DNA from: a virus
IMG/VR virus record: IMGVR_UViG_3300030329_003470
Coordinates: 96,001-160,000 of that record
DNA length: 64,000 bases
Direction: 5' to 3' (one strand)
The notes beneath the pieces were generated by a model, which saw only the letters and a program-made list of their open reading frames with translations, was not told where the DNA came from and ran no database searches. Within the stretch, counting starts at the first letter, position 1; every line of letters starts with the position of its first letter. The translations under genes were made by a program, and so were the position numbers. Below are positions 1 to 64,000 of this stretch, one piece after another.

Positions 1-2
1 GT

Positions 3-3000
3 GAAGGAGATAAATCTTATCGTCCTGGAACACAAATAGAAACACGTTGGTGGGATTCATTAATAGGAAAAAACTCTACAGGCGATACTGTACCAGATTT
101 AGATCTACCAGTAAACGAAAGGTATGGAAACAACATACGTCCAAGACAAACGTGGTATGTAGATAGATATGCCGCACTTAAAGAAATTATAGATTATGCA
201 AATTCTATATTAAAGAAAAATCAATTAGTTGGAACATTTAGTTTAGATAATTTAGATTCTAATGATCCTGAACCAACAGCGGAAAGTTTAGAATGGGACG
301 CATCTGTAGATACATATGCAGACTTAACTTATATTAATACACAAGACTTGTCAGGCACAGTAAAATATCTTGTAAAAGCAGACGAAAATGCTAATAATTA
401 TTGGGCAATATACACGTGGGACGGATCCGTTTGGTCAAGAACAAAAATTCAAACTTTTAATACTTCTAATTACTGGAGTTACACAGATTGGTATGATATA
501 AGTGGTGATTCAGGACACATACATAGTGAAAATACAAAAATTGATAAGCAGGTTACGTATGAATATGAATTAGATCAATTATTAGATTTAGAGAACGGAA
601 AACACGTTAAAGTTACATCTGCAGACACAGGTGGATGGAAATTGTTTATGAGAACAGTATCAGGTGACGAAGACTGGGAAAATGTTGGAACAGAAAACGG
701 AACTATAAAATTATCAACTAAACTTTATGATTATTCTCAAGACGCAACAGGATACGCAGGTGCAGATAATTTTGATGATAACTTCTTTGATCAAGAACCA
801 TCACAAGAAACAAGACATATTTTAACTGCTTTAAGAGATGATTTATTCATAAACGATTTAGCATTAGAATATAATACTTTATTTTTTACAGGTTTAAGAA
901 AAGTTTTAGAAGAACAAACATATGTTGATTGGATGTTTAAAACTTCATTTATAAATGTTACAAACTCTGTTAGACAACTAGATCAGAGAAAAACTTATAC
1001 AACTGGTACAGACGCATGGATAGAAAGTTATATTAATGAAGTTAAACCGTTCCATTCAAAATTAAGAGAGTACAAATTAGGATATCAAAGTACAGATACA
1101 CAAGATGGAATGAATACAGATTTTGATAGTCCACCTTTCTATGATGCTACTGATGGTAAAATTAGAAATCTAAATGTAACAAAAGATTCTGATAAACTTA
1201 CAGAATATCCTTGGCAGATGTGGAATGACTATCATAAAAAATATGTTTCATCTATTACATTATTAGCAGGAGGTTCAGGATATACAGAAGCACCAACAGT
1301 AACAATATTAGGTGGAACTGTTAATAGCACAGGACCGTTCCAAATACAAGGAACAAGTGCATCAGGAACAACTTCTGGAAGTTATGGATATTATTATCCA
1401 TTGTTTACAAGTGAGTCTCAAGCAAATGTATGGGACACACAAAACAATGGCGGTTCAGGTGCTTCAACAAAATACACATTTGATGAGTATGCAGGAGATT
1501 TTTATATGCCTAACGGTACTTCAAACACTGCACAAACTACACAATCTGGTGCTTATAAAATGTATACAACACCAAATACAGATGCGGCAACAGCCACGGC
1601 AACTGTTAGGAATGGTGAAGTTACAAAAGTTACACTAGTAACCAAAGGAAGAAATTACACAGCAACTCCAACAGTGGTTTTCACAGGCGGAACAGCATCA
1701 GGTACAAATCCAACTACGGTAGCAAAAGCATATGCAAACTTAAACAACGACCTTGTTAGAGATCTTGATGTTACAATGAAGTTTGATAGAATTAAATCTA
1801 CGCATGATGTTGTAGATTGGGCGGCATCTACTGCTTATGTGTATGGACAGTTAATTAGACACAATAACGAACTATACAAAACAACAAAAGCATATACATC
1901 AACTACTAAATTTAAAGAAGGTCTTAATAATCTTTATAAAGTTTATGGAGACGAAACAGGTTTAACAGCGTCAGACAGATTAAAAGGTTTCTATACACCA
2001 GGTACAGGAATGCCAGGCAATGAGTTAAATCAATTAATGCAAGGTGTTGATTATGGTGGAACAATGGTTACAGGATTGTTGTTCTCACAAGGACAAGGAT
2101 GGGATAAATCAGGATGGTATGATTTTCCTTGGGATAATTATGGTGCTTCAAATGTTGTATCATTTACAGCAGACGGTTCAACTAGCACTTATACTTTTGA
2201 CACAGCACCAGCAACAGGAAAAGTTTATCAAGTTTATGTTTCTGCAGATGACAGTACAAGATTAAAACTAGATGATATTATTAATGGTGATGGGTCAACA
2301 ACAGCATTTACTTTAACAACAACACCAGATGAAGGTGCTCTTGTAGAATTTATTCCATTTGATGACGATGGTGTATTAACACCAACTGATGACAGAACAA
2401 TAGATTCAATTATTAAAGGCGGTATGTTTGGTTCTGCTTTAGGTGTATCAGAAAGTGATATTTTATTAGAAGGTGATGAATTTGTAAGTCCAGATACAAG
2501 TTATGCACCAGAAGAAGCAATACCAGGACAGATATTTGACACATTAGATATTAAAGTTTATACATCTCCAGAATCAGGAGTTCCATTTATAACTGAAAAA
2601 AATCATAGAGTTGACGGATCTACACAAACATTTAGCATAGGTGACTATCCAGGAACTATTGCTTCAGTAACAGTTTCCATTGATGGAAAAATGAAAAAAA
2701 TTACAACAGATTACACAGTTGATATTACTAATAAAACAATTACTTTTAATACTGCACCAGCATTGTTCAGCATAGTGTCTACAAAAGTTTTTGCAATATC
2801 TGGAGAAAATTACAGAGTATTAGACCAGTATACTGGTGATGGTAGCACAGTTACATTTACTACAGGTACTAGTGACGATTTCCAATTAGATTCAACAGCA
2901 TCTGAAATTTATATTACAATAGACGGTGTGCCTACTACTTCTTTTTCAACTGCTAGTATTCAACAAAGATTACAAGTAACGTTTGATTCAGCACCAGCGG

Positions 3001-5273
3001 CAGACTCGTATATACAAATTGCAGGATTTAATAAATCAGCAACATCAACAAGAAGTTACGCAAGTATTAGAAATCAAGCAGTAACTTATGATGGTTCAAC
3101 AAACAGATATACTCTAACTTATCCACCAGGAGCAATTGGTCCATTCTCAGGATTAACAATAATTGAAGTTAATGGAAAAGTTTTAAGAGGACCAGACAAT
3201 ACTTACTACACAGGAGATGGCAGTACATATACATATGGAGTAACATCAGGAATGAACGATGACTCAACAGTTGATCCTGCAAAAACAGTTACAGCCGCTT
3301 CACAAGTTGAAGTTTATGTCAACGGAACGAAAAAAGATTTAAACACACACTACACAGTTGACGTAACAAATCAAAATGTTGAATTTAAAACAGATTCAGT
3401 TCCAACAGCAACAGATGTAATTTGTATTTCAACTTTAGTTGATAATCAATATTACAATGAAGGAACTGATATTATTTTAGATAAAGCACAGATTGATGCA
3501 GACTCAAGTACTTTAGGATACGCATTAGAGCAAAGTGATGTTATGTCAGTAACAACATTTAACAATGCATTTGGATCAAAAATTCGTAGAGAAGTTTTAG
3601 AAGGAAGAACTGAAAATGTCTTCAAATTAAGATTTGATGCTTTGAGTGGTGCTTACACTTATGTTTGGTTAAACGGAGATCAATTATTAGAAGGAACAGA
3701 TTTTACAATTAGTGGAAATACAATTACTGTAATTGGAAAAACAATAGTACAAGCAGATAGATTAGATGTAATGTATTTTGCTATAGACAGTGCTGTGAAT
3801 GCCACAGGATTTAGAATATTCAAAGATATGTTAAACAGAACTTTTTACAAACGTATTTCAAAAACTGCAACAACAACAATCAAAAATACTTTGGTTGCAG
3901 GTACCTCAGAAATTGAAGTTGTAGATGCAACTGTTTTAAGTACACCTAATGCGGCAAATAATATGCCAGGTGTAATTTTTATAGACAAAGAAAGAATAGA
4001 ATACTTTACATTATCAGGTAACACGTTAGGACAATTAAGACGTGGTACTTTAGGTACAGGAATTAAGGAGCATAGCGGTGGCACAGAAGTGGTAGATGCC
4101 AGCGGAACTCAAACTATCCCTTACGCAGATACAGTATACACCAACACTTTTACAAGTGATGGAAGTACGGCTGTATATGCTCTATCACAAGCACCGTCCT
4201 CAGCAAGTGAGTTAGACATATTCATTGGTGGCCAACGATTGTTGCTTACTAGCGAGGACGGTTCTACTATTAACTATTCTATCAACAACGATCAAATTAT
4301 TTCAACAGCAACTTTTGTAGACAGTTTTGATGTAAGTTCTCAAGATGGCGATGTAAGAGATGTGAAGTTTAATGCAGATGGAACTAAAATGTTTATGTTG
4401 GGTAGAGCCGATACCTCTGACGTTTATGAATATACATTAACAACAGCATTTGATGTTTCAACAGCATCATTCGTTGATGGTATAGATGTTGGTGTTGGCA
4501 CTTTAGGTGCATCTGGTTCACAAGGAGATAATTCAGCAAATAGTATAGAATTCAATACAGACGGAACTAAATTGTTTGTGTTAGGTCAAGGTAATGATCT
4601 TGTTAATGAATATGCATTGAGTACAGGATTTGATGTTTCAACGGCATCTTTTACGCAAAGTTTTGATATAAGTGCTCAAGAAAGTCTACCTTATGGTTTG
4701 GCATTTAATAATGACGGAACTAAAATGTTTATTTGTGGATGGTCAGGTGACGATATTAATGAATATGTATTAACAACAGGTTTTGATATTTCAACAGCAT
4801 CTTATTCTCAAAATTACAGTGTAGCGGCTCAAAACGCAAAACCATCAGCAGTACAATTTAATACTGACGGAACTAAAATGTATGTTTTGAGAGGAACTGG
4901 TGCTCCAGAAATACAAGAATATAGATTAACAACAGGATTTGATGTGTCAACAGCATCTTTTGTAAATAGTGATGCTGTGTTTGATGTTTCAAGCGAAGAA
5001 ACTAAACCAAGAGGTTTCTGTTTTAACAGTGATGGAACCAAATTATTTGTTTGCGGATATACTGGAGACGATATTAACGAATATACTTTAACTTCAACAG
5101 TTACTTTAACTACTCCTCCAGCGTCAGGAACACAGGTTAAAGTATTACATAAGAAAGGACAGGTGTGGTATACAGCAAAAGATGGTAATCCGTCAAACGG
5201 ATTAGGATTGCAGGCTTCTACTACTGCTCAGGCTAAATTCATAGCAGGCGAACCAACAAATGCACCTGAATAA
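3..5273 (+). CDS. Giant virion structural protein (baseplate wedge/hub-like), 5'-truncated by the window
   Basis: The frame is open from nt 3 (EGDKSYRPG...RWWD...), so the TTG at 348 is not the real start. It has repeated ~80-aa beta-sandwich modules (F/YTxDGSTxxF/Y...VxIDG), GGSGY...PTV motifs and an inserted propeller-like repeat. It lies just upstream of the fibre genes. Confidence 0.7.
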   Translation, partial: EGDKSYRPGTQIETRWWDSLIGKNSTGDTVPDLDLPVNERYGNNIRPRQTWYVDRYAALKEIIDYANSILKKNQLVGTFSLDNLDSNDPEPTAESLEWDASVDTYADLTYINTQDLSGTVKYLVKADENANNYWAIYTWDGSVWSRTKIQTFNTSNYWSYTDWYDISGDSGHIHSENTKIDKQVTYEYELDQLLDLENGKHVKVTSADTGGWKLFMRTVSGDEDWENVGTENGTIKLSTKLYDYSQDATGYAGADNFDDNFFDQEPSQETRHILTALRDDLFINDLALEYNTLFFTGLRKVLEEQTYVDWMFKTSFINVTNSVRQLDQRKTYTTGTDAWIESYINEVKPFHSKLREYKLGYQSTDTQDGMNTDFDSPPFYDATDGKIRNLNVTKDSDKLTEYPWQMWNDYHKKYVSSITLLAGGSGYTEAPTVTILGGTVNSTGPFQIQGTSASGTTSGSYGYYYPLFTSESQANVWDTQNNGGSGASTKYTFDEYAGDFYMPNGTSNTAQTTQSGAYKMYTTPNTDAATATATVRNGEVTKVTLVTKGRNYTATPTVVFTGGTASGTNPTTVAKAYANLNNDLVRDLDVTMKFDRIKSTHDVVDWAASTAYVYGQLIRHNNELYKTTKAYTSTTKFKEGLNNLYKVYGDETGLTASDRLKGFYTPGTGMPGNELNQLMQGVDYGGTMVTGLLFSQGQGWDKSGWYDFPWDNYGASNVVSFTADGSTSTYTFDTAPATGKVYQVYVSADDSTRLKLDDIINGDGSTTAFTLTTTPDEGALVEFIPFDDDGVLTPTDDRTIDSIIKGGMFGSALGVSESDILLEGDEFVSPDTSYAPEEAIPGQIFDTLDIKVYTSPESGVPFITEKNHRVDGSTQTFSIGDYPGTIASVTVSIDGKMKKITTDYTVDITNKTITFNTAPALFSIVSTKVFAISGENYRVLDQYTGDGSTVTFTTGTSDDFQLDSTASEIYITIDGVPTTSFSTASIQQRLQVTFDSAPAADSYIQIAGFNKSATSTRSYASIRNQAVTYDGSTNRYTLTYPPGAIGPFSGLTIIEVNGKVLRGPDNTYYTGDGSTYTYGVTSGMNDDSTVDPAKTVTAASQVEVYVNGTKKDLNTHYTVDVTNQNVEFKTDSVPTATDVICISTLVDNQYYNEGTDIILDKAQIDADSSTLGYALEQSDVMSVTTFNNAFGSKIRREVLEGRTENVFKLRFDALSGAYTYVWLNGDQLLEGTDFTISGNTITVIGKTIVQADRLDVMYFAIDSAVNATGFRIFKDMLNRTFYKRISKTATTTIKNTLVAGTSEIEVVDATVLSTPNAANNMPGVIFIDKERIEYFTLSGNTLGQLRRGTLGTGIKEHSGGTEVVDASGTQTIPYADTVYTNTFTSDGSTAVYALSQAPSSASELDIFIGGQRLLLTSEDGSTINYSINNDQIISTATFVDSFDVSSQDGDVRDVKFNADGTKMFMLGRADTSDVYEYTLTTAFDVSTASFVDGIDVGVGTLGASGSQGDNSANSIEFNTDGTKLFVLGQGNDLVNEYALSTGFDVSTASFTQSFDISAQESLPYGLAFNNDGTKMFICGWSGDDINEYVLTTGFDISTASYSQNYSVAAQNAKPSAVQFNTDGTKMYVLRGTGAPEIQEYRLTTGFDVSTASFVNSDAVFDVSSEETKPRGFCFNSDGTKLFVCGYTGDDINEYTLTSTVTLTTPPASGTQVKVLHKKGQVWYTAKDGNPSNGLGLQASTTAQAKFIAGEPTNAPE
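4290..5100 (+). repeat. Five tandem ~50-aa beta-propeller-like blades (FNxDGTK[ML]F...EYxL[ST]TGFD[VI]STAS)
   Basis: The repeats are visible in the protein and in the DNA (gacggaactaaa/gatggaactaaa, tttgatgtttcaac). Confidence 0.85.
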
Positions 5274-5276
5274 ATA
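5271..5276 (+). promoter_or_regulatory. T4-like late promoter core TAAATA, 6 nt before the ATG at 5283
   Basis: The sequence is gaaTAAATAcactagATG with no SD. The same arrangement recurs before other genes. Confidence 0.6.
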
Positions 5277-5282
5277 CACTAG

Positions 5283-6008
5283 ATGACAGAAGACAATAAA
5301 CAAAACGAGCATAAAGAAGAGACTAAAAAGCCACAAGATCACAGCGGAGTTATGATGGAAGGGCATATTAAAATCTGGGATCCAGAAACAGGTGAAGTAA
5401 TAGTAGATAAAAGAAACGCAATTCACTATGAAAATATGTCTCAGGCACTAGCGAATTCATTAGCAAACAAAACAACAGGTTTTGTACATGAAATGGCATT
5501 TGGTAATGGTGGAACATCTGTTGATCCAACAGGAATTATAACTTACCTAACGCCAAATTCAACAGGATCAAATGCAACATTATACAATCAAACATATTAT
5601 AAAGTAATTGATGATAATTCATCTACAAATAAAGACACAACTAGAAACAAAATGGAAGTAAGACACACAGCAGGTAACAAGTATACTGACATTGTTTGCA
5701 CTTGTACTTTAGATTATGGTGAACCAACAGGACAATCTGCATTTGATAACACAACAAATTTTAATGGCGATTATGTATTTGACGAATTAGGATTAAAAAG
5801 TTGGGAAGGAACAGAGAACGGTTCAACTAATAAATTGTTAACACACGTTATATTCCACCCAGTACAAAAATCATTAAACAGATTAATACAAATTGATTAT
5901 ACTTTAAGAATACAATCATTAACAACATTTACTGAAACAAGTTCAACTGCATTATCAACATCAAATACTGTAAGTGGATCAACTTCAGGAAGTAATACTG
6001 GATATTAA
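5283..6008 (+). CDS. Virion structural protein (baseplate/tail region)
   Basis: 241-aa Thr/Ser/Gly-rich ORF with KRNAIH and FDELGL motifs, sitting between the baseplate-like and fibre genes. Confidence 0.55.
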   Translation: MTEDNKQNEHKEETKKPQDHSGVMMEGHIKIWDPETGEVIVDKRNAIHYENMSQALANSLANKTTGFVHEMAFGNGGTSVDPTGIITYLTPNSTGSNATLYNQTYYKVIDDNSSTNKDTTRNKMEVRHTAGNKYTDIVCTCTLDYGEPTGQSAFDNTTNFNGDYVFDELGLKSWEGTENGSTNKLLTHVIFHPVQKSLNRLIQIDYTLRIQSLTTFTETSSTALSTSNTVSGSTSGSNTGY

Positions 6009-6011
6009 TAG

Positions 6012-7520
6012 ATGGCATACACAGTAAACAAAAGTAATAGTTCAGCATCGCCAAATGCTTACACAGTTCAAGATGGTGTAGTTAATACACAAACTGATTT
6101 AAGTTTTATTGGAAAAGGGTATGCAGGGTATGGAGAAAGTATTGCTGAAAATTTTTTACACATATTAGAAAACTTTTCAAACACATCAGCACCAACAAAA
6201 CCAATTACTGGACAACTTTGGTGGGATAGCACAAACAGTAAATTAAAAGTTTATAATGGTACATCATGGCTATCATCAGGTGGTAGTGCACCTTATCAAT
6301 CAGCAGAACCTTCAGGAATTTCACAAGGTGATATGTGGATTGATTCAGACACAGGACAATTATATTTCCATAATGGTACACAATCAATATTAGTAGGACC
6401 TCCAGCGGCAACTGGAACCACAAACGGATTTACATATGATTCTATATTAGATTCTACAGATGTAACGCAGAATATTACAAAATTATATAACGACGGAAAT
6501 TTAATTGCAATTATTTCTGAAGATACATTTACTCCAAAAACTTCAATATCAGGTTTTGCCACAATTAAAAAAGGTATTACTTTAACAACAGCAATATCAG
6601 ATACAAAATTTCAGGGTACTTCTACTGACTCAGATGCATTAGGCGGAGTTACCGCGGCCAACTATTTGAGATCAAATGCAAACGATACAACATCAGGTAC
6701 ATTAGGTGTTGTAACAGATTCAGGGATGACTGTTGGAGCAGACAACGACTTGTCTATTACAGTTGACTCAAGTGGTGCAATTATTTCAAATACAATATCA
6801 GATACAGATATTACGTTTAAAGTTAATGATGGTGGTACAACAACAACACTAATGACTTTAGATGGATCAGAAGCACGAATTGGAATTGGAACAACATCTC
6901 CAAGTACAAAAGTAGAAGTTTCAGGCACAGTAACAGCCACAGCATTCGCAGGTCCAATTACAGGAGCAGTTACAGGAAACGTTGCAGGTAACGTATCAAG
7001 TTCTGGTGCTAACACAATGGGCAGTTTGGTTTTAAGTGGAAATATAACAACACAAGATATTATTGCGGCCTCAGATGCAACATATGACATTGGATCTTCA
7101 AGTGCTGGATATAACACAGTTTACGCCAAAGCAACATCGGCTCAATATGCTGACTTGGCTGAGAAATATGAAACTGACTCTAACTATGACGTAGGTACAG
7201 TTGTTATATTTGGTGGAGAAAAAGAAGTTACACAATCAACAATATCTAATGATACTAGAGTGGCAGGAGTAATAAGTGAAGATCCTGCATACTTAATGAA
7301 TGATAAATCAGAAGGTCAAGCAATAGCACTTGTAGGAAAAGTTAAGTGTAAAGTACACGGTGTAGTATCAAAAGGTGATCTTTTGACTACTTGCGGAACA
7401 CATCCTGGCTGTGCCCAAAAGGCAATCAGTCCAGTTTTAGGTTCTGTAGTAGGAAAAGCAATGGAAAACAAAGAAGATGCTGGTGAAAGTGTCATTTTAA
7501 TAAGTGTAGGAAGGTTATAA
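6012..7520 (+). CDS. Tail/baseplate fibre paralogue 1 with C-terminal YADLAE (chaperone/autocleavage-like) domain
   Basis: N-terminus MAYTVNK...GKGYAGYGE...LENF...GQLWWD is shared with 7531 and 12236. The C-terminus SAQYADLAEKY...ALVG is shared with 12236. Confidence 0.7.
   Translation: MAYTVNKSNSSASPNAYTVQDGVVNTQTDLSFIGKGYAGYGESIAENFLHILENFSNTSAPTKPITGQLWWDSTNSKLKVYNGTSWLSSGGSAPYQSAEPSGISQGDMWIDSDTGQLYFHNGTQSILVGPPAATGTTNGFTYDSILDSTDVTQNITKLYNDGNLIAIISEDTFTPKTSISGFATIKKGITLTTAISDTKFQGTSTDSDALGGVTAANYLRSNANDTTSGTLGVVTDSGMTVGADNDLSITVDSSGAIISNTISDTDITFKVNDGGTTTTLMTLDGSEARIGIGTTSPSTKVEVSGTVTATAFAGPITGAVTGNVAGNVSSSGANTMGSLVLSGNITTQDIIAASDATYDIGSSSAGYNTVYAKATSAQYADLAEKYETDSNYDVGTVVIFGGEKEVTQSTISNDTRVAGVISEDPAYLMNDKSEGQAIALVGKVKCKVHGVVSKGDLLTTCGTHPGCAQKAISPVLGSVVGKAMENKEDAGESVILISVGRL
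7132..7159 (+). repeat. 28-bp perfect direct repeat, copy 1 (caacatcggctcaatatgctgacttggc)
   Basis: Identical to 13485-13512 and encodes TSAQYADLA. Confidence 0.9.
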
Positions 7521-7523
7521 ATA
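7516..7523 (+). promoter_or_regulatory. T4-like late promoter TATAAATA, 7 nt before the ATG at 7531
   Basis: Exact match to the T4 late consensus, upstream of a fibre gene. Confidence 0.7.
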
Positions 7524-7530
7524 TAGGTAT

Positions 7531-8925
7531 ATGGCGTACACAATTAACAAAACAGACGGAACAGTATTAGCAACAATTACAGACGGTACAATAGACACGT
7601 CTACAAGTTTAACACTTTTTGGAAAAAGTTATTCAGGGTTTGGTGAGGGTTTAAACGAGGACCTTGTAAAATTATTAGAGAATTCAGCAGGAACATCAAC
7701 ACCAACATCACCAATTAAAGGTGAATTATGGTTTGATGCAAACACAGGACAATTAAAAGTATACGACGGTACACAGTTTGAACCGGCAGGCGGAGCAAAA
7801 TCACAGTCAGCACAGCCAACATCAGCATCAGCAGGGGATTTATGGCATGACACAGATGATGATCAAGTTTACATTTATACTGGATCAGCATGGGTATTAA
7901 TTGGACCAGTTTATACTTCAGGACAAACATTATCAGGATGGAAAATAGAAACACTTGCTAGTTCAGGTGGTGACAAAGTTGTTTCATCAATGTATGCAGG
8001 CAATTCAAGAGTTTGTATATTATCAAAAGAAACATTTACACCATCAGTATCGCAAACAGGTTTTGCATCAATTAAAGCAGGATTAACTTTAAATTCTACT
8101 TTAGGTGCAGTGTTTGAAGGAACAAACACTCAAGCAACTTTCCTTGATGTAAGTTCAACAACTAACAGTTCAGCCAGTTTAATTGCAGGCGGAAATATGA
8201 TGAGAGCAGATGCGGCAGACACCACAACAGGTGCAATAACAATTGACGCAGATGGTGGTTTAATAGTTGGTGACGCACAAGAATTTTCAATAACAGTTTC
8301 AAGTAATCATGTTACATTAGCACAAACGTCTGAAGATAAAGACATGAGTTTTACAATTAATGATGGTGGAGCAACAGTTACACCATTGAAATTTACAGGC
8401 TCAACAGGAGCAGTTACTATTGTAGGAAACGTAGATATCACAGGAACATTGACAGTAAGTGGTGAATATGATGCAAAAAGTGTTAACATTAACACTTATG
8501 ATGATGCATTTATAAAACTTAACAACGGTAATTCAGAAACAGATTCAGGATTAATTGTTGAAACAGGCGATACTGATGATGCTAGAATTTTTTATGAAGT
8601 AGGCACAAACAGATGGATGGCAGGTGAAGGAGCAAATTATTCCAATATTATAAGATTATCAGACGCAACAACAAACGGGGCAACAAGTCAAGGTTCAGTT
8701 ATTAAAACTGATTCATCAGGTATATTCACAGTTGCAGGTATCGAAATGTCAGCAGTAGGATCTGCAATAGGAACAGGAGACACTGGTGATACTAGTGTAC
8801 CAACTATTGGTCAGGTAGCGACATTTGGAGAAAAATGGGGTGGTTCAGAGAAAACTGTTTCAACTTCAGACCCAACATCAGGTGACGGTGCAAACGGAGA
8901 CTTTTGGTTCGTAAGGGAGGCATAA
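7531..8925 (+). CDS. Tail/baseplate fibre paralogue 2
   Basis: Starts MAYTINKTDG...GKSYSGFGE...LLEN...GELWFD. It lacks the YADLAE domain and ends ...DPTSGDGANGDFWFVREA. Confidence 0.7.
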   Translation: MAYTINKTDGTVLATITDGTIDTSTSLTLFGKSYSGFGEGLNEDLVKLLENSAGTSTPTSPIKGELWFDANTGQLKVYDGTQFEPAGGAKSQSAQPTSASAGDLWHDTDDDQVYIYTGSAWVLIGPVYTSGQTLSGWKIETLASSGGDKVVSSMYAGNSRVCILSKETFTPSVSQTGFASIKAGLTLNSTLGAVFEGTNTQATFLDVSSTTNSSASLIAGGNMMRADAADTTTGAITIDADGGLIVGDAQEFSITVSSNHVTLAQTSEDKDMSFTINDGGATVTPLKFTGSTGAVTIVGNVDITGTLTVSGEYDAKSVNINTYDDAFIKLNNGNSETDSGLIVETGDTDDARIFYEVGTNRWMAGEGANYSNIIRLSDATTNGATSQGSVIKTDSSGIFTVAGIEMSAVGSAIGTGDTGDTSVPTIGQVATFGEKWGGSEKTVSTSDPTSGDGANGDFWFVREA

Positions 8926-8931
8926 TCCTTT

Positions 8932-10365
8932 ATGGTCGCAGTAGTCAAATCTTTCATTTATACAGGAACACTTCAAGAAGCAACGATTCCAGCAGGAACA
9001 ACGACAATCGATATGTACCTATGGGGCGGTGCTGGCGGTGGTGGCGGTGGTGACGCAGGTGGTCCAGGTGGTGGAGGTGCCGCAGGACACTTTGTAAAAA
9101 AAACAAGTTATGCTGTTACATCAAATATTGGCGACACAATTACTGTTGCAGTAGGTGGTGGTGGAGCAGGTGGCTCAGGTGGTAGCAGTGCACCGGGCGG
9201 AGGCAACGGAAAAAGTATTACAGAATATTCAGGCGGAACAGGTGGTACATCAGGTCCACGAGGTTCTTCAGGAGCAGGTGGAGGCGGTGGAGGAGCCTCA
9301 GTTATAAAAATAGGTTCAGAAGGTGCAATCGCAGTCGCAGGTGGCGGTGGCGGAGGTGCTGGAGCAGGAGTTGCCTCAAATGGATCAGGCGGTATAAATT
9401 CTAATTCAGCCACAGGTAATTCACCAGGCACATTAGGTGAAAATGGAAAAAGTCACTCTGGAGACGGTGGCGGTGGTGGTGCTGGAGGCGGAGGAGCCGA
9501 CGGCGGAAAATCAGGTAACGGTGGTTCCGGAGACAACGGAGGTACTGGAGGTTATGCTGGATCAAACACTGTACCATCAAGTGGATCAGCAGATGACGGT
9601 TCAGGTGTAACACCAGGAGGAACAGGCGAAAGTTATTATGCTTCAGGCGTAGCAGTTGGTGCCGGTGCAGGCGGTGTTGGAGGAAACGGAAAAGTAGTTG
9701 TAGTATTCAACATTGGTGTACAAGCAAATCATAAAGTAAGTGGCAATTGGAAAAGTATTAATGCTATGTATTACAAAGTATCAGGTGCTTGGAAACAGAT
9801 TACAGCAGGATATTACAAAGTATCAGGCACATGGAAAGCGTTATTCAATTCAGGAATTACATTTGTATCAAACTCAGCAGGGTTTGGAGATTCAGGCGGA
9901 AGTTCATCATCAGGTGGCGGCGGCTCTGGAGGCGGCGGTGGTTGTTTCATAGCCGGAACATTAGTTACTATGCTAGACGGTACAACTAAACCAGTAGAAC
10001 AAGTAGATATTGGAGACGAAGTACTAGTTGGTGGCAAAGTATTTGCAACAGGTAAGTTCTTAATTGATAATTTATATGATTACAAAGGCATACAAGTATC
10101 AGGTACACACATGGTTAAAGAAGATGGTAAATGGACTAGAGTTGAAAACAGCAAACATGGTATTTCATTAGGCAGTGATGATGCAATAGTTTATGTATTT
10201 GGATCTGAAAATAGAAGAATTATTATAAACGGAATAGAATTCACAGACTACTTTGAATTAAGTGAACAACAAGAATTAGTAAACCACGGCGAACAATTTT
10301 TTAGTAATTGGCAAGATCATGATAGACAGATACATGATAAAAATGTTAATATACTAAATGCTTGA
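8932..10365 (+). CDS. Glycine-rich fibre/spike-like protein with C-terminal Hint (Hedgehog/intein-like) domain
   Basis: Gly-rich body, three [HY]KVSGxWK repeats and a GS linker. GGGG|CFIAGTLVTMLDG starts at 9943, followed by SGTHMV and IIINGIEFTDY. Confidence 0.75.
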   Translation: MVAVVKSFIYTGTLQEATIPAGTTTIDMYLWGGAGGGGGGDAGGPGGGGAAGHFVKKTSYAVTSNIGDTITVAVGGGGAGGSGGSSAPGGGNGKSITEYSGGTGGTSGPRGSSGAGGGGGGASVIKIGSEGAIAVAGGGGGGAGAGVASNGSGGINSNSATGNSPGTLGENGKSHSGDGGGGGAGGGGADGGKSGNGGSGDNGGTGGYAGSNTVPSSGSADDGSGVTPGGTGESYYASGVAVGAGAGGVGGNGKVVVVFNIGVQANHKVSGNWKSINAMYYKVSGAWKQITAGYYKVSGTWKALFNSGITFVSNSAGFGDSGGSSSSGGGGSGGGGGCFIAGTLVTMLDGTTKPVEQVDIGDEVLVGGKVFATGKFLIDNLYDYKGIQVSGTHMVKEDGKWTRVENSKHGISLGSDDAIVYVFGSENRRIIINGIEFTDYFELSEQQELVNHGEQFFSNWQDHDRQIHDKNVNILNA

Positions 10366-11026
10366 TAAATCATTTTACCAAGGCGAACAAGGCGACTGTT
10401 TTTTAAAACTTGAAAAACATTTCCAAGAAATAAAACACGAGTTTGATTCACAACCTAACAAAACATTTTTAGAACCTGAAGATTTTTCAGATAGTGTAAG
10501 AGGATTACCTGAAGATTTTGATGATAAGTCAGGAGACTATGTTAGTGGTGAATGGCGAGCATTAGGCATACAATCAGGTGATCATGAAGGACAATCTTTT
10601 AATGATTATCCTATGTTGTACTCAATTTTAAGAAAATTTCCATACAAAACCAACGTTGCTATTATGACTGTAGGACCAGATACAAAAATTGGCAATCATA
10701 CTGACAACGAAGGCGGATGGAGATATCAAATGTGTTTAGATGATGGAGGTGGAACCAATAGTGGTATGTATGTAATGAATATAGAAACAAAAAAACAAGA
10801 ATTGTACACTTGGAAAACAGGCGAAGCATTTATATTTCAACCAGATATACAACTACATAACGGTTTTAATAATAATCCTAACGAAAGAACTACATTATTG
10901 ATTGACTTTTTTAAAGAATCAGAGTACACTAAAGAGAAGTTTGAAAAATATTACCAAAACTATTCAGAGTGCTTTGAAGGATTGGAAAATTTAGTTGATA
11001 CATATGAGTCGAGAAAACAAAAATAA
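10358..11026 (+). CDS. Aspartyl/asparaginyl beta-hydroxylase-like 2OG-Fe(II) oxygenase
   Basis: Has HTD...H(NGFN) facial triad, W.xG...F and RTTLLIDF motifs. Confidence 0.75.
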   Translation: MLDKSFYQGEQGDCFLKLEKHFQEIKHEFDSQPNKTFLEPEDFSDSVRGLPEDFDDKSGDYVSGEWRALGIQSGDHEGQSFNDYPMLYSILRKFPYKTNVAIMTVGPDTKIGNHTDNEGGWRYQMCLDDGGGTNSGMYVMNIETKKQELYTWKTGEAFIFQPDIQLHNGFNNNPNERTTLLIDFFKESEYTKEKFEKYYQNYSECFEGLENLVDTYESRKQK

Positions 11027-11579
11027 AATTGCAATAATTGGACACACCAAAGGTATTGGTAAAGCCATTGCAAAGTTATATCAAAAAAATAAGTTTGAAA
11101 TAGTTGGATTAAGTAGGTCCAATGGATATGATTTAGAAAAAAATCAAAATGAAATATTAGATTGTTTAGATGATTGTAATCTTGTTGTTATAAATGCATT
11201 TGCAGGTAAAGGGCAATTAAATCTTTTAAAAAGAATATACGGAAGATATCATAATTCAAAAAAGAAAATTGCTGTAATAACAAGTACTTCAGGAACTATT
11301 GCAGGAGAAGACGAAGATATAAGTTCTAAAACGTATAAAGAATATTGTAAATTAAAAAAAGAATTAATAGAATATATAAGTGATTTACAACAAGAGTTAG
11401 TTATGAGACCGTTATCTGTATATGATGTATGTCCAGACACAGTAGATACTGACATGACAAAAGGTTTATGGGAAGAATGGCCAAAATTAAAAGCAAGTGA
11501 AGTGGCTCAAGCAGTAAAATATTGCTTTGAATCAACGTTTAATATTAATAAGATAGTGATGCAGAAAAATGTTAGTTAG
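11004..11579 (+). CDS. Short-chain dehydrogenase/reductase (SDR)-like
   Basis: IAIIGHTKGIGKAIA Rossmann motif, YxxxK (YCKLK) and PDTVDTDM. Start taken at MSREN (11004). Confidence 0.75.
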   Translation: MSRENKNKIAIIGHTKGIGKAIAKLYQKNKFEIVGLSRSNGYDLEKNQNEILDCLDDCNLVVINAFAGKGQLNLLKRIYGRYHNSKKKIAVITSTSGTIAGEDEDISSKTYKEYCKLKKELIEYISDLQQELVMRPLSVYDVCPDTVDTDMTKGLWEEWPKLKASEVAQAVKYCFESTFNINKIVMQKNVS

Positions 11580-12033
11580 ACCTTGGGATAGAAATAAAGA
11601 TTATGATACACTAGTCAAGTGGTGGAAAGATTGGCAATTTGGTGTAGTACCAAAAGAATGTTTGCCACCTGAAGGTATTATAGTAGAAGTAGACGGAAAA
11701 CCAGTTTGTGCTGGCGGATTGTATGTAGGAGAAGGAACACAGTTTGGATTTATGGAATGGATTGTAACAGATAAACAAGCAGACCCAAGGAATTTGCATG
11801 AATCATTAAAATTGTGTATTGATAGTATTATGTCACTTGCAAAAGACAAAGGATTAAAACTAGTTTACACTGCTACAAAACACGAAGCACTGCATAAAAG
11901 ATATCAAAAATACCATGAAATGATGCTCACAGAGAGTAATGTAAAGACTTTTTTACGTGATTTAGACGGCAAATATACTCAAAATTTAGAGTGGATACAG
12001 GACGACGAGCAATACTTCAAGCATAATAAATAA
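11569..12033 (+). CDS. GNAT-like acetyltransferase / hypothetical protein
   Basis: 154 aa with VCAGGLY...FMEWIVTD, a beta-strand pattern compatible with the GNAT fold. Confidence 0.45.
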   Translation: MLVRPWDRNKDYDTLVKWWKDWQFGVVPKECLPPEGIIVEVDGKPVCAGGLYVGEGTQFGFMEWIVTDKQADPRNLHESLKLCIDSIMSLAKDKGLKLVYTATKHEALHKRYQKYHEMMLTESNVKTFLRDLDGKYTQNLEWIQDDEQYFKHNK

Positions 12034-12052
12034 GCATAAGGAGTACATTTAA

Positions 12053-12229
12053 ATGGCAACGAAACAAGAAGTCGCAGACTACATTAACGCAAATTATGAA
12101 TCTGCATGGAGTAAAGCAGAAGAGACTAAAATAGATCAAATGCTAACACCAGAATTAGCAGAGATTTTAATTAAATTAGTCGGTGATGTTAGTTTTTTAA
12201 CAGAGGTTAGAGACAATAAATCTAACTAG
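12053..12229 (+). CDS. 58-aa hypothetical protein (below the ORF-track cutoff)
   Basis: MATKQEVADYINANYESAWSKAEETKIDQMLTPELAEILIKLVGDVSFLTEVRDNKSN. It has an AAGGAG SD and an upstream AATAAATA, and it fills the gap exactly. Confidence 0.75.
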   Translation: MATKQEVADYINANYESAWSKAEETKIDQMLTPELAEILIKLVGDVSFLTEVRDNKSN

Positions 12230-12235
12230 GAGATT

Positions 12236-13885
12236 ATGGCGTACAAAATTAACAACACCTTCGGGACACAAATAGTCTCATTAGCAGATGGTACATTAGA
12301 TACCACTACTACTGATCTTGCACTTTTTGGAAAAGGGTATGCAGGATTTGGTGAAAAACTAAATGAAAATTTAATAAAACTTCTAGAAAATTTTAATAAT
12401 ACATCAGCACCATCAAACAAAATTACAGGTCAACTATGGTATGACCAAACAAATAAACAAATCAACGTTTACGACGGAACAAAATTTAAACCAGTTGGAT
12501 CATCTACAAATTCAACAACGTCACCGTCAAATGCAGTACTAGGTGATACATGGTTTGATACCACTAATACACAATTATATGTTTACAACGGATCAGCATG
12601 GACACTGATTGGACCAACAACAGTTGCAGGATCAGGTGTTACATCAGCAACCTCAGAAACAGTTCAAGATAATGCAGGCGTTAACAGAGATATTTTAAAA
12701 CTTGTTGCCAACGATGCAGTTGTTGGGGTTGTATCTAATATTGCTTTTACACCAAGTTCAACAGAAACAGCAGGTGCGGCATTAGTTGCGGCTGGTTATT
12801 CCACTGTTGCACAAGGTATACAATTATCATCTACAGTATCATCAGCAAAATTTAGAGGAACGTCAACAGATTCAGATGCATTAGGTGGAGTTGCCGCGGC
12901 AAACTATCTAAGATCAAATGCGGCAGATACAACATCAGGCACATTAGGAATACTAGCAGATGGTACAACATTAACTTTAGGTGCAGGTTCAGATATTACT
13001 TTTACAATGGCAAGTGATAACTTAACTGTTGCACAAACAACACAAGATAAAGATATAATTTTCACTGTAAATGATGGCGGCTCAACTGTAACATTAATGA
13101 CACTTGATGGAGACACAGGAAGATTAGAACTTCCATCATGTGGTGATGTAAGAATTAAAGGAAATTTAACAGTAGATGGTGATCAAGTTGTTAATAACAC
13201 ATCAACTTTAACAGTTGAAGACAATATTATTGAATTAAACAGAAATATTTCCTCAAATTCAGGAATGCCAAACTATTCAGGAATTAAAGTAAACAGAGGT
13301 GAAACATCTGTTGCTACTGAACAAGACTTATACTGGGTTTGGGACGAAACATTCGCAGATGATGGTACAACAATATACGGAAATGCAGGCGGAGCCTGGA
13401 CAGCATTTAAATCAGGTGGCGGTGATGACGAATTATCAGCACCAACGTTGGTTGATTTAAGAGCAAACGTGGTTCATGCAACATCAACATCGGCTCAATA
13501 TGCTGACTTGGCAGAAAGATATGCCTCAGATATGGCAGTAGAAGTGGGTGATGTTGTAATGTTAGGTGGCTCAGAAGAAATAACTAAATGTGATAAAGAT
13601 GCTTGTGATAAAGTGTTTGGGGTAGTAAGTGAATCACCAGCATTTTTAATGAATGCTCAAGCAGGTAACAATGACTCACATCCAATGATAGCATTAAAAG
13701 GACGTGTTATGGTTAAAATTAAGGGTACAGGACAAGCAGGAGATCGTGTGGTATCAGCAGGATCTGGAGAGGCTAGAATAGCCAGCATAGAAGAATGTAC
13801 GGCTTTTAATGTATTGGGCAGACTAATTAAAGATAAATATAATGAAGAAACCGCACTTACTGAGTGTGTAATAGGAGTTAAATAG
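12236..13885 (+). CDS. Tail/baseplate fibre paralogue 3 with C-terminal YADLAE domain
   Basis: MAYKINNT...GKGYAGFGE...LENF...GQLWYD. It shares DSDALGGV.AANYLRSNA.DTTSGTLG with 6012. Confidence 0.7.
   Translation: MAYKINNTFGTQIVSLADGTLDTTTTDLALFGKGYAGFGEKLNENLIKLLENFNNTSAPSNKITGQLWYDQTNKQINVYDGTKFKPVGSSTNSTTSPSNAVLGDTWFDTTNTQLYVYNGSAWTLIGPTTVAGSGVTSATSETVQDNAGVNRDILKLVANDAVVGVVSNIAFTPSSTETAGAALVAAGYSTVAQGIQLSSTVSSAKFRGTSTDSDALGGVAAANYLRSNAADTTSGTLGILADGTTLTLGAGSDITFTMASDNLTVAQTTQDKDIIFTVNDGGSTVTLMTLDGDTGRLELPSCGDVRIKGNLTVDGDQVVNNTSTLTVEDNIIELNRNISSNSGMPNYSGIKVNRGETSVATEQDLYWVWDETFADDGTTIYGNAGGAWTAFKSGGGDDELSAPTLVDLRANVVHATSTSAQYADLAERYASDMAVEVGDVVMLGGSEEITKCDKDACDKVFGVVSESPAFLMNAQAGNNDSHPMIALKGRVMVKIKGTGQAGDRVVSAGSGEARIASIEECTAFNVLGRLIKDKYNEETALTECVIGVK
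13485..13512 (+). repeat. 28-bp perfect direct repeat, copy 2
   Basis: Identical to 7132-7159. Confidence 0.9.
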
Positions 13886-13889
13886 TAAT

Positions 13890-14870
13890 ATGGGATATGT
13901 AGCAGGGGAAACAATTTTAGACGACGAATACAACACATTCGTTAACAGTTCATCAGATCCATTTGGATATAATCACTTTGCAGGAACAGGCGCAACAGTT
14001 TACGGTCTTGGGCAAACGCACATAGACACTGTAGGCGCAGGAGCAACAGTTGAAGCATCTAATTGGAATACTTTAATGACAGGTATTACTAATATTGCAA
14101 ACCACTGTAATTCATCTATTACTTCAAGAACACAGGTAACAGCAGGTGATACAATATCAATTAAAGCGGCAATGGCAACAGACTTGGCTACATTGGCAAC
14201 AGCGATTGCTGGTGGTAGTACAAGTGCAACAGCATTAGACACATCTTCGGCAAAAAGACAATCAAGTTCATCAAGTGCTTGGTCACAATCACACATAGTA
14301 GAACACTCAGTTACATTTACGAATGCTAACACAATGAGATGGTTCTTTAACGGTGGTGGAAAAATTAGAGTATTAGGTGACAGAACAGGTAACGGTAACA
14401 CAGGCGGAGATGCCAATACAAAAGACACAAACTGGACAACATTATTAGCGGCAGTAGGAAACTTTGATATTGGGGCAACTGTTTCAACAAGATCTGGATC
14501 AGGCGAAACTTTAACTACAGATGGTTTATCAAATGGTTTCCATGATTTAGGAACTGGTTATACTGTTCTTATTAAATTAACAGAAGCAACTTCACCGTAC
14601 ACAGGAAACTATGTTCAAGTAGAAGCAAAATTAGATGCGGCGGCATCAGGTGGAGCGGCAACAAAAATTACTATCAAGTATTCCTTAATTGACGGTGCGG
14701 CAGATAACACATACACATCTGGTAACCTATCAAGTGTTGACCAAACTGTAGACAGAGTTGGTGTAACAAGAGTTCAATTATTCGTTATTAGTCCAAACGA
14801 CGAGCAAGGACTTGCGTCAGACATCACTGAATCAGCAACTGCTGAAGAATCTAACGCAACTACAACATAA
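13890..14870 (+). CDS. Virion structural protein (fibre/baseplate-associated)
   Basis: 326-aa Thr/Ser/Ala/Gly-rich ORF with RWFFNGGG, directly after fibre 3. Confidence 0.5.
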   Translation: MGYVAGETILDDEYNTFVNSSSDPFGYNHFAGTGATVYGLGQTHIDTVGAGATVEASNWNTLMTGITNIANHCNSSITSRTQVTAGDTISIKAAMATDLATLATAIAGGSTSATALDTSSAKRQSSSSSAWSQSHIVEHSVTFTNANTMRWFFNGGGKIRVLGDRTGNGNTGGDANTKDTNWTTLLAAVGNFDIGATVSTRSGSGETLTTDGLSNGFHDLGTGYTVLIKLTEATSPYTGNYVQVEAKLDAAASGGAATKITIKYSLIDGAADNTYTSGNLSSVDQTVDRVGVTRVQLFVISPNDEQGLASDITESATAEESNATTT

Positions 14871-14929
14871 TAATACCAAAAAATTTTTATCAGGTCGTTA
14901 AATCGCCATAATTATCGTATAATTGTGGT

Positions 14930-15244
14930 ATGAATATTGGCGAACTAAAACAAAAAGCAGATCTATCTTTCGATATTACAGTCGCAAAGAAAAATGCACT
15001 AGAACGTGCAGAATCAAGACAGATAATTGCATACAACGGACATCTTTTCCGTGCAGACCCGCAAACTATCTGTTTGGTAAAAACTTTAAATGAACAAAAA
15101 GATACTTTCTTTGTACTAGACACAAATAGTAATCCTTGTGAGATAAAAGATCCTGCTGAATTTCTCAACAAACTTATAGAACGGAATCAAGAGACGCTCA
15201 ATGCTTATCACCAAATAAACGAAGAATTCGTAAAAAGGAGATAG
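14930..15244 (+). CDS. Hypothetical protein
   Basis: 104-aa ORF preceded by TATAAT 6 nt before the ATG. Confidence 0.7.
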   Translation: MNIGELKQKADLSFDITVAKKNALERAESRQIIAYNGHLFRADPQTICLVKTLNEQKDTFFVLDTNSNPCEIKDPAEFLNKLIERNQETLNAYHQINEEFVKRR

Positions 15245-15245
15245 T

Positions 15246-15995
15246 ATGTCAAAAGGTGTTTTGTTGTTCTGTTTTAATACAGAAACTTGCGAGTATCATC
15301 GTATCGCTGAACGTTGTGTTGAACTAATTAAAAAAAATCTTAAACTAGAAATCACAATAGTAACAAATTTTGAAACTTTTAAAAAGTTTAAGCCTCTCGG
15401 CATGATCAATTATAGAATGATTGAGAACGAAACTGGAAATAAAAGACTCAATGAACAATGGCATAATTTAGATAGATGCCATGCATATGATTTATCTCCA
15501 TATGATACAACACTTTTAATGGATATTGATTATCTTCCATTTACAGATAATCTTTTAGAATACTTTAATGTTGACGAAGATTTTTTAATACACGACAAAA
15601 TACACGATTTAACTAATAAGGGTGTTTACAATTTTAGAAACAATTCAATTATTCCAATGCTATGGGCAACTGTTATTATTTTTAAAAAAACAGACAGAGC
15701 AAAAAGAATATTTGACACAGTAAAATATGTAAAACAATATTATCAACATTTTTGCGATTTATATAGAGTGGATTTTCGTAACTTTAGAAACGATTATGCT
15801 TTTTCAGTTGCTGTAAATCAAGTTAATGGACATACGCAACAAAAATTTTTACCTGGTAAGTTGCCAACTTTGCCTGGAATAGCAAAAGTTTTAGAAATTA
15901 CTGACACAGGTATTGTGTTTAAGTATGATGACAAAATTAATTACATAGAAAATCAAGATGTACACATCTTAGACAAGGAGATTGCAAATGTCTAA
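15246..15995 (+). CDS. GT-A fold glycosyltransferase-like (GT8-like)
   Basis: YDTTLLMDIDYL carries a DxD motif. It is a paralogue of the next gene (both start MSKGxLxFC). Confidence 0.6.
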   Translation: MSKGVLLFCFNTETCEYHRIAERCVELIKKNLKLEITIVTNFETFKKFKPLGMINYRMIENETGNKRLNEQWHNLDRCHAYDLSPYDTTLLMDIDYLPFTDNLLEYFNVDEDFLIHDKIHDLTNKGVYNFRNNSIIPMLWATVIIFKKTDRAKRIFDTVKYVKQYYQHFCDLYRVDFRNFRNDYAFSVAVNQVNGHTQQKFLPGKLPTLPGIAKVLEITDTGIVFKYDDKINYIENQDVHILDKEIANV

Positions 15996-16773
15996 AGGTT
16001 TTTTATGGTTCTGCCAGAACACTGACAAAGTAGATTATGTAAAATGCAGTATAGAGTTAGCAAAATCAATTAAAAAGTTTAATAAAGAAAATAATATTTG
16101 TGTTGTAACTGATAAAACGTTTGAATCAGAATACATTGACGTTGTAAAAGTAATGAACGCAGATGAAAGTGCTGAACATGAAGTAAAATGGGCAAATGAG
16201 TACAAAGCATTTCAATTATCACCTTTTACACACACAATTAAATTAGAATCTGATATGTTATGGACACAAAATACTGATTGGTGGTGGCATCATTTGTGGC
16301 AACACGATTTAGTATTTGCAGTTGACTGTAAAGATTACAAAGACAACACAATTAAAGACACAACTTACAGAAAATTATTTGTTAGAAACAATTTGCCAAA
16401 CATTTATAATGGTTTAAGTTATTTTAGAAGAAGTATTACAGCAAAAAACTTTTTTGATTTATGTGAAGTAATTACAAAAAACTGGCAAAAAGTGCGTGAT
16501 ACTGTATTAATTGGTTGCCATGACAAGTATCCAAGTACAGATGTTGTTTATGCACTTGCTTATAGAATAATTGATCCCACACAAAAACAATTAATTGACT
16601 ATCCATGGTTTAAGTTTATTCATAATAAACCTGCAATACAAGGAAATAATACTGATTATCTAATGCCAATAAAATTAAACAACAAAATTATAGTAGGCAC
16701 TCAAAGATTACATAGAGTATGGCATTATTTGGACAAAAATTTAACGGAGGAATTAGATGCCGGGGTTTTTTGA
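15988..16773 (+). CDS. GT-A fold glycosyltransferase-like (GT8-like) paralogue
   Basis: SPFTHTIKLESDML motif. Start at MSKGF (15988) after an AAGGAG SD. Confidence 0.6.
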   Translation: MSKGFLWFCQNTDKVDYVKCSIELAKSIKKFNKENNICVVTDKTFESEYIDVVKVMNADESAEHEVKWANEYKAFQLSPFTHTIKLESDMLWTQNTDWWWHHLWQHDLVFAVDCKDYKDNTIKDTTYRKLFVRNNLPNIYNGLSYFRRSITAKNFFDLCEVITKNWQKVRDTVLIGCHDKYPSTDVVYALAYRIIDPTQKQLIDYPWFKFIHNKPAIQGNNTDYLMPIKLNNKIIVGTQRLHRVWHYLDKNLTEELDAGVF

Positions 16774-17056
16774 AGCATTAGAAAATTCTAAACCAATAGA
16801 AAAAGTTCACACAGTTACTATACAAGGACAAAGTGTTGTAGTAACTTTAGAAAAGAAATTAGAAGTAATGCGACATGGAGAAGATGCGTATATGTGGAAA
16901 ACAGCAACTGAATTTGTGCTTAAACCACCGCCAAAGATTTTGCCACGATACAAAACTTTGAAAAAAACAGAAGAAAAAGGATATGAATTTTATAATAATG
17001 ATCCGTTTTATCCAAAAGGTATTGTAGAGGGAGGATTTAAATGGGTGCGAGAGTAA
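16757..17056 (+). CDS. Hypothetical protein
   Basis: 99-aa ORF overlapping both neighbours in the operon. Confidence 0.65.
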   Translation: MPGFFEALENSKPIEKVHTVTIQGQSVVVTLEKKLEVMRHGEDAYMWKTATEFVLKPPPKILPRYKTLKKTEEKGYEFYNNDPFYPKGIVEGGFKWVRE

Positions 17057-17940
17057 GAGTTTCAGATCTAGATTTTGTTTACATAAGTTACCTAGAGCCA
17101 AACAGAGAAGAAAATTGGGCAGATTTAAAAAATAAAGTGCCATGGGCAAAAAGAGTAGACGGAGTTGTAGGATTTGATTCTGCACACAAGGCCGCGGCGG
17201 AAAAAGCAGAAACAGATTTCTTTATATCAGTTGACGGTGATAATATTCTTGATGAAAGTTTTTTATTACAAACATTAGATTGGGATAAAACAAATCCAAA
17301 AGCAGTACATAGATGGAGAGCAAAAAATAATGTTAATGGTTTAATTTATGGAAATGGTGGATTAGTAGGATGGCCACGTGAAACTTGTTTGCAAATGCAA
17401 ACGCACGAAAACGCCAAAGATAAAAAAGCAGAAATAGACTTTTGTTGGACTGTGCCACATGAAAATTTAGCAAGTTGTTATTCAACCACTGTAATCAATA
17501 GTACAAAATCACAGGCATGGGTTGCTGGATACAGAGAAGGTGTTAAAATGAGTTTGGAACAAGGTGAACATATACCACCTATGGATTTTAATAAAAAAAT
17601 TTGGCCACAAAATTTAAGGATATTAACAACATGGATGACAATAGGTGCTGATGTTGAATACGGAAAGTATGCCATGTTGGGTGCAAGGATGGGTTGTTAT
17701 TCAACAACAGTTAACACAAACGAATGGATTCAGATTAGAGATTTAGAAAAAATGTCTGACTTGTATCATAATGCTGTTATTGAAGATAACATAGACGAAG
17801 ATTTAAAATTATACGGTGAAAGTTTAAGAAGACAATTAGATATACCAGTATCAGATTTAGACGAATATCAAAGTAAATTTTTTAAGTTTGTAATGCCACA
17901 AAAAAACAATAAAGGAGTGCAAGATCGTGAGTACCAGTGA
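17041..17940 (+). CDS. Glycosyltransferase-like protein (GT-A, DGD motif)
   Basis: YISYLEPN...FFISVDGDN...YGNGG...AWVAGYREGVKM. Homologous to the C-terminal half of 29040. Confidence 0.55.
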   Translation: MGARVRVSDLDFVYISYLEPNREENWADLKNKVPWAKRVDGVVGFDSAHKAAAEKAETDFFISVDGDNILDESFLLQTLDWDKTNPKAVHRWRAKNNVNGLIYGNGGLVGWPRETCLQMQTHENAKDKKAEIDFCWTVPHENLASCYSTTVINSTKSQAWVAGYREGVKMSLEQGEHIPPMDFNKKIWPQNLRILTTWMTIGADVEYGKYAMLGARMGCYSTTVNTNEWIQIRDLEKMSDLYHNAVIEDNIDEDLKLYGESLRRQLDIPVSDLDEYQSKFFKFVMPQKNNKGVQDREYQ

Positions 17941-19297
17941 TTATAAATCAGATGCTATGATGGCACAAAAGAAACTTGAAGAAGTTTCTCCTACGTTTTG
18001 CCTAGCAAAATGGAATCAAGTTTCATTACATCTACCAACTGGATTAACAAACAGTTGTTATCATCCGCCTTTGCACAAAATAGATGCCGCACAGTTGAAA
18101 AATAATCCTGCGGCACTGCACAACACTGCAGAAAAACTAGATCAAAGATTTAAAATGCTTCAAGGAGAACGTCCAGACGGGTGTTCTTATTGCTGGAAGA
18201 TAGAAGACACAGGACAAATGTCAGATCGACATTATCGTTCTGGAGAACCATGGGCAATGGAAGACTTTGAAGCAATTAAACAGAATCCAATGACCACAAG
18301 TTGGACCCCTAGGTACGTGGAAGTTAATTTTAACCATGCTTGTAATTTCAAGTGTAGTTATTGTTCGCCACAATTTTCCACTACCTGGGGTAAAGAAACA
18401 GAGCGTTATGGGGAGTTTCCAACCACACCTCCTCATAATGCTCCTGAACACTTCCAAGGCAGAAATCGTCCTATACCTAACAGAGAAGACAATCCTTATG
18501 TAGATGCTTTCTGGAAGTGGTGGCCAACATTGTACAAAAATTTAAAACATTTTAGAATGACAGGTGGAGAACCCATGATGGATCATAACACATACAAAGT
18601 ATTTCAGTACGTTATAGATCATCCCAAAGACGATTTACACTTGAATATCACAAGTAATATGTGTCCGCCAGATCCTAAATTAAAACAAAAGTATTTTAAT
18701 ATGTTACAAACCATATGTTTACAAGAGAAAGTGGAACACGTGATGCAGTTTGTAAGTGTAGATACATGGGGCAAACAAGCAGAGTATATACGTAACGGTT
18801 TGAATTTTAACTACATGATGGATAATGTGGAAGAATTTTTAGAACGTATTCCACATCGTAATTCCATAACCTTTATAATCACTTACAACAATTTAAGTGT
18901 TACAGGACTAGACAAATTATTAGCAAAGATACTCGAACTACGTAAAAAATATTCAAAAGATTATCAACGTGTATGGTTTGACATACCGTTATTAAGACAA
19001 CCTAAATGGCAACAGATAACATTATTGCCTGAGTCATATCAGGCTATACACGAAGCCAACATAGAATATATGAGAGAAAATTCTGGAGAGGACAAAGGAT
19101 TACACATATTCAAAGACTTTGAGATTCAAAAAATGCTACGCAATCTTGCTTACTGGAAAAAAAACGCAGACGCTAGTGCTGAACAAAAAAGAAACTTTTA
19201 CGCATTTTTTAACGAACACGATCGTAGACGTAGAACTAACTTTTTAAACACATTTCCAGAAATGGAAGAATTTTGGGTGGAGTGTAAAAACGCATGA
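17927..19297 (+). CDS. Radical SAM protein with N-terminal twitch domain (paralogue 1)
   Basis: FCLAKW..SCYH..CSYCW, then CNFKCSYC and TGGEP. Confidence 0.85.
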   Translation: MSTSDYKSDAMMAQKKLEEVSPTFCLAKWNQVSLHLPTGLTNSCYHPPLHKIDAAQLKNNPAALHNTAEKLDQRFKMLQGERPDGCSYCWKIEDTGQMSDRHYRSGEPWAMEDFEAIKQNPMTTSWTPRYVEVNFNHACNFKCSYCSPQFSTTWGKETERYGEFPTTPPHNAPEHFQGRNRPIPNREDNPYVDAFWKWWPTLYKNLKHFRMTGGEPMMDHNTYKVFQYVIDHPKDDLHLNITSNMCPPDPKLKQKYFNMLQTICLQEKVEHVMQFVSVDTWGKQAEYIRNGLNFNYMMDNVEEFLERIPHRNSITFIITYNNLSVTGLDKLLAKILELRKKYSKDYQRVWFDIPLLRQPKWQQITLLPESYQAIHEANIEYMRENSGEDKGLHIFKDFEIQKMLRNLAYWKKNADASAEQKRNFYAFFNEHDRRRRTNFLNTFPEMEEFWVECKNA

Positions 19298-20025
19298 AAA
19301 AAATAATAACAGCAGGTTGTAGTTTTACAAAATATAAATGGCCTTGTTGGTCTTCATACGTAAGTTGGTTTGAGCCTGAATATAATGTTGTTAATATTGG
19401 AGCATCTGGTAGTTCAAACGAAACAATTATGCGTTCAGTATACAATGCTGTAAACAAATGGAGTAATGTAGAAAAAGTTTATATTATGTGGTCAGAACCA
19501 AACAGATACGAAGTAGTTCATAATAAAATTGATACGTCAGTTAAAAAAGACGAATCAGTTACGTATTCTAGATGGGACCAGGATTTTGATTGGAATACCT
19601 TTTATGGTGGACATTATTATAAAGACAAGCATGAATATTATGTGCGTCATTTTCAGAATGAAAGACAAAACGATATTCGTATACTTGAAAGAATACTGTT
19701 TACACAAATGTATTTAGAAAAACATAATATTGAATATAAGATGATGTGTTATAAAGGTATTATTATTGCACACGATCAAAATGAAATGACTAACGGACAA
19801 AGAGCCTTGTACAATAAAATTGATTGGAATAAATTTATATTTTATAACAAATTTTACGGATTAAATGAATTTGCTGAAGACAACTGGCAAGATCAGTTTA
19901 ATAAACCAAATGACGAACATCCATTACCTCTTGCACACTATCATTGGGTAAAAGATGTTATGTATAAAAGTGATATTAAATGTCCTGATAAGGAATATGA
20001 GAAATTGAAACAATGGAAGATCTAG
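19294..20025 (+). CDS. SGNH/GDSL-like hydrolase or acyltransferase (GCSFT type)
   Basis: IITAGCSFT, GASGSSN and C-terminal DEHP. Confidence 0.55.
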   Translation: MKKIITAGCSFTKYKWPCWSSYVSWFEPEYNVVNIGASGSSNETIMRSVYNAVNKWSNVEKVYIMWSEPNRYEVVHNKIDTSVKKDESVTYSRWDQDFDWNTFYGGHYYKDKHEYYVRHFQNERQNDIRILERILFTQMYLEKHNIEYKMMCYKGIIIAHDQNEMTNGQRALYNKIDWNKFIFYNKFYGLNEFAEDNWQDQFNKPNDEHPLPLAHYHWVKDVMYKSDIKCPDKEYEKLKQWKI

Positions 20026-21356
20026 AATATAAAAAACAAATATTAGATACCAAGTCAGCAAGTTTTTGTGGTGCTAAATGGTTTAATGCGACTATATGGT
20101 TGGGCAGTGGTATGACCACAAGTTGTCATCACCCGTTACCACACAAAATAGATTTAGAAGAAATAAAAACAAATCCAAGTGCTATACACAATACTAAAGA
20201 AAAGAAAGAACAACGTAGACAAATGCAGTGTGGAGAAAGACCTGCTGGTTGCGAATATTGTTGGAAGATTGAAGATATAGGTAGAGATGCTATAAGTGAT
20301 AGAGTATATAAATCAAAAATATTTGACAATAATCATTTAAATGAAGCATTTAATGAAAGTCATAATATTGATTGGAACTTAAAAACTTTAGAAATAGCAT
20401 TTGATAGGACTTGTAATTTTGCTTGTTCTTACTGCAATCCTGCATTCAGTACAACATGGGCAAGAGATATTAAACAAAAAGGTCCATACACAGATATGAC
20501 TACAGACGGAAGAAATCATTTTACTCACAGTCATGAATCAGCAGAGCCTTACAAAAAGGATGAAACCAATCCATATGTTGAAGCATTTTACACTTGGTGG
20601 GAAACAGATTTACACAAAAGTTTAGATGAATTAAGAATAACAGGGGGTGAACCAATGATGTCACCTAACTTATGGAGACTGTTAGATTGGATAGAAACAC
20701 AAGGACACAGAATGAATCCGCGTATGCGTATTGCAATTAATTCTAATTTAGGTGCAAAACAAGATATTATAGATCGTTTTAAAAAGAAATTAAAAAACTT
20801 TGATAGATTTCATTTGTATACTAGTAACGAAGCAACATTTAGACAAGCAGAATATATTAGAGACGGATTAAATTATGGAGATTGGTATAGTCAAGTGTTA
20901 CACATGATGGTTGATAAAGTACCAGCAGAAATTCACAATATGTGTACAATCAATGCATTGTGTTTAGAATCACTGGCTGAATTTTTAGAAAAAATTGTAT
21001 GGTTAAAAAATGCAAGTAAGGTTTACGGACCAACAATAAATTATACACTTAATATTTTAAGGTTTCCAAGTTTTCAATCTCCTCTTGTACTACCAGACGA
21101 CTTAAGAAATAAATTTAAGACCGATATTGAACAGTTTTTAAATAATAATAAGAAACATTTAGAAGAGATGGAGATTAACCACACACAAAGATTAATTGAT
21201 TATTTAGATGTTGTTAAAACACCACACGCTGGTGCGGCAGAAAGAGAAAAATTACAGAAAGATTTTAAAACATTTTATAGTCAATATGATAAAAGAAGAG
21301 GAAAGGACTTTGAAAAAACTTTCCCAATTATAGGAGAATGGTACCGTGGCATATGA
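20013..21356 (+). CDS. N-twitch radical SAM (paralogue 2)
   Basis: FCGAKW..SCHH..CEYCW; CNFACSYC; TGGEP. Confidence 0.85.
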   Translation: MEDLEYKKQILDTKSASFCGAKWFNATIWLGSGMTTSCHHPLPHKIDLEEIKTNPSAIHNTKEKKEQRRQMQCGERPAGCEYCWKIEDIGRDAISDRVYKSKIFDNNHLNEAFNESHNIDWNLKTLEIAFDRTCNFACSYCNPAFSTTWARDIKQKGPYTDMTTDGRNHFTHSHESAEPYKKDETNPYVEAFYTWWETDLHKSLDELRITGGEPMMSPNLWRLLDWIETQGHRMNPRMRIAINSNLGAKQDIIDRFKKKLKNFDRFHLYTSNEATFRQAEYIRDGLNYGDWYSQVLHMMVDKVPAEIHNMCTINALCLESLAEFLEKIVWLKNASKVYGPTINYTLNILRFPSFQSPLVLPDDLRNKFKTDIEQFLNNNKKHLEEMEINHTQRLIDYLDVVKTPHAGAAEREKLQKDFKTFYSQYDKRRGKDFEKTFPIIGEWYRGI

Positions 21357-22644
21357 GTATGGGGCAAAAGAGCCTGAAAAATTAAAGATTAAAGACATGA
21401 CCCCTAAAGAAAAGGAGTTGTTAATAGATTCGGAAACGTTCTGTATGTTACCGTGGATGCACCTTCACGCATATCCAGATGGTAGAGCATACCCTTGTTG
21501 TTTTGCATTTGATCCTTACCCTGTTGGCGATTTAAACAAACAAAGTTTAAAAGAAGTATTCAACGGTGAAAAAATGAAAAAGATGAGGTTAAGAATGTTG
21601 AATAACAAAAAATCACGTGAGTGTTTGAAATGTTACGATCAAGAAAAATCTGGATTCTTTTCATTACGTTTAAGTTCTAATAAACATTTTGGTCACAACG
21701 TACCTTTAGTACATAACACTCTACCAGACGGTACTGCTGATTTTGTAATGAAGTATTGGGATATAAGGTTTAGCAATCTCTGTAATATGGCTTGTAGAAG
21801 TTGTGGTACGTGGTTCAGTTCTAATTGGTATGAAGATCATAAAAAATTAACTGGTGCACCACCGCCCCATGCAAAAATAATGAAAGTTGGTAGAACTACT
21901 AATGATATGTGGGAGCAGATGTTAGAATCATTTGAACATTCTGAACAGTTTTATTTTGCAGGTGGAGAACCAATTATAATGGAGGAGCATTATAGAATAT
22001 TAAAAGAGTTAGATAAACGTAAAATGTATCACGTAAGATTAATTTATAATACTAATTTTAGTAAAACAAAATTTAAAGATATTGATGTATTTGAGTTATG
22101 GAATAAATTTGATTCGGTTTCAGTTGGTGCAAGTTTAGATGCAGAAGGACCAAGAGCAGAATTAATGCGTAAAGGAACTAAATGGGAAGAAACTATTGCT
22201 AATAGAAAAAGAATGATGGAAGTTTGTCCACAAGTTGATTTTTATATTAGTTCAACTGTTGGATTGACTAATAGTTTACACGTGTGTGACTTTCATAAAA
22301 GTTGGGTAGAACAAGGATTAATAAAACCACAAGACTTTAATTTTAATTTGTTACAGCACCCTATTTGGCAAAGAATGGATATACTACCACCAGAACACAA
22401 ACAGCGAGTAAAAGAAAGATATGAAGAACATTTTGTATGGTTAAAAAATCAAGATCCGCTAACAAGAGCAACTAAAGGATTTGAATCTGCATTAGATTGG
22501 ATGTTTAAAACTGATAATCAAAAACATTTAGAATTATTCTTTGCTAATACAAAAAGATATGATGAAATAAGAAATGAAAATACCATAGAAGTATTTCCAG
22601 AATGGAAAGAATTATTTGACAAATATGATAAGAATAAAACCTAA
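21346..22644 (+). CDS. N-twitch radical SAM (paralogue 3)
   Basis: FCMLPW..PCC..CLKC; CNMACRSC; AGGEP. Confidence 0.85.
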   Translation: MAYEYGAKEPEKLKIKDMTPKEKELLIDSETFCMLPWMHLHAYPDGRAYPCCFAFDPYPVGDLNKQSLKEVFNGEKMKKMRLRMLNNKKSRECLKCYDQEKSGFFSLRLSSNKHFGHNVPLVHNTLPDGTADFVMKYWDIRFSNLCNMACRSCGTWFSSNWYEDHKKLTGAPPPHAKIMKVGRTTNDMWEQMLESFEHSEQFYFAGGEPIIMEEHYRILKELDKRKMYHVRLIYNTNFSKTKFKDIDVFELWNKFDSVSVGASLDAEGPRAELMRKGTKWEETIANRKRMMEVCPQVDFYISSTVGLTNSLHVCDFHKSWVEQGLIKPQDFNFNLLQHPIWQRMDILPPEHKQRVKERYEEHFVWLKNQDPLTRATKGFESALDWMFKTDNQKHLELFFANTKRYDEIRNENTIEVFPEWKELFDKYDKNKT

Positions 22645-23959
22645 AGACGGTAATAAAACATTTTGTATGGCACCATGGACACATACATATCTTTCTCCAC
22701 AAATGGAAAGACGATTATGTTGTGCAAGTAGAGAAAAATCTACAAATTTTAAACAATATATTGATTTAGAAAATAAAGACAAGCAATCAGAAAAATTACA
22801 TTTATTAACTGCTAAAGAACATTGGAATTCTGATTATATGAAAGATGCAAGAGTTAAACTTATGGCAGGGAAAGAAATTGATGCCTGTGCCGCTTGTAAT
22901 TATAAGTTGTTAAATGCTCAGGTTTATAGACAACATTTTAATAGATTTTATGCAAATCAAATAGATGAAGCATTTGAAAAAACACGAGATGATGGACATA
23001 CAGATATGGAAATTACAAGTTGGGATTATAGATTTTCTAATTTATGTAACTTTAGTTGTAGAATGTGCGGGGATATGTTATCAAGTACTTGGGAAACTGA
23101 AAATAAAAAACATGGCAGAGCAGATTATTATGAAAATGATAGAATATGGGGTAGAAAAGATATTAAAGAACAATTACAAAAATTTCATGATCAACAAGTT
23201 GTAAAAGAATTTATGGAGGCTGTAGAAAATAAAACAATAAAAGAATTTTATTGGTGCGGTGGAGAACCTTTAATGTGGAAAATACACTGGACTGCTATGC
23301 AAAGAGTAATAGATTTAGGTTATGCTGATCAAGTACTTGCAAGATATAATTCAAATATGAGTCGTATACAATTTTATAAGAAAAATTTATTTGATGACGT
23401 ATTAAGTAAATTTCAACATTGGCAAATAAATGCATCAATTGACGGAACAGGAGAAATAGGCGAGTACATAAGAACTGGTTTAAAATATGACGAATGGTTA
23501 GCAAATATGAAATATGCTAGAAAGTTTATTACACAACCAAGACAATTACAATTAGATTTAACAATTACATTGCCGGGATTATTTGATTTAGAAAATATGT
23601 ACGAATTACATAAAGAATTAAATGTTCCAATATTGGGTAAAAAAGTTTTTAATTTTAGTCCAGATGCATTTATGGCCCCAAACTTTATGCCTAAACATTT
23701 ATTGCATCTAATGGTTGATAAGGTCCAAAATAAATTAGCAAATGAAAGAAAAACAATTCATAATTTAGCCTTTTTAGAAAGTTTAGAAGATTTAAAAAAT
23801 CATAAAACTAACGAAGAACGTTATAGTGAAGAAGAATGTAAGAAAGGGTGGAAAGATGGAAAAGCAGAATGTGAAAGATTAGACAAAATTAGAGGAACAG
23901 ATATTAAAAAAATATTAGCAAAAGAACCAGAGGTTTTAAAATGGTGGACAAGTATATAA
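22625..23959 (+). CDS. N-twitch radical SAM (paralogue 4)
   Basis: FCMAPW..LCC..CAAC; CNFSCRMC; CGGEP. Start could be 22616 or 22625. Confidence 0.85.
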   Translation: MIRIKPKDGNKTFCMAPWTHTYLSPQMERRLCCASREKSTNFKQYIDLENKDKQSEKLHLLTAKEHWNSDYMKDARVKLMAGKEIDACAACNYKLLNAQVYRQHFNRFYANQIDEAFEKTRDDGHTDMEITSWDYRFSNLCNFSCRMCGDMLSSTWETENKKHGRADYYENDRIWGRKDIKEQLQKFHDQQVVKEFMEAVENKTIKEFYWCGGEPLMWKIHWTAMQRVIDLGYADQVLARYNSNMSRIQFYKKNLFDDVLSKFQHWQINASIDGTGEIGEYIRTGLKYDEWLANMKYARKFITQPRQLQLDLTITLPGLFDLENMYELHKELNVPILGKKVFNFSPDAFMAPNFMPKHLLHLMVDKVQNKLANERKTIHNLAFLESLEDLKNHKTNEERYSEEECKKGWKDGKAECERLDKIRGTDIKKILAKEPEVLKWWTSI

Positions 23960-25107
23960 AATCAAATGTATGTCCATTGCCTTGGACACATTTAGAAATT
24001 GATGTAAATGGTGGAGCATCTCCTTGTTGTTTATACAAAGGTAGTATACCCGACGTAAAAGTCTATGAAACTGGTTTAAAAGAAATACAAAAACATCAGT
24101 ATATGGACAATTTAAGAACACAATTTAAAAATGGAGAAAGACCAGATGGATGTTCAAATTGTTGGGCAGAAGAAGATGCAGGTAAAACATCAAAACGTAT
24201 GAATTCAATTTATAAAATGAAAAATAGTTTAAATGATTGGTCTCCTAACAGCGAGCCGTCATTAAAATTTATAGATTTTAAGTTGGGTAACGTGTGTAAT
24301 TTAAAGTGTAGAATATGTGGCAGTTGGAGTTCTAGTAAATGGGCACAGGAAGAATTAGATTATGGAGAAAATCCAGTCGCCAAAAAAAACTTAAAAGAAG
24401 GAGGTTGGCCAAAAAGACATCCTAAATTTTTTGAGGATGTAAAAGAAGATCTTGCAGATGCAGAATATTTTGAATTTACAGGCGGTGAACCGTTCATGAT
24501 ACAAAACCATTTTAAAATTTTAGAGCATTGTGTTGAAAAAGGTTATGCTAAAAATCAAGATATACACTATAACACTAATGGAACACAATTACCGCCAAGA
24601 GAAATATTTGATTTGTGGAAACATTTTAAAAGAGTAGAAATTGCATTTAGTATTGATGACGTGGGCGAGCCATTTGAATATCAAAGGCATCCTGCAAATT
24701 GGAAAGAAGTAAATCATAATTTAAATCAGTTTAAAATATATCAAACTGCAAATATGGAGTTTCAAATATGTTCAACAATTAATATTTTTAATATTTTTAG
24801 TTTGGCAAAATTATTATTATGGGTAAGAAATTTTGATCCAAAATTCTTTTATGTTAATACTTGCTTTGATCCGCCATATTTTAATATACAAACACTGCCA
24901 AAACAAATTAAAAATATTGTTAATGCACGTTATTCTGATTTAAAAGATTTTGAAGGTACTTTAAGATATATGAATTCTGCAGATAGAGACACAGAAGAAA
25001 TAAGAAAAAAAAGAAAAGAACGTATTTTACTAGCAGACAATTACAGAAAAGAAAATTTTAGTGATGTGTTTCCACTTTTAAATAATGTGATGAGGATTTA
25101 TGACTAA
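23941..25107 (+). CDS. N-twitch radical SAM (paralogue 5)
   Basis: VCPLPW..PCC..CSNCW; CNLKCRIC; TGGEP. Confidence 0.85.
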   Translation: MVDKYIKSNVCPLPWTHLEIDVNGGASPCCLYKGSIPDVKVYETGLKEIQKHQYMDNLRTQFKNGERPDGCSNCWAEEDAGKTSKRMNSIYKMKNSLNDWSPNSEPSLKFIDFKLGNVCNLKCRICGSWSSSKWAQEELDYGENPVAKKNLKEGGWPKRHPKFFEDVKEDLADAEYFEFTGGEPFMIQNHFKILEHCVEKGYAKNQDIHYNTNGTQLPPREIFDLWKHFKRVEIAFSIDDVGEPFEYQRHPANWKEVNHNLNQFKIYQTANMEFQICSTINIFNIFSLAKLLLWVRNFDPKFFYVNTCFDPPYFNIQTLPKQIKNIVNARYSDLKDFEGTLRYMNSADRDTEEIRKKRKERILLADNYRKENFSDVFPLLNNVMRIYD

Positions 25108-25906
25108 AAATTTTATATCAGGTGGATGTAGTTTTACCTTTGGCAATGAATTAAGCGACGATAATGGTGGCAACATACCGTCTAGAAAAAGTTGGGCATA
25201 TGGATTAATGAATGATACTCAGGCTACTTCGCAAGACAATTACATTTGCACTGCAAAAGGAGGTATAGGAAATACAGCGATTGCTCGTAGAGTTTTTAAT
25301 ACAGTAGCAAACACAAAAGATATTAGTTGTGTAGTTGTGATGTGGAGTTTCAACTCACGATACGATTGGGCGATGCCACGTCATAGACTTTTAGAAGACA
25401 CACGTTGGGCAACAATGTCTCCGTGGGATACAAAATTAGCAGACGAAGAAAGGCACAAAACAATTCAAGGATCAGAAGCAGAATTAGAATATTGGAAACA
25501 TAGGAAAGATATGATGCAAGAAACTAGGGTACAACCTTTTGCAGATGCAATTTATAGATATGCGGCCAACGAGTATCACGAAACTTACCTAAGTTGGAAA
25601 AGTATAATTTGGCTACAAAATATTCTTGAAAAGAAAAATATTCCGTATTTGTTTACACTTGCAGACAATAGTTTATTTTATAAAGATTTTGACCCACACA
25701 AAGATCAAGACTCTTTTATGACAGCATTACACAATGAAATTAATTTTACCAACTGGTTTTCCTTTGGTGAACGTAATATGGGGTTTAATCAATGGTCGGT
25801 AATAAACGAATATAAACGAGGCACTACACATCCACTTGATAAAGCACACCAAGATGCTGTACAATTAATGTTGCCAAAGTTTAAGAAAATAATAGGAGGA
25901 AAATAA
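25100..25906 (+). CDS. SGNH/GDSL-like protein (GCSFT type), second copy
   Basis: ISGGCSFTFG, GGIGN and C-terminal THP. Confidence 0.55.
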   Translation: MTKNFISGGCSFTFGNELSDDNGGNIPSRKSWAYGLMNDTQATSQDNYICTAKGGIGNTAIARRVFNTVANTKDISCVVVMWSFNSRYDWAMPRHRLLEDTRWATMSPWDTKLADEERHKTIQGSEAELEYWKHRKDMMQETRVQPFADAIYRYAANEYHETYLSWKSIIWLQNILEKKNIPYLFTLADNSLFYKDFDPHKDQDSFMTALHNEINFTNWFSFGERNMGFNQWSVINEYKRGTTHPLDKAHQDAVQLMLPKFKKIIGGK

Positions 25907-26010
25907 TGTTTAATTGGATAAAAAAACTAATTGATAGAATTAAGTCTGAATTAGCATATAGAAAAAGACTTAAAGAGTTAAAGAAAAAAGACCCGTTTAT
26001 ATACAAGTAA
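25906..26010 (+). CDS. 34-aa basic microprotein ending KKKDPFIYK
   Basis: MFNWIKKLIDRIKSELAYRKRLKELKKKDPFIYK. TAATG coupling to the upstream gene, GGAGG SD, fills the gap. Confidence 0.75.
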   Translation: MFNWIKKLIDRIKSELAYRKRLKELKKKDPFIYK

Positions 26011-26013
26011 AAA

Positions 26014-26661
26014 ATGGACATACTTAATAAAGATAAACTCAAGCAAGTACTTGAGAAATGGAAGGGACACCCATCTATTACGGAGTTAATGGATCGTTTT
26101 GACAAACTTCAAACATATACAAAAAAGAAGTTTGAAAAAAAACCAAAATATGATTTAATTGAACTGCATAATATAGATGTTAAAGAAGATCCTGTAAGAC
26201 CTGAGTTAACTTTAGAGTTTAGACAAAAACATGGCAGAAAGATATATGGACTAAAAGACGAAGAAGGAGATATAGCGGCAATTATGTGTTTTGCTTTTAC
26301 ACACAACGTACCAAAAACAGTTGAAGAAATGGATAGATTAAGTTATGATGCTTGGATGCAATCAACACACAGAGCAGGTGTGCAAGGAGATATTGCAATA
26401 GCATACACAGTTTGGGCAAAAAAAAGAGGCGGCGGAAAAGCCATAGTAAATGAAGTGTATAAAATGATTAAAAAATCACATCACTTAAACAGATTAGTTA
26501 CACTATCGCCTTTAACTGATATGGCAAGAAAGTTTCATATTAGAAATGGAGCAAAAGAATTACAAGTAAACGAAGAAACACAAAATTTTGAATATGATAT
26601 TACGTTAGAAGATTGGGAGAAAGCATTAGATAAAGCAAAAAGGTTTTTTAAAATAAAATGA
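26014..26661 (+). CDS. Hypothetical protein (possible GNAT-like fold)
   Basis: EDPVRPEL...IAYTVWAKKRGGGK...VTLSP; the RGxG-like segment resembles a GNAT acetyl-CoA loop. Confidence 0.45.
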   Translation: MDILNKDKLKQVLEKWKGHPSITELMDRFDKLQTYTKKKFEKKPKYDLIELHNIDVKEDPVRPELTLEFRQKHGRKIYGLKDEEGDIAAIMCFAFTHNVPKTVEEMDRLSYDAWMQSTHRAGVQGDIAIAYTVWAKKRGGGKAIVNEVYKMIKKSHHLNRLVTLSPLTDMARKFHIRNGAKELQVNEETQNFEYDITLEDWEKALDKAKRFFKIK

Positions 26662-28121
26662 GAGTATTAGGTATTAATTGTATGAATCACGATGCCGCAA
26701 TGGCAGTAGTAGATTTTAGTAGTGGCATAGGAGAAGTACTATGGGCCGCTCATGCTGAACGTTATTCAAAAGTAAAAAATGATTTTCATTTAAATTGGGC
26801 AATAGTAAATGAAGCAAAAACATACGGTCCTTTTGACAAAGTTGTTTATTATGAAAAACCTTTATTAAAAAAAACAAGACAATTATATGCAGGACAATAC
26901 AATGATGCATTTAGTTATACTGAAATGCCACAGAGACATTGTGGTATATTTGGAATTAAAATAGATGAGTTTGTACTACATCATGACAGTCATGCCGCGG
27001 CAGGATATTTTACATCACCTTTCAAAGAAGCCACAATACTTACAGTGGACGCAATAGGTGAATGGGATACTGTTTCTATATCAACTGCTGAAAAAGTTTG
27101 GATAGAAAGAAAAGAAACTATAAAGTATCCACACAGTTTAGGTATATTGTATTCTGCATTTACACATCGTTGTGGATTAAAGCCTGCAGAAGAAGAATAT
27201 ATTTTAATGGGCATGGCGGCATATGGCAAGCCAATTTATAAAGAGGACATATATGAAGATTTTGTAGAACAAAGTCCTTTTAAACTCAAAAAGAATTTGC
27301 ACAGAGGATTAAGTGATTGGCATCCAGAAGCAGATGTTATGGATCTTGCCGCAAGTATACAATCAGTTACAGAAGAATGTCTTGCAGGACTATGGCATAG
27401 AGCGAGTAAGTATGGATCACGTAATTTAGTATATGCTGGAGGAGTAGCATTAAATTGTGCCGCCAACAGAGTACTTGCAAATTTGGGATTGTTTGACAAT
27501 ATATGGATTATTCCAAACCCAGGTGATGCAGGAAGTTCGTTAGGTTGTATTGCCGCAAGTGAGAAAACATTTATTAATTGGAAAAGTCCGTTCTTAGGAC
27601 ACAACATAGAAGGTGAATATCCAGTAGATAAAATTATAAAAGAATTAAAAGAAAATAAGATGGTAGGAGTTGCAAATGGTAGAGCAGAGTTTGGTCCCAG
27701 GGCACTTGGTAATAGATCTCTTTTAGCAGACCCACGTGGTCCAGAAATTAAGGATTTGGTAAATGCAATTAAGAAAAGACAGAAGTTTAGACCCTTTGCA
27801 CCAGCCATATTAGAAGAGGATGTAAACGACTATTTTGAACTACCTAAAGGTGTTTTAAACACCCCTTATATGCAATATACAGCGGCGTGTACGCATGGTA
27901 AAGACTTTCCTGCCATAATACACTACGATAACACAAGTCGCGTACAAACCGTCTCTAAAAGCGATAATGAAGGGTTTTATGAACTGCTTAAAGCATGGAA
28001 AAAAGAAACAGGGTGTCCTATGTTGTTAAACACGAGTTTGAATATTAAGGGTCAACCAATAGTAAATGACGTTAATGATGGTAAAGCATTTACCAAAAAA
28101 TATGGAGTAAAAGTATTATAA
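26658..28121 (+). CDS. Carbamoyltransferase (NodU/CmcH/TobZ family)
   Basis: HDAA..AERY, HHDSHAAAGYF, DAIGE, EYILMGMAAYG, GGVALNC, PGDAG, EFGPRALGNRS and LLNTSLN motifs. Confidence 0.92.
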   Translation: MRVLGINCMNHDAAMAVVDFSSGIGEVLWAAHAERYSKVKNDFHLNWAIVNEAKTYGPFDKVVYYEKPLLKKTRQLYAGQYNDAFSYTEMPQRHCGIFGIKIDEFVLHHDSHAAAGYFTSPFKEATILTVDAIGEWDTVSISTAEKVWIERKETIKYPHSLGILYSAFTHRCGLKPAEEEYILMGMAAYGKPIYKEDIYEDFVEQSPFKLKKNLHRGLSDWHPEADVMDLAASIQSVTEECLAGLWHRASKYGSRNLVYAGGVALNCAANRVLANLGLFDNIWIIPNPGDAGSSLGCIAASEKTFINWKSPFLGHNIEGEYPVDKIIKELKENKMVGVANGRAEFGPRALGNRSLLADPRGPEIKDLVNAIKKRQKFRPFAPAILEEDVNDYFELPKGVLNTPYMQYTAACTHGKDFPAIIHYDNTSRVQTVSKSDNEGFYELLKAWKKETGCPMLLNTSLNIKGQPIVNDVNDGKAFTKKYGVKVL

Positions 28122-29068
28122 TGAGATTTTTAGTAACAGGCGGATTTGGTTTTATTGGATCACAAGTAGTAGAACAATTATGCAAAGAACATTCAGTAAC
28201 TGTGCTGGATAATCATGACACATATGGCATAATGGATAAAACAGAAGCAGACAAACTTTATAAATGGAGATCTCGTAATTGGACTAGCAACGTAACTCAT
28301 CATAGAGGAGATGTAATGGATAGAATGTCTTGCTTAAGATCATTCAGTCATCGTCCAGATATTGTAATACATCTTGCCGCATATCCTAGAGCAAAGATAG
28401 TTGATAATGATCCAATATTAGGAATACCTAAAATTATAAATGGAACTACAAATTTATTATGGCATTCAACAAACTTTGGTGTAAGAAAATTTGTTTATGT
28501 TAGTAGTAGTATGGTATATGGAGATTTTAAAGATGGTATGAAAGAAGACGGAAATACAAAACCTAAAAACATTTACGGAGAGGCAAAGTTAGCAGGAGAA
28601 AGATTTACAAAATTATTTCAAAAAAGAGATAATTTAGATTATATTGTTATACGTCCTAGTGGTGTTTACGGTCCAGGAGATATGCCTGATAGAGTTGTAA
28701 GTAAGTTTTTTGAAAAAGCAATGAAGAATGATCCAATAACATTACACAATGGAGAGAATAAAGTTGACTTTACATACATAGAAGACACAGTGCAAGGTAT
28801 AATAAAAGCCGCAACGTCGTCAGTAGCCAATGTTAGTTTTAACATAACCCAAGGTAACGCAACAAGTTTAAGAAAACTTGCAGAAACAATTATAGAAATT
28901 ACAGGTAGTGAGTCAGAACTTGAAGATATTGGCAATCATGATTTGTATCCAATGCGTGGAACACTTGATATATCTAGAGCAAAAGACTTAATTGGATACG
29001 AACCACAATATGAATTAAAAGAAGGATTGAAAAAATATTATGACTGGATTCGACAGTATTCAAGTTAG
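28121..29068 (+). CDS. NAD-dependent nucleotide-sugar epimerase/dehydratase
   Basis: LVTGGFGFIGS, SSSMVYG, YGEAK and VYGPG motifs. Confidence 0.9.
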   Translation: MRFLVTGGFGFIGSQVVEQLCKEHSVTVLDNHDTYGIMDKTEADKLYKWRSRNWTSNVTHHRGDVMDRMSCLRSFSHRPDIVIHLAAYPRAKIVDNDPILGIPKIINGTTNLLWHSTNFGVRKFVYVSSSMVYGDFKDGMKEDGNTKPKNIYGEAKLAGERFTKLFQKRDNLDYIVIRPSGVYGPGDMPDRVVSKFFEKAMKNDPITLHNGENKVDFTYIEDTVQGIIKAATSSVANVSFNITQGNATSLRKLAETIIEITGSESELEDIGNHDLYPMRGTLDISRAKDLIGYEPQYELKEGLKKYYDWIRQYSS

Positions 29069-30344
29069 GTTTAAAAATATTGAGTTTTACAAATCACCAT
29101 TAGCAAATACTAGGACAGTTCCTTTTGTTGACAGTTATTTCGATATACTAAAGGCAGTTGTGAATGATGTTAAAACAGAATACTTTTGGTTCTTTGCAAG
29201 TTTTTGTAAATTAGATACAAACTTTGATTGGAATTACATTCCAGAACAACACGAAAAAGATCAAATACACGTTTGGTATACAACTCATCCTATGGGCGGA
29301 TTAAACAAAGAAGGTAATGTGTTTTTAATACCTACACAAAAGTTTAAAGAACAAATGAATAGTTTAAAATTTTTACGTGATTTTAAAGATATAAACTATC
29401 ATGCTTCACCTGTTTTAGAAGTACAACCAATTACAGTAACTTATTTTGAATTAAAAGATCCTTATGTAAACTATCATACAAATCCTGTTTTATACAAATG
29501 GTTGGTTAACAAAGATTTACAAGGAATAAAACTTCCAAATTTTTATCCAAGTTTTTGGGAAGACGAAAAAATTTATACATTTGGCAAAACAAAAGATATT
29601 ATGTTAGTGCCTTATCGTAAAGATTTAAAACAGTTTTATGATATAGATAGAGCAGTTCATTATGATTATGAATACGATTCTAAACCAATGGATATAGTTT
29701 TTATTTCATATGATGAACCAAATGCTGAAAAACGTTATAAAGAACTTAAAGCAAAATACCCAAAAGCAAAATGGAGCAAAAATGTAATAGGGCAAACACT
29801 TGCTTATGTCACCGCGGCACTAAAGAGTGAAACTGATTATTTTTTTGCAGTATTTCCTAAAATTGAAATTGTTGATAGTTTTAAATTTGACTTTCAACCA
29901 GATAGAATGAAAAATCCTTGTCATTATATTTTTAATTGTAAAAATCCTGTTAATGATTTAGAATACGGACATGGTGCAGTATTGTTGTATAATAAAAAAT
30001 TAGTATTAGAAACTAAAGATCCTGGTTTAGACTTTACACTTTCAAAACCTCATGATTGGGTACCTCAATTAAGTGCTATAAATCATTTCAACGAATCTCC
30101 TTGGTTGGCATGGAGAACTGCTTTTAGAGAAGTTGTAAAATTATGCCAATATAAGCCAACGGTTGAATCTAAATTTAGATTAAAAAAATGGTGCCAACTT
30201 GGTAAAGGAGAAAATGCAGATTGGGTATATAAGGGTGCAATTGACGGAAAAGAATTTTACGAAAAAAACAGTGACAACTACGACAAATTAATGTTATCAT
30301 ACAACTTTGAATGGTTAAAACAATACTATGAATCAAAATATTAA
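29040..30344 (+). CDS. Two-domain glycosyltransferase-like protein; C-terminal domain lacks DxD
   Basis: DIVFISYDEPN...YFFAVFPK...YGHGAV...AWRTAFREVVKL aligns with 17041. Confidence 0.5.
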   Translation: MTGFDSIQVRFKNIEFYKSPLANTRTVPFVDSYFDILKAVVNDVKTEYFWFFASFCKLDTNFDWNYIPEQHEKDQIHVWYTTHPMGGLNKEGNVFLIPTQKFKEQMNSLKFLRDFKDINYHASPVLEVQPITVTYFELKDPYVNYHTNPVLYKWLVNKDLQGIKLPNFYPSFWEDEKIYTFGKTKDIMLVPYRKDLKQFYDIDRAVHYDYEYDSKPMDIVFISYDEPNAEKRYKELKAKYPKAKWSKNVIGQTLAYVTAALKSETDYFFAVFPKIEIVDSFKFDFQPDRMKNPCHYIFNCKNPVNDLEYGHGAVLLYNKKLVLETKDPGLDFTLSKPHDWVPQLSAINHFNESPWLAWRTAFREVVKLCQYKPTVESKFRLKKWCQLGKGENADWVYKGAIDGKEFYEKNSDNYDKLMLSYNFEWLKQYYESKY

Positions 30345-31452
30345 AATACCTTTTGTAGATTTATATCCGCAGTATGAGGAACTGAAATCAGAAATAGATA
30401 TAGCAATAACAGATATTATTGATAGAACAGACTTTATAACAGGACCAACTGTAGAACGTTTTGAAAAATCAATTTGTGATTATACTGGAGCAGAAGCCTG
30501 TGCTGGTTTAGGATCAGGAACCAATGCTTTAGTATGTGCCTTGAAAGCACTAGGAATAGGACCAGGTGACCATGTAATGACAGTAGGACATACATTTGTT
30601 TCAACTACTGAAGCAATAGTAAATGTAGGAGCAACACCGTTGTTTGTAGATATCGATGAATTTTATCATTTGGACACAGAAGAGATGAGGAAAGTAACCG
30701 GGTCAAAAGAATTTGCATTACCTGAGTTGAAAGCAATTCTATTTGTAGATTTGTATGGTCAAACACCGGACATAGATAAGATTAAGGCATTTGCTCAAGA
30801 GTATAATTTAAAAGTAATTGAAGATGCCGCACAAAGTTTTGGAGCAAAATATAAAAATAAAACAGTCGGTAGTCTAGTAGATTTAACTTGTTTCTCATTT
30901 AATCCTGTTAAAAATTTAGGTGCTATGGGAGATGCTGGTGCAGTTACTGGCAATAAAGAGTTAATTGATAAAGTTAAAATGTATAGAGATCACGGAAGAC
31001 GAACAAAGTTTGAATATGATGTAGTAGGATATAATTCTAGAATAGATAACTTACAAGCAGTTGTTATAGAATCTAAATTAAAAAAATTAAACGAATGGAC
31101 AGAAAAGAAAAGAAAAATTTGTCACAGATACACTGCTGAATTAAAGGGAGTAGTAAAATGTCCTAAAGAAGCACAGTGGAGTTATCATACCTATTATGTG
31201 TATGTAATTGAAACACCAAAAGGAACTAGAGATGCATTACAAAAACATTTGAAAGAAAAAGGAATTCAAACAAACATACATTATAGATTTCCTACACACA
31301 CCACAAAAGCATTTGAACAATATGGTACAGAATTGCCAAGGACTGAATATATGTGTAATAATATTTTAAGTTTGCCTTGCTATTTTACATTACCAAAACA
31401 TCATCAGGATTATATTATAAAAGCAATAAAGGAATTTTATGAAAACAATTAA
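30328..31452 (+). CDS. DegT/DnrJ/EryC1/StrS PLP-dependent sugar aminotransferase
   Basis: GSGTNAL, TFVST, IEDAAQSFG, FSFNPVKNLGAMGDAG and GYNSRID motifs. Confidence 0.92.
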   Translation: MNQNIKIPFVDLYPQYEELKSEIDIAITDIIDRTDFITGPTVERFEKSICDYTGAEACAGLGSGTNALVCALKALGIGPGDHVMTVGHTFVSTTEAIVNVGATPLFVDIDEFYHLDTEEMRKVTGSKEFALPELKAILFVDLYGQTPDIDKIKAFAQEYNLKVIEDAAQSFGAKYKNKTVGSLVDLTCFSFNPVKNLGAMGDAGAVTGNKELIDKVKMYRDHGRRTKFEYDVVGYNSRIDNLQAVVIESKLKKLNEWTEKKRKICHRYTAELKGVVKCPKEAQWSYHTYYVYVIETPKGTRDALQKHLKEKGIQTNIHYRFPTHTTKAFEQYGTELPRTEYMCNNILSLPCYFTLPKHHQDYIIKAIKEFYENN

Positions 31453-32320
31453 TATTAGTTTAGTAGGTGCAGGATATTGGGGTTCTAAGATTGCTAAAGA
31501 ATTAAAAATTATTCAAGGAGTTGGTGACATTGAAATAATAGATATCAAAGATGGCAAAACAATTGATGATGTAAATTATGATAATGTAATATTAGCCACT
31601 CCTGCTTGGGATCATTATATGCAAACCATCGCTTTATTACAAAGAGATAAAAACGTTTATGTAGAAAAACCCTTATCACTTACTTGTACAGATTGTTGTG
31701 TAATAAAAAGTTTTTTAAAAGATCAAACATTAATGGTTGGGCATATATTTTTATATAACGATAGAGTTAAAAAAATAAAAGAACTTTTACCTCAAATAGG
31801 CAAAATACAATATATAGAATCTAATAGATTAAATTGGGGAAGATTTCAAAAGAAGATTAGTACATTACACAGTCTTGCTCCACACGATGTTAGTATCATA
31901 CACTATCTACTTGGTGTACATACTTTTGAAAATATAAAACATACCGGGCATAAGTTTAGTAAATTTGAACAGTATGATAGAGATGAATTTGAATTTACTG
32001 TAAACAATATTCCTGTTAAGTTTAATTTAAGTTGGTATCATCCTGATAAAATAAGAACAATGGCAATAATTGGCGAGTCTGGTACTTTGTTTTGGGATGA
32101 AGAAGCACGAACAATTAAACTAACAACAAATATATGGAATAATGAAAGATTTAATTATGAACCAACTGTTGAAAAATTTGATATAGAATCAAACCCTTTG
32201 CGTAATGAATTAAAAGAGTTTGTAGATTGTATTATTACAAAAAGAACACCCTTTACAGATGTTGATAATGCTATTGATGTTGCTAAAAATTTAGATTTAC
32301 TTGCTAAACGTCTTGTTTAA
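31439..32320 (+). CDS. Gfo/Idh/MocA family oxidoreductase
   Basis: LVGAGYWG, ATP..H, VYVEKP, VGH and LAPHD motifs. Confidence 0.9.
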   Translation: MKTINISLVGAGYWGSKIAKELKIIQGVGDIEIIDIKDGKTIDDVNYDNVILATPAWDHYMQTIALLQRDKNVYVEKPLSLTCTDCCVIKSFLKDQTLMVGHIFLYNDRVKKIKELLPQIGKIQYIESNRLNWGRFQKKISTLHSLAPHDVSIIHYLLGVHTFENIKHTGHKFSKFEQYDRDEFEFTVNNIPVKFNLSWYHPDKIRTMAIIGESGTLFWDEEARTIKLTTNIWNNERFNYEPTVEKFDIESNPLRNELKEFVDCIITKRTPFTDVDNAIDVAKNLDLLAKRLV

Positions 32321-32641
32321 AATGTTTAAAGTTTTAGATTCCATATCTTTTTTCATAGTAGGAATATCAAACTTTATATCTACACTTTGTATTTTTAAAT
32401 AATTTTCTCTAATTGTTTTTGCTAAGATACGTGCTATAGATTCTTGTTTTTTAAATCTTAATGCTTTTTTTACATCATAATGTATCGTCATATTATTTTT
32501 TAGAATAATATTACAATAAAGCAAATACTTGACCGGTAAATTCCTGAATTGTAATCCTTCAAGAATTTCTGGCCATTCCTTTACGAAATCTTTAGTAAGT
32601 TGTATCCAACTACTATTTTTTGGCGGTAGTTTTTTTGGCAT
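32297..32641 (-). CDS. Hypothetical protein
   Basis: 114-aa ORF converging on the + strand operon. Confidence 0.6.
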   Translation of the reverse strand: MPKKLPPKNSSWIQLTKDFVKEWPEILEGLQFRNLPVKYLLYCNIILKNNMTIHYDVKKALRFKKQESIARILAKTIRENYLKIQSVDIKFDIPTMKKDMESKTLNILNKTFSK

Positions 32642-33158
32642 CTGCTTTTTTCGTTGTTTTAGCCTCTGCCTTTGGTGTATCGTCTTTCACTGCTAGTTCA
32701 GACACCTTAATACCCATATCTCTTGCTATTTGTTCGTTGAGTTTATTAAGTGCTATTCTACCATCTGGTGTGTTTCCAAAAGTAACAATTACATCTTTAG
32801 TTGCAAACTTTTTAATGTAGTTGTCGTTGTGTAAAATTGCCAACATATTTGTTCCATCTGGAAAAGTTTGTCTGCCTAAAAATTCACCTAATTCTTGTGA
32901 TTGTTGTCCACCATCGGATTCGACTGCTCTCATTAACGCATTATGGTATAAGTCAGGTAAAAATTTTGTACCTACTAACAAACAGTTGTTAGGTTCACCA
33001 GGTACAGTTCTATAGACAATAACTACCTTTGCTTTACTTTCGTCAGCAAGTTCTCCAATATGTTTGAAGTGTCTTTTTGGACCTGTTTGACCTTCGCCTG
33101 CCTCTCCTGTGCCAGGACCCATAGGCATCGCTTGGTCGTTTACATTTACTTGTGGCAT
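32613..33158 (-). CDS. Hypothetical phage protein
   Basis: 181-aa ORF with TAATG coupling to the upstream gene. Confidence 0.75.
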   Translation of the reverse strand: MPQVNVNDQAMPMGPGTGEAGEGQTGPKRHFKHIGELADESKAKVVIVYRTVPGEPNNCLLVGTKFLPDLYHNALMRAVESDGGQQSQELGEFLGRQTFPDGTNMLAILHNDNYIKKFATKDVIVTFGNTPDGRIALNKLNEQIARDMGIKVSELAVKDDTPKAEAKTTKKADAKKTTAKK

Positions 33159-33448
33159 TATTTTTTCTCCTCGGTTGCTGGTGCTACTGTTGTTGGTGCA
33201 CCTACACCTTCAGCGGCCTTTTGTTGCTCTTGTACTCTGTTTAAAAAAGCCGTTAGTTTGTTATAGATAAAACCTACGCCTGCCATTTCACTTGCTCCAA
33301 AGGCACCTCTTTTTGATGCCACGTCAAGTATACCTTGAAGATTTTTTAAATCTCCAATAGACAAAGCCATAGGGTCTTGTTGAGGTGCTTGATTTTCAGC
33401 CGTCGCTGTCTTTGGCGCCTCTTTATTTTTTGTTTCTTCGTTTGCCAT
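33158..33448 (-). CDS. Hypothetical protein
   Basis: Start at MANEE (33448) after an AGGAGA SD; contains LDVASKRGAF. Confidence 0.75.
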   Translation of the reverse strand: MANEETKNKEAPKTATAENQAPQQDPMALSIGDLKNLQGILDVASKRGAFGASEMAGVGFIYNKLTAFLNRVQEQQKAAEGVGAPTTVAPATEEKK

Positions 33449-33486
33449 TTTTTCTCCTAATTGCAATTAGTTAATAATATACGTAT

Positions 33487-33515
33487 ATTATACTACAATT
33501 AATTATGGCTTACAA
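33487..33515 (-). promoter_or_regulatory. Sigma70-like promoter TTGTAA-17-TATAAT
   Basis: Intergenic with 17-nt spacing. Confidence 0.55.
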
Positions 33516-33518
33516 GAG

Positions 33519-33785
33519 TTATTTTATAAAGTTTTGAGCAACTCCAGATAGAGCAAGTAGGGTAAGATCGCCAGGTTCTTCAAATCCAAGTACAGTTACA
33601 GATCTTGTTTGGCCATCTCGAATTACCACATCTTTGGTAATTGAATATCTGCCTCGACAATTTTCGTATATCCATTTACGTATTTGTTCAAGGTCATACT
33701 CGTGTGCTTTTACCACAGTATTAACGAAGTGTGGTGGTAAAATGTCTAACTCTCTTTTGAAGAAATTGATTGGATTGATTCTCAT
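33519..33785 (-). CDS. Hypothetical protein
   Basis: Start at MRINP (33785) through ATGA overlap with the upstream microprotein. Confidence 0.7.
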   Translation of the reverse strand: MRINPINFFKRELDILPPHFVNTVVKAHEYDLEQIRKWIYENCRGRYSITKDVVIRDGQTRSVTVLGFEEPGDLTLLALSGVAQNFIK

Positions 33786-33901
33786 AGACCAAAATTTAAA
33801 ATTACCATCATAATAACAACAATACAAATTGCCCATATCCAGTTGTCATAGCATAAGTCTTTAATCAGTGACCAAATATAAAACCAAAAATCTTTAATCA
33901 T
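33782..33901 (-). CDS. 39-aa hydrophobic microprotein (not in ORF track)
   Basis: MIKDFWFYIWSLIKDLCYDNWIWAICIVVIMMVILNFGL. It overlaps the VWA gene stop and is ATGA-coupled to the next gene. Confidence 0.65.
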   Translation of the reverse strand: MIKDFWFYIWSLIKDLCYDNWIWAICIVVIMMVILNFGL

Positions 33902-35138
33902 TGTATTGTACCGTCATTCCAAATGGTGCTTCTATACCTCTCTCGTATGGATTGTTAATTAAGAATATAGTATCGCAATAGTCTGGATCACCCCAACTGT
34001 TGAATGGCCATCCGTCTGTAAACATTATAAATTTTTTAGGTTCTATACCTTCTTCTTTCATATATTCCCAATTACATTCAAATTCTGTACCACCACCTGA
34101 ACCTAGTTTATAGTCTAATAGTTCGTCTGCATTATCTGGTGTAAAAATTTTTGGATTAAACACCGCAGTATCAAAAGTCCAAAGATGTATTCTAAAATCT
34201 TTGTATTGATCCATAATATTTTTTACTTCTGTTAAAAATTCTGTGCATTGTTCGTTGCTAATACTACCAGAAGCATCAAGAGCCAAACATATATCAATCA
34301 TTTCGTCATTGTTTTGACCAGGTAATATAGCAGATGTGTGCCATGATTTTCTACTAGGTCTCATCCAAGTATAATCAGACTTAATAGTACTCATAATTTG
34401 TTGTTGGATTATTTCTCTCCAATCCATTTTTGGTTCTGTTAAGTCAGCAACTAATCTTTGTAGAGCACCGGGTAAATTACTAGCACCTGTAGATTGTGCG
34501 GCACTTACCATTGCTTCTTTTACTTCGTCTCTGATCTTCTTTAATTCTTCTTTTGTGTAAACTGGTCTACCTTTGCCTTTTTCGCCACCTTTACTGTCTT
34601 TGCCTTTTCCGCCTGGTCCTTGTCCTTGTTCTTTACCCCAGTCAACGTGTTCGTCCATTAACTGACCCATTTTTTCTAAAAACTTTTTACCGTTCTTTTT
34701 AGCAGTTTTCATAATGTCATCGTATATTCTTTCTGCAGGCCAGTCTTTATATTTCTCATCTTGGAAACCTTTGTTCTCACCTTTTTTACCTTTGGGCATT
34801 TCTCCAATTTTGCCATCAACAAGAATTTGATTAACGGCATAGTCCGCCGCGATGTTCCAAAGTTGTGGATCTCTGTCTCCTATTCTAACTAGCATATGTT
34901 CAAATACATTGTGCAGTACTTCATGACCAAATAAAAATTCTGCTTCTCTAGGTGTAAGTGAATCTATAAATTTTGTATTGTAATAAAAGTATCTGCCATC
35001 TGTACCAGCAGTAGGACACCAGTCATCTGCATTAACAAGTTTTAGTCTTGTTGCAAGGTTGCCAAAGAAAGGATGTTTCAATAACAAGGCAATCCTTGCA
35101 GTAACTAATTTGTCTATGATTTGTTGATCTGATCCCAC
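33894..35138 (-). CDS. DUF2201-like metallopeptidase plus VWA domain protein
   Basis: TAGTDG, HEVLH (HExxH), WNIAADYAVN, DASGSI (MIDAS), GGGTEF and FTDG motifs. Confidence 0.85.
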   Translation of the reverse strand: MGSDQQIIDKLVTARIALLLKHPFFGNLATRLKLVNADDWCPTAGTDGRYFYYNTKFIDSLTPREAEFLFGHEVLHNVFEHMLVRIGDRDPQLWNIAADYAVNQILVDGKIGEMPKGKKGENKGFQDEKYKDWPAERIYDDIMKTAKKNGKKFLEKMGQLMDEHVDWGKEQGQGPGGKGKDSKGGEKGKGRPVYTKEELKKIRDEVKEAMVSAAQSTGASNLPGALQRLVADLTEPKMDWREIIQQQIMSTIKSDYTWMRPSRKSWHTSAILPGQNNDEMIDICLALDASGSISNEQCTEFLTEVKNIMDQYKDFRIHLWTFDTAVFNPKIFTPDNADELLDYKLGSGGGTEFECNWEYMKEEGIEPKKFIMFTDGWPFNSWGDPDYCDTIFLINNPYERGIEAPFGMTVQYND

Positions 35139-36238
35139 TATTTAGACTCCATAGCAGTTATGACATACTTGCCAAACTTCTTATGGAACCTATCAAATGA
35201 TTTTAACTTGCTAGGATCGAACGGAAGTTTATAGTTTGTCAGTGCAATCTTGGCACCCATAACAACCAACTCTGTTTCAAAGTTGTCCATCATGTAGTGA
35301 AAGAATCTGTCTGCTTGTTCGTTCCAATTTTTTACTTTCTTTTCATATGCCTGTTGTAATTCATAACACAATGAAACTGTAAGTGAATACATCGCTGATA
35401 TCTCTTTAGTCTTAAGATCTTTAACCTTACCGCTCAATATATCAGATGGGTTAGGTAACTGGCCGCTAACTTTACGATGATTCATAAACTTAACAGCCAG
35501 GCCTTCTCCTACGCAACCTGCAACGAGGTCAGTGAGCGTACTTTCTGGCAGGTCATCTGATAGAAGTTGGGATACGAAACTCCATGATCTTGGAGTTGCG
35601 AATGATCTACTTGATCCTTTTGGATCAAAATCATATAAATCTTGTTTAGCAAAAGTACAATATCCTACAACGTCTGAGTGGATATGTCTGTCAGTTGCCC
35701 ATTGTAACCAATCATCATAATCAACTCTTAGTTCAATGTGAACAAATCTATTTGCCAACGGAGCAGGCATTCTGTAAGTAACACCTTTGTCACTATCTCT
35801 ATTACCAGCCGCCACAATAGATACTCCTTCTGGCAAATGATATTGTCCTACTCTTCTGTTTAAAATTAATTGATAAGCCGCCGCCTGTACTGCCGGTGCC
35901 GCTGAATTTAATTCGTCTAAAAATACTATTGCAGTAGATTTAGGATCTGTTGGCAATTCTGCCGGACTTGCCCAAACCATATTATTTTCTTCTGAATTAT
36001 AATAAGGAATACCTTTAATATCTGTAGGTTCCCATAAAGGAAGTCTAATATCAATAACATCTCTTTCTTCTGAATCTGCAATTTGTTTAACTATGTCTGA
36101 TTTTCCAATACCAGGCGCACCCCACATCATTATAGGTCTTTGTAATTTAATACAATGTGTTAGTGCTGATTTGGCCTCGTTTGGCGTAACAGTACGGTTC
36201 TGTGATCCTACTGCTTGTTCTTTACTTTTTTTTGGCAT
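35138..36238 (-). CDS. MoxR-like AAA+ ATPase
   Basis: Walker A GAPGIGKS, Walker B VFLDELN, AAGN, LANRF and TPRSW motifs. Confidence 0.9.
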   Translation of the reverse strand: MPKKSKEQAVGSQNRTVTPNEAKSALTHCIKLQRPIMMWGAPGIGKSDIVKQIADSEERDVIDIRLPLWEPTDIKGIPYYNSEENNMVWASPAELPTDPKSTAIVFLDELNSAAPAVQAAAYQLILNRRVGQYHLPEGVSIVAAGNRDSDKGVTYRMPAPLANRFVHIELRVDYDDWLQWATDRHIHSDVVGYCTFAKQDLYDFDPKGSSRSFATPRSWSFVSQLLSDDLPESTLTDLVAGCVGEGLAVKFMNHRKVSGQLPNPSDILSGKVKDLKTKEISAMYSLTVSLCYELQQAYEKKVKNWNEQADRFFHYMMDNFETELVVMGAKIALTNYKLPFDPSKLKSFDRFHKKFGKYVITAMESK

Positions 36239-36272
36239 TTTTGTACACTCCTGTTAAAATGTTTATAATACC

Positions 36273-36300
36273 ATTATAACAGGAATTTGTTATACGTCAA
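36273..36300 (-). promoter_or_regulatory. Sigma70-like promoter TTGACG-16-TGnTATAAT upstream of the AAA gene
   Basis: Intergenic, with an extended -10. Confidence 0.6.
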
Positions 36301-36330
36301 CCTGGTAAATGTGGCTAAAAAGTCGCTATT

Positions 36331-36726
36331 TTACTGGCTTTTTTGCTCGTCTGCTTTGCTCATTGCCCTAGATAATCCGTATTTTGTAACGTCTCCAGCA
36401 AAAAGCATGAGTTGTAATGCCATTTTTTCCATGGTTACTATGATTTTTTTCTTGTCGACAAAGTATGGACAGTCCACAAATTCGTCTAACCATAGGTAGG
36501 TTTGGGGTGTGAATATGATTTTGGCAGGAAACTTTATTTCATAGCATTTGATATCACACGATTCAATCCATTCCAAACCAAGTTTGGTTAATCTAAGTGA
36601 TCTTGCTTGGTAAGATTCTCTCACATTTTGCCACCATGCAAAATATGAAGCCTTTATACTCTCTTCGTGCAAGGGTTGTTCCTTGAGCATCATGAAGGTT
36701 CGAGTGTATGCCGTTTTAACGTCCAT
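36331..36726 (-). CDS. Hypothetical protein
   Basis: 131-aa ORF in the operon. Confidence 0.7.
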   Translation of the reverse strand: MDVKTAYTRTFMMLKEQPLHEESIKASYFAWWQNVRESYQARSLRLTKLGLEWIESCDIKCYEIKFPAKIIFTPQTYLWLDEFVDCPYFVDKKKIIVTMEKMALQLMLFAGDVTKYGLSRAMSKADEQKSQ

Positions 36727-36734
36727 ACTATTAA

Positions 36735-37022
36735 TTATCTAGTGTATTTGTCGCCGGTCTTTAAAAGGTACACTGCAAACTTGTCTGTTTGGTGTTGAGT
36801 GTTTAATTTTTTAGCCAAGTTTTCTGCGTGACCTGGATTAGAAAATGAGACTTTTTTATATTTTGGTCCCGGATAGTTTGCCACCAAACTTGATGATTTC
36901 AAGTTGATTGGTTTGCCATCATAAAAAACCGCCCAGATGCCTTCTGCCGCCAGGACTTCGTCCATCTTGTAGGTTGTTTTATTACTGTGTTGTAGTAACA
37001 CTGTGGGTTTTGGTCTGCTCAT
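36735..37022 (-). CDS. Hypothetical phage protein
   Basis: 95 aa starting MSRPKPTVLL, with an upstream TAAATA box. Confidence 0.75.
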   Translation of the reverse strand: MSRPKPTVLLQHSNKTTYKMDEVLAAEGIWAVFYDGKPINLKSSSLVANYPGPKYKKVSFSNPGHAENLAKKLNTQHQTDKFAVYLLKTGDKYTR

Positions 37023-37056
37023 AGTTTATAACTATATTTACCAAAAATTGTAATGC

Positions 37057-37878
37057 TTATGTATTGCTAGTGATTATTTTAATAATTTTTGCACCAGTTA
37101 AATCGTAGTCATGGTTGCCATAGGCGAGCAACGGCGCACTGAATTCGTTAACTTCGTTCCACTTTTCTATGTTGTTTTTTTGAAGCCATTTTGTTTTGTA
37201 TAAAGAAAACCAATCAATAAATTCTTGAGGGAAACTTTTTGGTTTATTGCTTTTTAACGCAATAAAAAATTGTGCTCTAAATGTAAAATGTGCTTTACAC
37301 AATTCCATAACTCTTTCTTCGTTGTTAGGTTCTCCATCACTCCAATAATCAAATGGTTTCTTGCCTAGTTCGGTCCATGGCAAATACATATTATTTTTTA
37401 CGATTTCATTTTCGTAATAAGGGTTACAATCAAACTGTTCGGTTAACGGTCCTTCTTTAGTACCCCATCCAATTATTACTTTGTTTTTTATATTTTTATT
37501 ATTTTCTGCATTATGAATGGCATGATGAAACTCATATAAATCTTCTTTGTCTTTTCCGGTTAGTTTATCGTGCCATTCTTCGTAGATTTTATGAAGTATG
37601 TTTAAGTTTTTTTGTTCATTGATATCAACAAAGTTAGTAGGTGTAATTTTATACTTTTCACAGAAGTTATTATAAATTTTTGACAGATCAGAAACATCTG
37701 TAAAACGACTTTCTACAGGATCAACATTAATATTCTTTAAATGTTTAATTTTTTCGAACCACTTTTTAGCAATAATAGAATCTGCCAGTGTGTATTCGCA
37801 ATCTATTTCGTTTTCGTCTTGAGAAAAAATTATATGAAACTTATTTTTTGTCACCAAATTTACCGCCGTCCATTTCAA
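37057..37878 (-). CDS. Hypothetical protein
   Basis: 273-aa ORF; start uncertain. Confidence 0.65.
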   Translation of the reverse strand: MKWTAVNLVTKNKFHIIFSQDENEIDCEYTLADSIIAKKWFEKIKHLKNINVDPVESRFTDVSDLSKIYNNFCEKYKITPTNFVDINEQKNLNILHKIYEEWHDKLTGKDKEDLYEFHHAIHNAENNKNIKNKVIIGWGTKEGPLTEQFDCNPYYENEIVKNNMYLPWTELGKKPFDYWSDGEPNNEERVMELCKAHFTFRAQFFIALKSNKPKSFPQEFIDWFSLYKTKWLQKNNIEKWNEVNEFSAPLLAYGNHDYDLTGAKIIKIITSNT

Positions 37879-38098
37879 TATTGATTGTTTGTGCCTCTTG
37901 GGCAGTTTTTAAAGCATCAATTATTTCGTCTTGTACGTGTACCAATCTAGCAAGTACCTGTGTTAAAGAATCTGCTAATTTATCGGCTTCCGCGGCAGGT
38001 AAAATTATTTGTTTTTGTCCTTGTTGGCGTAGAGTTCTAATTCTACCTATAAGATCTTCAATTGGACGTGTTTGTATTTTGGAATTCTTTGACTGCAT
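37841..38098 (-). CDS. Hypothetical protein
   Basis: 85-aa helical ORF. Confidence 0.65.
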   Translation of the reverse strand: MQSKNSKIQTRPIEDLIGRIRTLRQQGQKQIILPAAEADKLADSLTQVLARLVHVQDEIIDALKTAQEAQTINIEMDGGKFGDKK

Positions 38099-38573
38099 TG
38101 TTTAATACCTGTTGCATTTCTAGTTTAGTTTTCATTGGACCTTTATATTTGTATCTAGATAGTGTAATCATCTTTGGACAATATGCTTTACGCCATCCTT
38201 TTTCAAAACAAATTATGTAATACCCTGCACAAAATTGACTTTTTGATTTTGGTGTTTTTGTGTAAACGGGTAATTGTTTTTGTACATCAAACATTGGGTT
38301 GTATGGGTGTTGTGAACAAGGAAAACCATGTACTTCAAAATTATCTGTTTGAATTTCTTCTTCAATTTTTGGTGTTTTTCCTTCTTCAAATATATTAAAT
38401 CCAAATTTGGTGAACAGACTCTCCTGTGTGTGAAACACCTGTCCATTTTGGTCTTTTTTACTTAAAAAAATCCAACCGTTATTATCTTTCTTTTGTAAGG
38501 TACCTAATTTTTCGCCGTTTTGTTCGATAATCCAAAACTTGTCTTTTACAAGTGTTTTTGCTCGTACTGTCAT
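38058..38573 (-). CDS. Hypothetical phage protein
   Basis: 171-aa ORF, ATGA-coupled to the exonuclease gene. Confidence 0.75.
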   Translation of the reverse strand: MTVRAKTLVKDKFWIIEQNGEKLGTLQKKDNNGWIFLSKKDQNGQVFHTQESLFTKFGFNIFEEGKTPKIEEEIQTDNFEVHGFPCSQHPYNPMFDVQKQLPVYTKTPKSKSQFCAGYYIICFEKGWRKAYCPKMITLSRYKYKGPMKTKLEMQQVLNNAVKEFQNTNTSN

Positions 38574-39556
38574 GATACTAACCTCGCATTAAAAGGCTCA
38601 ACATACAGTTGTGCCTGCTCACTAATTCTATTTAAATCGTATTTGGCACAGAACCTCATAAATCTGACTCCAACTTGATCTATACTTTTGTTCTCTGCTT
38701 TTGCCTGTGCAATCGTTTGATCCAACTCCTCTATGATTGCTTCTGGTTGTGCATGAAGATCTACAAGAAGTTTATTACGTTCATAATCCTCAAGTACTCT
38801 GTGTTCTTTTCCATCATGATCTACCCATTTAGACAGCATCATATTATTCCAAGTGTATCCTTTTTCATTACGATCTGCAAATGCTTCTTGTAATCCTATT
38901 TTGTTTTTAGTACCTTTTGTTCTAACACCAGGATATGCACTAAAAATATTATCACTAGGATCGCCTCTCATACTTTTTTCAAATATAATCCATTCTATAT
39001 CCGGTGCACCTTTTGGTGCTTTAGTTTTTTTGTCTATTACAGGGTTACCTTTTGCATCAAACCAACCTTCATGTGTAATAGTTGTTTCTGTAATACCGTT
39101 ATATTGTTTAACATTTTCGCTTACAAGTTGATTTAGATCTTTGTCAGTGCTTAAAATTACGTGTTTTTCGTTTGGATGTTTATCAATCCAACGTGCAATT
39201 AAATCATCTGCTTCTGTTCTAGCATTTCTTAATACTGTTGCATTAGTTCTTTCAATTATAAATTTACAAAAGTCATCATAACATTCCCAGAACACATCAT
39301 TCTCTTCTTTTTCTTGTTGTGTCATTGCATCAACGGCATCTTTACGATTTCTTTTATATTGTGCATAATGATCTTTACGCCAACTTCTACCTTCTAAACA
39401 AAATACAAGATGAGTGCCATCAAAATCTTGCCATGCTTTTTTAATAGAATTCATCATGATATGAATAGCCATACCAATTTTCTCACTAGTGTCTCCACGT
39501 ATTACGTGTCTAGCACGAAAAAATGTGTTTGCAGTATCAATTAATATATGGGTCAC
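38570..39556 (-). CDS. 5'-3' exonuclease / T4 RNase H-like flap nuclease
   Basis: ILIDTAN..FRARH, EADDLIA, STDKDLNQL and RGDPSDNI motifs. GTG start at 39556. Confidence 0.88.
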   Translation of the reverse strand: MTHILIDTANTFFRARHVIRGDTSEKIGMAIHIMMNSIKKAWQDFDGTHLVFCLEGRSWRKDHYAQYKRNRKDAVDAMTQQEKEENDVFWECYDDFCKFIIERTNATVLRNARTEADDLIARWIDKHPNEKHVILSTDKDLNQLVSENVKQYNGITETTITHEGWFDAKGNPVIDKKTKAPKGAPDIEWIIFEKSMRGDPSDNIFSAYPGVRTKGTKNKIGLQEAFADRNEKGYTWNNMMLSKWVDHDGKEHRVLEDYERNKLLVDLHAQPEAIIEELDQTIAQAKAENKSIDQVGVRFMRFCAKYDLNRISEQAQLYVEPFNARLVS

Positions 39557-39557
39557 G

Positions 39558-39695
39558 TTACCCCCAGAAGTCTTTATCAAAAGGTTTTGGCAGTTTAGAT
39601 TTAATTGGTTTCCATATAGCAATTTCTATTTTGCCTATAAATTTTGGTCTTGGAATAAACCAACCAATTAGAATTCCTAAAAGAATATAACTCAT
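39558..39695 (-). CDS. 45-aa microprotein with N-terminal hydrophobic helix (not in ORF track)
   Basis: MSYILLGILIGWFIPRPKFIGKIEIAIWKPIKSKLPKPFDKDFWG. TAATG-coupled and fills the gap exactly. Confidence 0.7.
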   Translation of the reverse strand: MSYILLGILIGWFIPRPKFIGKIEIAIWKPIKSKLPKPFDKDFWG

Positions 39696-40048
39696 TATGA
39701 TATCTCCGTTTTGCCATCTGGTGTTCTATTAATTTGAACATATCCAGAACCAGTTACATCTATACCTTGTTCGTTTCCTATAGTTCTACATAGAGTTTGA
39801 AACCATCTATCAACTATTTCTTCATCAGACTGACCTTGATAACCATGTTGTGTTAACATATTAACAAATTCATCATTCCAATCTAATTCAAAAAAACCAT
39901 TACGAGGATTGTCTGGATTAACATTCATGTTTAAAACTTTAACCCAAGGTTCTTCACTTTTTTTGGTTTTCTTTTTTGCTCTAGTTTTTGTAGTTTTCTT
40001 TACTTTCATTGTTTTATTATACTTGGTTTTCTTTGTTTTGCCAACCAT
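39695..40048 (-). CDS. Hypothetical phage protein with Lys-rich N-terminus
   Basis: TAATG coupling to queE sets the start at 40048; contains EPWVKVL...GFFELDWN. Confidence 0.75.
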   Translation of the reverse strand: MVGKTKKTKYNKTMKVKKTTKTRAKKKTKKSEEPWVKVLNMNVNPDNPRNGFFELDWNDEFVNMLTQHGYQGQSDEEIVDRWFQTLCRTIGNEQGIDVTGSGYVQINRTPDGKTEIS

Positions 40049-40935
40049 TATGTCCCCCATTTATTACCAAATAAGTCCACGTGTAATCTTGGCGAATACT
40101 TATAACCATGTTGCATTGCCAAGTCAGCAACTTGTTTTGATGTTTTTGCTTGTCCTTCTACTGTTGCACCCACCGCCATTAGGTAAATGTCTGCTTCAAC
40201 ACCTGCTTTTTTATATTCTTCTCTTGCCATTTCTACTTCTTCAATATCTTGTTCGTCTTGCACAACAAATTTAAAATATAAATGACTGTTTGGTATGTTT
40301 GAATATTGGTAAGCAACGTCTGGTTTAATTGCTTTTGCCCAATGTTCTCCTGATATTGATAATTTTGGTGATGAAGACCAAGTTACGTGTACTGGAGTTT
40401 TAGTATAATCACCTGCTACTAATCCTTGTAAAAATCTTTGAAAGTCTGCTTTGAATAATTGTGTTAAATTAGTTTCAATAGTTAAATTTTTTAAATCTGT
40501 AAATTCTGGTTGTCTTAATAATTGTTGTGTTTCTCTTTGCCACAACATTGGTTCACCACCTGTTATAATAAAATGTATGTCTGAACCGTTATCGTTAGTC
40601 CATTTATTGTTTGGTGTGTATGTTTTTACTTTTTCTGCAATTTCTTCTATGCTATCCCAAGAAACTAAATGTTTGTATCTGTTTGCCCAACTGGCACTTG
40701 CATCACAACCTATTTCTACTACTGGTAAATCTCTCACGTGTTTGATGCCTGATAAATCTTGTGTGTTATATGGCATCTCTTCTGGTTTGAGCCATTTACT
40801 TTTATCTCTGCCTTGTCCAAACCCGTGACAGTTAAAGTTACAACCAAACACTCTAAAGAATACACTAGGTACACCTACAAAACGTCCTTCGCCTTGTACA
40901 CTGTAAAATATTTCTGAGTATCTTAGTTTTTCCAT
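40048..40935 (-). CDS. queE: 7-carboxy-7-deazaguanine synthase (QueE-type radical SAM)
   Basis: EIFYSVQGEG..VGVPSVFFRVFGCNFNC, ITGGEP, SPK and YSPRLHV motifs. Confidence 0.9.
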   Translation of the reverse strand: MEKLRYSEIFYSVQGEGRFVGVPSVFFRVFGCNFNCHGFGQGRDKSKWLKPEEMPYNTQDLSGIKHVRDLPVVEIGCDASASWANRYKHLVSWDSIEEIAEKVKTYTPNNKWTNDNGSDIHFIITGGEPMLWQRETQQLLRQPEFTDLKNLTIETNLTQLFKADFQRFLQGLVAGDYTKTPVHVTWSSSPKLSISGEHWAKAIKPDVAYQYSNIPNSHLYFKFVVQDEQDIEEVEMAREEYKKAGVEADIYLMAVGATVEGQAKTSKQVADLAMQHGYKYSPRLHVDLFGNKWGT

Positions 40936-41087
40936 ATTTCTGGTGCTATTGCTTTTGTTGCCTCTACTAGTTCTTTTATTGTATACTGACTTTTAGGTTC
41001 CGTCAACTGAACCCAACGTATTTGGTTATTTTCTATGATTACTTTCCAATTACCGTCTGGAGATATGTTATTTTCTTGCTTTGTCAT
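40923..41087 (-). CDS. 54-aa hypothetical protein (not in ORF track)
   Basis: MTKQENNISPDGNWKVIIENNQIRWVQLTEPKSQYTIKELVEATKAIAPEIWKN; overlaps both neighbours. Confidence 0.5.
   Translation of the reverse strand: MTKQENNISPDGNWKVIIENNQIRWVQLTEPKSQYTIKELVEATKAIAPEIWKN
40978..41006 (-). promoter_or_regulatory. Sigma70-like promoter TTGACG-17-TACAAT upstream of queE
   Basis: Near-consensus boxes with 17-nt spacing. Confidence 0.6.
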
Positions 41088-41466
41088 TTTTTTTGTCCAG
41101 TCTTACTACATTACTTGACTTTAAATGACCCACTGATTCTCTGATTATATCGTTGTGTCTGAATTCCGCCCAATATAACTCAAATGCAACACCTGACTCT
41201 ATTCCTTCAAAGGAATGATATAGTCCTGGTTTAACTGCTGTGAAGTCACCGGCTTTAAGTATAGTTTCGTCTACTAGATCGTAGTCTTTTTGCCATACAC
41301 GGATTTTCATCTCGCCTTCCATTACGTAGAAACCATTCCATTTCCATTCGTGTTTGTGTTTAGAACACACACCACCTTTTACGAAATCTATTCTATGAAA
41401 CTCACAAGAACTGTTTGCTAGAATAAGTTCTGTCTGTCCCCAAATTTTTCCTGCTTTGTTTCCCAT
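41068..41466 (-). CDS. Cupin-domain protein
   Basis: CSKHKHEWKWNGFYVMEGEM...PGLYHSF cupin motifs. Confidence 0.8.
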   Translation of the reverse strand: MGNKAGKIWGQTELILANSSCEFHRIDFVKGGVCSKHKHEWKWNGFYVMEGEMKIRVWQKDYDLVDETILKAGDFTAVKPGLYHSFEGIESGVAFELYWAEFRHNDIIRESVGHLKSSNVVRLDKKNDKARK

Positions 41467-41478
41467 AATGTATTTTTA

Positions 41479-41507
41479 ATTATACTTTTATTTAGATGAT
41501 TTGTCAA
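41479..41507 (-). promoter_or_regulatory. Consensus sigma70 promoter TTGACA-17-TATAAT upstream of the cupin gene
   Basis: Perfect consensus. Confidence 0.8.
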
Positions 41508-41508
41508 T

Positions 41509-41528
41509 GGGGGAGAAAAAATCTCCCC
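41509..41528 (-). terminator. GGGGAGA/TCTCCCC hairpin after yhhQ
   Basis: 7-bp GC-rich stem in the intergenic region; the U-tract is weak. Confidence 0.45.
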
Positions 41529-41536
41529 CAAATGCT

Positions 41537-42187
41537 CTATTTGATATTTTTGTATTTTGCTTGTAGTCTATTGAGTAAAATACCATATGCTGGTAAGAAC
41601 ACAATTAATCCAACTACAATTTTAGTCAGTGTATTATTCTGTGCAACAACGTGCCAGTTTGCACCAATCCATGATAGGTTGCCTTCAGCATCTAATGATC
41701 CTGCAAATGCAACGTAAAAGAATGAATAGGTATCAATTATGTTTGCCGCAATAGTTGAGATTGCCGGTGCCGCCCACCATGCCTTTGACTTCTCTCTGAT
41801 TGCTTGGAAAACGTACACGTCAAGCATAGTACCAATTGCATAAGCAGTACCACTTGCAAATCCTACTCTGTATGCGTGTGGGTCACCTAATGCTAACAGT
41901 ACAAGTACTGATGCTACGATTGCCGGAATGATTGCCATTGCAACAACGGCTCTTCCTGCTTCTTTTCCGACCATTCTAACTGTTAAGTCAGTTGCTACTA
42001 CAACAATCGGAAATGTAAACGCCGCCGCCGCTAGTGGGAATGATCCAAATAATGGAAGTTCTGCACCGGGAAATAAATCGAATCTGATTGTTACTAGATA
42101 ATTTGATAAAGCAATTACTGCCGTATGTAAAATAACTAGATTTCTAACAAGTGTTCTATCGACACCTGCCATTATTGATTTTAACAT
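41537..42187 (-). CDS. yhhQ: Queuosine-precursor (preQ0/preQ1) transporter, YhhQ/VUT family
   Basis: Multi-TM protein with ALSNYLV, FTFPIVVVATDLT, GFASGTAY, DVYVFQ and IDTYSF motifs. Confidence 0.82.
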   Translation of the reverse strand: MLKSIMAGVDRTLVRNLVILHTAVIALSNYLVTIRFDLFPGAELPLFGSFPLAAAAFTFPIVVVATDLTVRMVGKEAGRAVVAMAIIPAIVASVLVLLALGDPHAYRVGFASGTAYAIGTMLDVYVFQAIREKSKAWWAAPAISTIAANIIDTYSFFYVAFAGSLDAEGNLSWIGANWHVVAQNNTLTKIVVGLIVFLPAYGILLNRLQAKYKNIK

Positions 42188-42221
42188 TAAGTCCTCCTTC
42201 GAAGTTTTATTAATGTTGCTT

Positions 42222-42251
42222 ATTTTAACAGTCTTTTAATGATTGTGTCAA
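42222..42251 (-). promoter_or_regulatory. Sigma70-like promoter TTGACA-18-TGnTAAAAT upstream of yhhQ
   Basis: Consensus -35 with extended -10, followed by a GGAGG SD. Confidence 0.65.
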
Positions 42252-42264
42252 TACAAGTTTTACG

Positions 42265-42726
42265 TTACTTGTCCCATTCTTCCCATGGAAAAACAATCCA
42301 GTGTGGTCGTTCTTGCTTGTTTATTTCATAACCATGGTAATCTACTTTGACTTTGCTTGGTTTATTGTGGATAAGTGCCGCAAATTTTATTCTATCTTCT
42401 TCCTTACCAAAATTATCAATAATATATTGGAATGTATCTCCAGAATCGTTTATGTCATCGATGATTAATATTTTCTTTTGGAACGCAAATGCCTTTTCTA
42501 ACACAGATAAATTTGGTTTTGCTGTGTGATCTCTCAATCTTATATCAAGTACTTCGTGTGGTGTTTTAATTCTGTGAGAAAGATATACACCAGGAATACA
42601 ACCACCTCTATTAATACCAAGTACAATAGTTGGCATCCAATTAGAATGGACCATTTGGTCTTCTATTTGAATTAATGCGTTACGCATCTGTCCTGTTGTA
42701 AAATAACTTTTTTTAATATCGTCCAT
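42265..42726 (-). CDS. Purine phosphoribosyltransferase (Gpt/Hpt-like)
   Basis: LGINRGG, PRPP-binding LIIDDINDSGDT and WIVFPWE motifs. Confidence 0.88.
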   Translation of the reverse strand: MDDIKKSYFTTGQMRNALIQIEDQMVHSNWMPTIVLGINRGGCIPGVYLSHRIKTPHEVLDIRLRDHTAKPNLSVLEKAFAFQKKILIIDDINDSGDTFQYIIDNFGKEEDRIKFAALIHNKPSKVKVDYHGYEINKQERPHWIVFPWEEWDK

Positions 42727-42743
42727 ATTAAATTATACTAGAT

Positions 42744-43934
42744 TTAAATGAAATAATCAACTGGTATTATTTTAGTAAAATCGTTTTTTCTTACCTTATC
42801 AAATGCTTGTAATCTATAGACACATTGTTTTGCTAGGTTTTCTTTGTAATCAATGTTTGTTTGTATGAAATTTTTTAAAGAATTAACAAACTCAGAATTA
42901 AATCCATTATAATTTTTTAATTTATCCAACATTTGATTTTTAAAAACTGTTTTTATAGATAATAGTTGAAAACATTCTGGATGGCTTAAAAGCACAGGAA
43001 AAATTGTTATTTTTTTATTATCAAAGTAATTTACCAAATCTATTATTCCTGTAAAGGTAGAAGCCTGTACTACATGATTTACTGATACAAATAAATTATC
43101 TGGCTTATCTTCTAAAAGAACATTTAAATTTTTTTCTAAGTCTTGCCATTTATGTCCAAATCTTGCATATTCTAAAACTGATCCTATACCTTCAACACTA
43201 ATTGCAATCCAAATTTCTTTAAATTTTTTTAAAATAGATAGTATATTATGATTTAATTTTGTAAGATTTGTAGTAAAATGCAAAATACATTTCTTTTTTT
43301 GTTCGTCTGGTATTGATTCTAATGTTTCTAAAAGGTAAGGATTCATAAAAGGTTCGCCACCTGTAAATTTAATATAAGCAGACTTATATAAAAACTTTTC
43401 ACACCAATTTTTAAATTGTTCTGTTTCTGCCCATTTGTAATCTAAATTTAGATCTTCATTGTGAAATTTTTGTAATTCTGTGTTTAGTTTTGCTTCTGCT
43501 AATATTTGACTGCTTGATTCAGGACTACACATAATACATTTAAGATTACATAGGTTGCCTAATTTTAAATCAAAACTATTAACATTATTAATATCAATAT
43601 TTTCAATAACATCTAATAATTTTTTATTTTTAATAAAATTTTTATCCCATGAATCTTCTAGTATTTTTCCAATATGTTTGTTGTAGACTTGTCTTTGTGA
43701 TTGTTTTCCTGTTGCTTCTGTTTTCCAACAATTAACACAAATAGGATCTTTAACACCTTTTTCTAAGTTATTTCTTAAAGATTGTAAAGTATCTGATTTG
43801 TACCAATCCTGAGCATTGTAATATTTTTTTGTTGATTTTTCTTGACTAACACAACAAACTCTCAAATATCCAATTGGATTAATATCTAAGTGTTGATAGG
43901 GTGCAATACAAAATGTATTCTTATTAGGAATCAT
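42744..43934 (-). CDS. N-twitch radical SAM (paralogue 6)
   Basis: FCIAPY..VCC..CVNCW; CNLKCIMC; TGGEP. TAAATA box 6 nt before the ATG. Confidence 0.85.
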   Translation of the reverse strand: MIPNKNTFCIAPYQHLDINPIGYLRVCCVSQEKSTKKYYNAQDWYKSDTLQSLRNNLEKGVKDPICVNCWKTEATGKQSQRQVYNKHIGKILEDSWDKNFIKNKKLLDVIENIDINNVNSFDLKLGNLCNLKCIMCSPESSSQILAEAKLNTELQKFHNEDLNLDYKWAETEQFKNWCEKFLYKSAYIKFTGGEPFMNPYLLETLESIPDEQKKKCILHFTTNLTKLNHNILSILKKFKEIWIAISVEGIGSVLEYARFGHKWQDLEKNLNVLLEDKPDNLFVSVNHVVQASTFTGIIDLVNYFDNKKITIFPVLLSHPECFQLLSIKTVFKNQMLDKLKNYNGFNSEFVNSLKNFIQTNIDYKENLAKQCVYRLQAFDKVRKNDFTKIIPVDYFI

Positions 43935-43943
43935 ATTGTATAT

Positions 43944-44222
43944 TTAAAAGTATACAATAAGGTGTCTAAATAATGCTGTCGCCAGCATAGTTAATAATAT
44001 AGTGTTTAAAACAATTAATGCTCTGTCGTGCCATTTGAATCCAACGTATAACCAACCTGCTGTTCCTAATGCTGAAAAATAAACATCATAAATTTTAGGT
44101 ACTTCTTCAACAGATCTACATAATACAGCAAGACATATTAAAATTACAGATACCCATTTTACGTACCAAGTGCTGTCGTGTAATGGTGTAACTTTTTTTA
44201 TACTATTTTGTGTATTGTTCAT
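43944..44222 (-). CDS. Small three-helix membrane protein
   Basis: Three hydrophobic segments in WYVKWVSVILI...GWLYVGFKWHDRALIVLN. Confidence 0.7.
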   Translation of the reverse strand: MNNTQNSIKKVTPLHDSTWYVKWVSVILICLAVLCRSVEEVPKIYDVYFSALGTAGWLYVGFKWHDRALIVLNTILLTMLATALFRHLIVYF

Positions 44223-45252
44223 AGACTTTGTTTAGGACGTTGTTTGTTGTTACAAAACTTGCACACTTAGGCATATCTTTTAATCTTCTAGCACCAATGT
44301 ATGTACAAGCACTTCTAACTCCGCCTAGTATATCTTCAACTGTATTACTAACAGGTCCTCTATCAGGCAAGTGTACTAGTCTGCCTTCGTTGCCTCTGTA
44401 TCCATCTTTTCTTTTGCCATGCACTTCTCTTGCTCTATCTGAACTCATGCCATAAAATTCTCTAAATCCATCTTTTACTTCTATTTCTGATTCATTGTGT
44501 CCTGCTAACATACCACCTATCATAACCATATGTGCACCGCCACCTAATGCTTTTGCTATATCACCTGGTTGTGTGCAACCACCATCTGCCATTATGTGTC
44601 CATCAACACCATTGGCCGCATCTGCACAATCTAGTATTGCTGAAAATTGTGGAACACCTACACCAGCCATTGTTCTTGTTGTACAAACTGATCCTGGTCC
44701 TATTCCTATTTTAACTACGTCAGCACCGTTAATAATTAACTCTTCTGTCATCTCAGGTGTTACTACGTTACCTGCTACAATTACTTTGTCTGGATATTCT
44801 TCTCTTACTTTTGCAACAAAACCGACCATGTTTTGATGATATGCATTAGCAACATCTATTGTAATCATTTTAACATCAGGAAAACTTTTTAATACTTCTT
44901 GCATATTACGATAGTCTTCTGCGTCGTCGTCGAATACTCTATTGGTTCCTGTACATACTGAAACACTTTGTAGTCTTACACCACTACCAACTGCCGCTCT
45001 CCATTGATCTGGAGTAGTAGTTTTTGTTATTACAGTCATCATTTTGTATTCTTGTAATACTTTTGCCATACTAAATGTACCAACACCATCCATATTACTT
45101 GCAAATATAGGAGTAAAGTTCATTGTCTTGCCTGAATTTCTAAATGTAAATTTACGAGTCATGTCTACATCTTTACGAGATGTAAGTGTAGAACGTTTTG
45201 GTTGTAATAAAACATCTTCAAAGTTTAGTTTTGCATCGTAATTAATTCTCAT
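44203..45252 (-). CDS. guaC: GMP reductase
   Basis: FEDVLLQPKRS, ASNMD, DVANAY, GIGPGSVCTTR, ADGGC, FYGMSS and GGVRSACTYIGA motifs. No CBS domains. Confidence 0.9.
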   Translation of the reverse strand: MRINYDAKLNFEDVLLQPKRSTLTSRKDVDMTRKFTFRNSGKTMNFTPIFASNMDGVGTFSMAKVLQEYKMMTVITKTTTPDQWRAAVGSGVRLQSVSVCTGTNRVFDDDAEDYRNMQEVLKSFPDVKMITIDVANAYHQNMVGFVAKVREEYPDKVIVAGNVVTPEMTEELIINGADVVKIGIGPGSVCTTRTMAGVGVPQFSAILDCADAANGVDGHIMADGGCTQPGDIAKALGGGAHMVMIGGMLAGHNESEIEVKDGFREFYGMSSDRAREVHGKRKDGYRGNEGRLVHLPDRGPVSNTVEDILGGVRSACTYIGARRLKDMPKCASFVTTNNVLNKVYEQYTK

Positions 45253-45547
45253 TTTCTTCCTTCTCTCTTGTTTCACACATTTGTTTTATATTTTGATAAT
45301 GTTCGTAAGCATCTTGTAATGCTGGATATTTTTTTCTTAATTGTGATTCAAACATATCTTCTGTTTGTACATCTAAATCTCCTAAGTCACCATAAGAATA
45401 AGTTACACCACCCATATCTGGATCTAAACTGTCCACAGTACCAGCCATTTGTATTCCATCACTGCTAGGAATCCAATTATCAGGAGAAGGTTCGTATGTT
45501 ACGTTAACACCGTCTGATGTAAGTTTTTCTTTTTTCTTTTTACTCAT
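45242..45547 (-). CDS. Hypothetical protein
   Basis: 101-aa ORF ending KYPALQDAYEHY. Confidence 0.65.
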   Translation of the reverse strand: MSKKKKEKLTSDGVNVTYEPSPDNWIPSSDGIQMAGTVDSLDPDMGGVTYSYGDLGDLDVQTEDMFESQLRKKYPALQDAYEHYQNIKQMCETREKEENEN

Positions 45548-46250
45548 GGCCTTTCATACTCATACAAATTTTATAAAATTCATCTCTAGTTGCTGGATCA
45601 TCTTTAAATGCACCAAGCATAATTGCAGTTGTCATATCAGATTCGTGTTCTCTTACGCCTCTGTGTGTCATGCAATGGTGTTCTGCTTTAACTACTACTG
45701 CAATATGTTTTGTGTGTGCATATTCTTGTAATGCTTCTGCAATTTGTGTTGTCATTTCTTCTTGTATTTGTGGTCTTTCTACAATGTGATGTATAATTCT
45801 GTTAAACTTACTCAAACCAATTACTTGTCCGTTTGGAATAATACCTACCCATGCGTTACCTACAATGTTTTGTAAATGGTGAGCACACGTAGATTTAATA
45901 CTAATTGGACCACTAGTGTACATACTCTTGTAACCCATATTAGGAAAACTTGTAACTCTTGGCATTGGATTATATCTGCCACCAAATGTTTCTTGTATAT
46001 ACATTTTAGCGACACGTTTTGCAGTTTCTTGTGTGTTGTGATCGTTTTCTGTATCAATTACAAGACTTTCTAGTACCCCTTGTAATTTTTCTTGCACTTC
46101 TACTTGTAATTTTTCTAATTCGCCTTCTTCTATGTATTCTGCAATATTATCGTTTGCATGGAATCGTTTACCTGCTTTTTGAATTCTTTCTTTTATTTGT
46201 TTACTAATTGGTCCTGTTGGTTGCCAACTATCTTTTAACATATCTTCCAT
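45540..46250 (-). CDS. folE: GTP cyclohydrolase I
   Basis: TAKRVAKMY, STCAHHL, GLSKFNR, RPQIQE and HHCMTHRGV motifs. Confidence 0.95.
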   Translation of the reverse strand: MEDMLKDSWQPTGPISKQIKERIQKAGKRFHANDNIAEYIEEGELEKLQVEVQEKLQGVLESLVIDTENDHNTQETAKRVAKMYIQETFGGRYNPMPRVTSFPNMGYKSMYTSGPISIKSTCAHHLQNIVGNAWVGIIPNGQVIGLSKFNRIIHHIVERPQIQEEMTTQIAEALQEYAHTKHIAVVVKAEHHCMTHRGVREHESDMTTAIMLGAFKDDPATRDEFYKICMSMKGHE

Positions 46251-46265
46251 AATTTATATCCTATC

Positions 46266-46294
46266 ATTATAATTGTTTTTGCTTGTTTCGTCAA
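46266..46294 (-). promoter_or_regulatory. Sigma70-like promoter TTGACG-17-TATAAT upstream of folE
   Basis: Near-consensus boxes with 17-nt spacing. Confidence 0.7.
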
Positions 46295-46295
46295 T

Positions 46296-46904
46296 TTAAA
46301 AGACATCTCCATTGCATTTAATTTGGTCGCTACAAATTTTGTAAATTAGATCTATATAATTAGAAGAACCAAATTGAGGGTTAATACCAAAACATTGGTA
46401 TTTTGTATTAAAGTTTTTCATTACCAAATAGTTTGTAAATTTATAACCACTGTAATCAGCATAATCATCAACACCTTTAACATTTTTATCAATGTAACTA
46501 GACAGCATCCAACCTATAGTAGCATTTTTATCTAACTTATTTCGTTCTTCAAGTGTTTTGATTATTGTAAAAGGAAATTGACAACTTAACCAATAACTTT
46601 TACTCCAGTTTGCAGTCAAATTCCATAAATCAAAAGTTTTAATTGTATCAGTGAAATTTTCTTTTGATAGAGCAGATGAATTTTGGTTGAAAAATATAAA
46701 GTCTATATTTTGATTTATTTGTTTACAAAGTTTATGCAGTTGTGGAATATGAAAAGTTTTCCAGTCTATTATAAAGTTTTCTACATTTTCTAATTTTGAT
46801 TCACTAGAGCCAACATTAATTACTTTAAAGTTTGCTTGTTGGCAACCTTTTATTATGTTTTCTCCTCTTGTTCCACCACACCCTATTAATAATGCTGTTT
46901 TCAT
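46296..46904 (-). CDS. Atypical SDR-like oxidoreductase
   Basis: ALLIGCGGTRG Rossmann start, IDFIFFN and YSGYK motifs. Confidence 0.5.
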   Translation of the reverse strand: MKTALLIGCGGTRGENIIKGCQQANFKVINVGSSESKLENVENFIIDWKTFHIPQLHKLCKQINQNIDFIFFNQNSSALSKENFTDTIKTFDLWNLTANWSKSYWLSCQFPFTIIKTLEERNKLDKNATIGWMLSSYIDKNVKGVDDYADYSGYKFTNYLVMKNFNTKYQCFGINPQFGSSNYIDLIYKICSDQIKCNGDVF

Positions 46905-48040
46905 ATTAGATCCTTAAAAACTAGTTGCCAGTTTTTAGTATGACGTTTTGTGATTGAATCAAGACAATCGTTATATTCATATTCGTTACTTAATCGAATA
47001 CGATCAATACAATTTTTTAAATTGTTTATGAGGTTGTTGTGTTCTAAAGAAATAGTGTATATCAATTTTCTTAAATCATTAACTATTTTTTCTTTTTTAT
47101 CGCTAGGATAGTTTCTAGCATCAATTTCTTTTGGCGAATGCAAAGTGTTTATAGTAATATCTTGTATTTGTTCATCATGATAAAAGAAATTTATTACATC
47201 ACAAATATCTATTGCATTTATAACACTAAAAATCATATTCACTCTAATATCAAAGTTTGTGTTTTGTTTTATAAATCGTAGATTATCTATGAACGTATTC
47301 CAATTAGATCCGTTCCTTATGTAATCAAATTTATCATACAATGCATCACAACTCATTGTTAATTGTACATTATTAAATGTTTTCAATATTTTAAATAATT
47401 TATTGTTTGGTTTCCAATGCATATTAGTATTAATTCTAATTGGAATATCTTTGTTTTTTAATTGTTCTAAAAGTACATGATTGTATGGTATGTAGAAAGG
47501 TTCTCCACCACTCATATATATCTCTTTAATAAGATCTTGATTTTTTACAACCATTTGATTTATTCTATCAATGTTTTGTTTTTTTACTGGAGTTATGAAT
47601 ACGTTTTCTGCTTTTGCTATAAGACTGCTTTGAGTTGCATCGCACATAACACATTTTAAATTACACACATTTGACCAGTGTAAATCAATAAATCTTAAAT
47701 CAAAATTTTCAATGTTTTCGTAATCAACTTCTTCTTTTACTAGTCTAGCATTGTAGTGGTCACGTAGATAACTAAAATTTTCTTCTTTGATTGATCTATT
47801 TTGACATTCGACACAATTTGCGTCTGGTTGGTTGTTTAACATATTAGTCTTAATCCTTTTTAGTGTTGGATTTTTCCTAAGTATTTCCATAATATCGGTG
47901 TCATTAACATTGCCAAATTTCTCTCGTCCTACACTACAAGTTTTTATGTCGCCGTTTGTGAATATCTCAAAGTTTGTCCACGGAACAACGCAGAAGTGTT
48001 TGTTTGTTCTAAATAAATGAAATTTTTTTTTTGGGTCCAT
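46901..48040 (-). CDS. N-twitch radical SAM (paralogue 7)
   Basis: FCVVPW..TC..CVEC; CNLKCVMC; SGGEP. Confidence 0.85.
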   Translation of the reverse strand: MDPKKKFHLFRTNKHFCVVPWTNFEIFTNGDIKTCSVGREKFGNVNDTDIMEILRKNPTLKRIKTNMLNNQPDANCVECQNRSIKEENFSYLRDHYNARLVKEEVDYENIENFDLRFIDLHWSNVCNLKCVMCDATQSSLIAKAENVFITPVKKQNIDRINQMVVKNQDLIKEIYMSGGEPFYIPYNHVLLEQLKNKDIPIRINTNMHWKPNNKLFKILKTFNNVQLTMSCDALYDKFDYIRNGSNWNTFIDNLRFIKQNTNFDIRVNMIFSVINAIDICDVINFFYHDEQIQDITINTLHSPKEIDARNYPSDKKEKIVNDLRKLIYTISLEHNNLINNLKNCIDRIRLSNEYEYNDCLDSITKRHTKNWQLVFKDLI

Positions 48041-48046
48041 AAATTA

Positions 48047-49078
48047 TCATTGAATATTTTTTTTATGAACTTTATTATACCATTTTAGTGCAGTAGCAAC
48101 AACATTATCAATTGAACTTTGTGTTGGCTCCCAACCTAAAATTTGTTTTACTTTGGTTATGTCTGCTACTAGGTATGCAGGGTCTCCTGCTCTGTTTGGT
48201 TCAAATTTTATATCCATTTTGCCTGTATGTCTTTGTATAGTATCTAATAATTCTCTATTAGAAACAGGCGATCCAGATCCTAAATTAAAAACTTCAGCAA
48301 CTTTGTTTTCAAATGCATAATTTAAAGATTTGACGTGTGCATCTGCAAGATCCATTACATGAACATAATCTCTTACACACGTTCCATCTTCGGTTGGATA
48401 TTTTGTGCCAAACAATTTAAATGTTCTATTTTGTCTTGATGCTTCAATGGCCAACGGAATAATATGTGATTCTTGTTCTCTTAATTCTCCAATTTCTGCT
48501 TCTGGATCTGCACCAGCGGCATTAAAATATCTCAATCCTACACTTGATAATCCATATGCAGTTTTATAATCTTTACAAACTTGTTCCATCATTAGTTTAG
48601 TTGCACCATATGAATTGATTGGTGTACATACATCTGACTCTCTACACATTTTCATTCCTTGATCACCATAGGTGGCCGCACTTGAAGAATATACAAATGT
48701 TTTTATATCAAGTTCAACTAATTTGTCTAAAAGAGCAATAGTGTTAATAAGATTATTTTTATAATATAGTGTTGGATTTATTACGGATTCTGCAACAGAT
48801 GTACTACCTGCAAAATGTATGCAACTTGTTATGTTGTATCTTTTAACAATTTCGTCTAGTCTATCAATTTCTTGAGGTAATTGTAAATTGTAATTTGGAC
48901 CAAACGAGTTTGCATTTTTTCTAAAATGTCTATCGACAGTTACAGGTATGTAACCGTTTTTTGATAATAGTTTACAAGTGTGTGAACCAACATATCCGGC
49001 ACCTCCAGTAACTAATACTGCTCTATTCAGTCCTTTAATACTTGGATTCGGAAACTGGTGTTCTGTAGTGTTTTCCAT
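48047..49078 (-). CDS. galE: UDP-glucose 4-epimerase
   Basis: VTGGAGYVGSH, HFAG..VAES, SSSAATYG, YGATK, LRYFNAAGA and GTCVRDYVHVMDLADAH motifs. Confidence 0.9.
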   Translation of the reverse strand: MENTTEHQFPNPSIKGLNRAVLVTGGAGYVGSHTCKLLSKNGYIPVTVDRHFRKNANSFGPNYNLQLPQEIDRLDEIVKRYNITSCIHFAGSTSVAESVINPTLYYKNNLINTIALLDKLVELDIKTFVYSSSAATYGDQGMKMCRESDVCTPINSYGATKLMMEQVCKDYKTAYGLSSVGLRYFNAAGADPEAEIGELREQESHIIPLAIEASRQNRTFKLFGTKYPTEDGTCVRDYVHVMDLADAHVKSLNYAFENKVAEVFNLGSGSPVSNRELLDTIQRHTGKMDIKFEPNRAGDPAYLVADITKVKQILGWEPTQSSIDNVVATALKWYNKVHKKNIQ

Positions 49079-50210
49079 CTCTTCTCCATTGTTCTCCCGT
49101 GCCTGTCATGATGTCTATCATTCTATCTATTGTACCGTCAGTCCAATCAGATATTTGACCCATACTAGGGGATGGTCTCATTAATAATACTTTTAATTTT
49201 TCCATTGCGTCTCTGCCAGACCATGGAATATACATTCTTGTTTCGTCGTTTGCAAAAGTTTCTGGAAAAGATCTATATGCTGGAAACAATACGTTAGTGC
49301 CTAACGCATCTGCTTCAGATACTGTGTTAGATGTCCAATCTTGTAATGCACAATTAAACAACACTCGTGAATCTGCAAGTATTTCATAATATTCATTCTT
49401 TTTCAAATTTTCATATATTTTTAGGTTTCCATCTTGTTCCATTACTCTTGCTCTATTAACATAAGAGGTTTCGTTGCTTCTTAAAGGACCACCGCAACAA
49501 ATTGCAAATTCTACTTCTGGTAGTTTTGGATTTGCTTTCCAATGATCAATCATGTCCATAAAAAAGCCTGGTTGTTTTTCTTGATCCCATCTTGCACCAA
49601 ATACAACTCTCATTTTTCTATCATTAAATTCTTTTCTATTAGGAACTCTTTCTTGTACTTCTTCTTTGCCAAAACTTAAACCTGATATGTTGTATATGGG
49701 TGCTTTCCAATTAGCAATACGCATATGTGCAACCATTTCTTCATTTGTTGCAAGTATATTAACATTTGGAATTTCATTACACATTTCTTCGTATAAACTC
49801 ATCCATTTGCTCATACCCCAAACGTGTACAAAATCATCAGGGTCGATTGCCTGTGCTAAACATCTCAAATATATTGTTGGTCTATAATCTTCACTCACTT
49901 GTTGTAGTATGTAAGGAAGTGATTCCATACCTGGCTGAAACATATCTTCAAAGAATACAATATCTTCTTTTGTAACTTCACCAGATTTCATCATTTGCAC
50001 AAGATTCATCATTTGGCTCATACCAAAATAACTTCTGCCATGTGCATCTAATACTTGTCCTGTTACAATCGCTTCAGAGTCATCAATTGTTGTGCCTGGT
50101 ACAATTACATAGTCTATACCACGTTTTTTATATACTCTTTCTGTCCAGTCTGTTAATTGATAAGTGTATCTTGCTTGATACGACTCTAGGCCCATGTAAA
50201 AAATTTTCAA
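49035..50210 (-). CDS. GT-B (GT4-like) glycosyltransferase
   Basis: RWDQEKQP and ALQDWTSNTVSEADALG (GT4 ExxG..xxEA-like) motifs. Confidence 0.75.
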   Translation of the reverse strand: MKIFYMGLESYQARYTYQLTDWTERVYKKRGIDYVIVPGTTIDDSEAIVTGQVLDAHGRSYFGMSQMMNLVQMMKSGEVTKEDIVFFEDMFQPGMESLPYILQQVSEDYRPTIYLRCLAQAIDPDDFVHVWGMSKWMSLYEEMCNEIPNVNILATNEEMVAHMRIANWKAPIYNISGLSFGKEEVQERVPNRKEFNDRKMRVVFGARWDQEKQPGFFMDMIDHWKANPKLPEVEFAICCGGPLRSNETSYVNRARVMEQDGNLKIYENLKKNEYYEILADSRVLFNCALQDWTSNTVSEADALGTNVLFPAYRSFPETFANDETRMYIPWSGRDAMEKLKVLLMRPSPSMGQISDWTDGTIDRMIDIMTGTGEQWRRDGKHYRTPVSESKY

Positions 50211-51364
50211 TTTAATACCTCTTTGTAAAGATTTGGAAATACTTTCTTACTATCTAAATTTCTTCTATTATCCATAATTTTTATTTGTTTTTTAACTTCT
50301 TCTATATTAGCATAAAAACCAGAGTCAGTCAAATACTTTAGTAAGTTTTCCAAACCATTTTGTAATAGAAAACCTGGTTTTTCATCAATTAAATCTTCTA
50401 GTTTTCTTTTTACCTGTTTTTTTGCTTGATGTGGTAAGTTTTTAATATTAAGATAAACTGGATTATAAACAGGTCCTAATACAAAACTGTTATTGTGAAA
50501 TCCTAATCCTTGTAAGAATTTAATACAATCAAATATACTCATGTAATTTAAAATTAAATGAAGCATATTAAAACTAATTTTATGATTTTTTAACTTAGAA
50601 ATTGTTTTAATATTGTCTACAAAATCTTTCCAACGTCCACCAAATCTAATATATTCGTATTCTTCTTCAATTGATTCTATACTTACAGTCCAATGAACGT
50701 TTTTAAATTTTTGTATTAATTGGAATACACCTGTTTTTGTATTACTTAAATTTGTGTTAACTCTTAAATGAACATCTTTATTTTTCTTATATAATAAATC
50801 TAAAAATTCTTTATTTTCGTTCATCATTAAAGGCTCACCTCCTGCAAGATAAACATTTTTTAAATTTTCAACATTATCAAATACGTATTCTTTTACTTTT
50901 GCAATATTGTCTTTGTCTGTTTTTTGTTTTAGGCCTAACTCTTTTGCCCATTTGGTACTATTATGAGCACCACAGTACACACAGGCTTGATTGCATTTAT
51001 TACTCCATCTTAAATCTACGTGTGTTAAATCAAAATTATTTGGGTTATTAAATAAATCTTTTTTAATGTGTGGACCTAATTCTTTAGCATAATACATTCT
51101 ACTACTAATATTATCAAAACTTTTTTTTCTGCCTTGCTCTTGATAAAAACAACCATCACAACTCTTAGGATATAATCCTTGAAGCATTTGTTGTTTTATT
51201 TCAATATTTTTTGTAGAATTTAAAATGTCTTTAATATTATTTTTGTGTACATTTCCTATTATGTCTTTGGCTATTACACAGTTTTTTACACTACCGTCAG
51301 TGTTCATAATAAAGCCAGACCACGGAATAGCACAAAAGTTTTTATCTAATAGTTTCCTTGACAT
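50207..51364 (-). CDS. N-twitch radical SAM (paralogue 8)
   Basis: FCAIPW..NC..CDGC; CNQACVYC; AGGEP. TAAATA box 5 nt before the ATG. Confidence 0.85.
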   Translation of the reverse strand: MSRKLLDKNFCAIPWSGFIMNTDGSVKNCVIAKDIIGNVHKNNIKDILNSTKNIEIKQQMLQGLYPKSCDGCFYQEQGRKKSFDNISSRMYYAKELGPHIKKDLFNNPNNFDLTHVDLRWSNKCNQACVYCGAHNSTKWAKELGLKQKTDKDNIAKVKEYVFDNVENLKNVYLAGGEPLMMNENKEFLDLLYKKNKDVHLRVNTNLSNTKTGVFQLIQKFKNVHWTVSIESIEEEYEYIRFGGRWKDFVDNIKTISKLKNHKISFNMLHLILNYMSIFDCIKFLQGLGFHNNSFVLGPVYNPVYLNIKNLPHQAKKQVKRKLEDLIDEKPGFLLQNGLENLLKYLTDSGFYANIEEVKKQIKIMDNRRNLDSKKVFPNLYKEVLN

Positions 51365-51403
51365 ATAGATATTTAGATTAAAATAAATTTACGGAAAAAT
51401 TTC

Positions 51404-51724
51404 TTATAGCGATTTGTCATCAAAATCGTGATAAAGAGTGTATTTTGCAGTTAGTTCTTCACCTGCTTTGATTGGTCTTGTAGTCATAAGGTATTTTACT
51501 GGAAGTTGATGCCAAAATCCTGCAACATTTTTACAATTTGGATCATCTGAATGATTGTAAAATGCACCTAAGGCAGTTCTAATATATCCATGTGGAAAAT
51601 TTTTATTATTAATATGAACAATTCCTAAGACCGTATCTTCAGCAAAATCTTTTGTAGCGAATAAACCTAAACCTTGAACTTTTGATTCTTTAATCGTCAG
51701 TCCGGCAGGTAAAGGTTTATACAT
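51404..51724 (-). CDS. SET-domain protein
   Basis: GLGLFAT, FYNHSDDPN and IKAGEELTAKY motifs. Confidence 0.85.
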   Translation of the reverse strand: MYKPLPAGLTIKESKVQGLGLFATKDFAEDTVLGIVHINNKNFPHGYIRTALGAFYNHSDDPNCKNVAGFWHQLPVKYLMTTRPIKAGEELTAKYTLYHDFDDKSL

Positions 51725-51737
51725 AATATGATATTTA

Positions 51738-52271
51738 TTATGAGTCGCTTTTTAAAAAGTTTAACATTGTATCAGCATCTGATACTTTGAACGGATCGTC
51801 ATCATCACTAGCATCGTTCTTGCCTTCTTCAACAAATTGTTTAACAACTTCGCCGTTGTCAACAAGCATTGAATATCTCCAAGATCTTGTACCAAAACCT
51901 TGCTTAGGTTTATTCACAAGCATACCCATACCTTGTGTGAATGCACCTTCGCCATCACCTATAGGTTTGACCTTTTTAATGTTCTCATCTCTGAACCAAG
52001 CATTCATTACAAATGAATCATTCACTGACAAACAATATACTTCGTCAACACCTTGTGCTTTGATTTCGTCATATTTTGCTTCGTAACCCGGTACTTGTTG
52101 TGAAGAACAAGTTGGTGTAAATGCACCTGGAAGTGCAAACACAACAACTTTCTTACCTGAGAAAATTTCTTCTGTATCAACATCTTTCCATTCGCCACCA
52201 ATAAATGTACATCCACCTACTGCATCAGTATCGCCAACTCTTGTTCTAAAAGTTGTATATGGTACTTTCAT
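51738..52271 (-). CDS. Peroxiredoxin (Prx5/Redoxin type)
   Basis: [24 protein letters not shown] and RSWRYSM motifs. Confidence 0.92.
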
Positions 52272-52272
52272 G

Positions 52273-52593
52273 TTACACTGCCTCCTTTGTTAATTTAACA
52301 GCACCTTTATTGGTGTGTTTAATTCTGTGTTTGTTTTGTAATGCTAAATGTAAAAAAGTTTCATATTTTTCTTCTTTAACCATTAACGTAACACAGTCGT
52401 CGTCTTCATTGTCATATCCGTGATATGCCCAAATGAAATCTTTGCCGTATGTCATACCTAAGTTTCCAGCAGTAGTACATATGTTTGCTACTGCATCAAC
52501 AAAAGTATATGAAGCATTTAAGGCACCACCACCAACTGGTAGATAACCCATTCTTGTTGTTGCTCTTGATTCTTTAATCGTTATTTCTTTCAT
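52273..52593 (-). CDS. Hypothetical protein
   Basis: Likely start MKEIT (52593). Confidence 0.6.
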
Positions 52594-53023
52594 AAACTGC
52601 GTGACTTCCATTTTCACCATCTTCAGAAACATCTATTTCAATTTTTCTGCCTGGGTATCTTTTTGTTATTGCTACATATAAATCATCTGACATCATTTCA
52701 CAAGATTTATAATCTAATTTTAATGTACCTTCACTGTACATATCTTCAATCCATCTTTTAAATTGTATAAACTCAATATCTCTATCATCATGAAATACTT
52801 CAATTGCAACTTTAAAATGAAATATATGTCTGTGTGGATGTCCTAAAAACGATACATCATATCTGTCTCCAGTTGCTAGTTTAGGATCATCTAGTGCCGC
52901 AGGATATTTGTGAATTCCTTCTTTTCTAAATGTTACCCATATCATTTTAGTTGCCATGTTGGCTTGTTCTACTAATGCTTGATGTCTTAACTGTTCTGTA
53001 CTAACTTCTTTGGCATCGGCCAT
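52574..53023 (-). CDS. T-fold QueD-like protein with LxxxHRHxF motif (DpdL-type candidate)
   Basis: EGIH, FLGHPHRHIFHF, IEFI, SCE and SEDGENG motifs; GAGGAG SD. Confidence 0.7.
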   Translation of the reverse strand: MADAKEVSTEQLRHQALVEQANMATKMIWVTFRKEGIHKYPAALDDPKLATGDRYDVSFLGHPHRHIFHFKVAIEVFHDDRDIEFIQFKRWIEDMYSEGTLKLDYKSCEMMSDDLYVAITKRYPGRKIEIDVSEDGENGSHAVYERNND

Positions 53024-53544
53024 ATTTGTTTCTCCTCTATTGGTTCATCTTTTTTATAATCTTCCCATTTAGTATATCCTGCTTTTGACTTAAAATCTTC
53101 CATACTCATTGTCCAAACACCAGAATTTGTTTTATTAAAATCTATGTCATCAATTTTAAAACAAAGTTGTTTATCGTTGTCTACATTTTCAAATATTATA
53201 GAACAAAACGGTATAAATTTTTCATGATTCCAAACAAGATTAAATTGTTTTTGTACTTCGTTGTGCATAGAGTAAGGATAATCTAAAGTTACAAAATATC
53301 CACGTTCTAATAGTTGTGTCATTTGTCCTACTTGGTTTGCAACATTTGATATAAATGATCTATTTGCTCCATAATAAACTGCTTCTGCTTTAACACTTTC
53401 ACATAGTTCTTGAATTTGATCATATGTAAGATCGTTACGTGCAAGAAACAATGTTTGCAATCCATATGCAAGTGTGTGTTCTATTTCTTTACCAGAAAAT
53501 ACACCTACACCTTCTTTTATTCCAGTTTTATAATCTCGAAGCAT
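52987..53544 (-). CDS. Hypothetical protein in the deazaguanine locus
   Basis: 185 aa with GKEIEH..GLQTLF, YYGANRSF and KIDD...TNSGVW segments. Confidence 0.75.
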   Translation of the reverse strand: MLRDYKTGIKEGVGVFSGKEIEHTLAYGLQTLFLARNDLTYDQIQELCESVKAEAVYYGANRSFISNVANQVGQMTQLLERGYFVTLDYPYSMHNEVQKQFNLVWNHEKFIPFCSIIFENVDNDKQLCFKIDDIDFNKTNSGVWTMSMEDFKSKAGYTKWEDYKKDEPIEEKQIWPMPKKLVQNS

Positions 53545-53549
53545 ACTGT

Positions 53550-53578
53550 ATTATACTATTAAACTATTTTTTTGTCAA
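53550..53578 (-). promoter_or_regulatory. Consensus sigma70 promoter TTGACA-17-TATAAT, 5 nt before the ATG at 53544
   Basis: Perfect consensus; predicts a leaderless transcript. Confidence 0.8.
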
Positions 53579-53761
53579 TGTCCGTTTGGCTTTAGCGATT
53601 GCATCTTTTATTGCAAGTTTGGTTTTTTTCAAACGCATTAAAAGTTGTTTGCTTTCGTCACTTCTATCTTGTTTTCTATCTTTGGTGAGTTCTGATACCT
53701 TTCTATTTAGGTAATCGTGATGATCTTCTAATTTTTTTAATTTTTTATCTTTACCAGCCAT
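53564..53761 (-). CDS. Small helical-hairpin protein (DUF465-like)
   Basis: 65-aa basic coiled coil with LKKTKLAIKDAI; AGGAGA SD. Confidence 0.6.
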   Translation of the reverse strand: MAGKDKKLKKLEDHHDYLNRKVSELTKDRKQDRSDESKQLLMRLKKTKLAIKDAIAKAKRTLTKK

Positions 53762-53770
53762 TTTTCTCTC

Positions 53771-55216
53771 CTATTCAAATAATGAACTAAAGTTATTTTT
53801 ACCTTTACCACCACCAGTTGCTCTTTGCCATCTAGTTCCTCTTATATCTGCAAGATAACTTGAAGCATTAGATATTACTTCCATTGGTTTTTCTGAGGTG
53901 AATACTTCTTCTGCAAGTGTATTAAAGTATAAAATATTTCTAGGAACATATTCACTAAATTCATCAGTGTTATCAGAACCTTTTGTTTTTCTCCAATGTC
54001 CAACTTGTGGTTGATATTTCAAACGTTCTATATCGTTTAAATCGTTTGCTGTTTGTACTGCTCTAATTTGATTGTATACGTTGTGTGCCATCATTAAACA
54101 ATAACTAAAACTATCCCAACTTGTTTTGCCTTCTTTGTTATTCTTATTTAGGTCGCCTTCACCATACCAACACACGTCTCCCATTTTTAATCTATTACCA
54201 ATTTGACTTGGAAACGGAAATTGTATATTAGAACCTTTTAATTTCTTATCATCTGGTGCTTTGTCCATAATAAATGAAAATCTTTGTGGTGTGAATACGT
54301 TTTGTGTATAAACTAAACCATTTGCAGTTGATAAAAATGCTGATGCACTATCAAAACTTACTGTAAAGTTTGGATTAATATGTTTTCTTACTTGTCTTTG
54401 TACCTGTGTTAAGTAGCAGGCCCAATCTAATTGTGATGTTCCTAGTATGTGCATCCAATCTTTGCCATCTAATTTCTTTTCATCTCTCATTATGATTAGT
54501 CTTTTAAGTAGTACTTCCATATCACACATATTAATACCACCCATTCCCCAACCTTCAAATTCAAAGTCTTTTACTTGATCATACCATATTTGTGCAGTTT
54601 CCCAATCATCACCTTGTAATACATTTAAAAACTTTGTTTGCCCTAATCTATTTTTTTGAAAGAAATTATTATTGTATATTGTTCCATCTAAACAATCTTG
54701 AAAACTATTCAATCCTGTTTTAGGACTATTCAAATCATCTGCCGCCCAACTTGGAACGTCTAATGTCATTGCCCAGTCACTTGTTAATTCTAACCAATTT
54801 AAAATATTGCTTCTTACTGCGTTTGCTTTATTACCCTCAAAATCTTTCCAATCAAATTTAATAACACCTTTGCCTAATTGATATCCTCCAGAATCTCCTA
54901 CTATTGTGCTAAACTTTCTATCTCTATCAACACACATAGAATCTCTGTCTGCAACTTTATCCATATCTAAACAGGCGTGTCCTGCTGAATATAATGCAGT
55001 TGGATATGTAAAGTAACCTTCGTCTGGATTAATAAAGTTTAAACCTTCAACTCCTCTATCTAAACCTTTTGGAATTCTTTCTGCTGGAATATGAGTACCT
55101 TTAGTAACTCTTTGTTTGGAAATAAATGTATTAAAGAAATTAGAAATAGCAGGCAAGAACACTGCAAAATCTCTGCTTAATTCTCCTAAATGTTCTCGCC
55201 CTTTAATTTCTGTCAT
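53771..55216 (-). CDS. dpdA: Guanine transglycosylase, TGT fold (DpdA-like, presumed DNA-modifying)
   Basis: DSGGYQ, MTLDVP, LNVLQG, GWGMGG, HILG and FDS motifs, with folE, queE, a T-fold gene and yhhQ nearby. No CxCxxC Zn motif. Confidence 0.78.
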   Translation of the reverse strand: MTEIKGREHLGELSRDFAVFLPAISNFFNTFISKQRVTKGTHIPAERIPKGLDRGVEGLNFINPDEGYFTYPTALYSAGHACLDMDKVADRDSMCVDRDRKFSTIVGDSGGYQLGKGVIKFDWKDFEGNKANAVRSNILNWLELTSDWAMTLDVPSWAADDLNSPKTGLNSFQDCLDGTIYNNNFFQKNRLGQTKFLNVLQGDDWETAQIWYDQVKDFEFEGWGMGGINMCDMEVLLKRLIIMRDEKKLDGKDWMHILGTSQLDWACYLTQVQRQVRKHINPNFTVSFDSASAFLSTANGLVYTQNVFTPQRFSFIMDKAPDDKKLKGSNIQFPFPSQIGNRLKMGDVCWYGEGDLNKNNKEGKTSWDSFSYCLMMAHNVYNQIRAVQTANDLNDIERLKYQPQVGHWRKTKGSDNTDEFSEYVPRNILYFNTLAEEVFTSEKPMEVISNASSYLADIRGTRWQRATGGGKGKNNFSSLFE

Positions 55217-55953
55217 TACTGCGCCTGAGCCGGGATAATATATTGATACTTGCCTAATCCTGAATCAACTGAAACCATCATTGCACCTTCATTTGAAAAA
55301 TGCAACATTACTTTAGCAGAATCAGATAGTTTTAATATTTGCAATACCTGTGCAACAGGCCAACTCCATCCTTTGTTTAGAGTTCCTTTCACATCATTTG
55401 CAAAAACAAATTCACCACCGTGTGATGCTTGATCACCAAAAGTGAATATCAGGTTACCATTCTCTGTTCTAACAACAAAAGAATTGTGTTCTGTATTTGC
55501 TACTGATTGAAAATTAAATCTTTGTACACTTGCCACGGTTGGTTCAATTTCAACGTCCCACTTAACTCCCTTAAACTTAACTGTTTTAAGTTTTTCGTTG
55601 ATAATTTCAGCATTCATAAATCTGTAATCGTTCTTAAAGTCACCTTTTTCGTTTTCAAAGTGTATGCCTGTTGGAACTTCAGCACCATTTCTAGTACCTT
55701 TCAACACAGTTATTTTTGCTTTTTCTTTATACTCTGGACATTTCAAATGGATATCTAGTTTGCCTAACTGTGGCATACCAAAAGTACCGTCCATTTCTGA
55801 TTGTGGTTTGTGAAAAGATCCTTGCAAGATAACTGATCTGTCTTCTGCCATGGAATCAATTGTGGTTTCATTACTGGCACCAGTAATTTTAACAAGATCT
55901 AAAAACCCCAATCCATGCGTGTGTTTAACAATGTCTCTTAAGATATCTATCAT
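55216..55953 (-). CDS. Probable DNA polymerase sliding clamp (gp45-like)
   Basis: 245-aa alpha/beta protein near the polymerase; size and strand pattern fit a clamp. No diagnostic motif. Confidence 0.55.
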   Translation of the reverse strand: MIDILRDIVKHTHGLGFLDLVKITGASNETTIDSMAEDRSVILQGSFHKPQSEMDGTFGMPQLGKLDIHLKCPEYKEKAKITVLKGTRNGAEVPTGIHFENEKGDFKNDYRFMNAEIINEKLKTVKFKGVKWDVEIEPTVASVQRFNFQSVANTEHNSFVVRTENGNLIFTFGDQASHGGEFVFANDVKGTLNKGWSWPVAQVLQILKLSDSAKVMLHFSNEGAMMVSVDSGLGKYQYIIPAQAQ

Positions 55954-55980
55954 ACGTTTATTTTACTGTATATTTAGATT

Positions 55981-56781
55981 TTAATCAAGTGTTATTTCAT
56001 CTATTCTATACAGCACAGGATTTTGTTTACCAGGCTTACGGAATATAGCATAATTGGCTCCTGGTCGGAACTGACCCATCTCTATCACATCGTATCCTTC
56101 TTCTTTAATCATTCTTTCCATTGCAGTTTTGGTATTATAATTCCAATAACCACGTTTTGCTTGAGTCAAATCATACTCATAGTGGCAATCTGCATACTGT
56201 ATAAACACATAACCACCTGGTATTAGTGTTCTTTTTATGTCGTGTAGGTAATGTTGTATATGGTTTTGTGTAAAGAATACAAAAGTGTCCCAACTAAACA
56301 CAAAGTTGCATGAATTTTGTGGAATATTATGACACTCGTGTTTTCTTGTTAGAAAGAATGTACAATATTTTCTATGTCTAGGATTTCTAAATCGTCTAAA
56401 TATTTTTTCTTCAAGTTCGGGTAGTATATCTATAAAATAGTTTCTACCCCATGCTCTAAATTCTTTAGAAAATGTGCCATACCCCGGACCTATTTCTAAA
56501 CTATTGTAAACATTAGATCTAGCAAATTGAAATATCTTTGTTTGTACCATTTTAAATAGCCAATTATCTACAACAGGCTTTTCTTGTTTCTTTTCTAAAT
56601 CCACTTTAAACCATTCAACGGTTTTATCTAACCTATCAATCTCTTCTTCGTTATTTGCATCAACAGTATTTTCTATATCTTTTAATATTTTTAAATTTGA
56701 ATCTATTAATTCTTGTAAATCTTCTTTTTTAACTTTTTCTAGTTTTTCAATTAATAGTTTTATTTCTTCGATGCTTAACAT
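55981..56781 (-). CDS. Class I SAM-dependent methyltransferase
   Basis: LEIGPGYG, FIDI, FVFSWDTF and LIPGG motifs, with an N-terminal coiled coil. Confidence 0.8.
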   Translation of the reverse strand: MLSIEEIKLLIEKLEKVKKEDLQELIDSNLKILKDIENTVDANNEEEIDRLDKTVEWFKVDLEKKQEKPVVDNWLFKMVQTKIFQFARSNVYNSLEIGPGYGTFSKEFRAWGRNYFIDILPELEEKIFRRFRNPRHRKYCTFFLTRKHECHNIPQNSCNFVFSWDTFVFFTQNHIQHYLHDIKRTLIPGGYVFIQYADCHYEYDLTQAKRGYWNYNTKTAMERMIKEEGYDVIEMGQFRPGANYAIFRKPGKQNPVLYRIDEITLD

Positions 56782-56789
56782 AACAGTAT

Positions 56790-59453
56790 TTAAAATTCAA
56801 ACAGTTTATTAAATGTATTGCTGGTCTCAGTTGATTGAATATCCCATTCTAATACACCAATTAAATTTTCTATTTTTTGATCCAATATAGTTTGTTCCAT
56901 AGCATCTGAATCAAATGGAAGATCTTTAAACCAATCTGGAATACGCAATTCATCTGTAGGATATGCAATACTTGTATAGTTTAATGGATTGTTTTTAAGT
57001 TTACACACAATTACTTTTGCACCATCTGTAATTGGCAATGAATATTTGTCACCATACATAGTTTTACAGTTATTCCAATTAATACTTGCTCTAACGTGTC
57101 CAGGCATATTTGCTTTGCCTTGTTTCTTTTCTTTCTCCCAATATTCCGTAACATTGTTTGCTCTTTTTGGAGATCCTTTTTCCCAACCCGGTCTTGCTTT
57201 AAATTCTGCTCTAAAATCTGTAATTGCTTGTAACACTTCTTTTTCTGTTTTACCTGTTAGCACCATATACAATATATCACTTAAAAAGTCTTGTACAAAA
57301 ACTGGAGTATCAGATCTTTTTAAATCTAACCCCATGGCTTTCATTTTACCTTCTTTGCCTGCAATATCTGTACGAGTTCCTTCGACATCATAATACAATA
57401 CTGCATATCTTTTCTTTGTAATAAACAAACCTTTTGATGCAACAAGTTCTCTACCTGCTTTAATAACAGAACCTCTTGTACTTGGACAATGAAATGCTTT
57501 AGTCATGAATCCAGTAAAAGATGTATTAACTTCTTCTGCAATTTTATCATATAATGCAATAACACTTTCTTTATTCCACGGAATTTGCCCACTTTCTATT
57601 TCTTTTGCAAGTGTTTTATGTGCTGTAAAATAAACGGAATCTGTATCTCCATAAACAACTGATTCTCCTCGGTGATCATATTTGCCTGCAATAACTTCAT
57701 TTATTTTGGCTCCCATATGTTTTGTAATACATCTACCTGTTAATGTAACAGATTGTCCTATTCTAATATCAAAAAATCTACAACCTGGATTTAAAATTGC
57801 ACCATATAAACTGTTCAAGTTAATTTTTTTAACAAGTTGTCTTTTATCCCAATATTCTTTTTCAATTTCATTATCGCCAGCATCATGCATTTTACGTTGC
57901 ATTTCTTTTCTTTCTGCATACCAACGTTTTAATAAGCCTGGAATAATTGCTTCAAACTCATATGTGAATATAGTACCATTTGCACTTAACATCCATTTAT
58001 TTTTACCATCAAATATTACATCATAAAGTTGTGCCGCTGACATTCTAACACTTGTTCCGTCTGCCCAATCAACAACAACTTCTGTTGCTTTATCTTCTTT
58101 CATAACTGCTTGATATTCCCAACTACCAAATTGATTATCCCAAGCCGCCGCAAATGATTTTTTCTGCGACCTTGCTCTGTTTACTTCTGCAGATGTTATA
58201 ATTGGCCTTATTTGTCCTACAATAGTTTCTGGCCCCATATTCAATGCTCTAATTACACTTGGATACAGTGAGTTGATATCAACAGATCCTATCCAGTCAT
58301 GTATACCTTTTTGCGGAGTTGCCACATAAGCACCTGCCGCCGTGACTGGTTCAGCATCTTTTTCTCTGTATTTCCTACCAGGCACAATCATACCTCTTCT
58401 ATGTGCTTCGTTAACGATTGCTTGTTCTGTTACTGCAACTGCACCCATTGTCGTTTGTAGCAACACAGTGTTTTGGTGTGCAATCTCATTGGCAAGTTCT
58501 ATAAATTTTAATTTCTTTTCTAGTTTAGCGAGTAGATTTGTATCTTGTCTGTTGTATTCTACAAACAAACCAAAGTCATTTTTATAAAGTGCATCAAGTG
58601 AGCCTTCGTATACAGTTTTCTTTTCTCCTAGTTCATGTTCACCAATTGCATCTAGTCTAAAACTATGACGTTCTTCATATGTGTACTTTCTATATAATTC
58701 TAATAAGTCTAAGTGTACTCTACCAATTAAATCATAACTTAAATGTTCTTTTCCATATTTTTCAAATACTCTCTTTTTAGGTTTTTCTCCCCAAAAACAC
58801 AAACGTCTTGTATCATCTGAACTCATTGTTTTTTGTATTCTTCCTACTGTGTATGGAATATCATATCCTTCTGAGTTCCAACCTGAGATAATATCTGCAT
58901 CTTCAACTACTTGTAAAAATGCATCAAGCATATCTTTTTCTTTTTCAAATAACAATGTGTTTGGAAAACGTTCTGTTAAAACTTTTGCATCTTGCATACT
59001 TAAAGTTTTTGGAGGAACTGCAAATGTAATTAATTGATCCGTCCAACCCATATAACAACTTATGGCAGTTATGGGCATGAACGGATCATCTGTTGTGGCA
59101 TAACCCTTTTCAGGATCAAAATCCACTTCAATATCAAAAAACAGTACGTTTAACTTGGGAGTTTCTTTACCTAAATAATTCTCCTCAAGGCATCTAAACA
59201 CTGGATTGATATCTTGTTCATAAAGAGTTTTGTTGGACCTTATCCTCTGCTCTTTTATGAATTCTTTTGATGTAGCACACGTAACTTTTTGTAGTGTTTC
59301 ACCTGTAATGCTTCTGTGTTTGCCTCTTGAATCTGGATAATAGAATACATACCTTGCATCATATTCTACAAACACACGACCTTTTTTAGGATCACGTTCT
59401 ACTACATAAATTTTGTCTTCGTCTTTTTTATATAAGGCGTCTATATAACTCAT
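56790..59453 (-). CDS. Family B DNA polymerase (gp43-like)
   Basis: Exonuclease motifs FDIE, WNSEGYDIPY and YNRQD; polymerase motifs DINSLYPS, KKINLNSLYG, YGDTDS and KKRY. Confidence 0.97.
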   Translation of the reverse strand: MSYIDALYKKDEDKIYVVERDPKKGRVFVEYDARYVFYYPDSRGKHRSITGETLQKVTCATSKEFIKEQRIRSNKTLYEQDINPVFRCLEENYLGKETPKLNVLFFDIEVDFDPEKGYATTDDPFMPITAISCYMGWTDQLITFAVPPKTLSMQDAKVLTERFPNTLLFEKEKDMLDAFLQVVEDADIISGWNSEGYDIPYTVGRIQKTMSSDDTRRLCFWGEKPKKRVFEKYGKEHLSYDLIGRVHLDLLELYRKYTYEERHSFRLDAIGEHELGEKKTVYEGSLDALYKNDFGLFVEYNRQDTNLLAKLEKKLKFIELANEIAHQNTVLLQTTMGAVAVTEQAIVNEAHRRGMIVPGRKYREKDAEPVTAAGAYVATPQKGIHDWIGSVDINSLYPSVIRALNMGPETIVGQIRPIITSAEVNRARSQKKSFAAAWDNQFGSWEYQAVMKEDKATEVVVDWADGTSVRMSAAQLYDVIFDGKNKWMLSANGTIFTYEFEAIIPGLLKRWYAERKEMQRKMHDAGDNEIEKEYWDKRQLVKKINLNSLYGAILNPGCRFFDIRIGQSVTLTGRCITKHMGAKINEVIAGKYDHRGESVVYGDTDSVYFTAHKTLAKEIESGQIPWNKESVIALYDKIAEEVNTSFTGFMTKAFHCPSTRGSVIKAGRELVASKGLFITKKRYAVLYYDVEGTRTDIAGKEGKMKAMGLDLKRSDTPVFVQDFLSDILYMVLTGKTEKEVLQAITDFRAEFKARPGWEKGSPKRANNVTEYWEKEKKQGKANMPGHVRASINWNNCKTMYGDKYSLPITDGAKVIVCKLKNNPLNYTSIAYPTDELRIPDWFKDLPFDSDAMEQTILDQKIENLIGVLEWDIQSTETSNTFNKLFEF

Positions 59454-59728
59454 AAAAATACTCTAAAATTTCCTATTATATTCATTATAGTAAACCATGA
59501 TGCCAAAACGCAAGTCCAAATTATCCTTCTACGCCATGATGCATATGCAAGTGTACTTGAACCTAAAAGATACAATGGAAAAATCCAACGCATATCTGGT
59601 CCCGGGGAAGTAAAAGTTAATAGATAAGATCCTGCTACTGTTACTACTACTGAAAATACTTCAAGATAAAAAGCAAGTCTGTCTGTTTTGTAACTTGTTA
59701 CCCAAAATTCTTTGAGTATTCGATACAT
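59450..59728 (-). CDS. Small three-helix membrane protein
   Basis: 92 aa with three hydrophobic segments; coupled to genes on both sides. Confidence 0.7.
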   Translation of the reverse strand: MYRILKEFWVTSYKTDRLAFYLEVFSVVVTVAGSYLLTFTSPGPDMRWIFPLYLLGSSTLAYASWRRRIIWTCVLASWFTIMNIIGNFRVFL

Positions 59729-59985
59729 TAAAGTTTACCAGCGGAGTTTAGTATACTTTCTAATGTGTCCATTTCATCGGCAATGTTTTGGTAGTTGCCT
59801 CTGTGTGCTACGGATATTGCTTTGTTGATTAGTGCAGGTTTTAATTCTAATTCTTCTGCGATTGCTTTCACAGTATCTTTTAGTCCTGCTCTTAAATCCT
59901 CAACTTCACTTAATACTTGTGAACCTTGTGAAATTATTTGGATTAATTTTTGTTTTTCTGCTTCGTTAAAGTTTCTTACTGCCAT
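59728..59985 (-). CDS. Small dsDNA-binding protein (T4 DsbA/GapR-like)
   Basis: EVEDLRAGLKDTVKAIAEELELKPALINKAI helical pattern; next to the polymerase. Confidence 0.6.
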   Translation of the reverse strand: MAVRNFNEAEKQKLIQIISQGSQVLSEVEDLRAGLKDTVKAIAEELELKPALINKAISVAHRGNYQNIADEMDTLESILNSAGKL

Positions 59986-60008
59986 TTGTTTCTCCTGTTG
60001 TTACATAC

Positions 60009-60037
60009 AGTATATAACATCTTTAGTGATAGAGCAA
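60009..60037 (-). promoter_or_regulatory. Sigma70-like promoter TTGCTC-17-TATACT for the replication operon
   Basis: Intergenic with 17-nt spacing, followed by an AGGAGA SD. Confidence 0.55.
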
Positions 60038-60046
60038 ATGGTTTTT

Positions 60047-60283
60047 TTAGATCAACCCTGCTAATTTTTGGATACGTTTTATTTCAACGTCGTCTGACTC
60101 TTCAACTTGATTTGCCTTCATTATTTGGTTAGGACCATCGGCAAATGCTTCTATTTTTGCAAGTCCTCTACTACCAGCACTGCTAGGCGATTTAATTTGT
60201 TCACCTGCGGTAATATGTCCTCTTTGACGCATTTTGGTAACGTCATCTAAGTATTGGTGGTAGTTGTAAGGAATACTGCTCAT
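60047..60283 (-). CDS. Hypothetical late protein with C-terminal RIxKLAGL motif
   Basis: 78 aa; AATAAATA box 6 nt before the ATG. Confidence 0.7.
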   Translation of the reverse strand: MSSIPYNYHQYLDDVTKMRQRGHITAGEQIKSPSSAGSRGLAKIEAFADGPNQIMKANQVEESDDVEIKRIQKLAGLI

Positions 60284-60292
60284 ATGCAGTAT

Positions 60293-61144
60293 TTATTTTT
60301 TTTCTGCTGGGTCTAAATCGTTTGTAAACTTATCTTCTGCAGGTTCTACTGGTAGTTCTATTTCTTCGCCGCCTTCGTCAAACTCTTTGTCTAACATAGG
60401 CACTTCGCCTGTTTTATCATCTTCTTCGTCTTCTTCGTCGTCTTTTGATTCTGCATCTTGTTTTACTAGATCATTCAATGACGGTTCAGGCCTGTCTTTT
60501 TCTTGTACTACTTCTTCAGGTGCTTCTGCCTTTTCTGCGTCTGCAATTATTTCTGTAGTTTCTGGAGTTTTAACAAGAATGCTTTTTTGTTCTTCATTGT
60601 AAACTGCTTCATTGTCTGAGAAAGTGTTGTATAATTCAACAAGTTGAGACTCTTCTGCGTTTTTAATATATTCTGCGATATCTTTTGCAATAACTTCTCT
60701 AAATGATTTTGAGTCATAAGTTTGTTCTTCTTTTTGTTCTGCTTTTAATTCTGCTAATTGTGTTTCTAGTTCAGCAATTTTATCTAATCTTTTGCTTTCT
60801 TCGTTTACTGCTTTTTTAATATTAGTTGCTATTGAATCATCTGCATCTGATTCTTTAATTGCTTTTGTAATGTCTGATTCTTTTTTAGGTTCTTCTTCTT
60901 TTGTGATAGACTCAACTAATTTTTCTGCTTTTTCTGAAACTTTTGGTGCTTCTGTGTATTCTTTAATACCTGCTAATCTGGCAATGTCTGCTAATGAAAT
61001 ATCTTTGTCATCAAGGATTTTTGGCTCTTGTTTAGCGGCTTCCATTAGTGATGCTCTTTCTTCTTCAGGAGTTATATTACTCATTGCGTTCAAACGAGCA
61101 ACTAGATCCGCGAAACTATTGTCTGTTGATTTATTACGTGCCAT
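60293..61144 (-). CDS. Highly acidic protein (scaffold/head-internal-like)
   Basis: Glu/Asp-rich coiled coil with DIARLAGI; TATAAATA box 5 nt before the ATG. Confidence 0.6.
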   Translation of the reverse strand: MARNKSTDNSFADLVARLNAMSNITPEEERASLMEAAKQEPKILDDKDISLADIARLAGIKEYTEAPKVSEKAEKLVESITKEEEPKKESDITKAIKESDADDSIATNIKKAVNEESKRLDKIAELETQLAELKAEQKEEQTYDSKSFREVIAKDIAEYIKNAEESQLVELYNTFSDNEAVYNEEQKSILVKTPETTEIIADAEKAEAPEEVVQEKDRPEPSLNDLVKQDAESKDDEEDEEDDKTGEVPMLDKEFDEGGEEIELPVEPAEDKFTNDLDPAEKK

Positions 61145-61149
61145 ATGAG

Positions 61150-61157
61150 TATTTATA
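61150..61157 (-). promoter_or_regulatory. T4-like late promoter TATAAATA
   Basis: Exact consensus, 5 nt before the ATG at 61144. Confidence 0.7.
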
Positions 61158-61169
61158 ATTGTTACAAAT

Positions 61170-62834
61170 TTATTTAAGGCGTTGATTTAGTAGTATAGCA
61201 AGTTTTGACTCGTATGCCAAGCCTTCAGTTGGCATAAACTTACTATATTTGTCCTGTAGATACTTGACTTGGTTTAGATCCTTACCAATATCTAGTCGTA
61301 GTTTAGCATCTTTTAAATCTTTTTCAATCATTTTAGCAAGTTCATCGTTACCTGCATCTTGTGCCATTTCTAATGCAGTATTCATTGCCTGGATTGCTGG
61401 AACCTGATTATTAATTGCATCTTGTATTGATCCAACACCTGCCAATCCTGCCACAAATACTCCTGCCATGGCCAAACTTTTTGCCCAGTCTTTCAAACCT
61501 TCTTCTAGTTCTGCTTCATTTTTGGGTTTACCATGCTTGTTGTGTTGTGCCCAAGCAATGGCATATGGTGCTGATTTATCTTTGAACTTTTTTTTTAATG
61601 CTTTTACTTGATCTTCTCTGCCTGGAGGTGCTTTTTCGTCTACTTCTTTTCTATTTTCTTTTGCCAGTTCTTTTTCAACTTCATTTACTCTTTTAGATAA
61701 TATTCTCATCATGCCAGGTTTTGTATCAATGTCATCTAATTTTGTTTCTTTGGCTAGTATTTCGTCAATGTGTTTTTGCACTATGCCTGCGTGTTTCTGT
61801 ATGACGCCTGAGTCCAGTTCTTCCCTGTAGGGATTCAATTTTTGGTATTCTTCGTAGTTGTATGCACCTTGTAAATAATCTGCCGCTTTGTTTAATTTGC
61901 TTTGCACCCAACCTTCTAGGTCATCACCTGGTTTAATCATAGATGCTAATTCAATTGCATACTTGGCAGTGTGATACAATGTGCTTTTGCTCATGTGTCC
62001 CTCGCCTGCGTCTTCCGAAACTGATTCATCCATATTTTGTAGGTATTCAGAAGCCATTTCTAACTTACCATCGTCATTAAAATCTGAACCCATAACTTTA
62101 TCCAAGTCGCTCTTCATAGCAGTTGTTATTGGAAGATGTTCTTTGTTGTTAATTTTGTCATAAAAGTCATCGTCTGCCTGTTCGGCATCGTACATAGTGT
62201 CATATCCGTATTTTTTAAGTGCCGCTTCTAATTCTTTTTCTTCGATACCGTCTGTTCCAACACCAGTGCTTAATCTGTACTTCATATATCCTAGCACTAA
62301 TGGGTCCATGTTGTTTCCAAAGTAACCATCATATTTTTTGTGTATCATTTGCAAGCCTTTTTTCTGTTCATCTGTCAGAGAGCCTGCGTCTTCGTCAAAC
62401 TTGCCAATCTCTTCTTGGTCTCTGCCTGTCTGGTCTAGGAATTTCAAATCCTTTGCCGTTACATCGTTTTCACCTTTATCTTCACCGTATGAGATTGTGT
62501 AGATGCCTTCGTCGTCATCTGTGTAGTCCACAATCCTCACGATCCTACCTGATTTTATTTCTCTTGCATAGTCACCAATCTGTTCTCTTGATTCTGTCAA
62601 GCCACCGTCATCATATAGGCCTGAATCTTGACCTTGCATATAGCCGTGTACTTTTTTAACATAGTCACCTGCTAGATCAATTTTCTTTTGAACCCATGCT
62701 TCCATTTCTGCACGGTCATCAATTAGTTTGTGCAGTTTGATTGCGTGTTTGCCAATTTTCATTATTTGGTTCAACGCCATACTTGCTTCGTATGTGTCGG
62801 GTTTTACTGGCTCATGAAACTCTTTAATTTTCAT
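61170..62834 (-). CDS. Mosaic acidic protein, putative head-internal polyprotein
   Basis: Starts MKIKEF and has two copies of an ExWVQxKxxxAxDY module, EDAG junctions and one hydrophobic helix. Confidence 0.6.
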   Translation of the reverse strand: MKIKEFHEPVKPDTYEASMALNQIMKIGKHAIKLHKLIDDRAEMEAWVQKKIDLAGDYVKKVHGYMQGQDSGLYDDGGLTESREQIGDYAREIKSGRIVRIVDYTDDDEGIYTISYGEDKGENDVTAKDLKFLDQTGRDQEEIGKFDEDAGSLTDEQKKGLQMIHKKYDGYFGNNMDPLVLGYMKYRLSTGVGTDGIEEKELEAALKKYGYDTMYDAEQADDDFYDKINNKEHLPITTAMKSDLDKVMGSDFNDDGKLEMASEYLQNMDESVSEDAGEGHMSKSTLYHTAKYAIELASMIKPGDDLEGWVQSKLNKAADYLQGAYNYEEYQKLNPYREELDSGVIQKHAGIVQKHIDEILAKETKLDDIDTKPGMMRILSKRVNEVEKELAKENRKEVDEKAPPGREDQVKALKKKFKDKSAPYAIAWAQHNKHGKPKNEAELEEGLKDWAKSLAMAGVFVAGLAGVGSIQDAINNQVPAIQAMNTALEMAQDAGNDELAKMIEKDLKDAKLRLDIGKDLNQVKYLQDKYSKFMPTEGLAYESKLAILLNQRLK

Positions 62835-62835
62835 A

Positions 62836-64000
62836 TTAATTAAAACCAAAATGTGTTACTTCTGGATACTTTGCTATAATTTTTCTTGCTAGTTCGTTAT
62901 GATGTTTTACTTGTCTATTATCCCAACCCTCAGGTTTACCGCCACCTATCATAGTTGCTCCTCCTCCAGATCTATCAACTGTTGTTGGAATTTCTTGTGA
63001 TGGTTTATCAATATTTTTTTGCAACCATTGTGTAGTTCTTGCTATGAATTCTTTTGCTGGTACAGGTGGTTGATTGTCCTCAAAGTCTGGATTATAACCC
63101 AGTGTGTCAAGGAACTGTCTCATACTTGCGTTGCTCATGTATGGTGTGTCTAGTGGTTCATCGTTTTGCCATCCGTCTGGGAAAGTCCAAGTCATTTGTT
63201 TTTCGTCTTTTGGATCTTTGTAATAAGGTAACATTGATGCACCTTCTCCAAGTCCTGCTAATTTTGTAATTCTGTTTAGTTCTTGGTTTTCGTTTGCTCT
63301 TTTTAATGTATCAGCAACTTCTGGATGTTTTGATAATCCTATTGCAATCGCTTCAATATTTTTTACAGCACTTGTCATATCGTTTGCATATGTTTTTGCA
63401 TATGCTTTTGCTTTTGCTATTTGACCAAAAGTAAATTTTTCGCCTGCGTCTTCTCTAAATTTGTCATCTAACCATTCATCAAAATCTTCTGAATTCATGA
63501 AGTCTTGCCAAGTTTTAAATCTTGATTGTATTTCTTTACTTGATGCCCACATACCTCGAGCCGCATCTGCTCTTTCGGCATCTGCACTTGGTTCTGATTC
63601 TTGTGCAACAGGTTGGCCTTTCATTCTTGCATTTTTAATACCTGCTTTTTCTATTTCTTCTGGTTGTTTTATAACAACAAATCTACCACTTGTATCTTGG
63701 TCATCAAATTCATATCCAACAGCAGTCATTAAATCTCTAATTGCAAAGTTGTGATCTGATGATCCAAAACCTTCGTCTTCTGGCCAGTCACTATATTTTT
63801 CTTCAACTTCAGCGGCCGCTTCTTTCCATTTGTGTTTTAATAAATCCCATTCTTGAACAGTAATAAACTTTCTCATAATTGCCATTCTTAAAAGTTCCAT
63901 GCCTGAGCCAAATGGTGCGTCTTCTTTAATAAATGCTTCTTTAAGTAAACCTAAGTCTATAAGTCTATCTGCAATCCATTCATCTGGCATTCCTGTTCTT
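62836..64000 (-). CDS. Mosaic acidic protein, putative head-internal; probably 5'-truncated
   Basis: The frame is open to the window edge; contains ELNRITKLAGL and REDAGE. Confidence 0.6.
   Translation of the reverse strand, partial: RTGMPDEWIADRLIDLGLLKEAFIKEDAPFGSGMELLRMAIMRKFITVQEWDLLKHKWKEAAAEVEEKYSDWPEDEGFGSSDHNFAIRDLMTAVGYEFDDQDTSGRFVVIKQPEEIEKAGIKNARMKGQPVAQESEPSADAERADAARGMWASSKEIQSRFKTWQDFMNSEDFDEWLDDKFREDAGEKFTFGQIAKAKAYAKTYANDMTSAVKNIEAIAIGLSKHPEVADTLKRANENQELNRITKLAGLGEGASMLPYYKDPKDEKQMTWTFPDGWQNDEPLDTPYMSNASMRQFLDTLGYNPDFEDNQPPVPAKEFIARTTQWLQKNIDKPSQEIPTTVDRSGGGATMIGGGKPEGWDNRQVKHHNELARKIIAKYPEVTHFGFN

Follow-up and report, generated by a model that had tools for sequence, protein, structure and literature searches.

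Absence of GCWGC and other short words from an uncultured marine jumbo phage carrying a divergent DpdA-like gene

Known systems and the phage described here

Avoidance of restriction sites by phages is textbook knowledge, and a survey of non-temperate dsDNA phages (Rusinov et al. 2018, PMC6286503) documented complete elimination of sites in roughly one phage genome in ten. As in that survey, short type II words are eliminated or nearly eliminated here, synonymously and differently among related phages, but the avoidance is extreme, and it extends through a whole clade of abundant, uncultured jumbo phages. What sets this phage apart from the survey is that a fragment of some 200 kb lacks at least four words altogether, that GCWGC is near zero over an entire clade (6 versus about 2070 expected), and that the survivors of two other words obey a strict flanking-base rule.

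DpdA modifies guanines in defined contexts, which are GA and GGC in phage CAjan, where sites whose guanines are confined to GC, GT or GGT are still cut (PMC7544227), and GA only in Pseudomonas phage iggy (PMC10484667). The phage described here resembles these systems in having genes for FolE and a YhhQ-family transporter close to that of a predicted TGT-fold enzyme, and its apparent protective contexts match the two of CAjan; as in CAjan, a site that offers guanine in no context but GC or GT seems to remain vulnerable. Unlike the DpdA of CAjan and iggy, the protein has diverged beyond the reach of the Pfam TGT model and is longer (481 aa), and unlike in those systems, searches of the fragment gave no QueC or QueD and modification is deduced from sequence statistics. 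Unlike CAjan, the phage is T4-like and jumbo, not a siphophage, and its host is a marine organism. GCWGC itself is a known type II recognition sequence, for which TseI has been used, and it is the word of the m4C methylase M.AbaBS3I of freshwater Chloroflexi (PMC6329791); a further report describes its methylation in a MAG of marine Chloroflexi (PMC8919816). In aquatic microbes the word is a real target of restriction and methylation, but nothing ties those organisms to this phage.

The window, that is, the whole stretch of 64,000 nucleotides that was analysed, belongs to a 196,581-bp record, which is an approximately 55% complete fragment, with the remaining 45% or so of the genome outside it. 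Its source is an abundant uncultured marine T4-superfamily jumbo phage, and the clade, an abundant marine jumbo-phage group, has thousands of related sequences, with relatives' contigs reaching 324 kb. A nucleotide search of cultured phages with the phage DNA gave no match, and the best relatives of the DNA polymerase were below 50% identity, so the phage has no cultured reference. In the viral collection, no relatives of P0130 were found. When all prokaryote species genomes were scanned with the phage DNA polymerase, the single match was a chimeric MAG, which is a weak pointer to the phage host; on its cellular contigs (28% GC) an HhaI-like C5 methylase adjoins a split type II restriction endonuclease, a putative host lead, and the MAG carries four C5 methylases. 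To our knowledge, GCWGC methylases of the m5C type would be missed by SMRT surveys.

Absence of GCWGC and its silent removal

The initial annotation had read complete avoidance of GCWGC from the window, and exact counting bore this out. The window contained 0 GCWGC, versus 45.7 ± 6.4 expected from dinucleotide shuffles and 48.4 expected from a maximal-order Markov model, which means that the earlier rough expectation of 20–25 sites was too low. The whole record also contained 0, versus 161 expected from the Markov model and 203 ± 7 expected from synonymous-codon shuffles, in which every protein and the codon usage of each gene were preserved, and the deficit was present under all of the dinucleotide, Markov and synonymous-shuffle nulls. 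A similar depletion of GCSGC would have spoken against avoidance of GCWGC, but GCSGC was enriched in the genome (250 versus 65 expected, synonymous-codon shuffles), so this objection falls away. The features of the window are collected in Table 1.

Table 1 Features of the window and the evidence for each
Feature	Position	Strand	Evidence
Window free of GCWGC, AGCT, RCATGY and GGGCT/AGCCC; enriched in GCSGC	1..64000	.	Shuffle and Markov expectations; whole record agrees
Ala run VAAAN, GCC GCG GCA	12893..12901	+	Sequence check
Surviving GCGC in GGCGC context	13990..13993	.	Counts
Radical-SAM protein with weak QueE-like N-terminus	40048..40935	-	NCBIfam QueE E 3e-10, residues 3-37 only, far under curated cut-off
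YhhQ/Vut_1-family transporter (queuosine-precursor uptake family)	41537..42187	-	Pfam PF02592, E 3.7e-21
Ala run LAAAAF, GCG GCG GCG GCG on coding strand	42021..42031	-	Sequence check
GTP cyclohydrolase I (FolE), first step towards 7-deazaguanines	45540..46250	-	Pfam E 3e-48; NCBIfam FolE just under curated cut-offs
Divergent TGT-superfamily (DpdA-like) protein, 481 aa, clade core gene	53771..55216	-	Motif, AlphaFold2, Foldseek

GCWGC was removed by synonymous codons in all three frames, chiefly in Ala-Ala, where GCG takes the place of GCA and GCC that of GCT. None of the 238 Ala-Ala pairs in the genome had GCW as the first codon (GCG 185, GCC 53), and the 64 pairs in the window gave the same result (GCG 46, GCC 18, GCA/GCT 0), while GCA and GCT together made up 84% of the Ala codons elsewhere, which agrees with the earlier reading that Ala-Ala always begins with GCG or GCC and that single Ala codons are mostly GCA or GCT. 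The frames outside Ala-Ala were cleared by other synonymous routes, with AGC giving way to AGT and CAG to CAA: context-dependent codon tables showed that AGC was never used for Ser after NGC, and Gln in the context of a preceding G and a following C was CAA in 35 of 35 cases. Comparison of homologous positions between a GCWGC-tolerant lineage and this phage showed GCAGC replaced by GCGGC 15 times and GCTGC by GCCGC 8 times. Both the codon tables and the homologous-site comparison showed that proteins were unchanged by the removal. The five Ala runs given earlier as examples (LAAAAF in yhhQ, QAAAY, DAAAS, KAAAE and VAAAN) are all exactly as read; those outside Table 1 lie at 35877-35885 (QAAAY), 14637-14645 (DAAAS) and 17191-17199 (KAAAE).

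Most of the replacements were single transitions at the central base, which would fit an artefact or mutational decay, the former through errors of sequencing or assembly where a motif is modified, the latter through deamination of methylated cytosine. But the change at the centre was W to S and not C to T, the other frames used the different synonymous routes described above, hundreds of independent metagenome assemblies agreed, and nested lineages from like data had normal counts, and we regard this origin as extremely improbable.

GCWGC is not a single-site anomaly, as the initial annotation had taken it to be, for at least four words were fully purged. AGCT (0 versus 327–428 expected), RCATGY (0 versus about 100) and GGGCT/AGCCC (0 versus 34–48) were absent from the whole record, AGCT being removed likewise by synonymous choice; the complete absence of these three had been missed at first reading. 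The words AGCT, RCATGY and GCGC correspond to AluI, NspI and HhaI equivalents. GCGC had been listed among the words that occur, which is not simply so, since it was strongly depleted both in the window (6 versus 32 expected) and in the genome (17 versus about 97).

Distribution of the avoidance over the clade

The GCWGC purge was common to essentially the whole clade: 6 GCWGC versus 2073 expected were found in 2.36 Mb from approximately 220 independently assembled contigs with GC of 31–49%. It was relaxed in two nested sub-lineages with normal counts, and tolerant lineages had 210 GCWGC versus 269 expected. Gene-content comparison showed that synteny was conserved between tolerant and purged lineages around a shared 20 kb. 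The counts were also normal in the cultured marine phages HTVC008M and P-SSM2 and in cellular contigs co-binned with the clade. The avoidance of AGCT, RCATGY, GGGCT and GCGC differed among lineages, and on the DNA polymerase tree that of AGCT, RCATGY and GGGCT was patchy, which is the pattern expected for shifting host restriction repertoires.

A purge that is almost uniform over the clade could also arise if a methylase-less endonuclease of the phage or of a partner element cut GCWGC in host or rival DNA, with the phage spared because it lacks the sites, and the approximately 45% of the genome outside the record leaves room for such a gene. But searches of the 197-kb record, about 55% of the genome, with Pfam, PADLOC and a PvuII model gave no type II restriction-endonuclease-like gene and no PvuII-like gene, and the PADLOC match to a "type IV REase" was a helicase domain. 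The only small PD-(D/E)xK nuclease in the record is a TnsA-like protein, which we discounted as an explanation of the purge, since it is intact at 91% identity in a GCWGC-normal lineage. Moreover, the purge takes in at least four different words and is patchy, differing from lineage to lineage. Self-sparing of this kind is quite unlikely in our judgement. Pfam searches of the record for C5, N4/N6 and D12 methylases were all negative.

Surviving sites and the DpdA-like protein

The GCGC copies that survive follow a flanking rule. All 17 in the record are GGCGC/GCGCC, including the one in Table 1 and the other five in the window (14035, 33415, 36115, 37134 and 55221). Over the clade, 98% of surviving GCGC were GGCGC/GCGCC compared with 58% in non-avoiding loci (p = 8e-19), and 79% of surviving AGCT were GAGCT/AGCTC compared with 34% (p = 4e-37); GCWWGC also obeyed the 5'-G rule, in 3 of 3 cases. 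A 5' G at these survivors creates GA and GGC, which suggests that these are the contexts protecting AGCT and GCGC copies, and the rule predicts the target contexts of the DpdA-like enzyme. The inner guanines of GCWGC, by comparison, are never in GA or GGC context and always in WGC.

The candidate enzyme had been overlooked by standard annotation. The negative Pfam TGT result for the whole record was a false negative: the 481-residue protein gave no match in Pfam, PHROG, NCBIfam or PDB sequences (PDB profile search included), and among 64 homologues only 2 matched Pfam PF01702, at E = 0.0045, which means that sequence profiles do not place it in the family above threshold. More than 6,300 relatives were found, and the protein has an invariant GDSGGYQ motif that matches the DSGGFQ of a bona fide Tgt from L108. 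D108, S109 and G111 were invariant and G110 and Q113 nearly so in the 64 homologues; the Asp of DSGG[F/Y]Q we take to be the catalytic active-site residue. The AlphaFold2 model (pLDDT 92.6) predicts a TGT-type barrel fold, as the best 50 Foldseek matches in the PDB were all tRNA-guanine transglycosylases (E about 1e-7, probability 1.0, TM 0.42–0.55). QueC, QueD and a clear QueE were not found by Pfam or NCBIfam searches in the 196,581-bp record (about 55% of the genome).

We consider it probable that the avoidance reflects host type II restriction pressure together with a context-limited guanine modification unable to cover GCWGC. Strong and long-lasting selection would remove the type II sites met in hosts, GCWGC being lost wholly and in any context, and the responsible enzyme could be of the TseI/ApeKI type (GCWGC), the BbvI type (GCAGC, type IIS) or the Fnu4HI type (GCNGC). 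The DpdA-like transglycosylase would modify guanines in GA and GGC contexts and so may shield GAGCT, GGCGC and all GCSGC, whereas the inner guanines of GCWGC, always WGC, could not be shielded, so every copy would have to be deleted. The first proposal, a host nuclease that cuts GCWGC despite the deazaguanine modification, fits a purge that is silent, selective, clade-maintained and twice relaxed, as well as the DpdA-like gene, but the nuclease may equally be of the GCAGC or GCNGC type. More tentatively, with confidence that falls somewhat short of an even balance, the missing words may be the footprint of a two-layer anti-restriction strategy, in which the divergent DpdA-like enzyme acts at GA/GGC and only copies it cannot cover are deleted; the host enzyme may then be a GCNGC cutter with GCSGC shielded. 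If this were true, the modification motif and the restriction repertoire of uncultured hosts could both be read, from sequence alone, in the list of purged words, and motif-avoidance spectra could show, for phage-host pairs that are uncultured, the specificity of DNA modification and the defence repertoire of the host. Against restriction pressure with partial modification, the pressure is nearly uniform in the clade over GC of 31–49%, which is unusual for strain-variable restriction-modification systems.

The rule also has exceptions: GGGCT contains GGC yet is fully purged, and GGATCC contains GA yet is depleted four-fold in the whole record. No GGCWGC copies survive either, so protection by the outer G would have to be insufficient for the GCWGC enzyme, which is an ad hoc assumption. 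These exceptions, the missing QueC and QueD, and a putative modification deduced from sequence statistics would suit plain avoidance of host restriction with no modification, the 5'-G pattern being a flank preference of the nuclease or an unrelated constraint, and for the RCATGY purge an NspI-type enzyme would be enough. But two unrelated words, AGCT and GCGC, obey one 5'-G rule on very strong statistics, and GCWWGC follows it in its few cases; GA and GGC are exactly the contexts of the characterised DpdA of CAjan, and a conserved DpdA-like gene is present. HGCGCD is not a restriction specificity known to us. Plain avoidance is unlikely to be the full explanation. The GA/GGC rule itself was tried for CATG and rejected: CATG copies that are followed by GG[A/G/T] on one strand and have a pyrimidine on the other were not purged (94 versus 119 expected), which leaves an NspI-type target as the simplest reading of RCATGY. 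That specificity alone explains the RCATGY purge, which adds no support for modification.

Returning to the DpdA-like gene, it co-occurs with the purge in most clade members, which would be expected if GCWGC were avoided for a reason intrinsic to the enzyme, such as a harmful reaction at the word. But lineage L206-L208 carries the gene at 80% identity and has normal AGCT, GCGC and GCWGC (58 versus 71 and 48 versus 57 expected), so the gene alone is not the cause of the purge. The initial suggestion that avoidance is tied to DpdA specificity thus found no support, and an intrinsic cause, largely refuted by this lineage, is highly improbable. Distant carriers of the gene, at 52–57% identity, were also mostly normal in GCWGC.

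GCWGC in the record and across its clade

GCWGC (W = A or T) did not occur once in the window, where dinucleotide shuffles predicted 45.7 ± 6.4 sites and a maximal-order Markov model 48.4, and the whole record was also free of it (0 vs 161 expected by the Markov model and 203 ± 7 by synonymous-codon shuffles, which preserve all proteins and the codon usage of each gene). The initial annotation had claimed this absence; the effect was stronger than stated there, and its five examples of Ala runs were all exact. Genome-wide, the first codon of the 238 Ala-Ala pairs was GCG in 185 and GCC in 53, and GCA plus GCT made up 84% of all Ala codons and 88–92% where the following codon was not Ala. The remaining two frames were also cleared synonymously: genome-wide counts showed that a Ser codon following an NGC codon was never AGC, and Gln in the G|CAG|C context was CAA in 35 of 35 cases. 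GCSGC (S = G or C) was not lost in parallel, the case that the initial annotation had set against its own claim, but was enriched in the record (250 vs 65 expected from synonymous shuffles), which is a by-product of GCWGC removal. GCG outnumbered GCC 3.5 to 1 in the Ala-Ala pairs, a ratio equal to that of GCA to GCT, although in other contexts GCC is used more often than GCG.

The record is a single linear IMG/VR virus entry of 196,581 bp with a CheckV completeness estimate of about 55%; the window is its bases 96001–160000. Its genes include those for T4-type capsid, portal, sheath and terminase proteins and for a family B DNA polymerase with less than 50% identity to its nearest cultured relatives, and 417 polymerase matches in a viral metagenome collection indicated hundreds of close relatives; the record therefore represents part of a marine jumbo phage that is abundant but uncultured. 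One window gene had more than 6,300 relatives in a large protein collection, some on contigs of up to 324 kb.

The clade was sampled as about 220 contigs, independent assemblies from many metagenomes, taken around three different genes. With the tolerant lineages left out, these contigs (2.36 Mb, GC 31–49%) held 6 GCWGC sites vs 2073 expected. The tolerant lineages are two small nested sub-lineages (contigs L015/L016 with L132–L135, and L206–L208), with 210 sites vs 269 expected in total. Where a tolerant lineage has GCAGC or GCTGC, our record mostly has GCGGC (15) or GCCGC (8), a silent transition at the central base, so decay by C-to-T deamination is ruled out; the GCWGC purge is natural selection and not an artefact. 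In the DNA polymerase tree, GCWGC avoidance spans both main branches, whereas avoidance of AGCT, RCATGY and GGGCT is patchy: one lineage can lack a word that its sister has at the expected level. Among 176 informative loci, 43 had no AGCT at all, 97 showed partial depletion and 36 had normal counts. Such repeated gain and loss is the pattern that changing host restriction repertoires would produce, and a GCWGC purge this constant implies that almost every host of the clade exerts the same pressure. Two cultured marine phages, HTVC008M (65 GCWGC vs 59 expected) and P-SSM2 (67 vs 63), showed no avoidance. At positions 1–50000, the Pelagibacter phage HTVC008M was strongly depleted in GATC (24 vs 137 expected) and GGCC (10 vs 36), the Prochlorococcus phage P-SSM2 had no GCGC (0 vs 12), and AGCT was about half of expected or less in each.

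Other missing words and the flanking G

Ranking of all 4- to 6-mers revealed further missing words. AGCT was absent from the record (0 vs 327 expected by the Markov model or 428 by shuffling) and cleared in all three frames: AGC was used for none of 819 Ser codons before a T-initial codon, Lys, Glu and Gln before CTN were NAA in 371 of 371 cases, and none of 1344 Ala codons following an NNA codon was GCT. All four RCATGY words were at 0 (about 100 expected), as was GGGCT/AGCCC (34–48 expected); GCGC had 17 sites vs about 97 expected, GCAAGC/GCTTGC 3 vs about 26, and GGATCC was depleted four-fold. The control word GATC was not depleted (621 vs 579). Since the CATGG[A/G/T] class was not purged, an NspI-type specificity fully accounts for the RCATGY purge. 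Loss of GGGCT/AGCCC tended to go with loss of AGCT across lineages, despite the GGC inside GGGCT. CTTAAG, CTWAG, GCTNAGC-like words, ACGCT/AGCGT, CCGA/TCGG and GGATG/CATCC were also partly depleted in the record, which suggests additional restriction pressures. TAAATA/TATTTA, which we take to resemble the core of the T4 late promoter TATAAATA, was four-fold under-represented inside genes (75 vs 296 in synonymous shuffles), and this may reflect avoidance of internal promoters.

The surviving sites followed a flanking rule. All 17 GCGC sites of the record were GGCGC or GCGCC, and the three surviving GCWWGC sites had the same flanking G. In clade loci strongly avoiding GCGC, 154 of 157 distinct survivors (98%) were G-flanked vs 58% in non-avoiding loci (p = 8e-19), and in loci partly avoiding AGCT, 226 of 285 survivors (79%) were GAGCT/AGCTC vs 34% (p = 4e-37); in several lineages every surviving AGCT was G-flanked (e.g. 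11/11, 9/9, 7/7). The 5' G produces the contexts GA and GGC, the two motifs modified by the CAjan DpdA; in that phage, sites with G only in GC, GT or GGT are still cut (PMC7544227). For a different phage DpdA the motif is strictly GA (PMC10484667). A predicted modification at GA/GGC would shield G-flanked copies of AGCT and GCGC. The inner guanines of GCWGC are always in WGC, so no copy could be shielded and the word would be purged regardless of context, and every GCSGC holds GGC, so it would be a safe replacement; the real enzyme behind the purge may be a GCNGC cutter. Several points do not fit this shielding: GGGCT contains GGC yet is purged, GGATCC contains GA yet is depleted, GGCWGC copies do not survive, and the RCATGY purge, NspI-type by itself, and the excess of GCG over GCC in Ala-Ala pairs lie outside it.

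A putative DpdA-like enzyme

Pfam searches found no TGT, QueC or QueD in the record, which covers about 55% of the genome, and one 481-aa ORF had no match in Pfam, PHROG, NCBIfam or PDB sequences. A protein-atlas look-up of this ORF pointed to viral TGT-like clusters, and an alignment of 64 diverse homologues showed an invariant G-D-S-G-G-Y-Q block matching the DSGGFQ motif of a bona fide bacterial Tgt. Its AlphaFold2 model was confident (pLDDT 92.6, pTM 0.91), and the 50 best PDB structural matches were all tRNA-guanine transglycosylases (probability 1.0, TM 0.42–0.55). On this basis we read the ORF as a putative divergent DpdA-like enzyme. Genes for FolE and a YhhQ-family transporter are found in its neighbourhood; the QueE assignment is weak. 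The DpdA premise of the initial annotation holds, with an incomplete pathway in this fragment. The radical-SAM paralogues close by adjoin sugar-nucleotide enzymes (GalE-like epimerase, glycosyltransferase), and these genes might indicate a further-decorated base.

Coordinates of genes discussed in the text
Feature	Location	Strand	Basis or context
Divergent DpdA-like (TGT-like) protein, 481 aa	window 53771-55216	-	motif and structure model
Several paralogous N-terminal-twitch radical-SAM proteins (NF033640)	window 17927-51364
TnsA-like PD-(D/E)xK endonuclease, 146 aa	G000 (whole record):36736-37176 = L111:6736-7176	-	clade core gene
Tandem C5 methylase clusters	L091:12528-15938, L092:471-4220 (G001 contigs C15, C25)		cellular contigs of MED657

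The initial annotation had also offered a cause tied to DpdA specificity. This is contradicted by contigs L206–L208, whose copy of the gene is 80% identical although their GCWGC, AGCT and GCGC counts are normal, and by carriers at 52–57% identity, which mostly keep GCWGC. The phenomenon is restriction-site avoidance, which is well known; complete loss of a site has been documented for about a tenth of phage genomes (PMC6286503). New here are how extreme the avoidance is across the clade, the DpdA-like gene that profile searches miss, and the flanking-G rule, by which site avoidance is tied to a predicted specificity of modification. In a full-text literature search, a single paper named both restriction-site avoidance and deazaguanine, in passing.

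Candidate nucleases and host leads

The purge could also be self-sparing, if a phage nuclease without a methylase cuts GCWGC and the phage genome is kept free of sites. This explanation is weakened because genes of the type II REase-like, PvuII-like and DNA methylase kinds are all absent from the 197 kb of the record, although the roughly 45% of the genome outside the record could carry one. Two candidates were rejected: the PADLOC "type IV" match is a helicase domain, and the TnsA-like nuclease is intact in a lineage with normal GCWGC. The latter is highly conserved (353 relatives at 79–97% identity) and could have a resolvase-type role.

The MAG "Rickettsiales bacterium MED657" (GTDB/NCBI; L081, G001 contigs L087–L105) is chimeric. 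In its many phage-clade contigs (35–39% GC), GCWGC, AGCT, RCATGY and GGGCT were absent or almost so, and its cellular contigs (28–29% GC) had normal counts; the avoidance signature therefore belongs to the phage. Co-binning with this alphaproteobacterial genome is the sole host lead, and a weak one. Published work describes methylation of GCWGC in aquatic Chloroflexi and of AGCT in Thaumarchaeota (PMC6329791, PMC8919816), organisms that nothing links to this phage. In the co-binned cellular genome, C5 methylases occur in tandem at two clusters. One methylase is HhaI-like across its full length (E 6e-62) and adjoins a type II REase, a pair that would fit the GCGC depletion of the phage; the PADLOC match to the REase is split over two neighbouring ORFs, and the gene may therefore be broken. 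The second pair of methylases flanks an unannotated ORF of 464 aa.

What the first reader, a model, noticed from the sequence alone, without database searches (positions are those of the whole stretch)
15246..32320. 17-kb coupled operon for building and heavily tailoring a glycan, directly after the tail genes
Seen: an almost gapless + strand run of four GT-like genes, five twitch radical SAMs, two SGNH-like genes, a GNAT-like gene, a carbamoyltransferase, an epimerase/dehydratase, a DegT aminotransferase and a Gfo/Idh/MocA oxidoreductase. No flippase, polymerase or exporter is present. Known: these families make amino-, acyl- and carbamoyl-sugars, and the twitch radical SAM BtrN oxidises an aminocyclitol. 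Inference: a phage-encoded pathway for an unusual, radical-SAM-tailored glycan on virion proteins (cytoplasmic, so no exporter is needed) or on host surface structures. I know of no characterised pathway with this composition.
Basis: partly seen in the sequence, partly recalled or inferred. Interest (0 to 1): 0.82.

Follow-up and report, generated by a model that had tools for sequence, protein, structure and literature searches.

The report
Phage radical-SAM sugar-tailoring operon
An uncultured giant ocean phage carries, right behind its tail-fibre genes, a tightly packed 17-kb operon of sugar-adding and sugar-decorating enzymes built around five never-studied iron-sulfur "radical SAM" enzymes; it most likely makes an unusual decorated sugar chain, but what that chain is attached to has not been shown.

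Summary
From 15246 to 32320 (really from 14930) there are 17 coupled + strand genes, one conserved 34-codon gene and an upstream 104-aa gene, all predicted soluble. All five radical SAMs belong to NCBIfam NF033640 (twitch Fe-S domain at the N-terminus), a family with no characterised member that I could find. Carbamoyltransferase, SDR epimerase, DegT and Gfo/Idh/MocA are firm. Three GT-A glycosyltransferases are supported, and a fourth is a paralogue without the DxD motif. The SGNH and GNAT calls are weak but consistent.

A core (2 GT8-like, GT-A, five rSAM orthogroups, SGNH, micro-peptide, carbamoyltransferase) is syntenic behind fibre genes in two phage clades that are about 50% identical. 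The amino-sugar end varies between relatives.

New evidence: in cellular genomes the rSAM family sits in glycan loci, once fused to the O-antigen ABC transporter Wzt. The micro-peptide (invariant DPFIYK end) tracks the carbamoyltransferase, not the rSAMs.

The glycan-tailoring reading is supported (about 0.75). A virion protein as the acceptor is only the leading guess (about 0.4). The chemistry of the rSAMs is unknown.

The scan has found and followed up this same operon type on other phage DNA, so this is another instance with added context.

The parts
13833..13839 (+). Last T4-type late-promoter-like motif (ATAAATA) before the operon
   Evidence: ATAAATA occurs only four times on the + strand of 1-33000, each shortly upstream of an ORF start in the fibre block: 13 to 57 nt for 5270, 7517 and 13833, and 28 nt before the 59-aa ORF for 12026. 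None lies inside the operon. No + strand terminator-like site in 13500-33400.
13890..14870 (+). u326: Ser/Thr/Gly/Ala-rich 326-aa protein between the fibre gene and the operon; candidate acceptor (speculative)
   Evidence: No Pfam, PHROG or NCBIfam hit. Conserved upstream of the operon in both clades. Covered by a deep metatranscriptome contig (depth 176, 13904-14503).
14930..15244 (+). u104: conserved 104-aa protein, 1 nt before g1; function unknown
   Evidence: Homologues at 26-83% identity directly precede g1 in both clades.
15246..15995 (+). g1: GT8-like (GT-A) glycosyltransferase, paralogue of g2
   Evidence: hhalign with the g2 family 98.8%. Invariant D93, D95 (D-x-D). No Pfam or PDB sequence hit of its own.
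15982..16773 (+). g2: GT8/glycogenin-like glycosyltransferase
   Evidence: Profile against PDB: glycogenin-1, E 1e-4. Invariant E89, D91.
16757..17056 (+). g3: 99-aa protein, unknown; conserved in clade 1, replaced by a gene of about 120 aa in clade 2
17041..17940 (+). g4: GT-A fold glycosyltransferase with invariant D-G-D-N
   Evidence: AF2 model pLDDT 90.4. Foldseek hits: K4CP, SunS/ThuS, RmlT, TarP, WrtF, PBCV-1 A64R, prob 0.97-1.0. Invariants.
17927..19297 (+). rS1: N-terminal-twitch radical SAM
   Evidence: NF033640, E 8e-100. Orthogroup spans both clades.
19294..20025 (+). g6: SGNH-like, paralogue of g11; present in only some relatives
   Evidence: DUF6071 E 1.7e-5, below cut-off. Aligns with the g11 family; invariant Gly/Ser, Asn, His. 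Variable presence.
20013..21356 (+). rS2: N-terminal-twitch radical SAM, sister group of rS1
   Evidence: NF033640, E 1e-88. Clade support 100.
21346..22644 (+). rS3: N-terminal-twitch radical SAM
   Evidence: NF033640, E 1e-118. SPASM at residues 33-97, before the rSAM core at 141-295.
22616..23959 (+). rS4: N-terminal-twitch radical SAM
   Evidence: NF033640, E 1e-94. Clade support 100.
23941..25107 (+). rS5: N-terminal-twitch radical SAM
   Evidence: NF033640, E 4e-110. AF2 pLDDT 94.8. Family-wide invariant Cys 11, 71, 74 (Cys30 in at least 90%), plus CxxxCxxC at 119/123/126 and GGE.
25100..25906 (+). g11: SGNH-like protein (core gene)
   Evidence: Family invariants G9, S11, N58, H244, H250. 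GDSL PDB E 0.066. A clade-2 paralogue hits Lipase_GDSL_2 at E 0.0017.
25906..26010 (+). 34-aa basic micro-protein with invariant C-terminal DPFIYK; probable carbamoyltransferase accessory peptide
   Evidence: 39 distinct versions in relatives. Third codon positions vary while residues are fixed. Co-occurs with CmT in 55 loci; no locus has CmT without it. At least 94 cluster representatives in the protein library.
26014..26661 (+). g12: GNAT-like acyltransferase (weak call)
   Evidence: R-G-G-G-K-A motif and invariant block. Atlas neighbours carry Acetyltransf_1/MCD. No HMM or PDB hit.
26658..28121 (+). CmT: CmcH/NodU-type O-carbamoyltransferase
   Evidence: Carbam_trans_C E 7e-54, Carbam_trans_N E 5e-40. 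PDB: NovN, GdmN, TobZ.
28121..29068 (+). SDR NDP-sugar epimerase/dehydratase, nearest to UDP-hexose or UDP-uronate 4-epimerases
   Evidence: Pfam Epimerase E 1.5e-42. PDB best: UDP-glucose 4-epimerase, UDP-GlcA 4-epimerase, MoeE5, WbpP.
29040..30344 (+). g15: two-domain protein; C-terminal half is a g4 paralogue without the DxD
   Evidence: hhalign A4 against A6 99.7%. F-P-K stands in place of D-G-D.
30328..31452 (+). DegT-type PLP aminotransferase, nearest to C3-aminotransferases
   Evidence: Pfam E 5e-97. PDB: 7b0d, QdtB, 2oga (a transaminase I take from memory to be DesV), WbpE.
31439..32320 (+). Gfo/Idh/MocA oxidoreductase, nearest to UDP-GlcNAc 3-dehydrogenase
   Evidence: Pfam 35.1 bits against cut-off 24. 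NF040723 E 5e-24, below cut-off.

Best explanation
The operon is a late-expressed, wholly cytoplasmic assembly and tailoring line for an unusual glycan.

Inferred steps:
1. The distal, exchangeable genes turn host UDP-sugars into an epimerised 3-amino sugar: SDR 4-epimerase-like enzyme, Gfo/Idh/MocA 3-dehydrogenase-like enzyme, DegT C3-aminotransferase-like enzyme.
2. Two GT8-like enzymes and one GT-A enzyme, possibly helped by the DxD-less paralogue g15, build a short chain on an acceptor.
3. The chain is decorated by O-carbamoylation (CmT with its DPFIYK micro-peptide partner), by N- or O-acyl handling (GNAT-like g12, SGNH-like g6 and g11), and by five different SAM-dependent radical reactions (rS1-rS5). 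Each rSAM carries one auxiliary 4-Cys cluster. That feature is typical of enzymes which oxidise, dehydrate, epimerise or cross-link unactivated C-H positions without oxygen.

No lipid-carrier, flippase or exporter gene is present. The operon is fixed behind the fibre genes and has no promoter-like signal of its own. I therefore take the most likely acceptor to be a virion protein, either a fibre or the neighbouring Ser/Thr-rich u326.

Shown: gene content, family memberships, conservation, and cellular contexts. Inferred: the order of steps, the sugar identities, the rSAM chemistry and the acceptor. My confidence is about 0.75 that the product is a tailored glycan and about 0.4 that it sits on the virion.
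For: - Family assignments.
- Tight coupling and soluble proteins.
- Core synteny g1-g2-g4-rS1-rS2-rS3-rS5/rS4-g11-micro-CmT in 77 viral loci of two clades, behind fibre, u326 and u104 homologues.
- Five rSAM orthogroups, each spanning both clades, so they are old and non-redundant.
- All keep CxxxCxxC, GGE and the N-terminal Cys.
- Cellular N_Twi_rSAM genes lie in glycan loci. G104 has RmlC, RmlD, Wzm and a Wzt(ABC+Wzt_C)-rSAM fusion, three more rSAMs, TylF-type and other methyltransferases, and a WbsX GT. G554 has a GDSL protein, four rSAMs, an MT-GT2 fusion and a GT-C. G170 has a GT2 and an SDR.
- CmT's nearest solved relative, NovN, is named for novobiocin; from memory it carbamoylates the noviose sugar and TobZ acts on an aminoglycoside, while GdmN acts on geldanamycin.
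- No PGT, Wzx or ABC-2 in the record.
- Late-promoter-like motifs occur only upstream, and there is no + terminator.
- Exact-match fragments of g4, rS2, g11 and CmT occur in marine RNA libraries.
- Precedent for phage virion glycosylation by phage GTs: Freeman et al. 2023, PMC10527164, as cited in PMC12619734.
Against: - No chemistry or proteomics exists for this phage or any relative.
- The record is 55% complete, so missing export genes prove little, and host machinery could be used.
- Position next to fibre genes may reflect conserved T4-like genome architecture rather than function.
- No N_Twi_rSAM has a known substrate. The nearest solved folds are mostly peptide-modifying or nucleotide-modifying enzymes.
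- One cellular context pairs the family with dioxygenases and a secreted fibre-like protein rather than GTs.
- The GT8, SGNH and GNAT calls rest on weak or indirect matches.
- RNA-library contigs cannot prove transcription or timing.
Confidence: 0.5

Rival explanations
1. Host-surface remodelling. The enzymes act on the host's own undecaprenyl-linked O-antigen or capsule intermediates in the cytoplasm, and the host's transporter exports the altered glycan. This could block superinfection, or stop progeny from sticking to debris.
For: In G104 the same rSAM family sits in an ABC-transporter-type O-antigen locus and is fused to Wzt. G554 adds a membrane GT-C. G170's rSAM, GT2 and SDR lie next to prophage recombination genes. 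The phage genes have no need for their own carrier or exporter. A second glycan island is noted elsewhere in this genome (unchecked).
Against: In a lytic T4-like phage, late co-expression with fibre genes leaves little time for surface turnover. The position behind the fibre genes is conserved across two clades. No membrane-associated protein is in the operon.
Confidence: 0.22
2. Protein or peptide modification. The twitch rSAMs act directly on a virion protein (fibre, u326) or a small peptide, making cross-links, epimerised or oxidised residues. The sugar enzymes then add a glycan to that modified site, giving a glyco-RiPP-like product.
For: Nearest solved folds are CteB, anSME, SkfB and SuiB. 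g4's fold hits include the S-glycosyltransferases SunS and ThuS. In G482 two family members sit with six PhyH/WelO5 dioxygenases, a methyltransferase and a T9SS-secreted protein with a fibre chaperone domain. Conserved small genes (u104, g3, the micro-peptide) lie in the operon.
Against: No RiPP recognition element was detected; the N-terminus is the twitch domain. The micro-peptide tracks the carbamoyltransferase, not the rSAMs: L045, L069, L072 and L073 have rSAMs but neither the micro-peptide nor CmT. It has no Cys. Three of four cellular contexts contain GTs.
Confidence: 0.13
3. Diffusible small molecule. The operon makes an aminoglycoside-like or nucleoside-sugar metabolite during infection.
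For: The composition recalls aminoglycoside and moenomycin-type pathways: carbamoyltransferase near TobZ and NovN, a MoeE5-like epimerase, DegT, Gfo/Idh/MocA, GTs and a twitch rSAM. BlsE, named for blasticidin S biosynthesis (from memory its substrate is a sugar nucleoside), is among the fold hits.
Against: No cyclitol synthase, resistance gene or exporter was found. The operon has a fixed place in the structural late block. The cellular contexts are polysaccharide loci.
Confidence: 0.07
4. DNA hypermodification. The glycan is built on a modified base of the phage DNA.
For: Phage GTs can hypermodify DNA with diverse glycans (Pyle et al. 2024, cited in PMC12619734). The same window holds a 7-deazaguanine module with a GT (unchecked here).
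Against: No thymidylate-synthase or hydroxymethylase family gene is in the record. No DNA-binding or base-flipping domain was detected. The operon lies in the late structural block, apart from the deazaguanine genes. Cellular homologues are in surface-glycan loci.
Confidence: 0.05

Closest known systems
NCBIfam NF033640, N_Twi_rSAM (twitch domain-containing radical SAM protein)
   Same: All five rSAMs score far above the family cut-off over the full model. They have an N-terminal Cys-rich twitch domain, CxxxCxxC and GGE.
   Different: The family has no characterised member that I could find. It is rare in the cellular genomes sampled: 3 of 401 Pseudomonadota and 5 of 401 Bacteroidota. Here it occurs as five fixed orthogroups.
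Twitch/SPASM radical SAM enzymes with solved structures (anSMEcpe, CteB, SkfB, SuiB, BtrN, MoaA) and viperin/BlsE
   Same: Partial TIM-barrel rSAM core; best Foldseek matches at prob 1.0. One auxiliary cluster with four Cys, as I recall for BtrN.
   Different: The auxiliary domain precedes the core instead of following it. TM is 0.42 or less and identity 22% or less. BtrN itself is not among the listed top matches. The substrate is unknown.
Virus-encoded virion glycosylation: mycobacteriophage capsid and tail-tube glycans (Freeman et al. 2023, PMC10527164) and chlorovirus PBCV-1 capsid glycans (A64R, PDB 2p72)
   Same: Virus-encoded cytoplasmic GTs near structural genes, with no lipid carrier needed. 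g4's fold matches A64R among others.
   Different: As far as I recall, those systems have a few GTs and methyltransferases and no radical SAMs or carbamoyltransferase. Glycosylation has not been shown here.
ABC-transporter-dependent O-antigen loci with chain-end modification read by Wzt (for example PMC9445017)
   Same: Cellular relatives of the rSAMs lie in such a locus and one is fused to Wzt with its carbohydrate-binding domain. Glycan modification takes place in the cytoplasm.
   Different: The phage operon has no Wzm/Wzt, no initiating transferase and no ligase.
SxtI-SxtJ-SxtK type carbamoyltransferase modules and DUF5989 (PF19451) small proteins
   Same: A small protein with a P-F-I-Y motif near its C-terminus stands beside a CmcH/NodU-type carbamoyltransferase. 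This held in 10 of 10 bacterial DUF5989 loci examined and in 55 of 55 phage loci with CmT. SxtK is listed as 'unknown' and proposed to act with SxtI (PMC2679770).
   Different: The phage peptide has no transmembrane helix. It fails the Pfam model and is not linked by hhalign (prob 16%). No SxtJ-like membrane protein is in the operon.
WbpB/WbpE and GnnA/GnnB type 3-oxidation and 3-transamination of UDP-sugars
   Same: A Gfo/Idh/MocA enzyme nearest to UDP-GlcNAc 3-dehydrogenase stands next to a DegT nearest to the C3-aminotransferases QdtB, 2oga (from memory DesV) and WbpE.
   Different: Scores are below the equivalog cut-offs. This pair is present in only a few relatives (L002, L032), so it is an exchangeable accessory.

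Membership tests
NF033640 N_Twi_rSAM | Full-length HMM score above the curated cut-off (170 bits) | tested here: met
   298 to 397 bits for all five.
NF033640 N_Twi_rSAM | Radical SAM CxxxCxxC and GGE motifs, with the Cys-rich twitch domain N-terminal of the core | tested here: met
   Invariant C119, C123, C126 and G181-G182-E183. C11, C71 and C74 are invariant and C30 is in at least 90% of 73 sequences. Pfam SPASM lies at residues 11-97, before Radical_SAM.
NF033640 N_Twi_rSAM | Radical SAM partial TIM-barrel fold | tested here: met
   AF2 pLDDT 94.8. Foldseek prob 1.0 to anSME, CteB and viperin.
   The twitch domain is N-terminal. BtrN is absent from the listed top matches. The best matches have TM 0.42 or less.
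GT8 (glycogenin/LgtC type) for g1 and g2 | Significant match to GT8 members, and a DxD motif | tested here: inconclusive
   The g2 profile hits glycogenin at E 1e-4 over the first 112 positions. g1 is linked only through g2. D-x-D or E-x-D is invariant. No Pfam hit even at E 10.
GT-A fold glycosyltransferase (GT2-like) for g4 | GT-A Rossmann-like fold with a DxD motif | tested here: met
   Model pLDDT 90. Foldseek prob 0.97-1.0 to K4CP, SunS, RmlT, TarP and A64R. Invariant D65-G-D67. The Pfam GT2 hit is only E 0.085.
SGNH/GDSL hydrolase for g6 and g11 | Block I Gly-x-Ser, block III Asn, block V His; HMM match | tested here: inconclusive
   Invariant G9, S11, N58 and H244/H250. HMM and PDB matches are weak (E 1.7e-5 to DUF6071, E 0.066 to a GDSL protein). 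No structure was predicted.
GNAT acyltransferase for g12 | Acyl-CoA binding motif A (R/Q-x-x-G-x-G/A) and the GNAT fold | tested here: inconclusive
   The motif R-G-G-G-K-A is present and invariant. Atlas neighbours carry Acetyltransf_1 in 19-60% of members. No HMM or PDB hit. The fold was not predicted.
CmcH/NodU O-carbamoyltransferase | Both Carbam_trans_N and Carbam_trans_C domains above Pfam cut-offs | tested here: met
   138 and 182 bits. PDB relatives NovN, GdmN and TobZ. The first 100 or so residues of the N-domain model are not matched.
DUF5989 / SxtK for the micro-peptide | Match to PF19451, including its transmembrane helix | tested here: not met
   No hit at E 10 or lower in the phage record. 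hhalign prob 16%. Only the P-F-I-Y motif and the link to a carbamoyltransferase are shared.
Wzx/Wzy or ABC-transporter surface-polysaccharide locus | Initiating phosphoglycosyltransferase and a flippase or ABC exporter | tested here: not met
   PF02397, PF00953, PF01943 and PF01061 gave no hit in the 196.6-kb record; controls were positive. Wzy was not tested, and the record is 55% complete.
RiPP maturation cassette | A precursor peptide co-inherited with the rSAM maturases, and a recognition element | tested here: not met
   The only strongly conserved micro-peptide follows the carbamoyltransferase, not the rSAMs. No RRE-type domain was detected in the Pfam or NCBIfam scans. u104 and g3 were not tested as substrates.

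The most novel reading that the evidence does not exclude
The five N-terminal-twitch radical SAM enzymes are a new class of glycan-editing enzymes. They carry out five distinct oxygen-independent C-H functionalisations on a sugar chain that GT8-like enzymes start directly on a virion fibre protein in the cytoplasm. This would give a very abundant group of ocean phages a chemically unprecedented carbamoylated, acylated and radical-edited glycan coat that shapes adsorption or shields against defence. The same enzyme family would perform chain-end or in-chain editing of bacterial O-antigens before Wzt-dependent export.
Probability: 0.3. Interest if true: 0.85.

Novelty: new variant of a known kind. 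Interest (0 to 1): 0.62.

Why it matters
The rS5 protein alone has more than 7,600 relatives at E 1e-10 or better in public metagenome proteins, so the cassette is common in uncultured aquatic phages. Yet the central enzyme family has no known reaction.

If the product is a virion glycan, phage glycobiology would extend from a few GTs to a 17-gene tailoring line with radical chemistry. That would bear on host recognition and on how marine phages evade defences.

The link to O-antigen loci, including a Wzt fusion, gives enzymologists a defined place to look for the substrate. The micro-peptide link may also help explain the long-unexplained SxtK-type partners of carbamoyltransferases.

Tried and rejected
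- Megablast of the 17 kb against cultured phage records gave no match. tblastn found only Vibrio phages K566 and K567 at 23% identity. Their locus has four N-twitch-like rSAMs but no homologue of the GTs or CmT.
- The genome-contig scan returned only short MAG contigs that look like binned phage DNA. They were not used as host evidence.
- An alignment of the five paralogues was too divergent for the locus finder.
- Profile-against-PDB searches for g1, g4 and g12 found nothing meaningful.
- Sigma-70-like promoters and terminators are no more frequent than in shuffles.
- I first read the micro-peptide as a possible rSAM substrate or Tyr primer for the glycogenin-like GTs. I dropped this as the main reading after the co-occurrence count and the DUF5989 comparison. 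Homology to DUF5989 could not be shown either.
- Metatranscriptome contigs cover only fragments. They cannot show a transcript, its start or its timing, and parts without cover mean nothing.
- The careful ML tree did not finish, so the quick IQ-TREE result was used. Long-branch extra paralogues are placed unreliably.
- Literature searches for N-terminal twitch enzymes, rSAMs in O-antigen loci and rSAM-rich jumbo-phage operons found nothing relevant.
- The N-terminal domain of g15, g3 and u104 remain without any assignment. The Atlas gave nothing for u326.

Full report
**Setting.** The window is bases 96001-160000 of a 196.6-kb IMG/VR viral record that CheckV rates 55% complete. Earlier notes of this scan call it an uncultured T4-like giant ocean phage; I did not re-test that. 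The + strand from base 3 to 32320 is one block. It holds a large virion protein, three paralogous fibre-like proteins and other structural genes (PHROG hits), followed by the operon. It converges on a minus-strand block at 32297.

**Observation.**
- Seventeen ORFs run from 15246 to 32320. Of the 16 junctions, 15 overlap or abut.
- The only gap (25907-26013) holds a 34-codon gene with its own Shine-Dalgarno sequence. It overlaps the stop of g11.
- A 104-aa gene (14930-15244) ends 1 nt before g1 and travels with the operon in relatives.
- None of the proteins has a TM-like hydrophobic stretch.

**Firm family assignments.**
- Pfam gives the carbamoyltransferase, SDR epimerase/dehydratase, DegT and Gfo/Idh/MocA.
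- NCBIfam places all five radical SAMs in NF033640, N_Twi_rSAM, at 298-397 bits against a cut-off of 170.
- Pfam SPASM matches lie before the radical SAM core.
- In an alignment of 73 family members, three N-terminal Cys are invariant and a fourth is present in at least 90%. CxxxCxxC and GGE are also invariant. This fits one auxiliary [4Fe-4S] cluster.

**The genes without Pfam hits.**
- g1 and g2 are paralogues (hhalign 98.8%). The g2 family profile finds glycogenin (GT8) in the PDB at E 1e-4. Both keep an acidic x-D motif.
- g4 gave a confident AF2 model (pLDDT 90.4) with a GT-A fold. The best matches are chondroitin polymerase K4CP, SunS/ThuS, RmlT, TarP, WrtF and chlorovirus A64R. D-G-D-N is invariant.
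- The C-terminal half of g15 is homologous to g4 (99.7%) but has F-P-K where g4 has D-G-D. It may therefore be non-catalytic.
- g6 and g11 form one family with invariant Gly-x-Ser, Asn and His, as in SGNH blocks I, III and V. Database matches are weak.
- g12 has a GNAT-type R-G-G-G-K-A motif and GNAT-bearing neighbours in the ESM Atlas.
- g3, u104 and the N-terminal half of g15 remain unassigned.

It has three graded caveats: g15 lacks the DxD, the SGNH call is weak, and the GNAT call is weak.

**Sugar chemistry suggested by nearest relatives (inference).**
- DegT is closest to 7b0d and to the C3-aminotransferases QdtB, 2oga (a 'Transaminase' that I take from memory to be DesV) and WbpE.
- The Gfo/Idh/MocA protein is closest to archaeal UDP-GlcNAc 3-dehydrogenase (E 5e-24, below cut-off). 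Together the pair looks like a 3-oxidation and 3-transamination module.
- The SDR is nearest to UDP-glucose, UDP-GlcA and UDP-GlcNAc 4-epimerases, including MoeE5 and WbpP.
- CmT is nearest to NovN, GdmN and TobZ.
- No nucleotidyltransferase is in the record, so host NDP-sugars would be the input.

**Relatives.**
- A scan of IMG/VR returned 77 loci. tblastn and ORF maps show a fixed core in one clade at roughly 60-95% identity and in a second at roughly 30-60%: g1, g2, a small gene, g4, rS1, rS2, rS3, rS5/rS4, g11, the micro-gene and CmT.
- The distal genes (SDR, g15, DegT, GFO), g6 and g12 come and go.
- Relatives add an APS-kinase-like P-loop protein, further SGNH-like genes, extra N-twitch rSAMs, a canonical rSAM with C-terminal SPASM, and a B12-binding rSAM.
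- A fibre paralogue, a u326 homologue and a u104 homologue precede g1 in both clades wherever upstream sequence is held.
- A quick ML tree recovers rS1, rS2, rS3, rS4 and rS5 as separate groups (SH-aLRT 98-100), each containing both phage clades. rS1 and rS2 are sisters. The five are old, distinct and co-inherited. This argues for five different jobs.

**Cellular contexts of the rSAM family (new here).** The family is rare. It was found in 3 of 401 sampled Pseudomonadota and 5 of 401 Bacteroidota genomes, and some of those hits are binned phage contigs. I examined four chromosomal contexts:
- G104, on a contig that also carries DnaE and AccA: RmlC, RmlD, Wzm, a single 854-aa ORF joining Wzt (ABC plus the Wzt_C carbohydrate-binding domain) to an N-twitch rSAM, three more rSAMs, a TylF-type and another methyltransferase, and a WbsX glycosyltransferase.
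- G554: a GDSL-like protein, four rSAMs, a methyltransferase-GT2 fusion and a GT-C-like membrane protein.
- G170: one rSAM beside a GT2 and an SDR, next to prophage recombination genes.
- G482: two rSAMs with six PhyH/WelO5-type dioxygenases, a methyltransferase, and a T9SS-secreted protein carrying a fibre-chaperone domain.

Three of the four point to glycans. The fourth keeps a protein substrate possible.

**Structure of the rSAM.** rS5 folds confidently (pLDDT 94.8). Its nearest solved relatives are CteB, viperin, anSMEcpe, SkfB, SuiB, BlsE and MoaA, at TM 0.42 or less and identity 22% or less. It sits in the SPASM/twitch-viperin neighbourhood and has no close solved relative. BtrN is not a specific match.

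**The micro-peptide.**
- The 34-aa product of window:25906-26007 occurs in 60 of the loci, in 39 distinct versions. All end in D-P-F-I-Y-K.
- Third codon positions and the stop codon vary while the residues stay fixed. Selection therefore acts on the peptide.
- It is more conserved between clades than any enzyme of the operon.
- It co-occurs with CmT in 55 loci. No locus has CmT without it. Four of the five peptide-only loci end within about 1.5 kb. Loci with rSAMs but no CmT (L045, L069, L072, L073) lack it.
- Notes from earlier in this scan suggested a likeness to SxtK/DUF5989, and I tested this. DUF5989 was found in 60 of 301 Pseudomonadota genomes. All 10 loci examined have a homologue of this CmT within about 0.6 kb. 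The proteins end A-P-F-I-Y-T-L-F after a transmembrane helix.
- The Pfam model does not hit the phage record, and hhalign sees no relation.
- I read the peptide as a TM-less functional analogue, possibly a remote relative, of the carbamoyltransferase partner. I do not read it as a DUF5989 member or as an rSAM substrate.
- SxtK itself has no known function (PMC2679770).

**Expression signals.**
- TATAAATA is depleted in the window (2 sites against about 10 expected).
- The relaxed late-promoter core ATAAATA occurs four times on the + strand of 1-33000. Each lies shortly before an ORF start in the fibre block, 13 to 57 nt upstream (12026 precedes the small 59-aa ORF at 12054). The last is at 13833, before u326. 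None lies inside the operon.
- No + strand terminator-like site lies between 13500 and 33400. Read-through from late promoters is therefore the simplest reading (inference).
- Marine RNA libraries hold exact-match fragments of u326, g4, rS2, g11 and CmT, and a deep contig over u326. Contigs cannot prove transcription or rank genes.

**Target.**
- The record has no phosphoglycosyltransferase, Wzx, ABC-2 permease or thymidylate-synthase-family gene.
- Together with the soluble proteins and the fixed place behind the fibre genes, this makes a cytoplasmic protein acceptor the leading idea. It parallels mycobacteriophage and chlorovirus virion glycosylation (A64R).
- Use of host lipid-linked intermediates and exporters is not excluded. 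The G104 context favours that alternative.
- DNA and small-molecule products are less likely, for the reasons given under the rivals.

**Verdict.** The feature is real, intact and conserved. It is a virus-encoded glycan-tailoring pathway of unusual composition whose key enzymes have no known reaction. The same operon type has already been found and followed up by this scan in other phage genomes. This report adds three things: the cellular glycan-locus contexts including the Wzt fusion, the orthogroup tree, and the test of the micro-peptide's link to the carbamoyltransferase.

Noticed in passing
window 13890-14870: u326, an unassigned Ser/Thr/Gly/Ala-rich protein just before the operon, is covered by a 643-nt marine metatranscriptome contig at depth 176. 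Pieces over operon genes have depths of 47 or less, apart from a 73-nt CmT fragment at 76. It may be an abundant late structural protein.
   Followed up: partly
window 5270, 7517, 12026, 13833 (+): ATAAATA occurs only four times on the + strand of 1-33000, each shortly before an ORF start in the fibre block. Full TATAAATA is depleted in the window (2 sites against about 10 expected). This looks like T4-type late promoters.
   Followed up: partly
window 12054-12230: An unlisted 59-aa ORF (starts M-A-T-K-Q-E) fills most of the 202-nt gap between two fibre-block genes. It lies directly after a late-promoter-like motif.
   Followed up: no
L100 8579-11143 (-), genome G104 contig C19: A single 854-aa bacterial ORF fuses the O-antigen ABC-transporter ATPase Wzt (ABC_tran plus Wzt_C) to an N-terminal-twitch radical SAM. 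Three more family members follow in tandem.
   Followed up: partly
L103 1614-14604, genome G482: A Bacteroidota chromosome has six PhyH/WelO5-type Fe/2OG dioxygenases, a methyltransferase, two N-twitch rSAMs, and a T9SS-secreted protein with a Peptidase_S74 fibre-chaperone domain. This may be a protein-tailoring cluster.
   Followed up: no
L105 (Vibrio phage K566, OZ196521.1 161548-168284): The cultured 255-kb Vibrio phages K566 and K567 carry four N-twitch-like radical SAM genes among hypothetical genes. They could give a tractable system for the enzyme family, although no GT or CmT homologues of this operon were found in that locus.
   Followed up: partly
L073 11752-13992; L048 3754-4752; L012 14668-15105: Relatives of the operon add a 746-aa B12-binding radical SAM, a 332-aa radical SAM with a C-terminal SPASM domain, and an APS-kinase-like P-loop protein. 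Some cassettes therefore hold seven or more radical SAM genes.
   Followed up: partly
L079-L082: Short contigs carrying this phage operon are binned into MAGs labelled Flavobacterium, Polynucleobacter, Halobacteriovoraceae and Undinarchaeota. This is probably binning contamination and not host evidence.
   Followed up: no
L106-L115: Bacterial DUF5989 proteins are nearly identical across genomes (mean column identity 91%). All 10 examined lie within about 0.6 kb of a CmcH/NodU carbamoyltransferase, usually with a small membrane-protein gene between them.
   Followed up: partly
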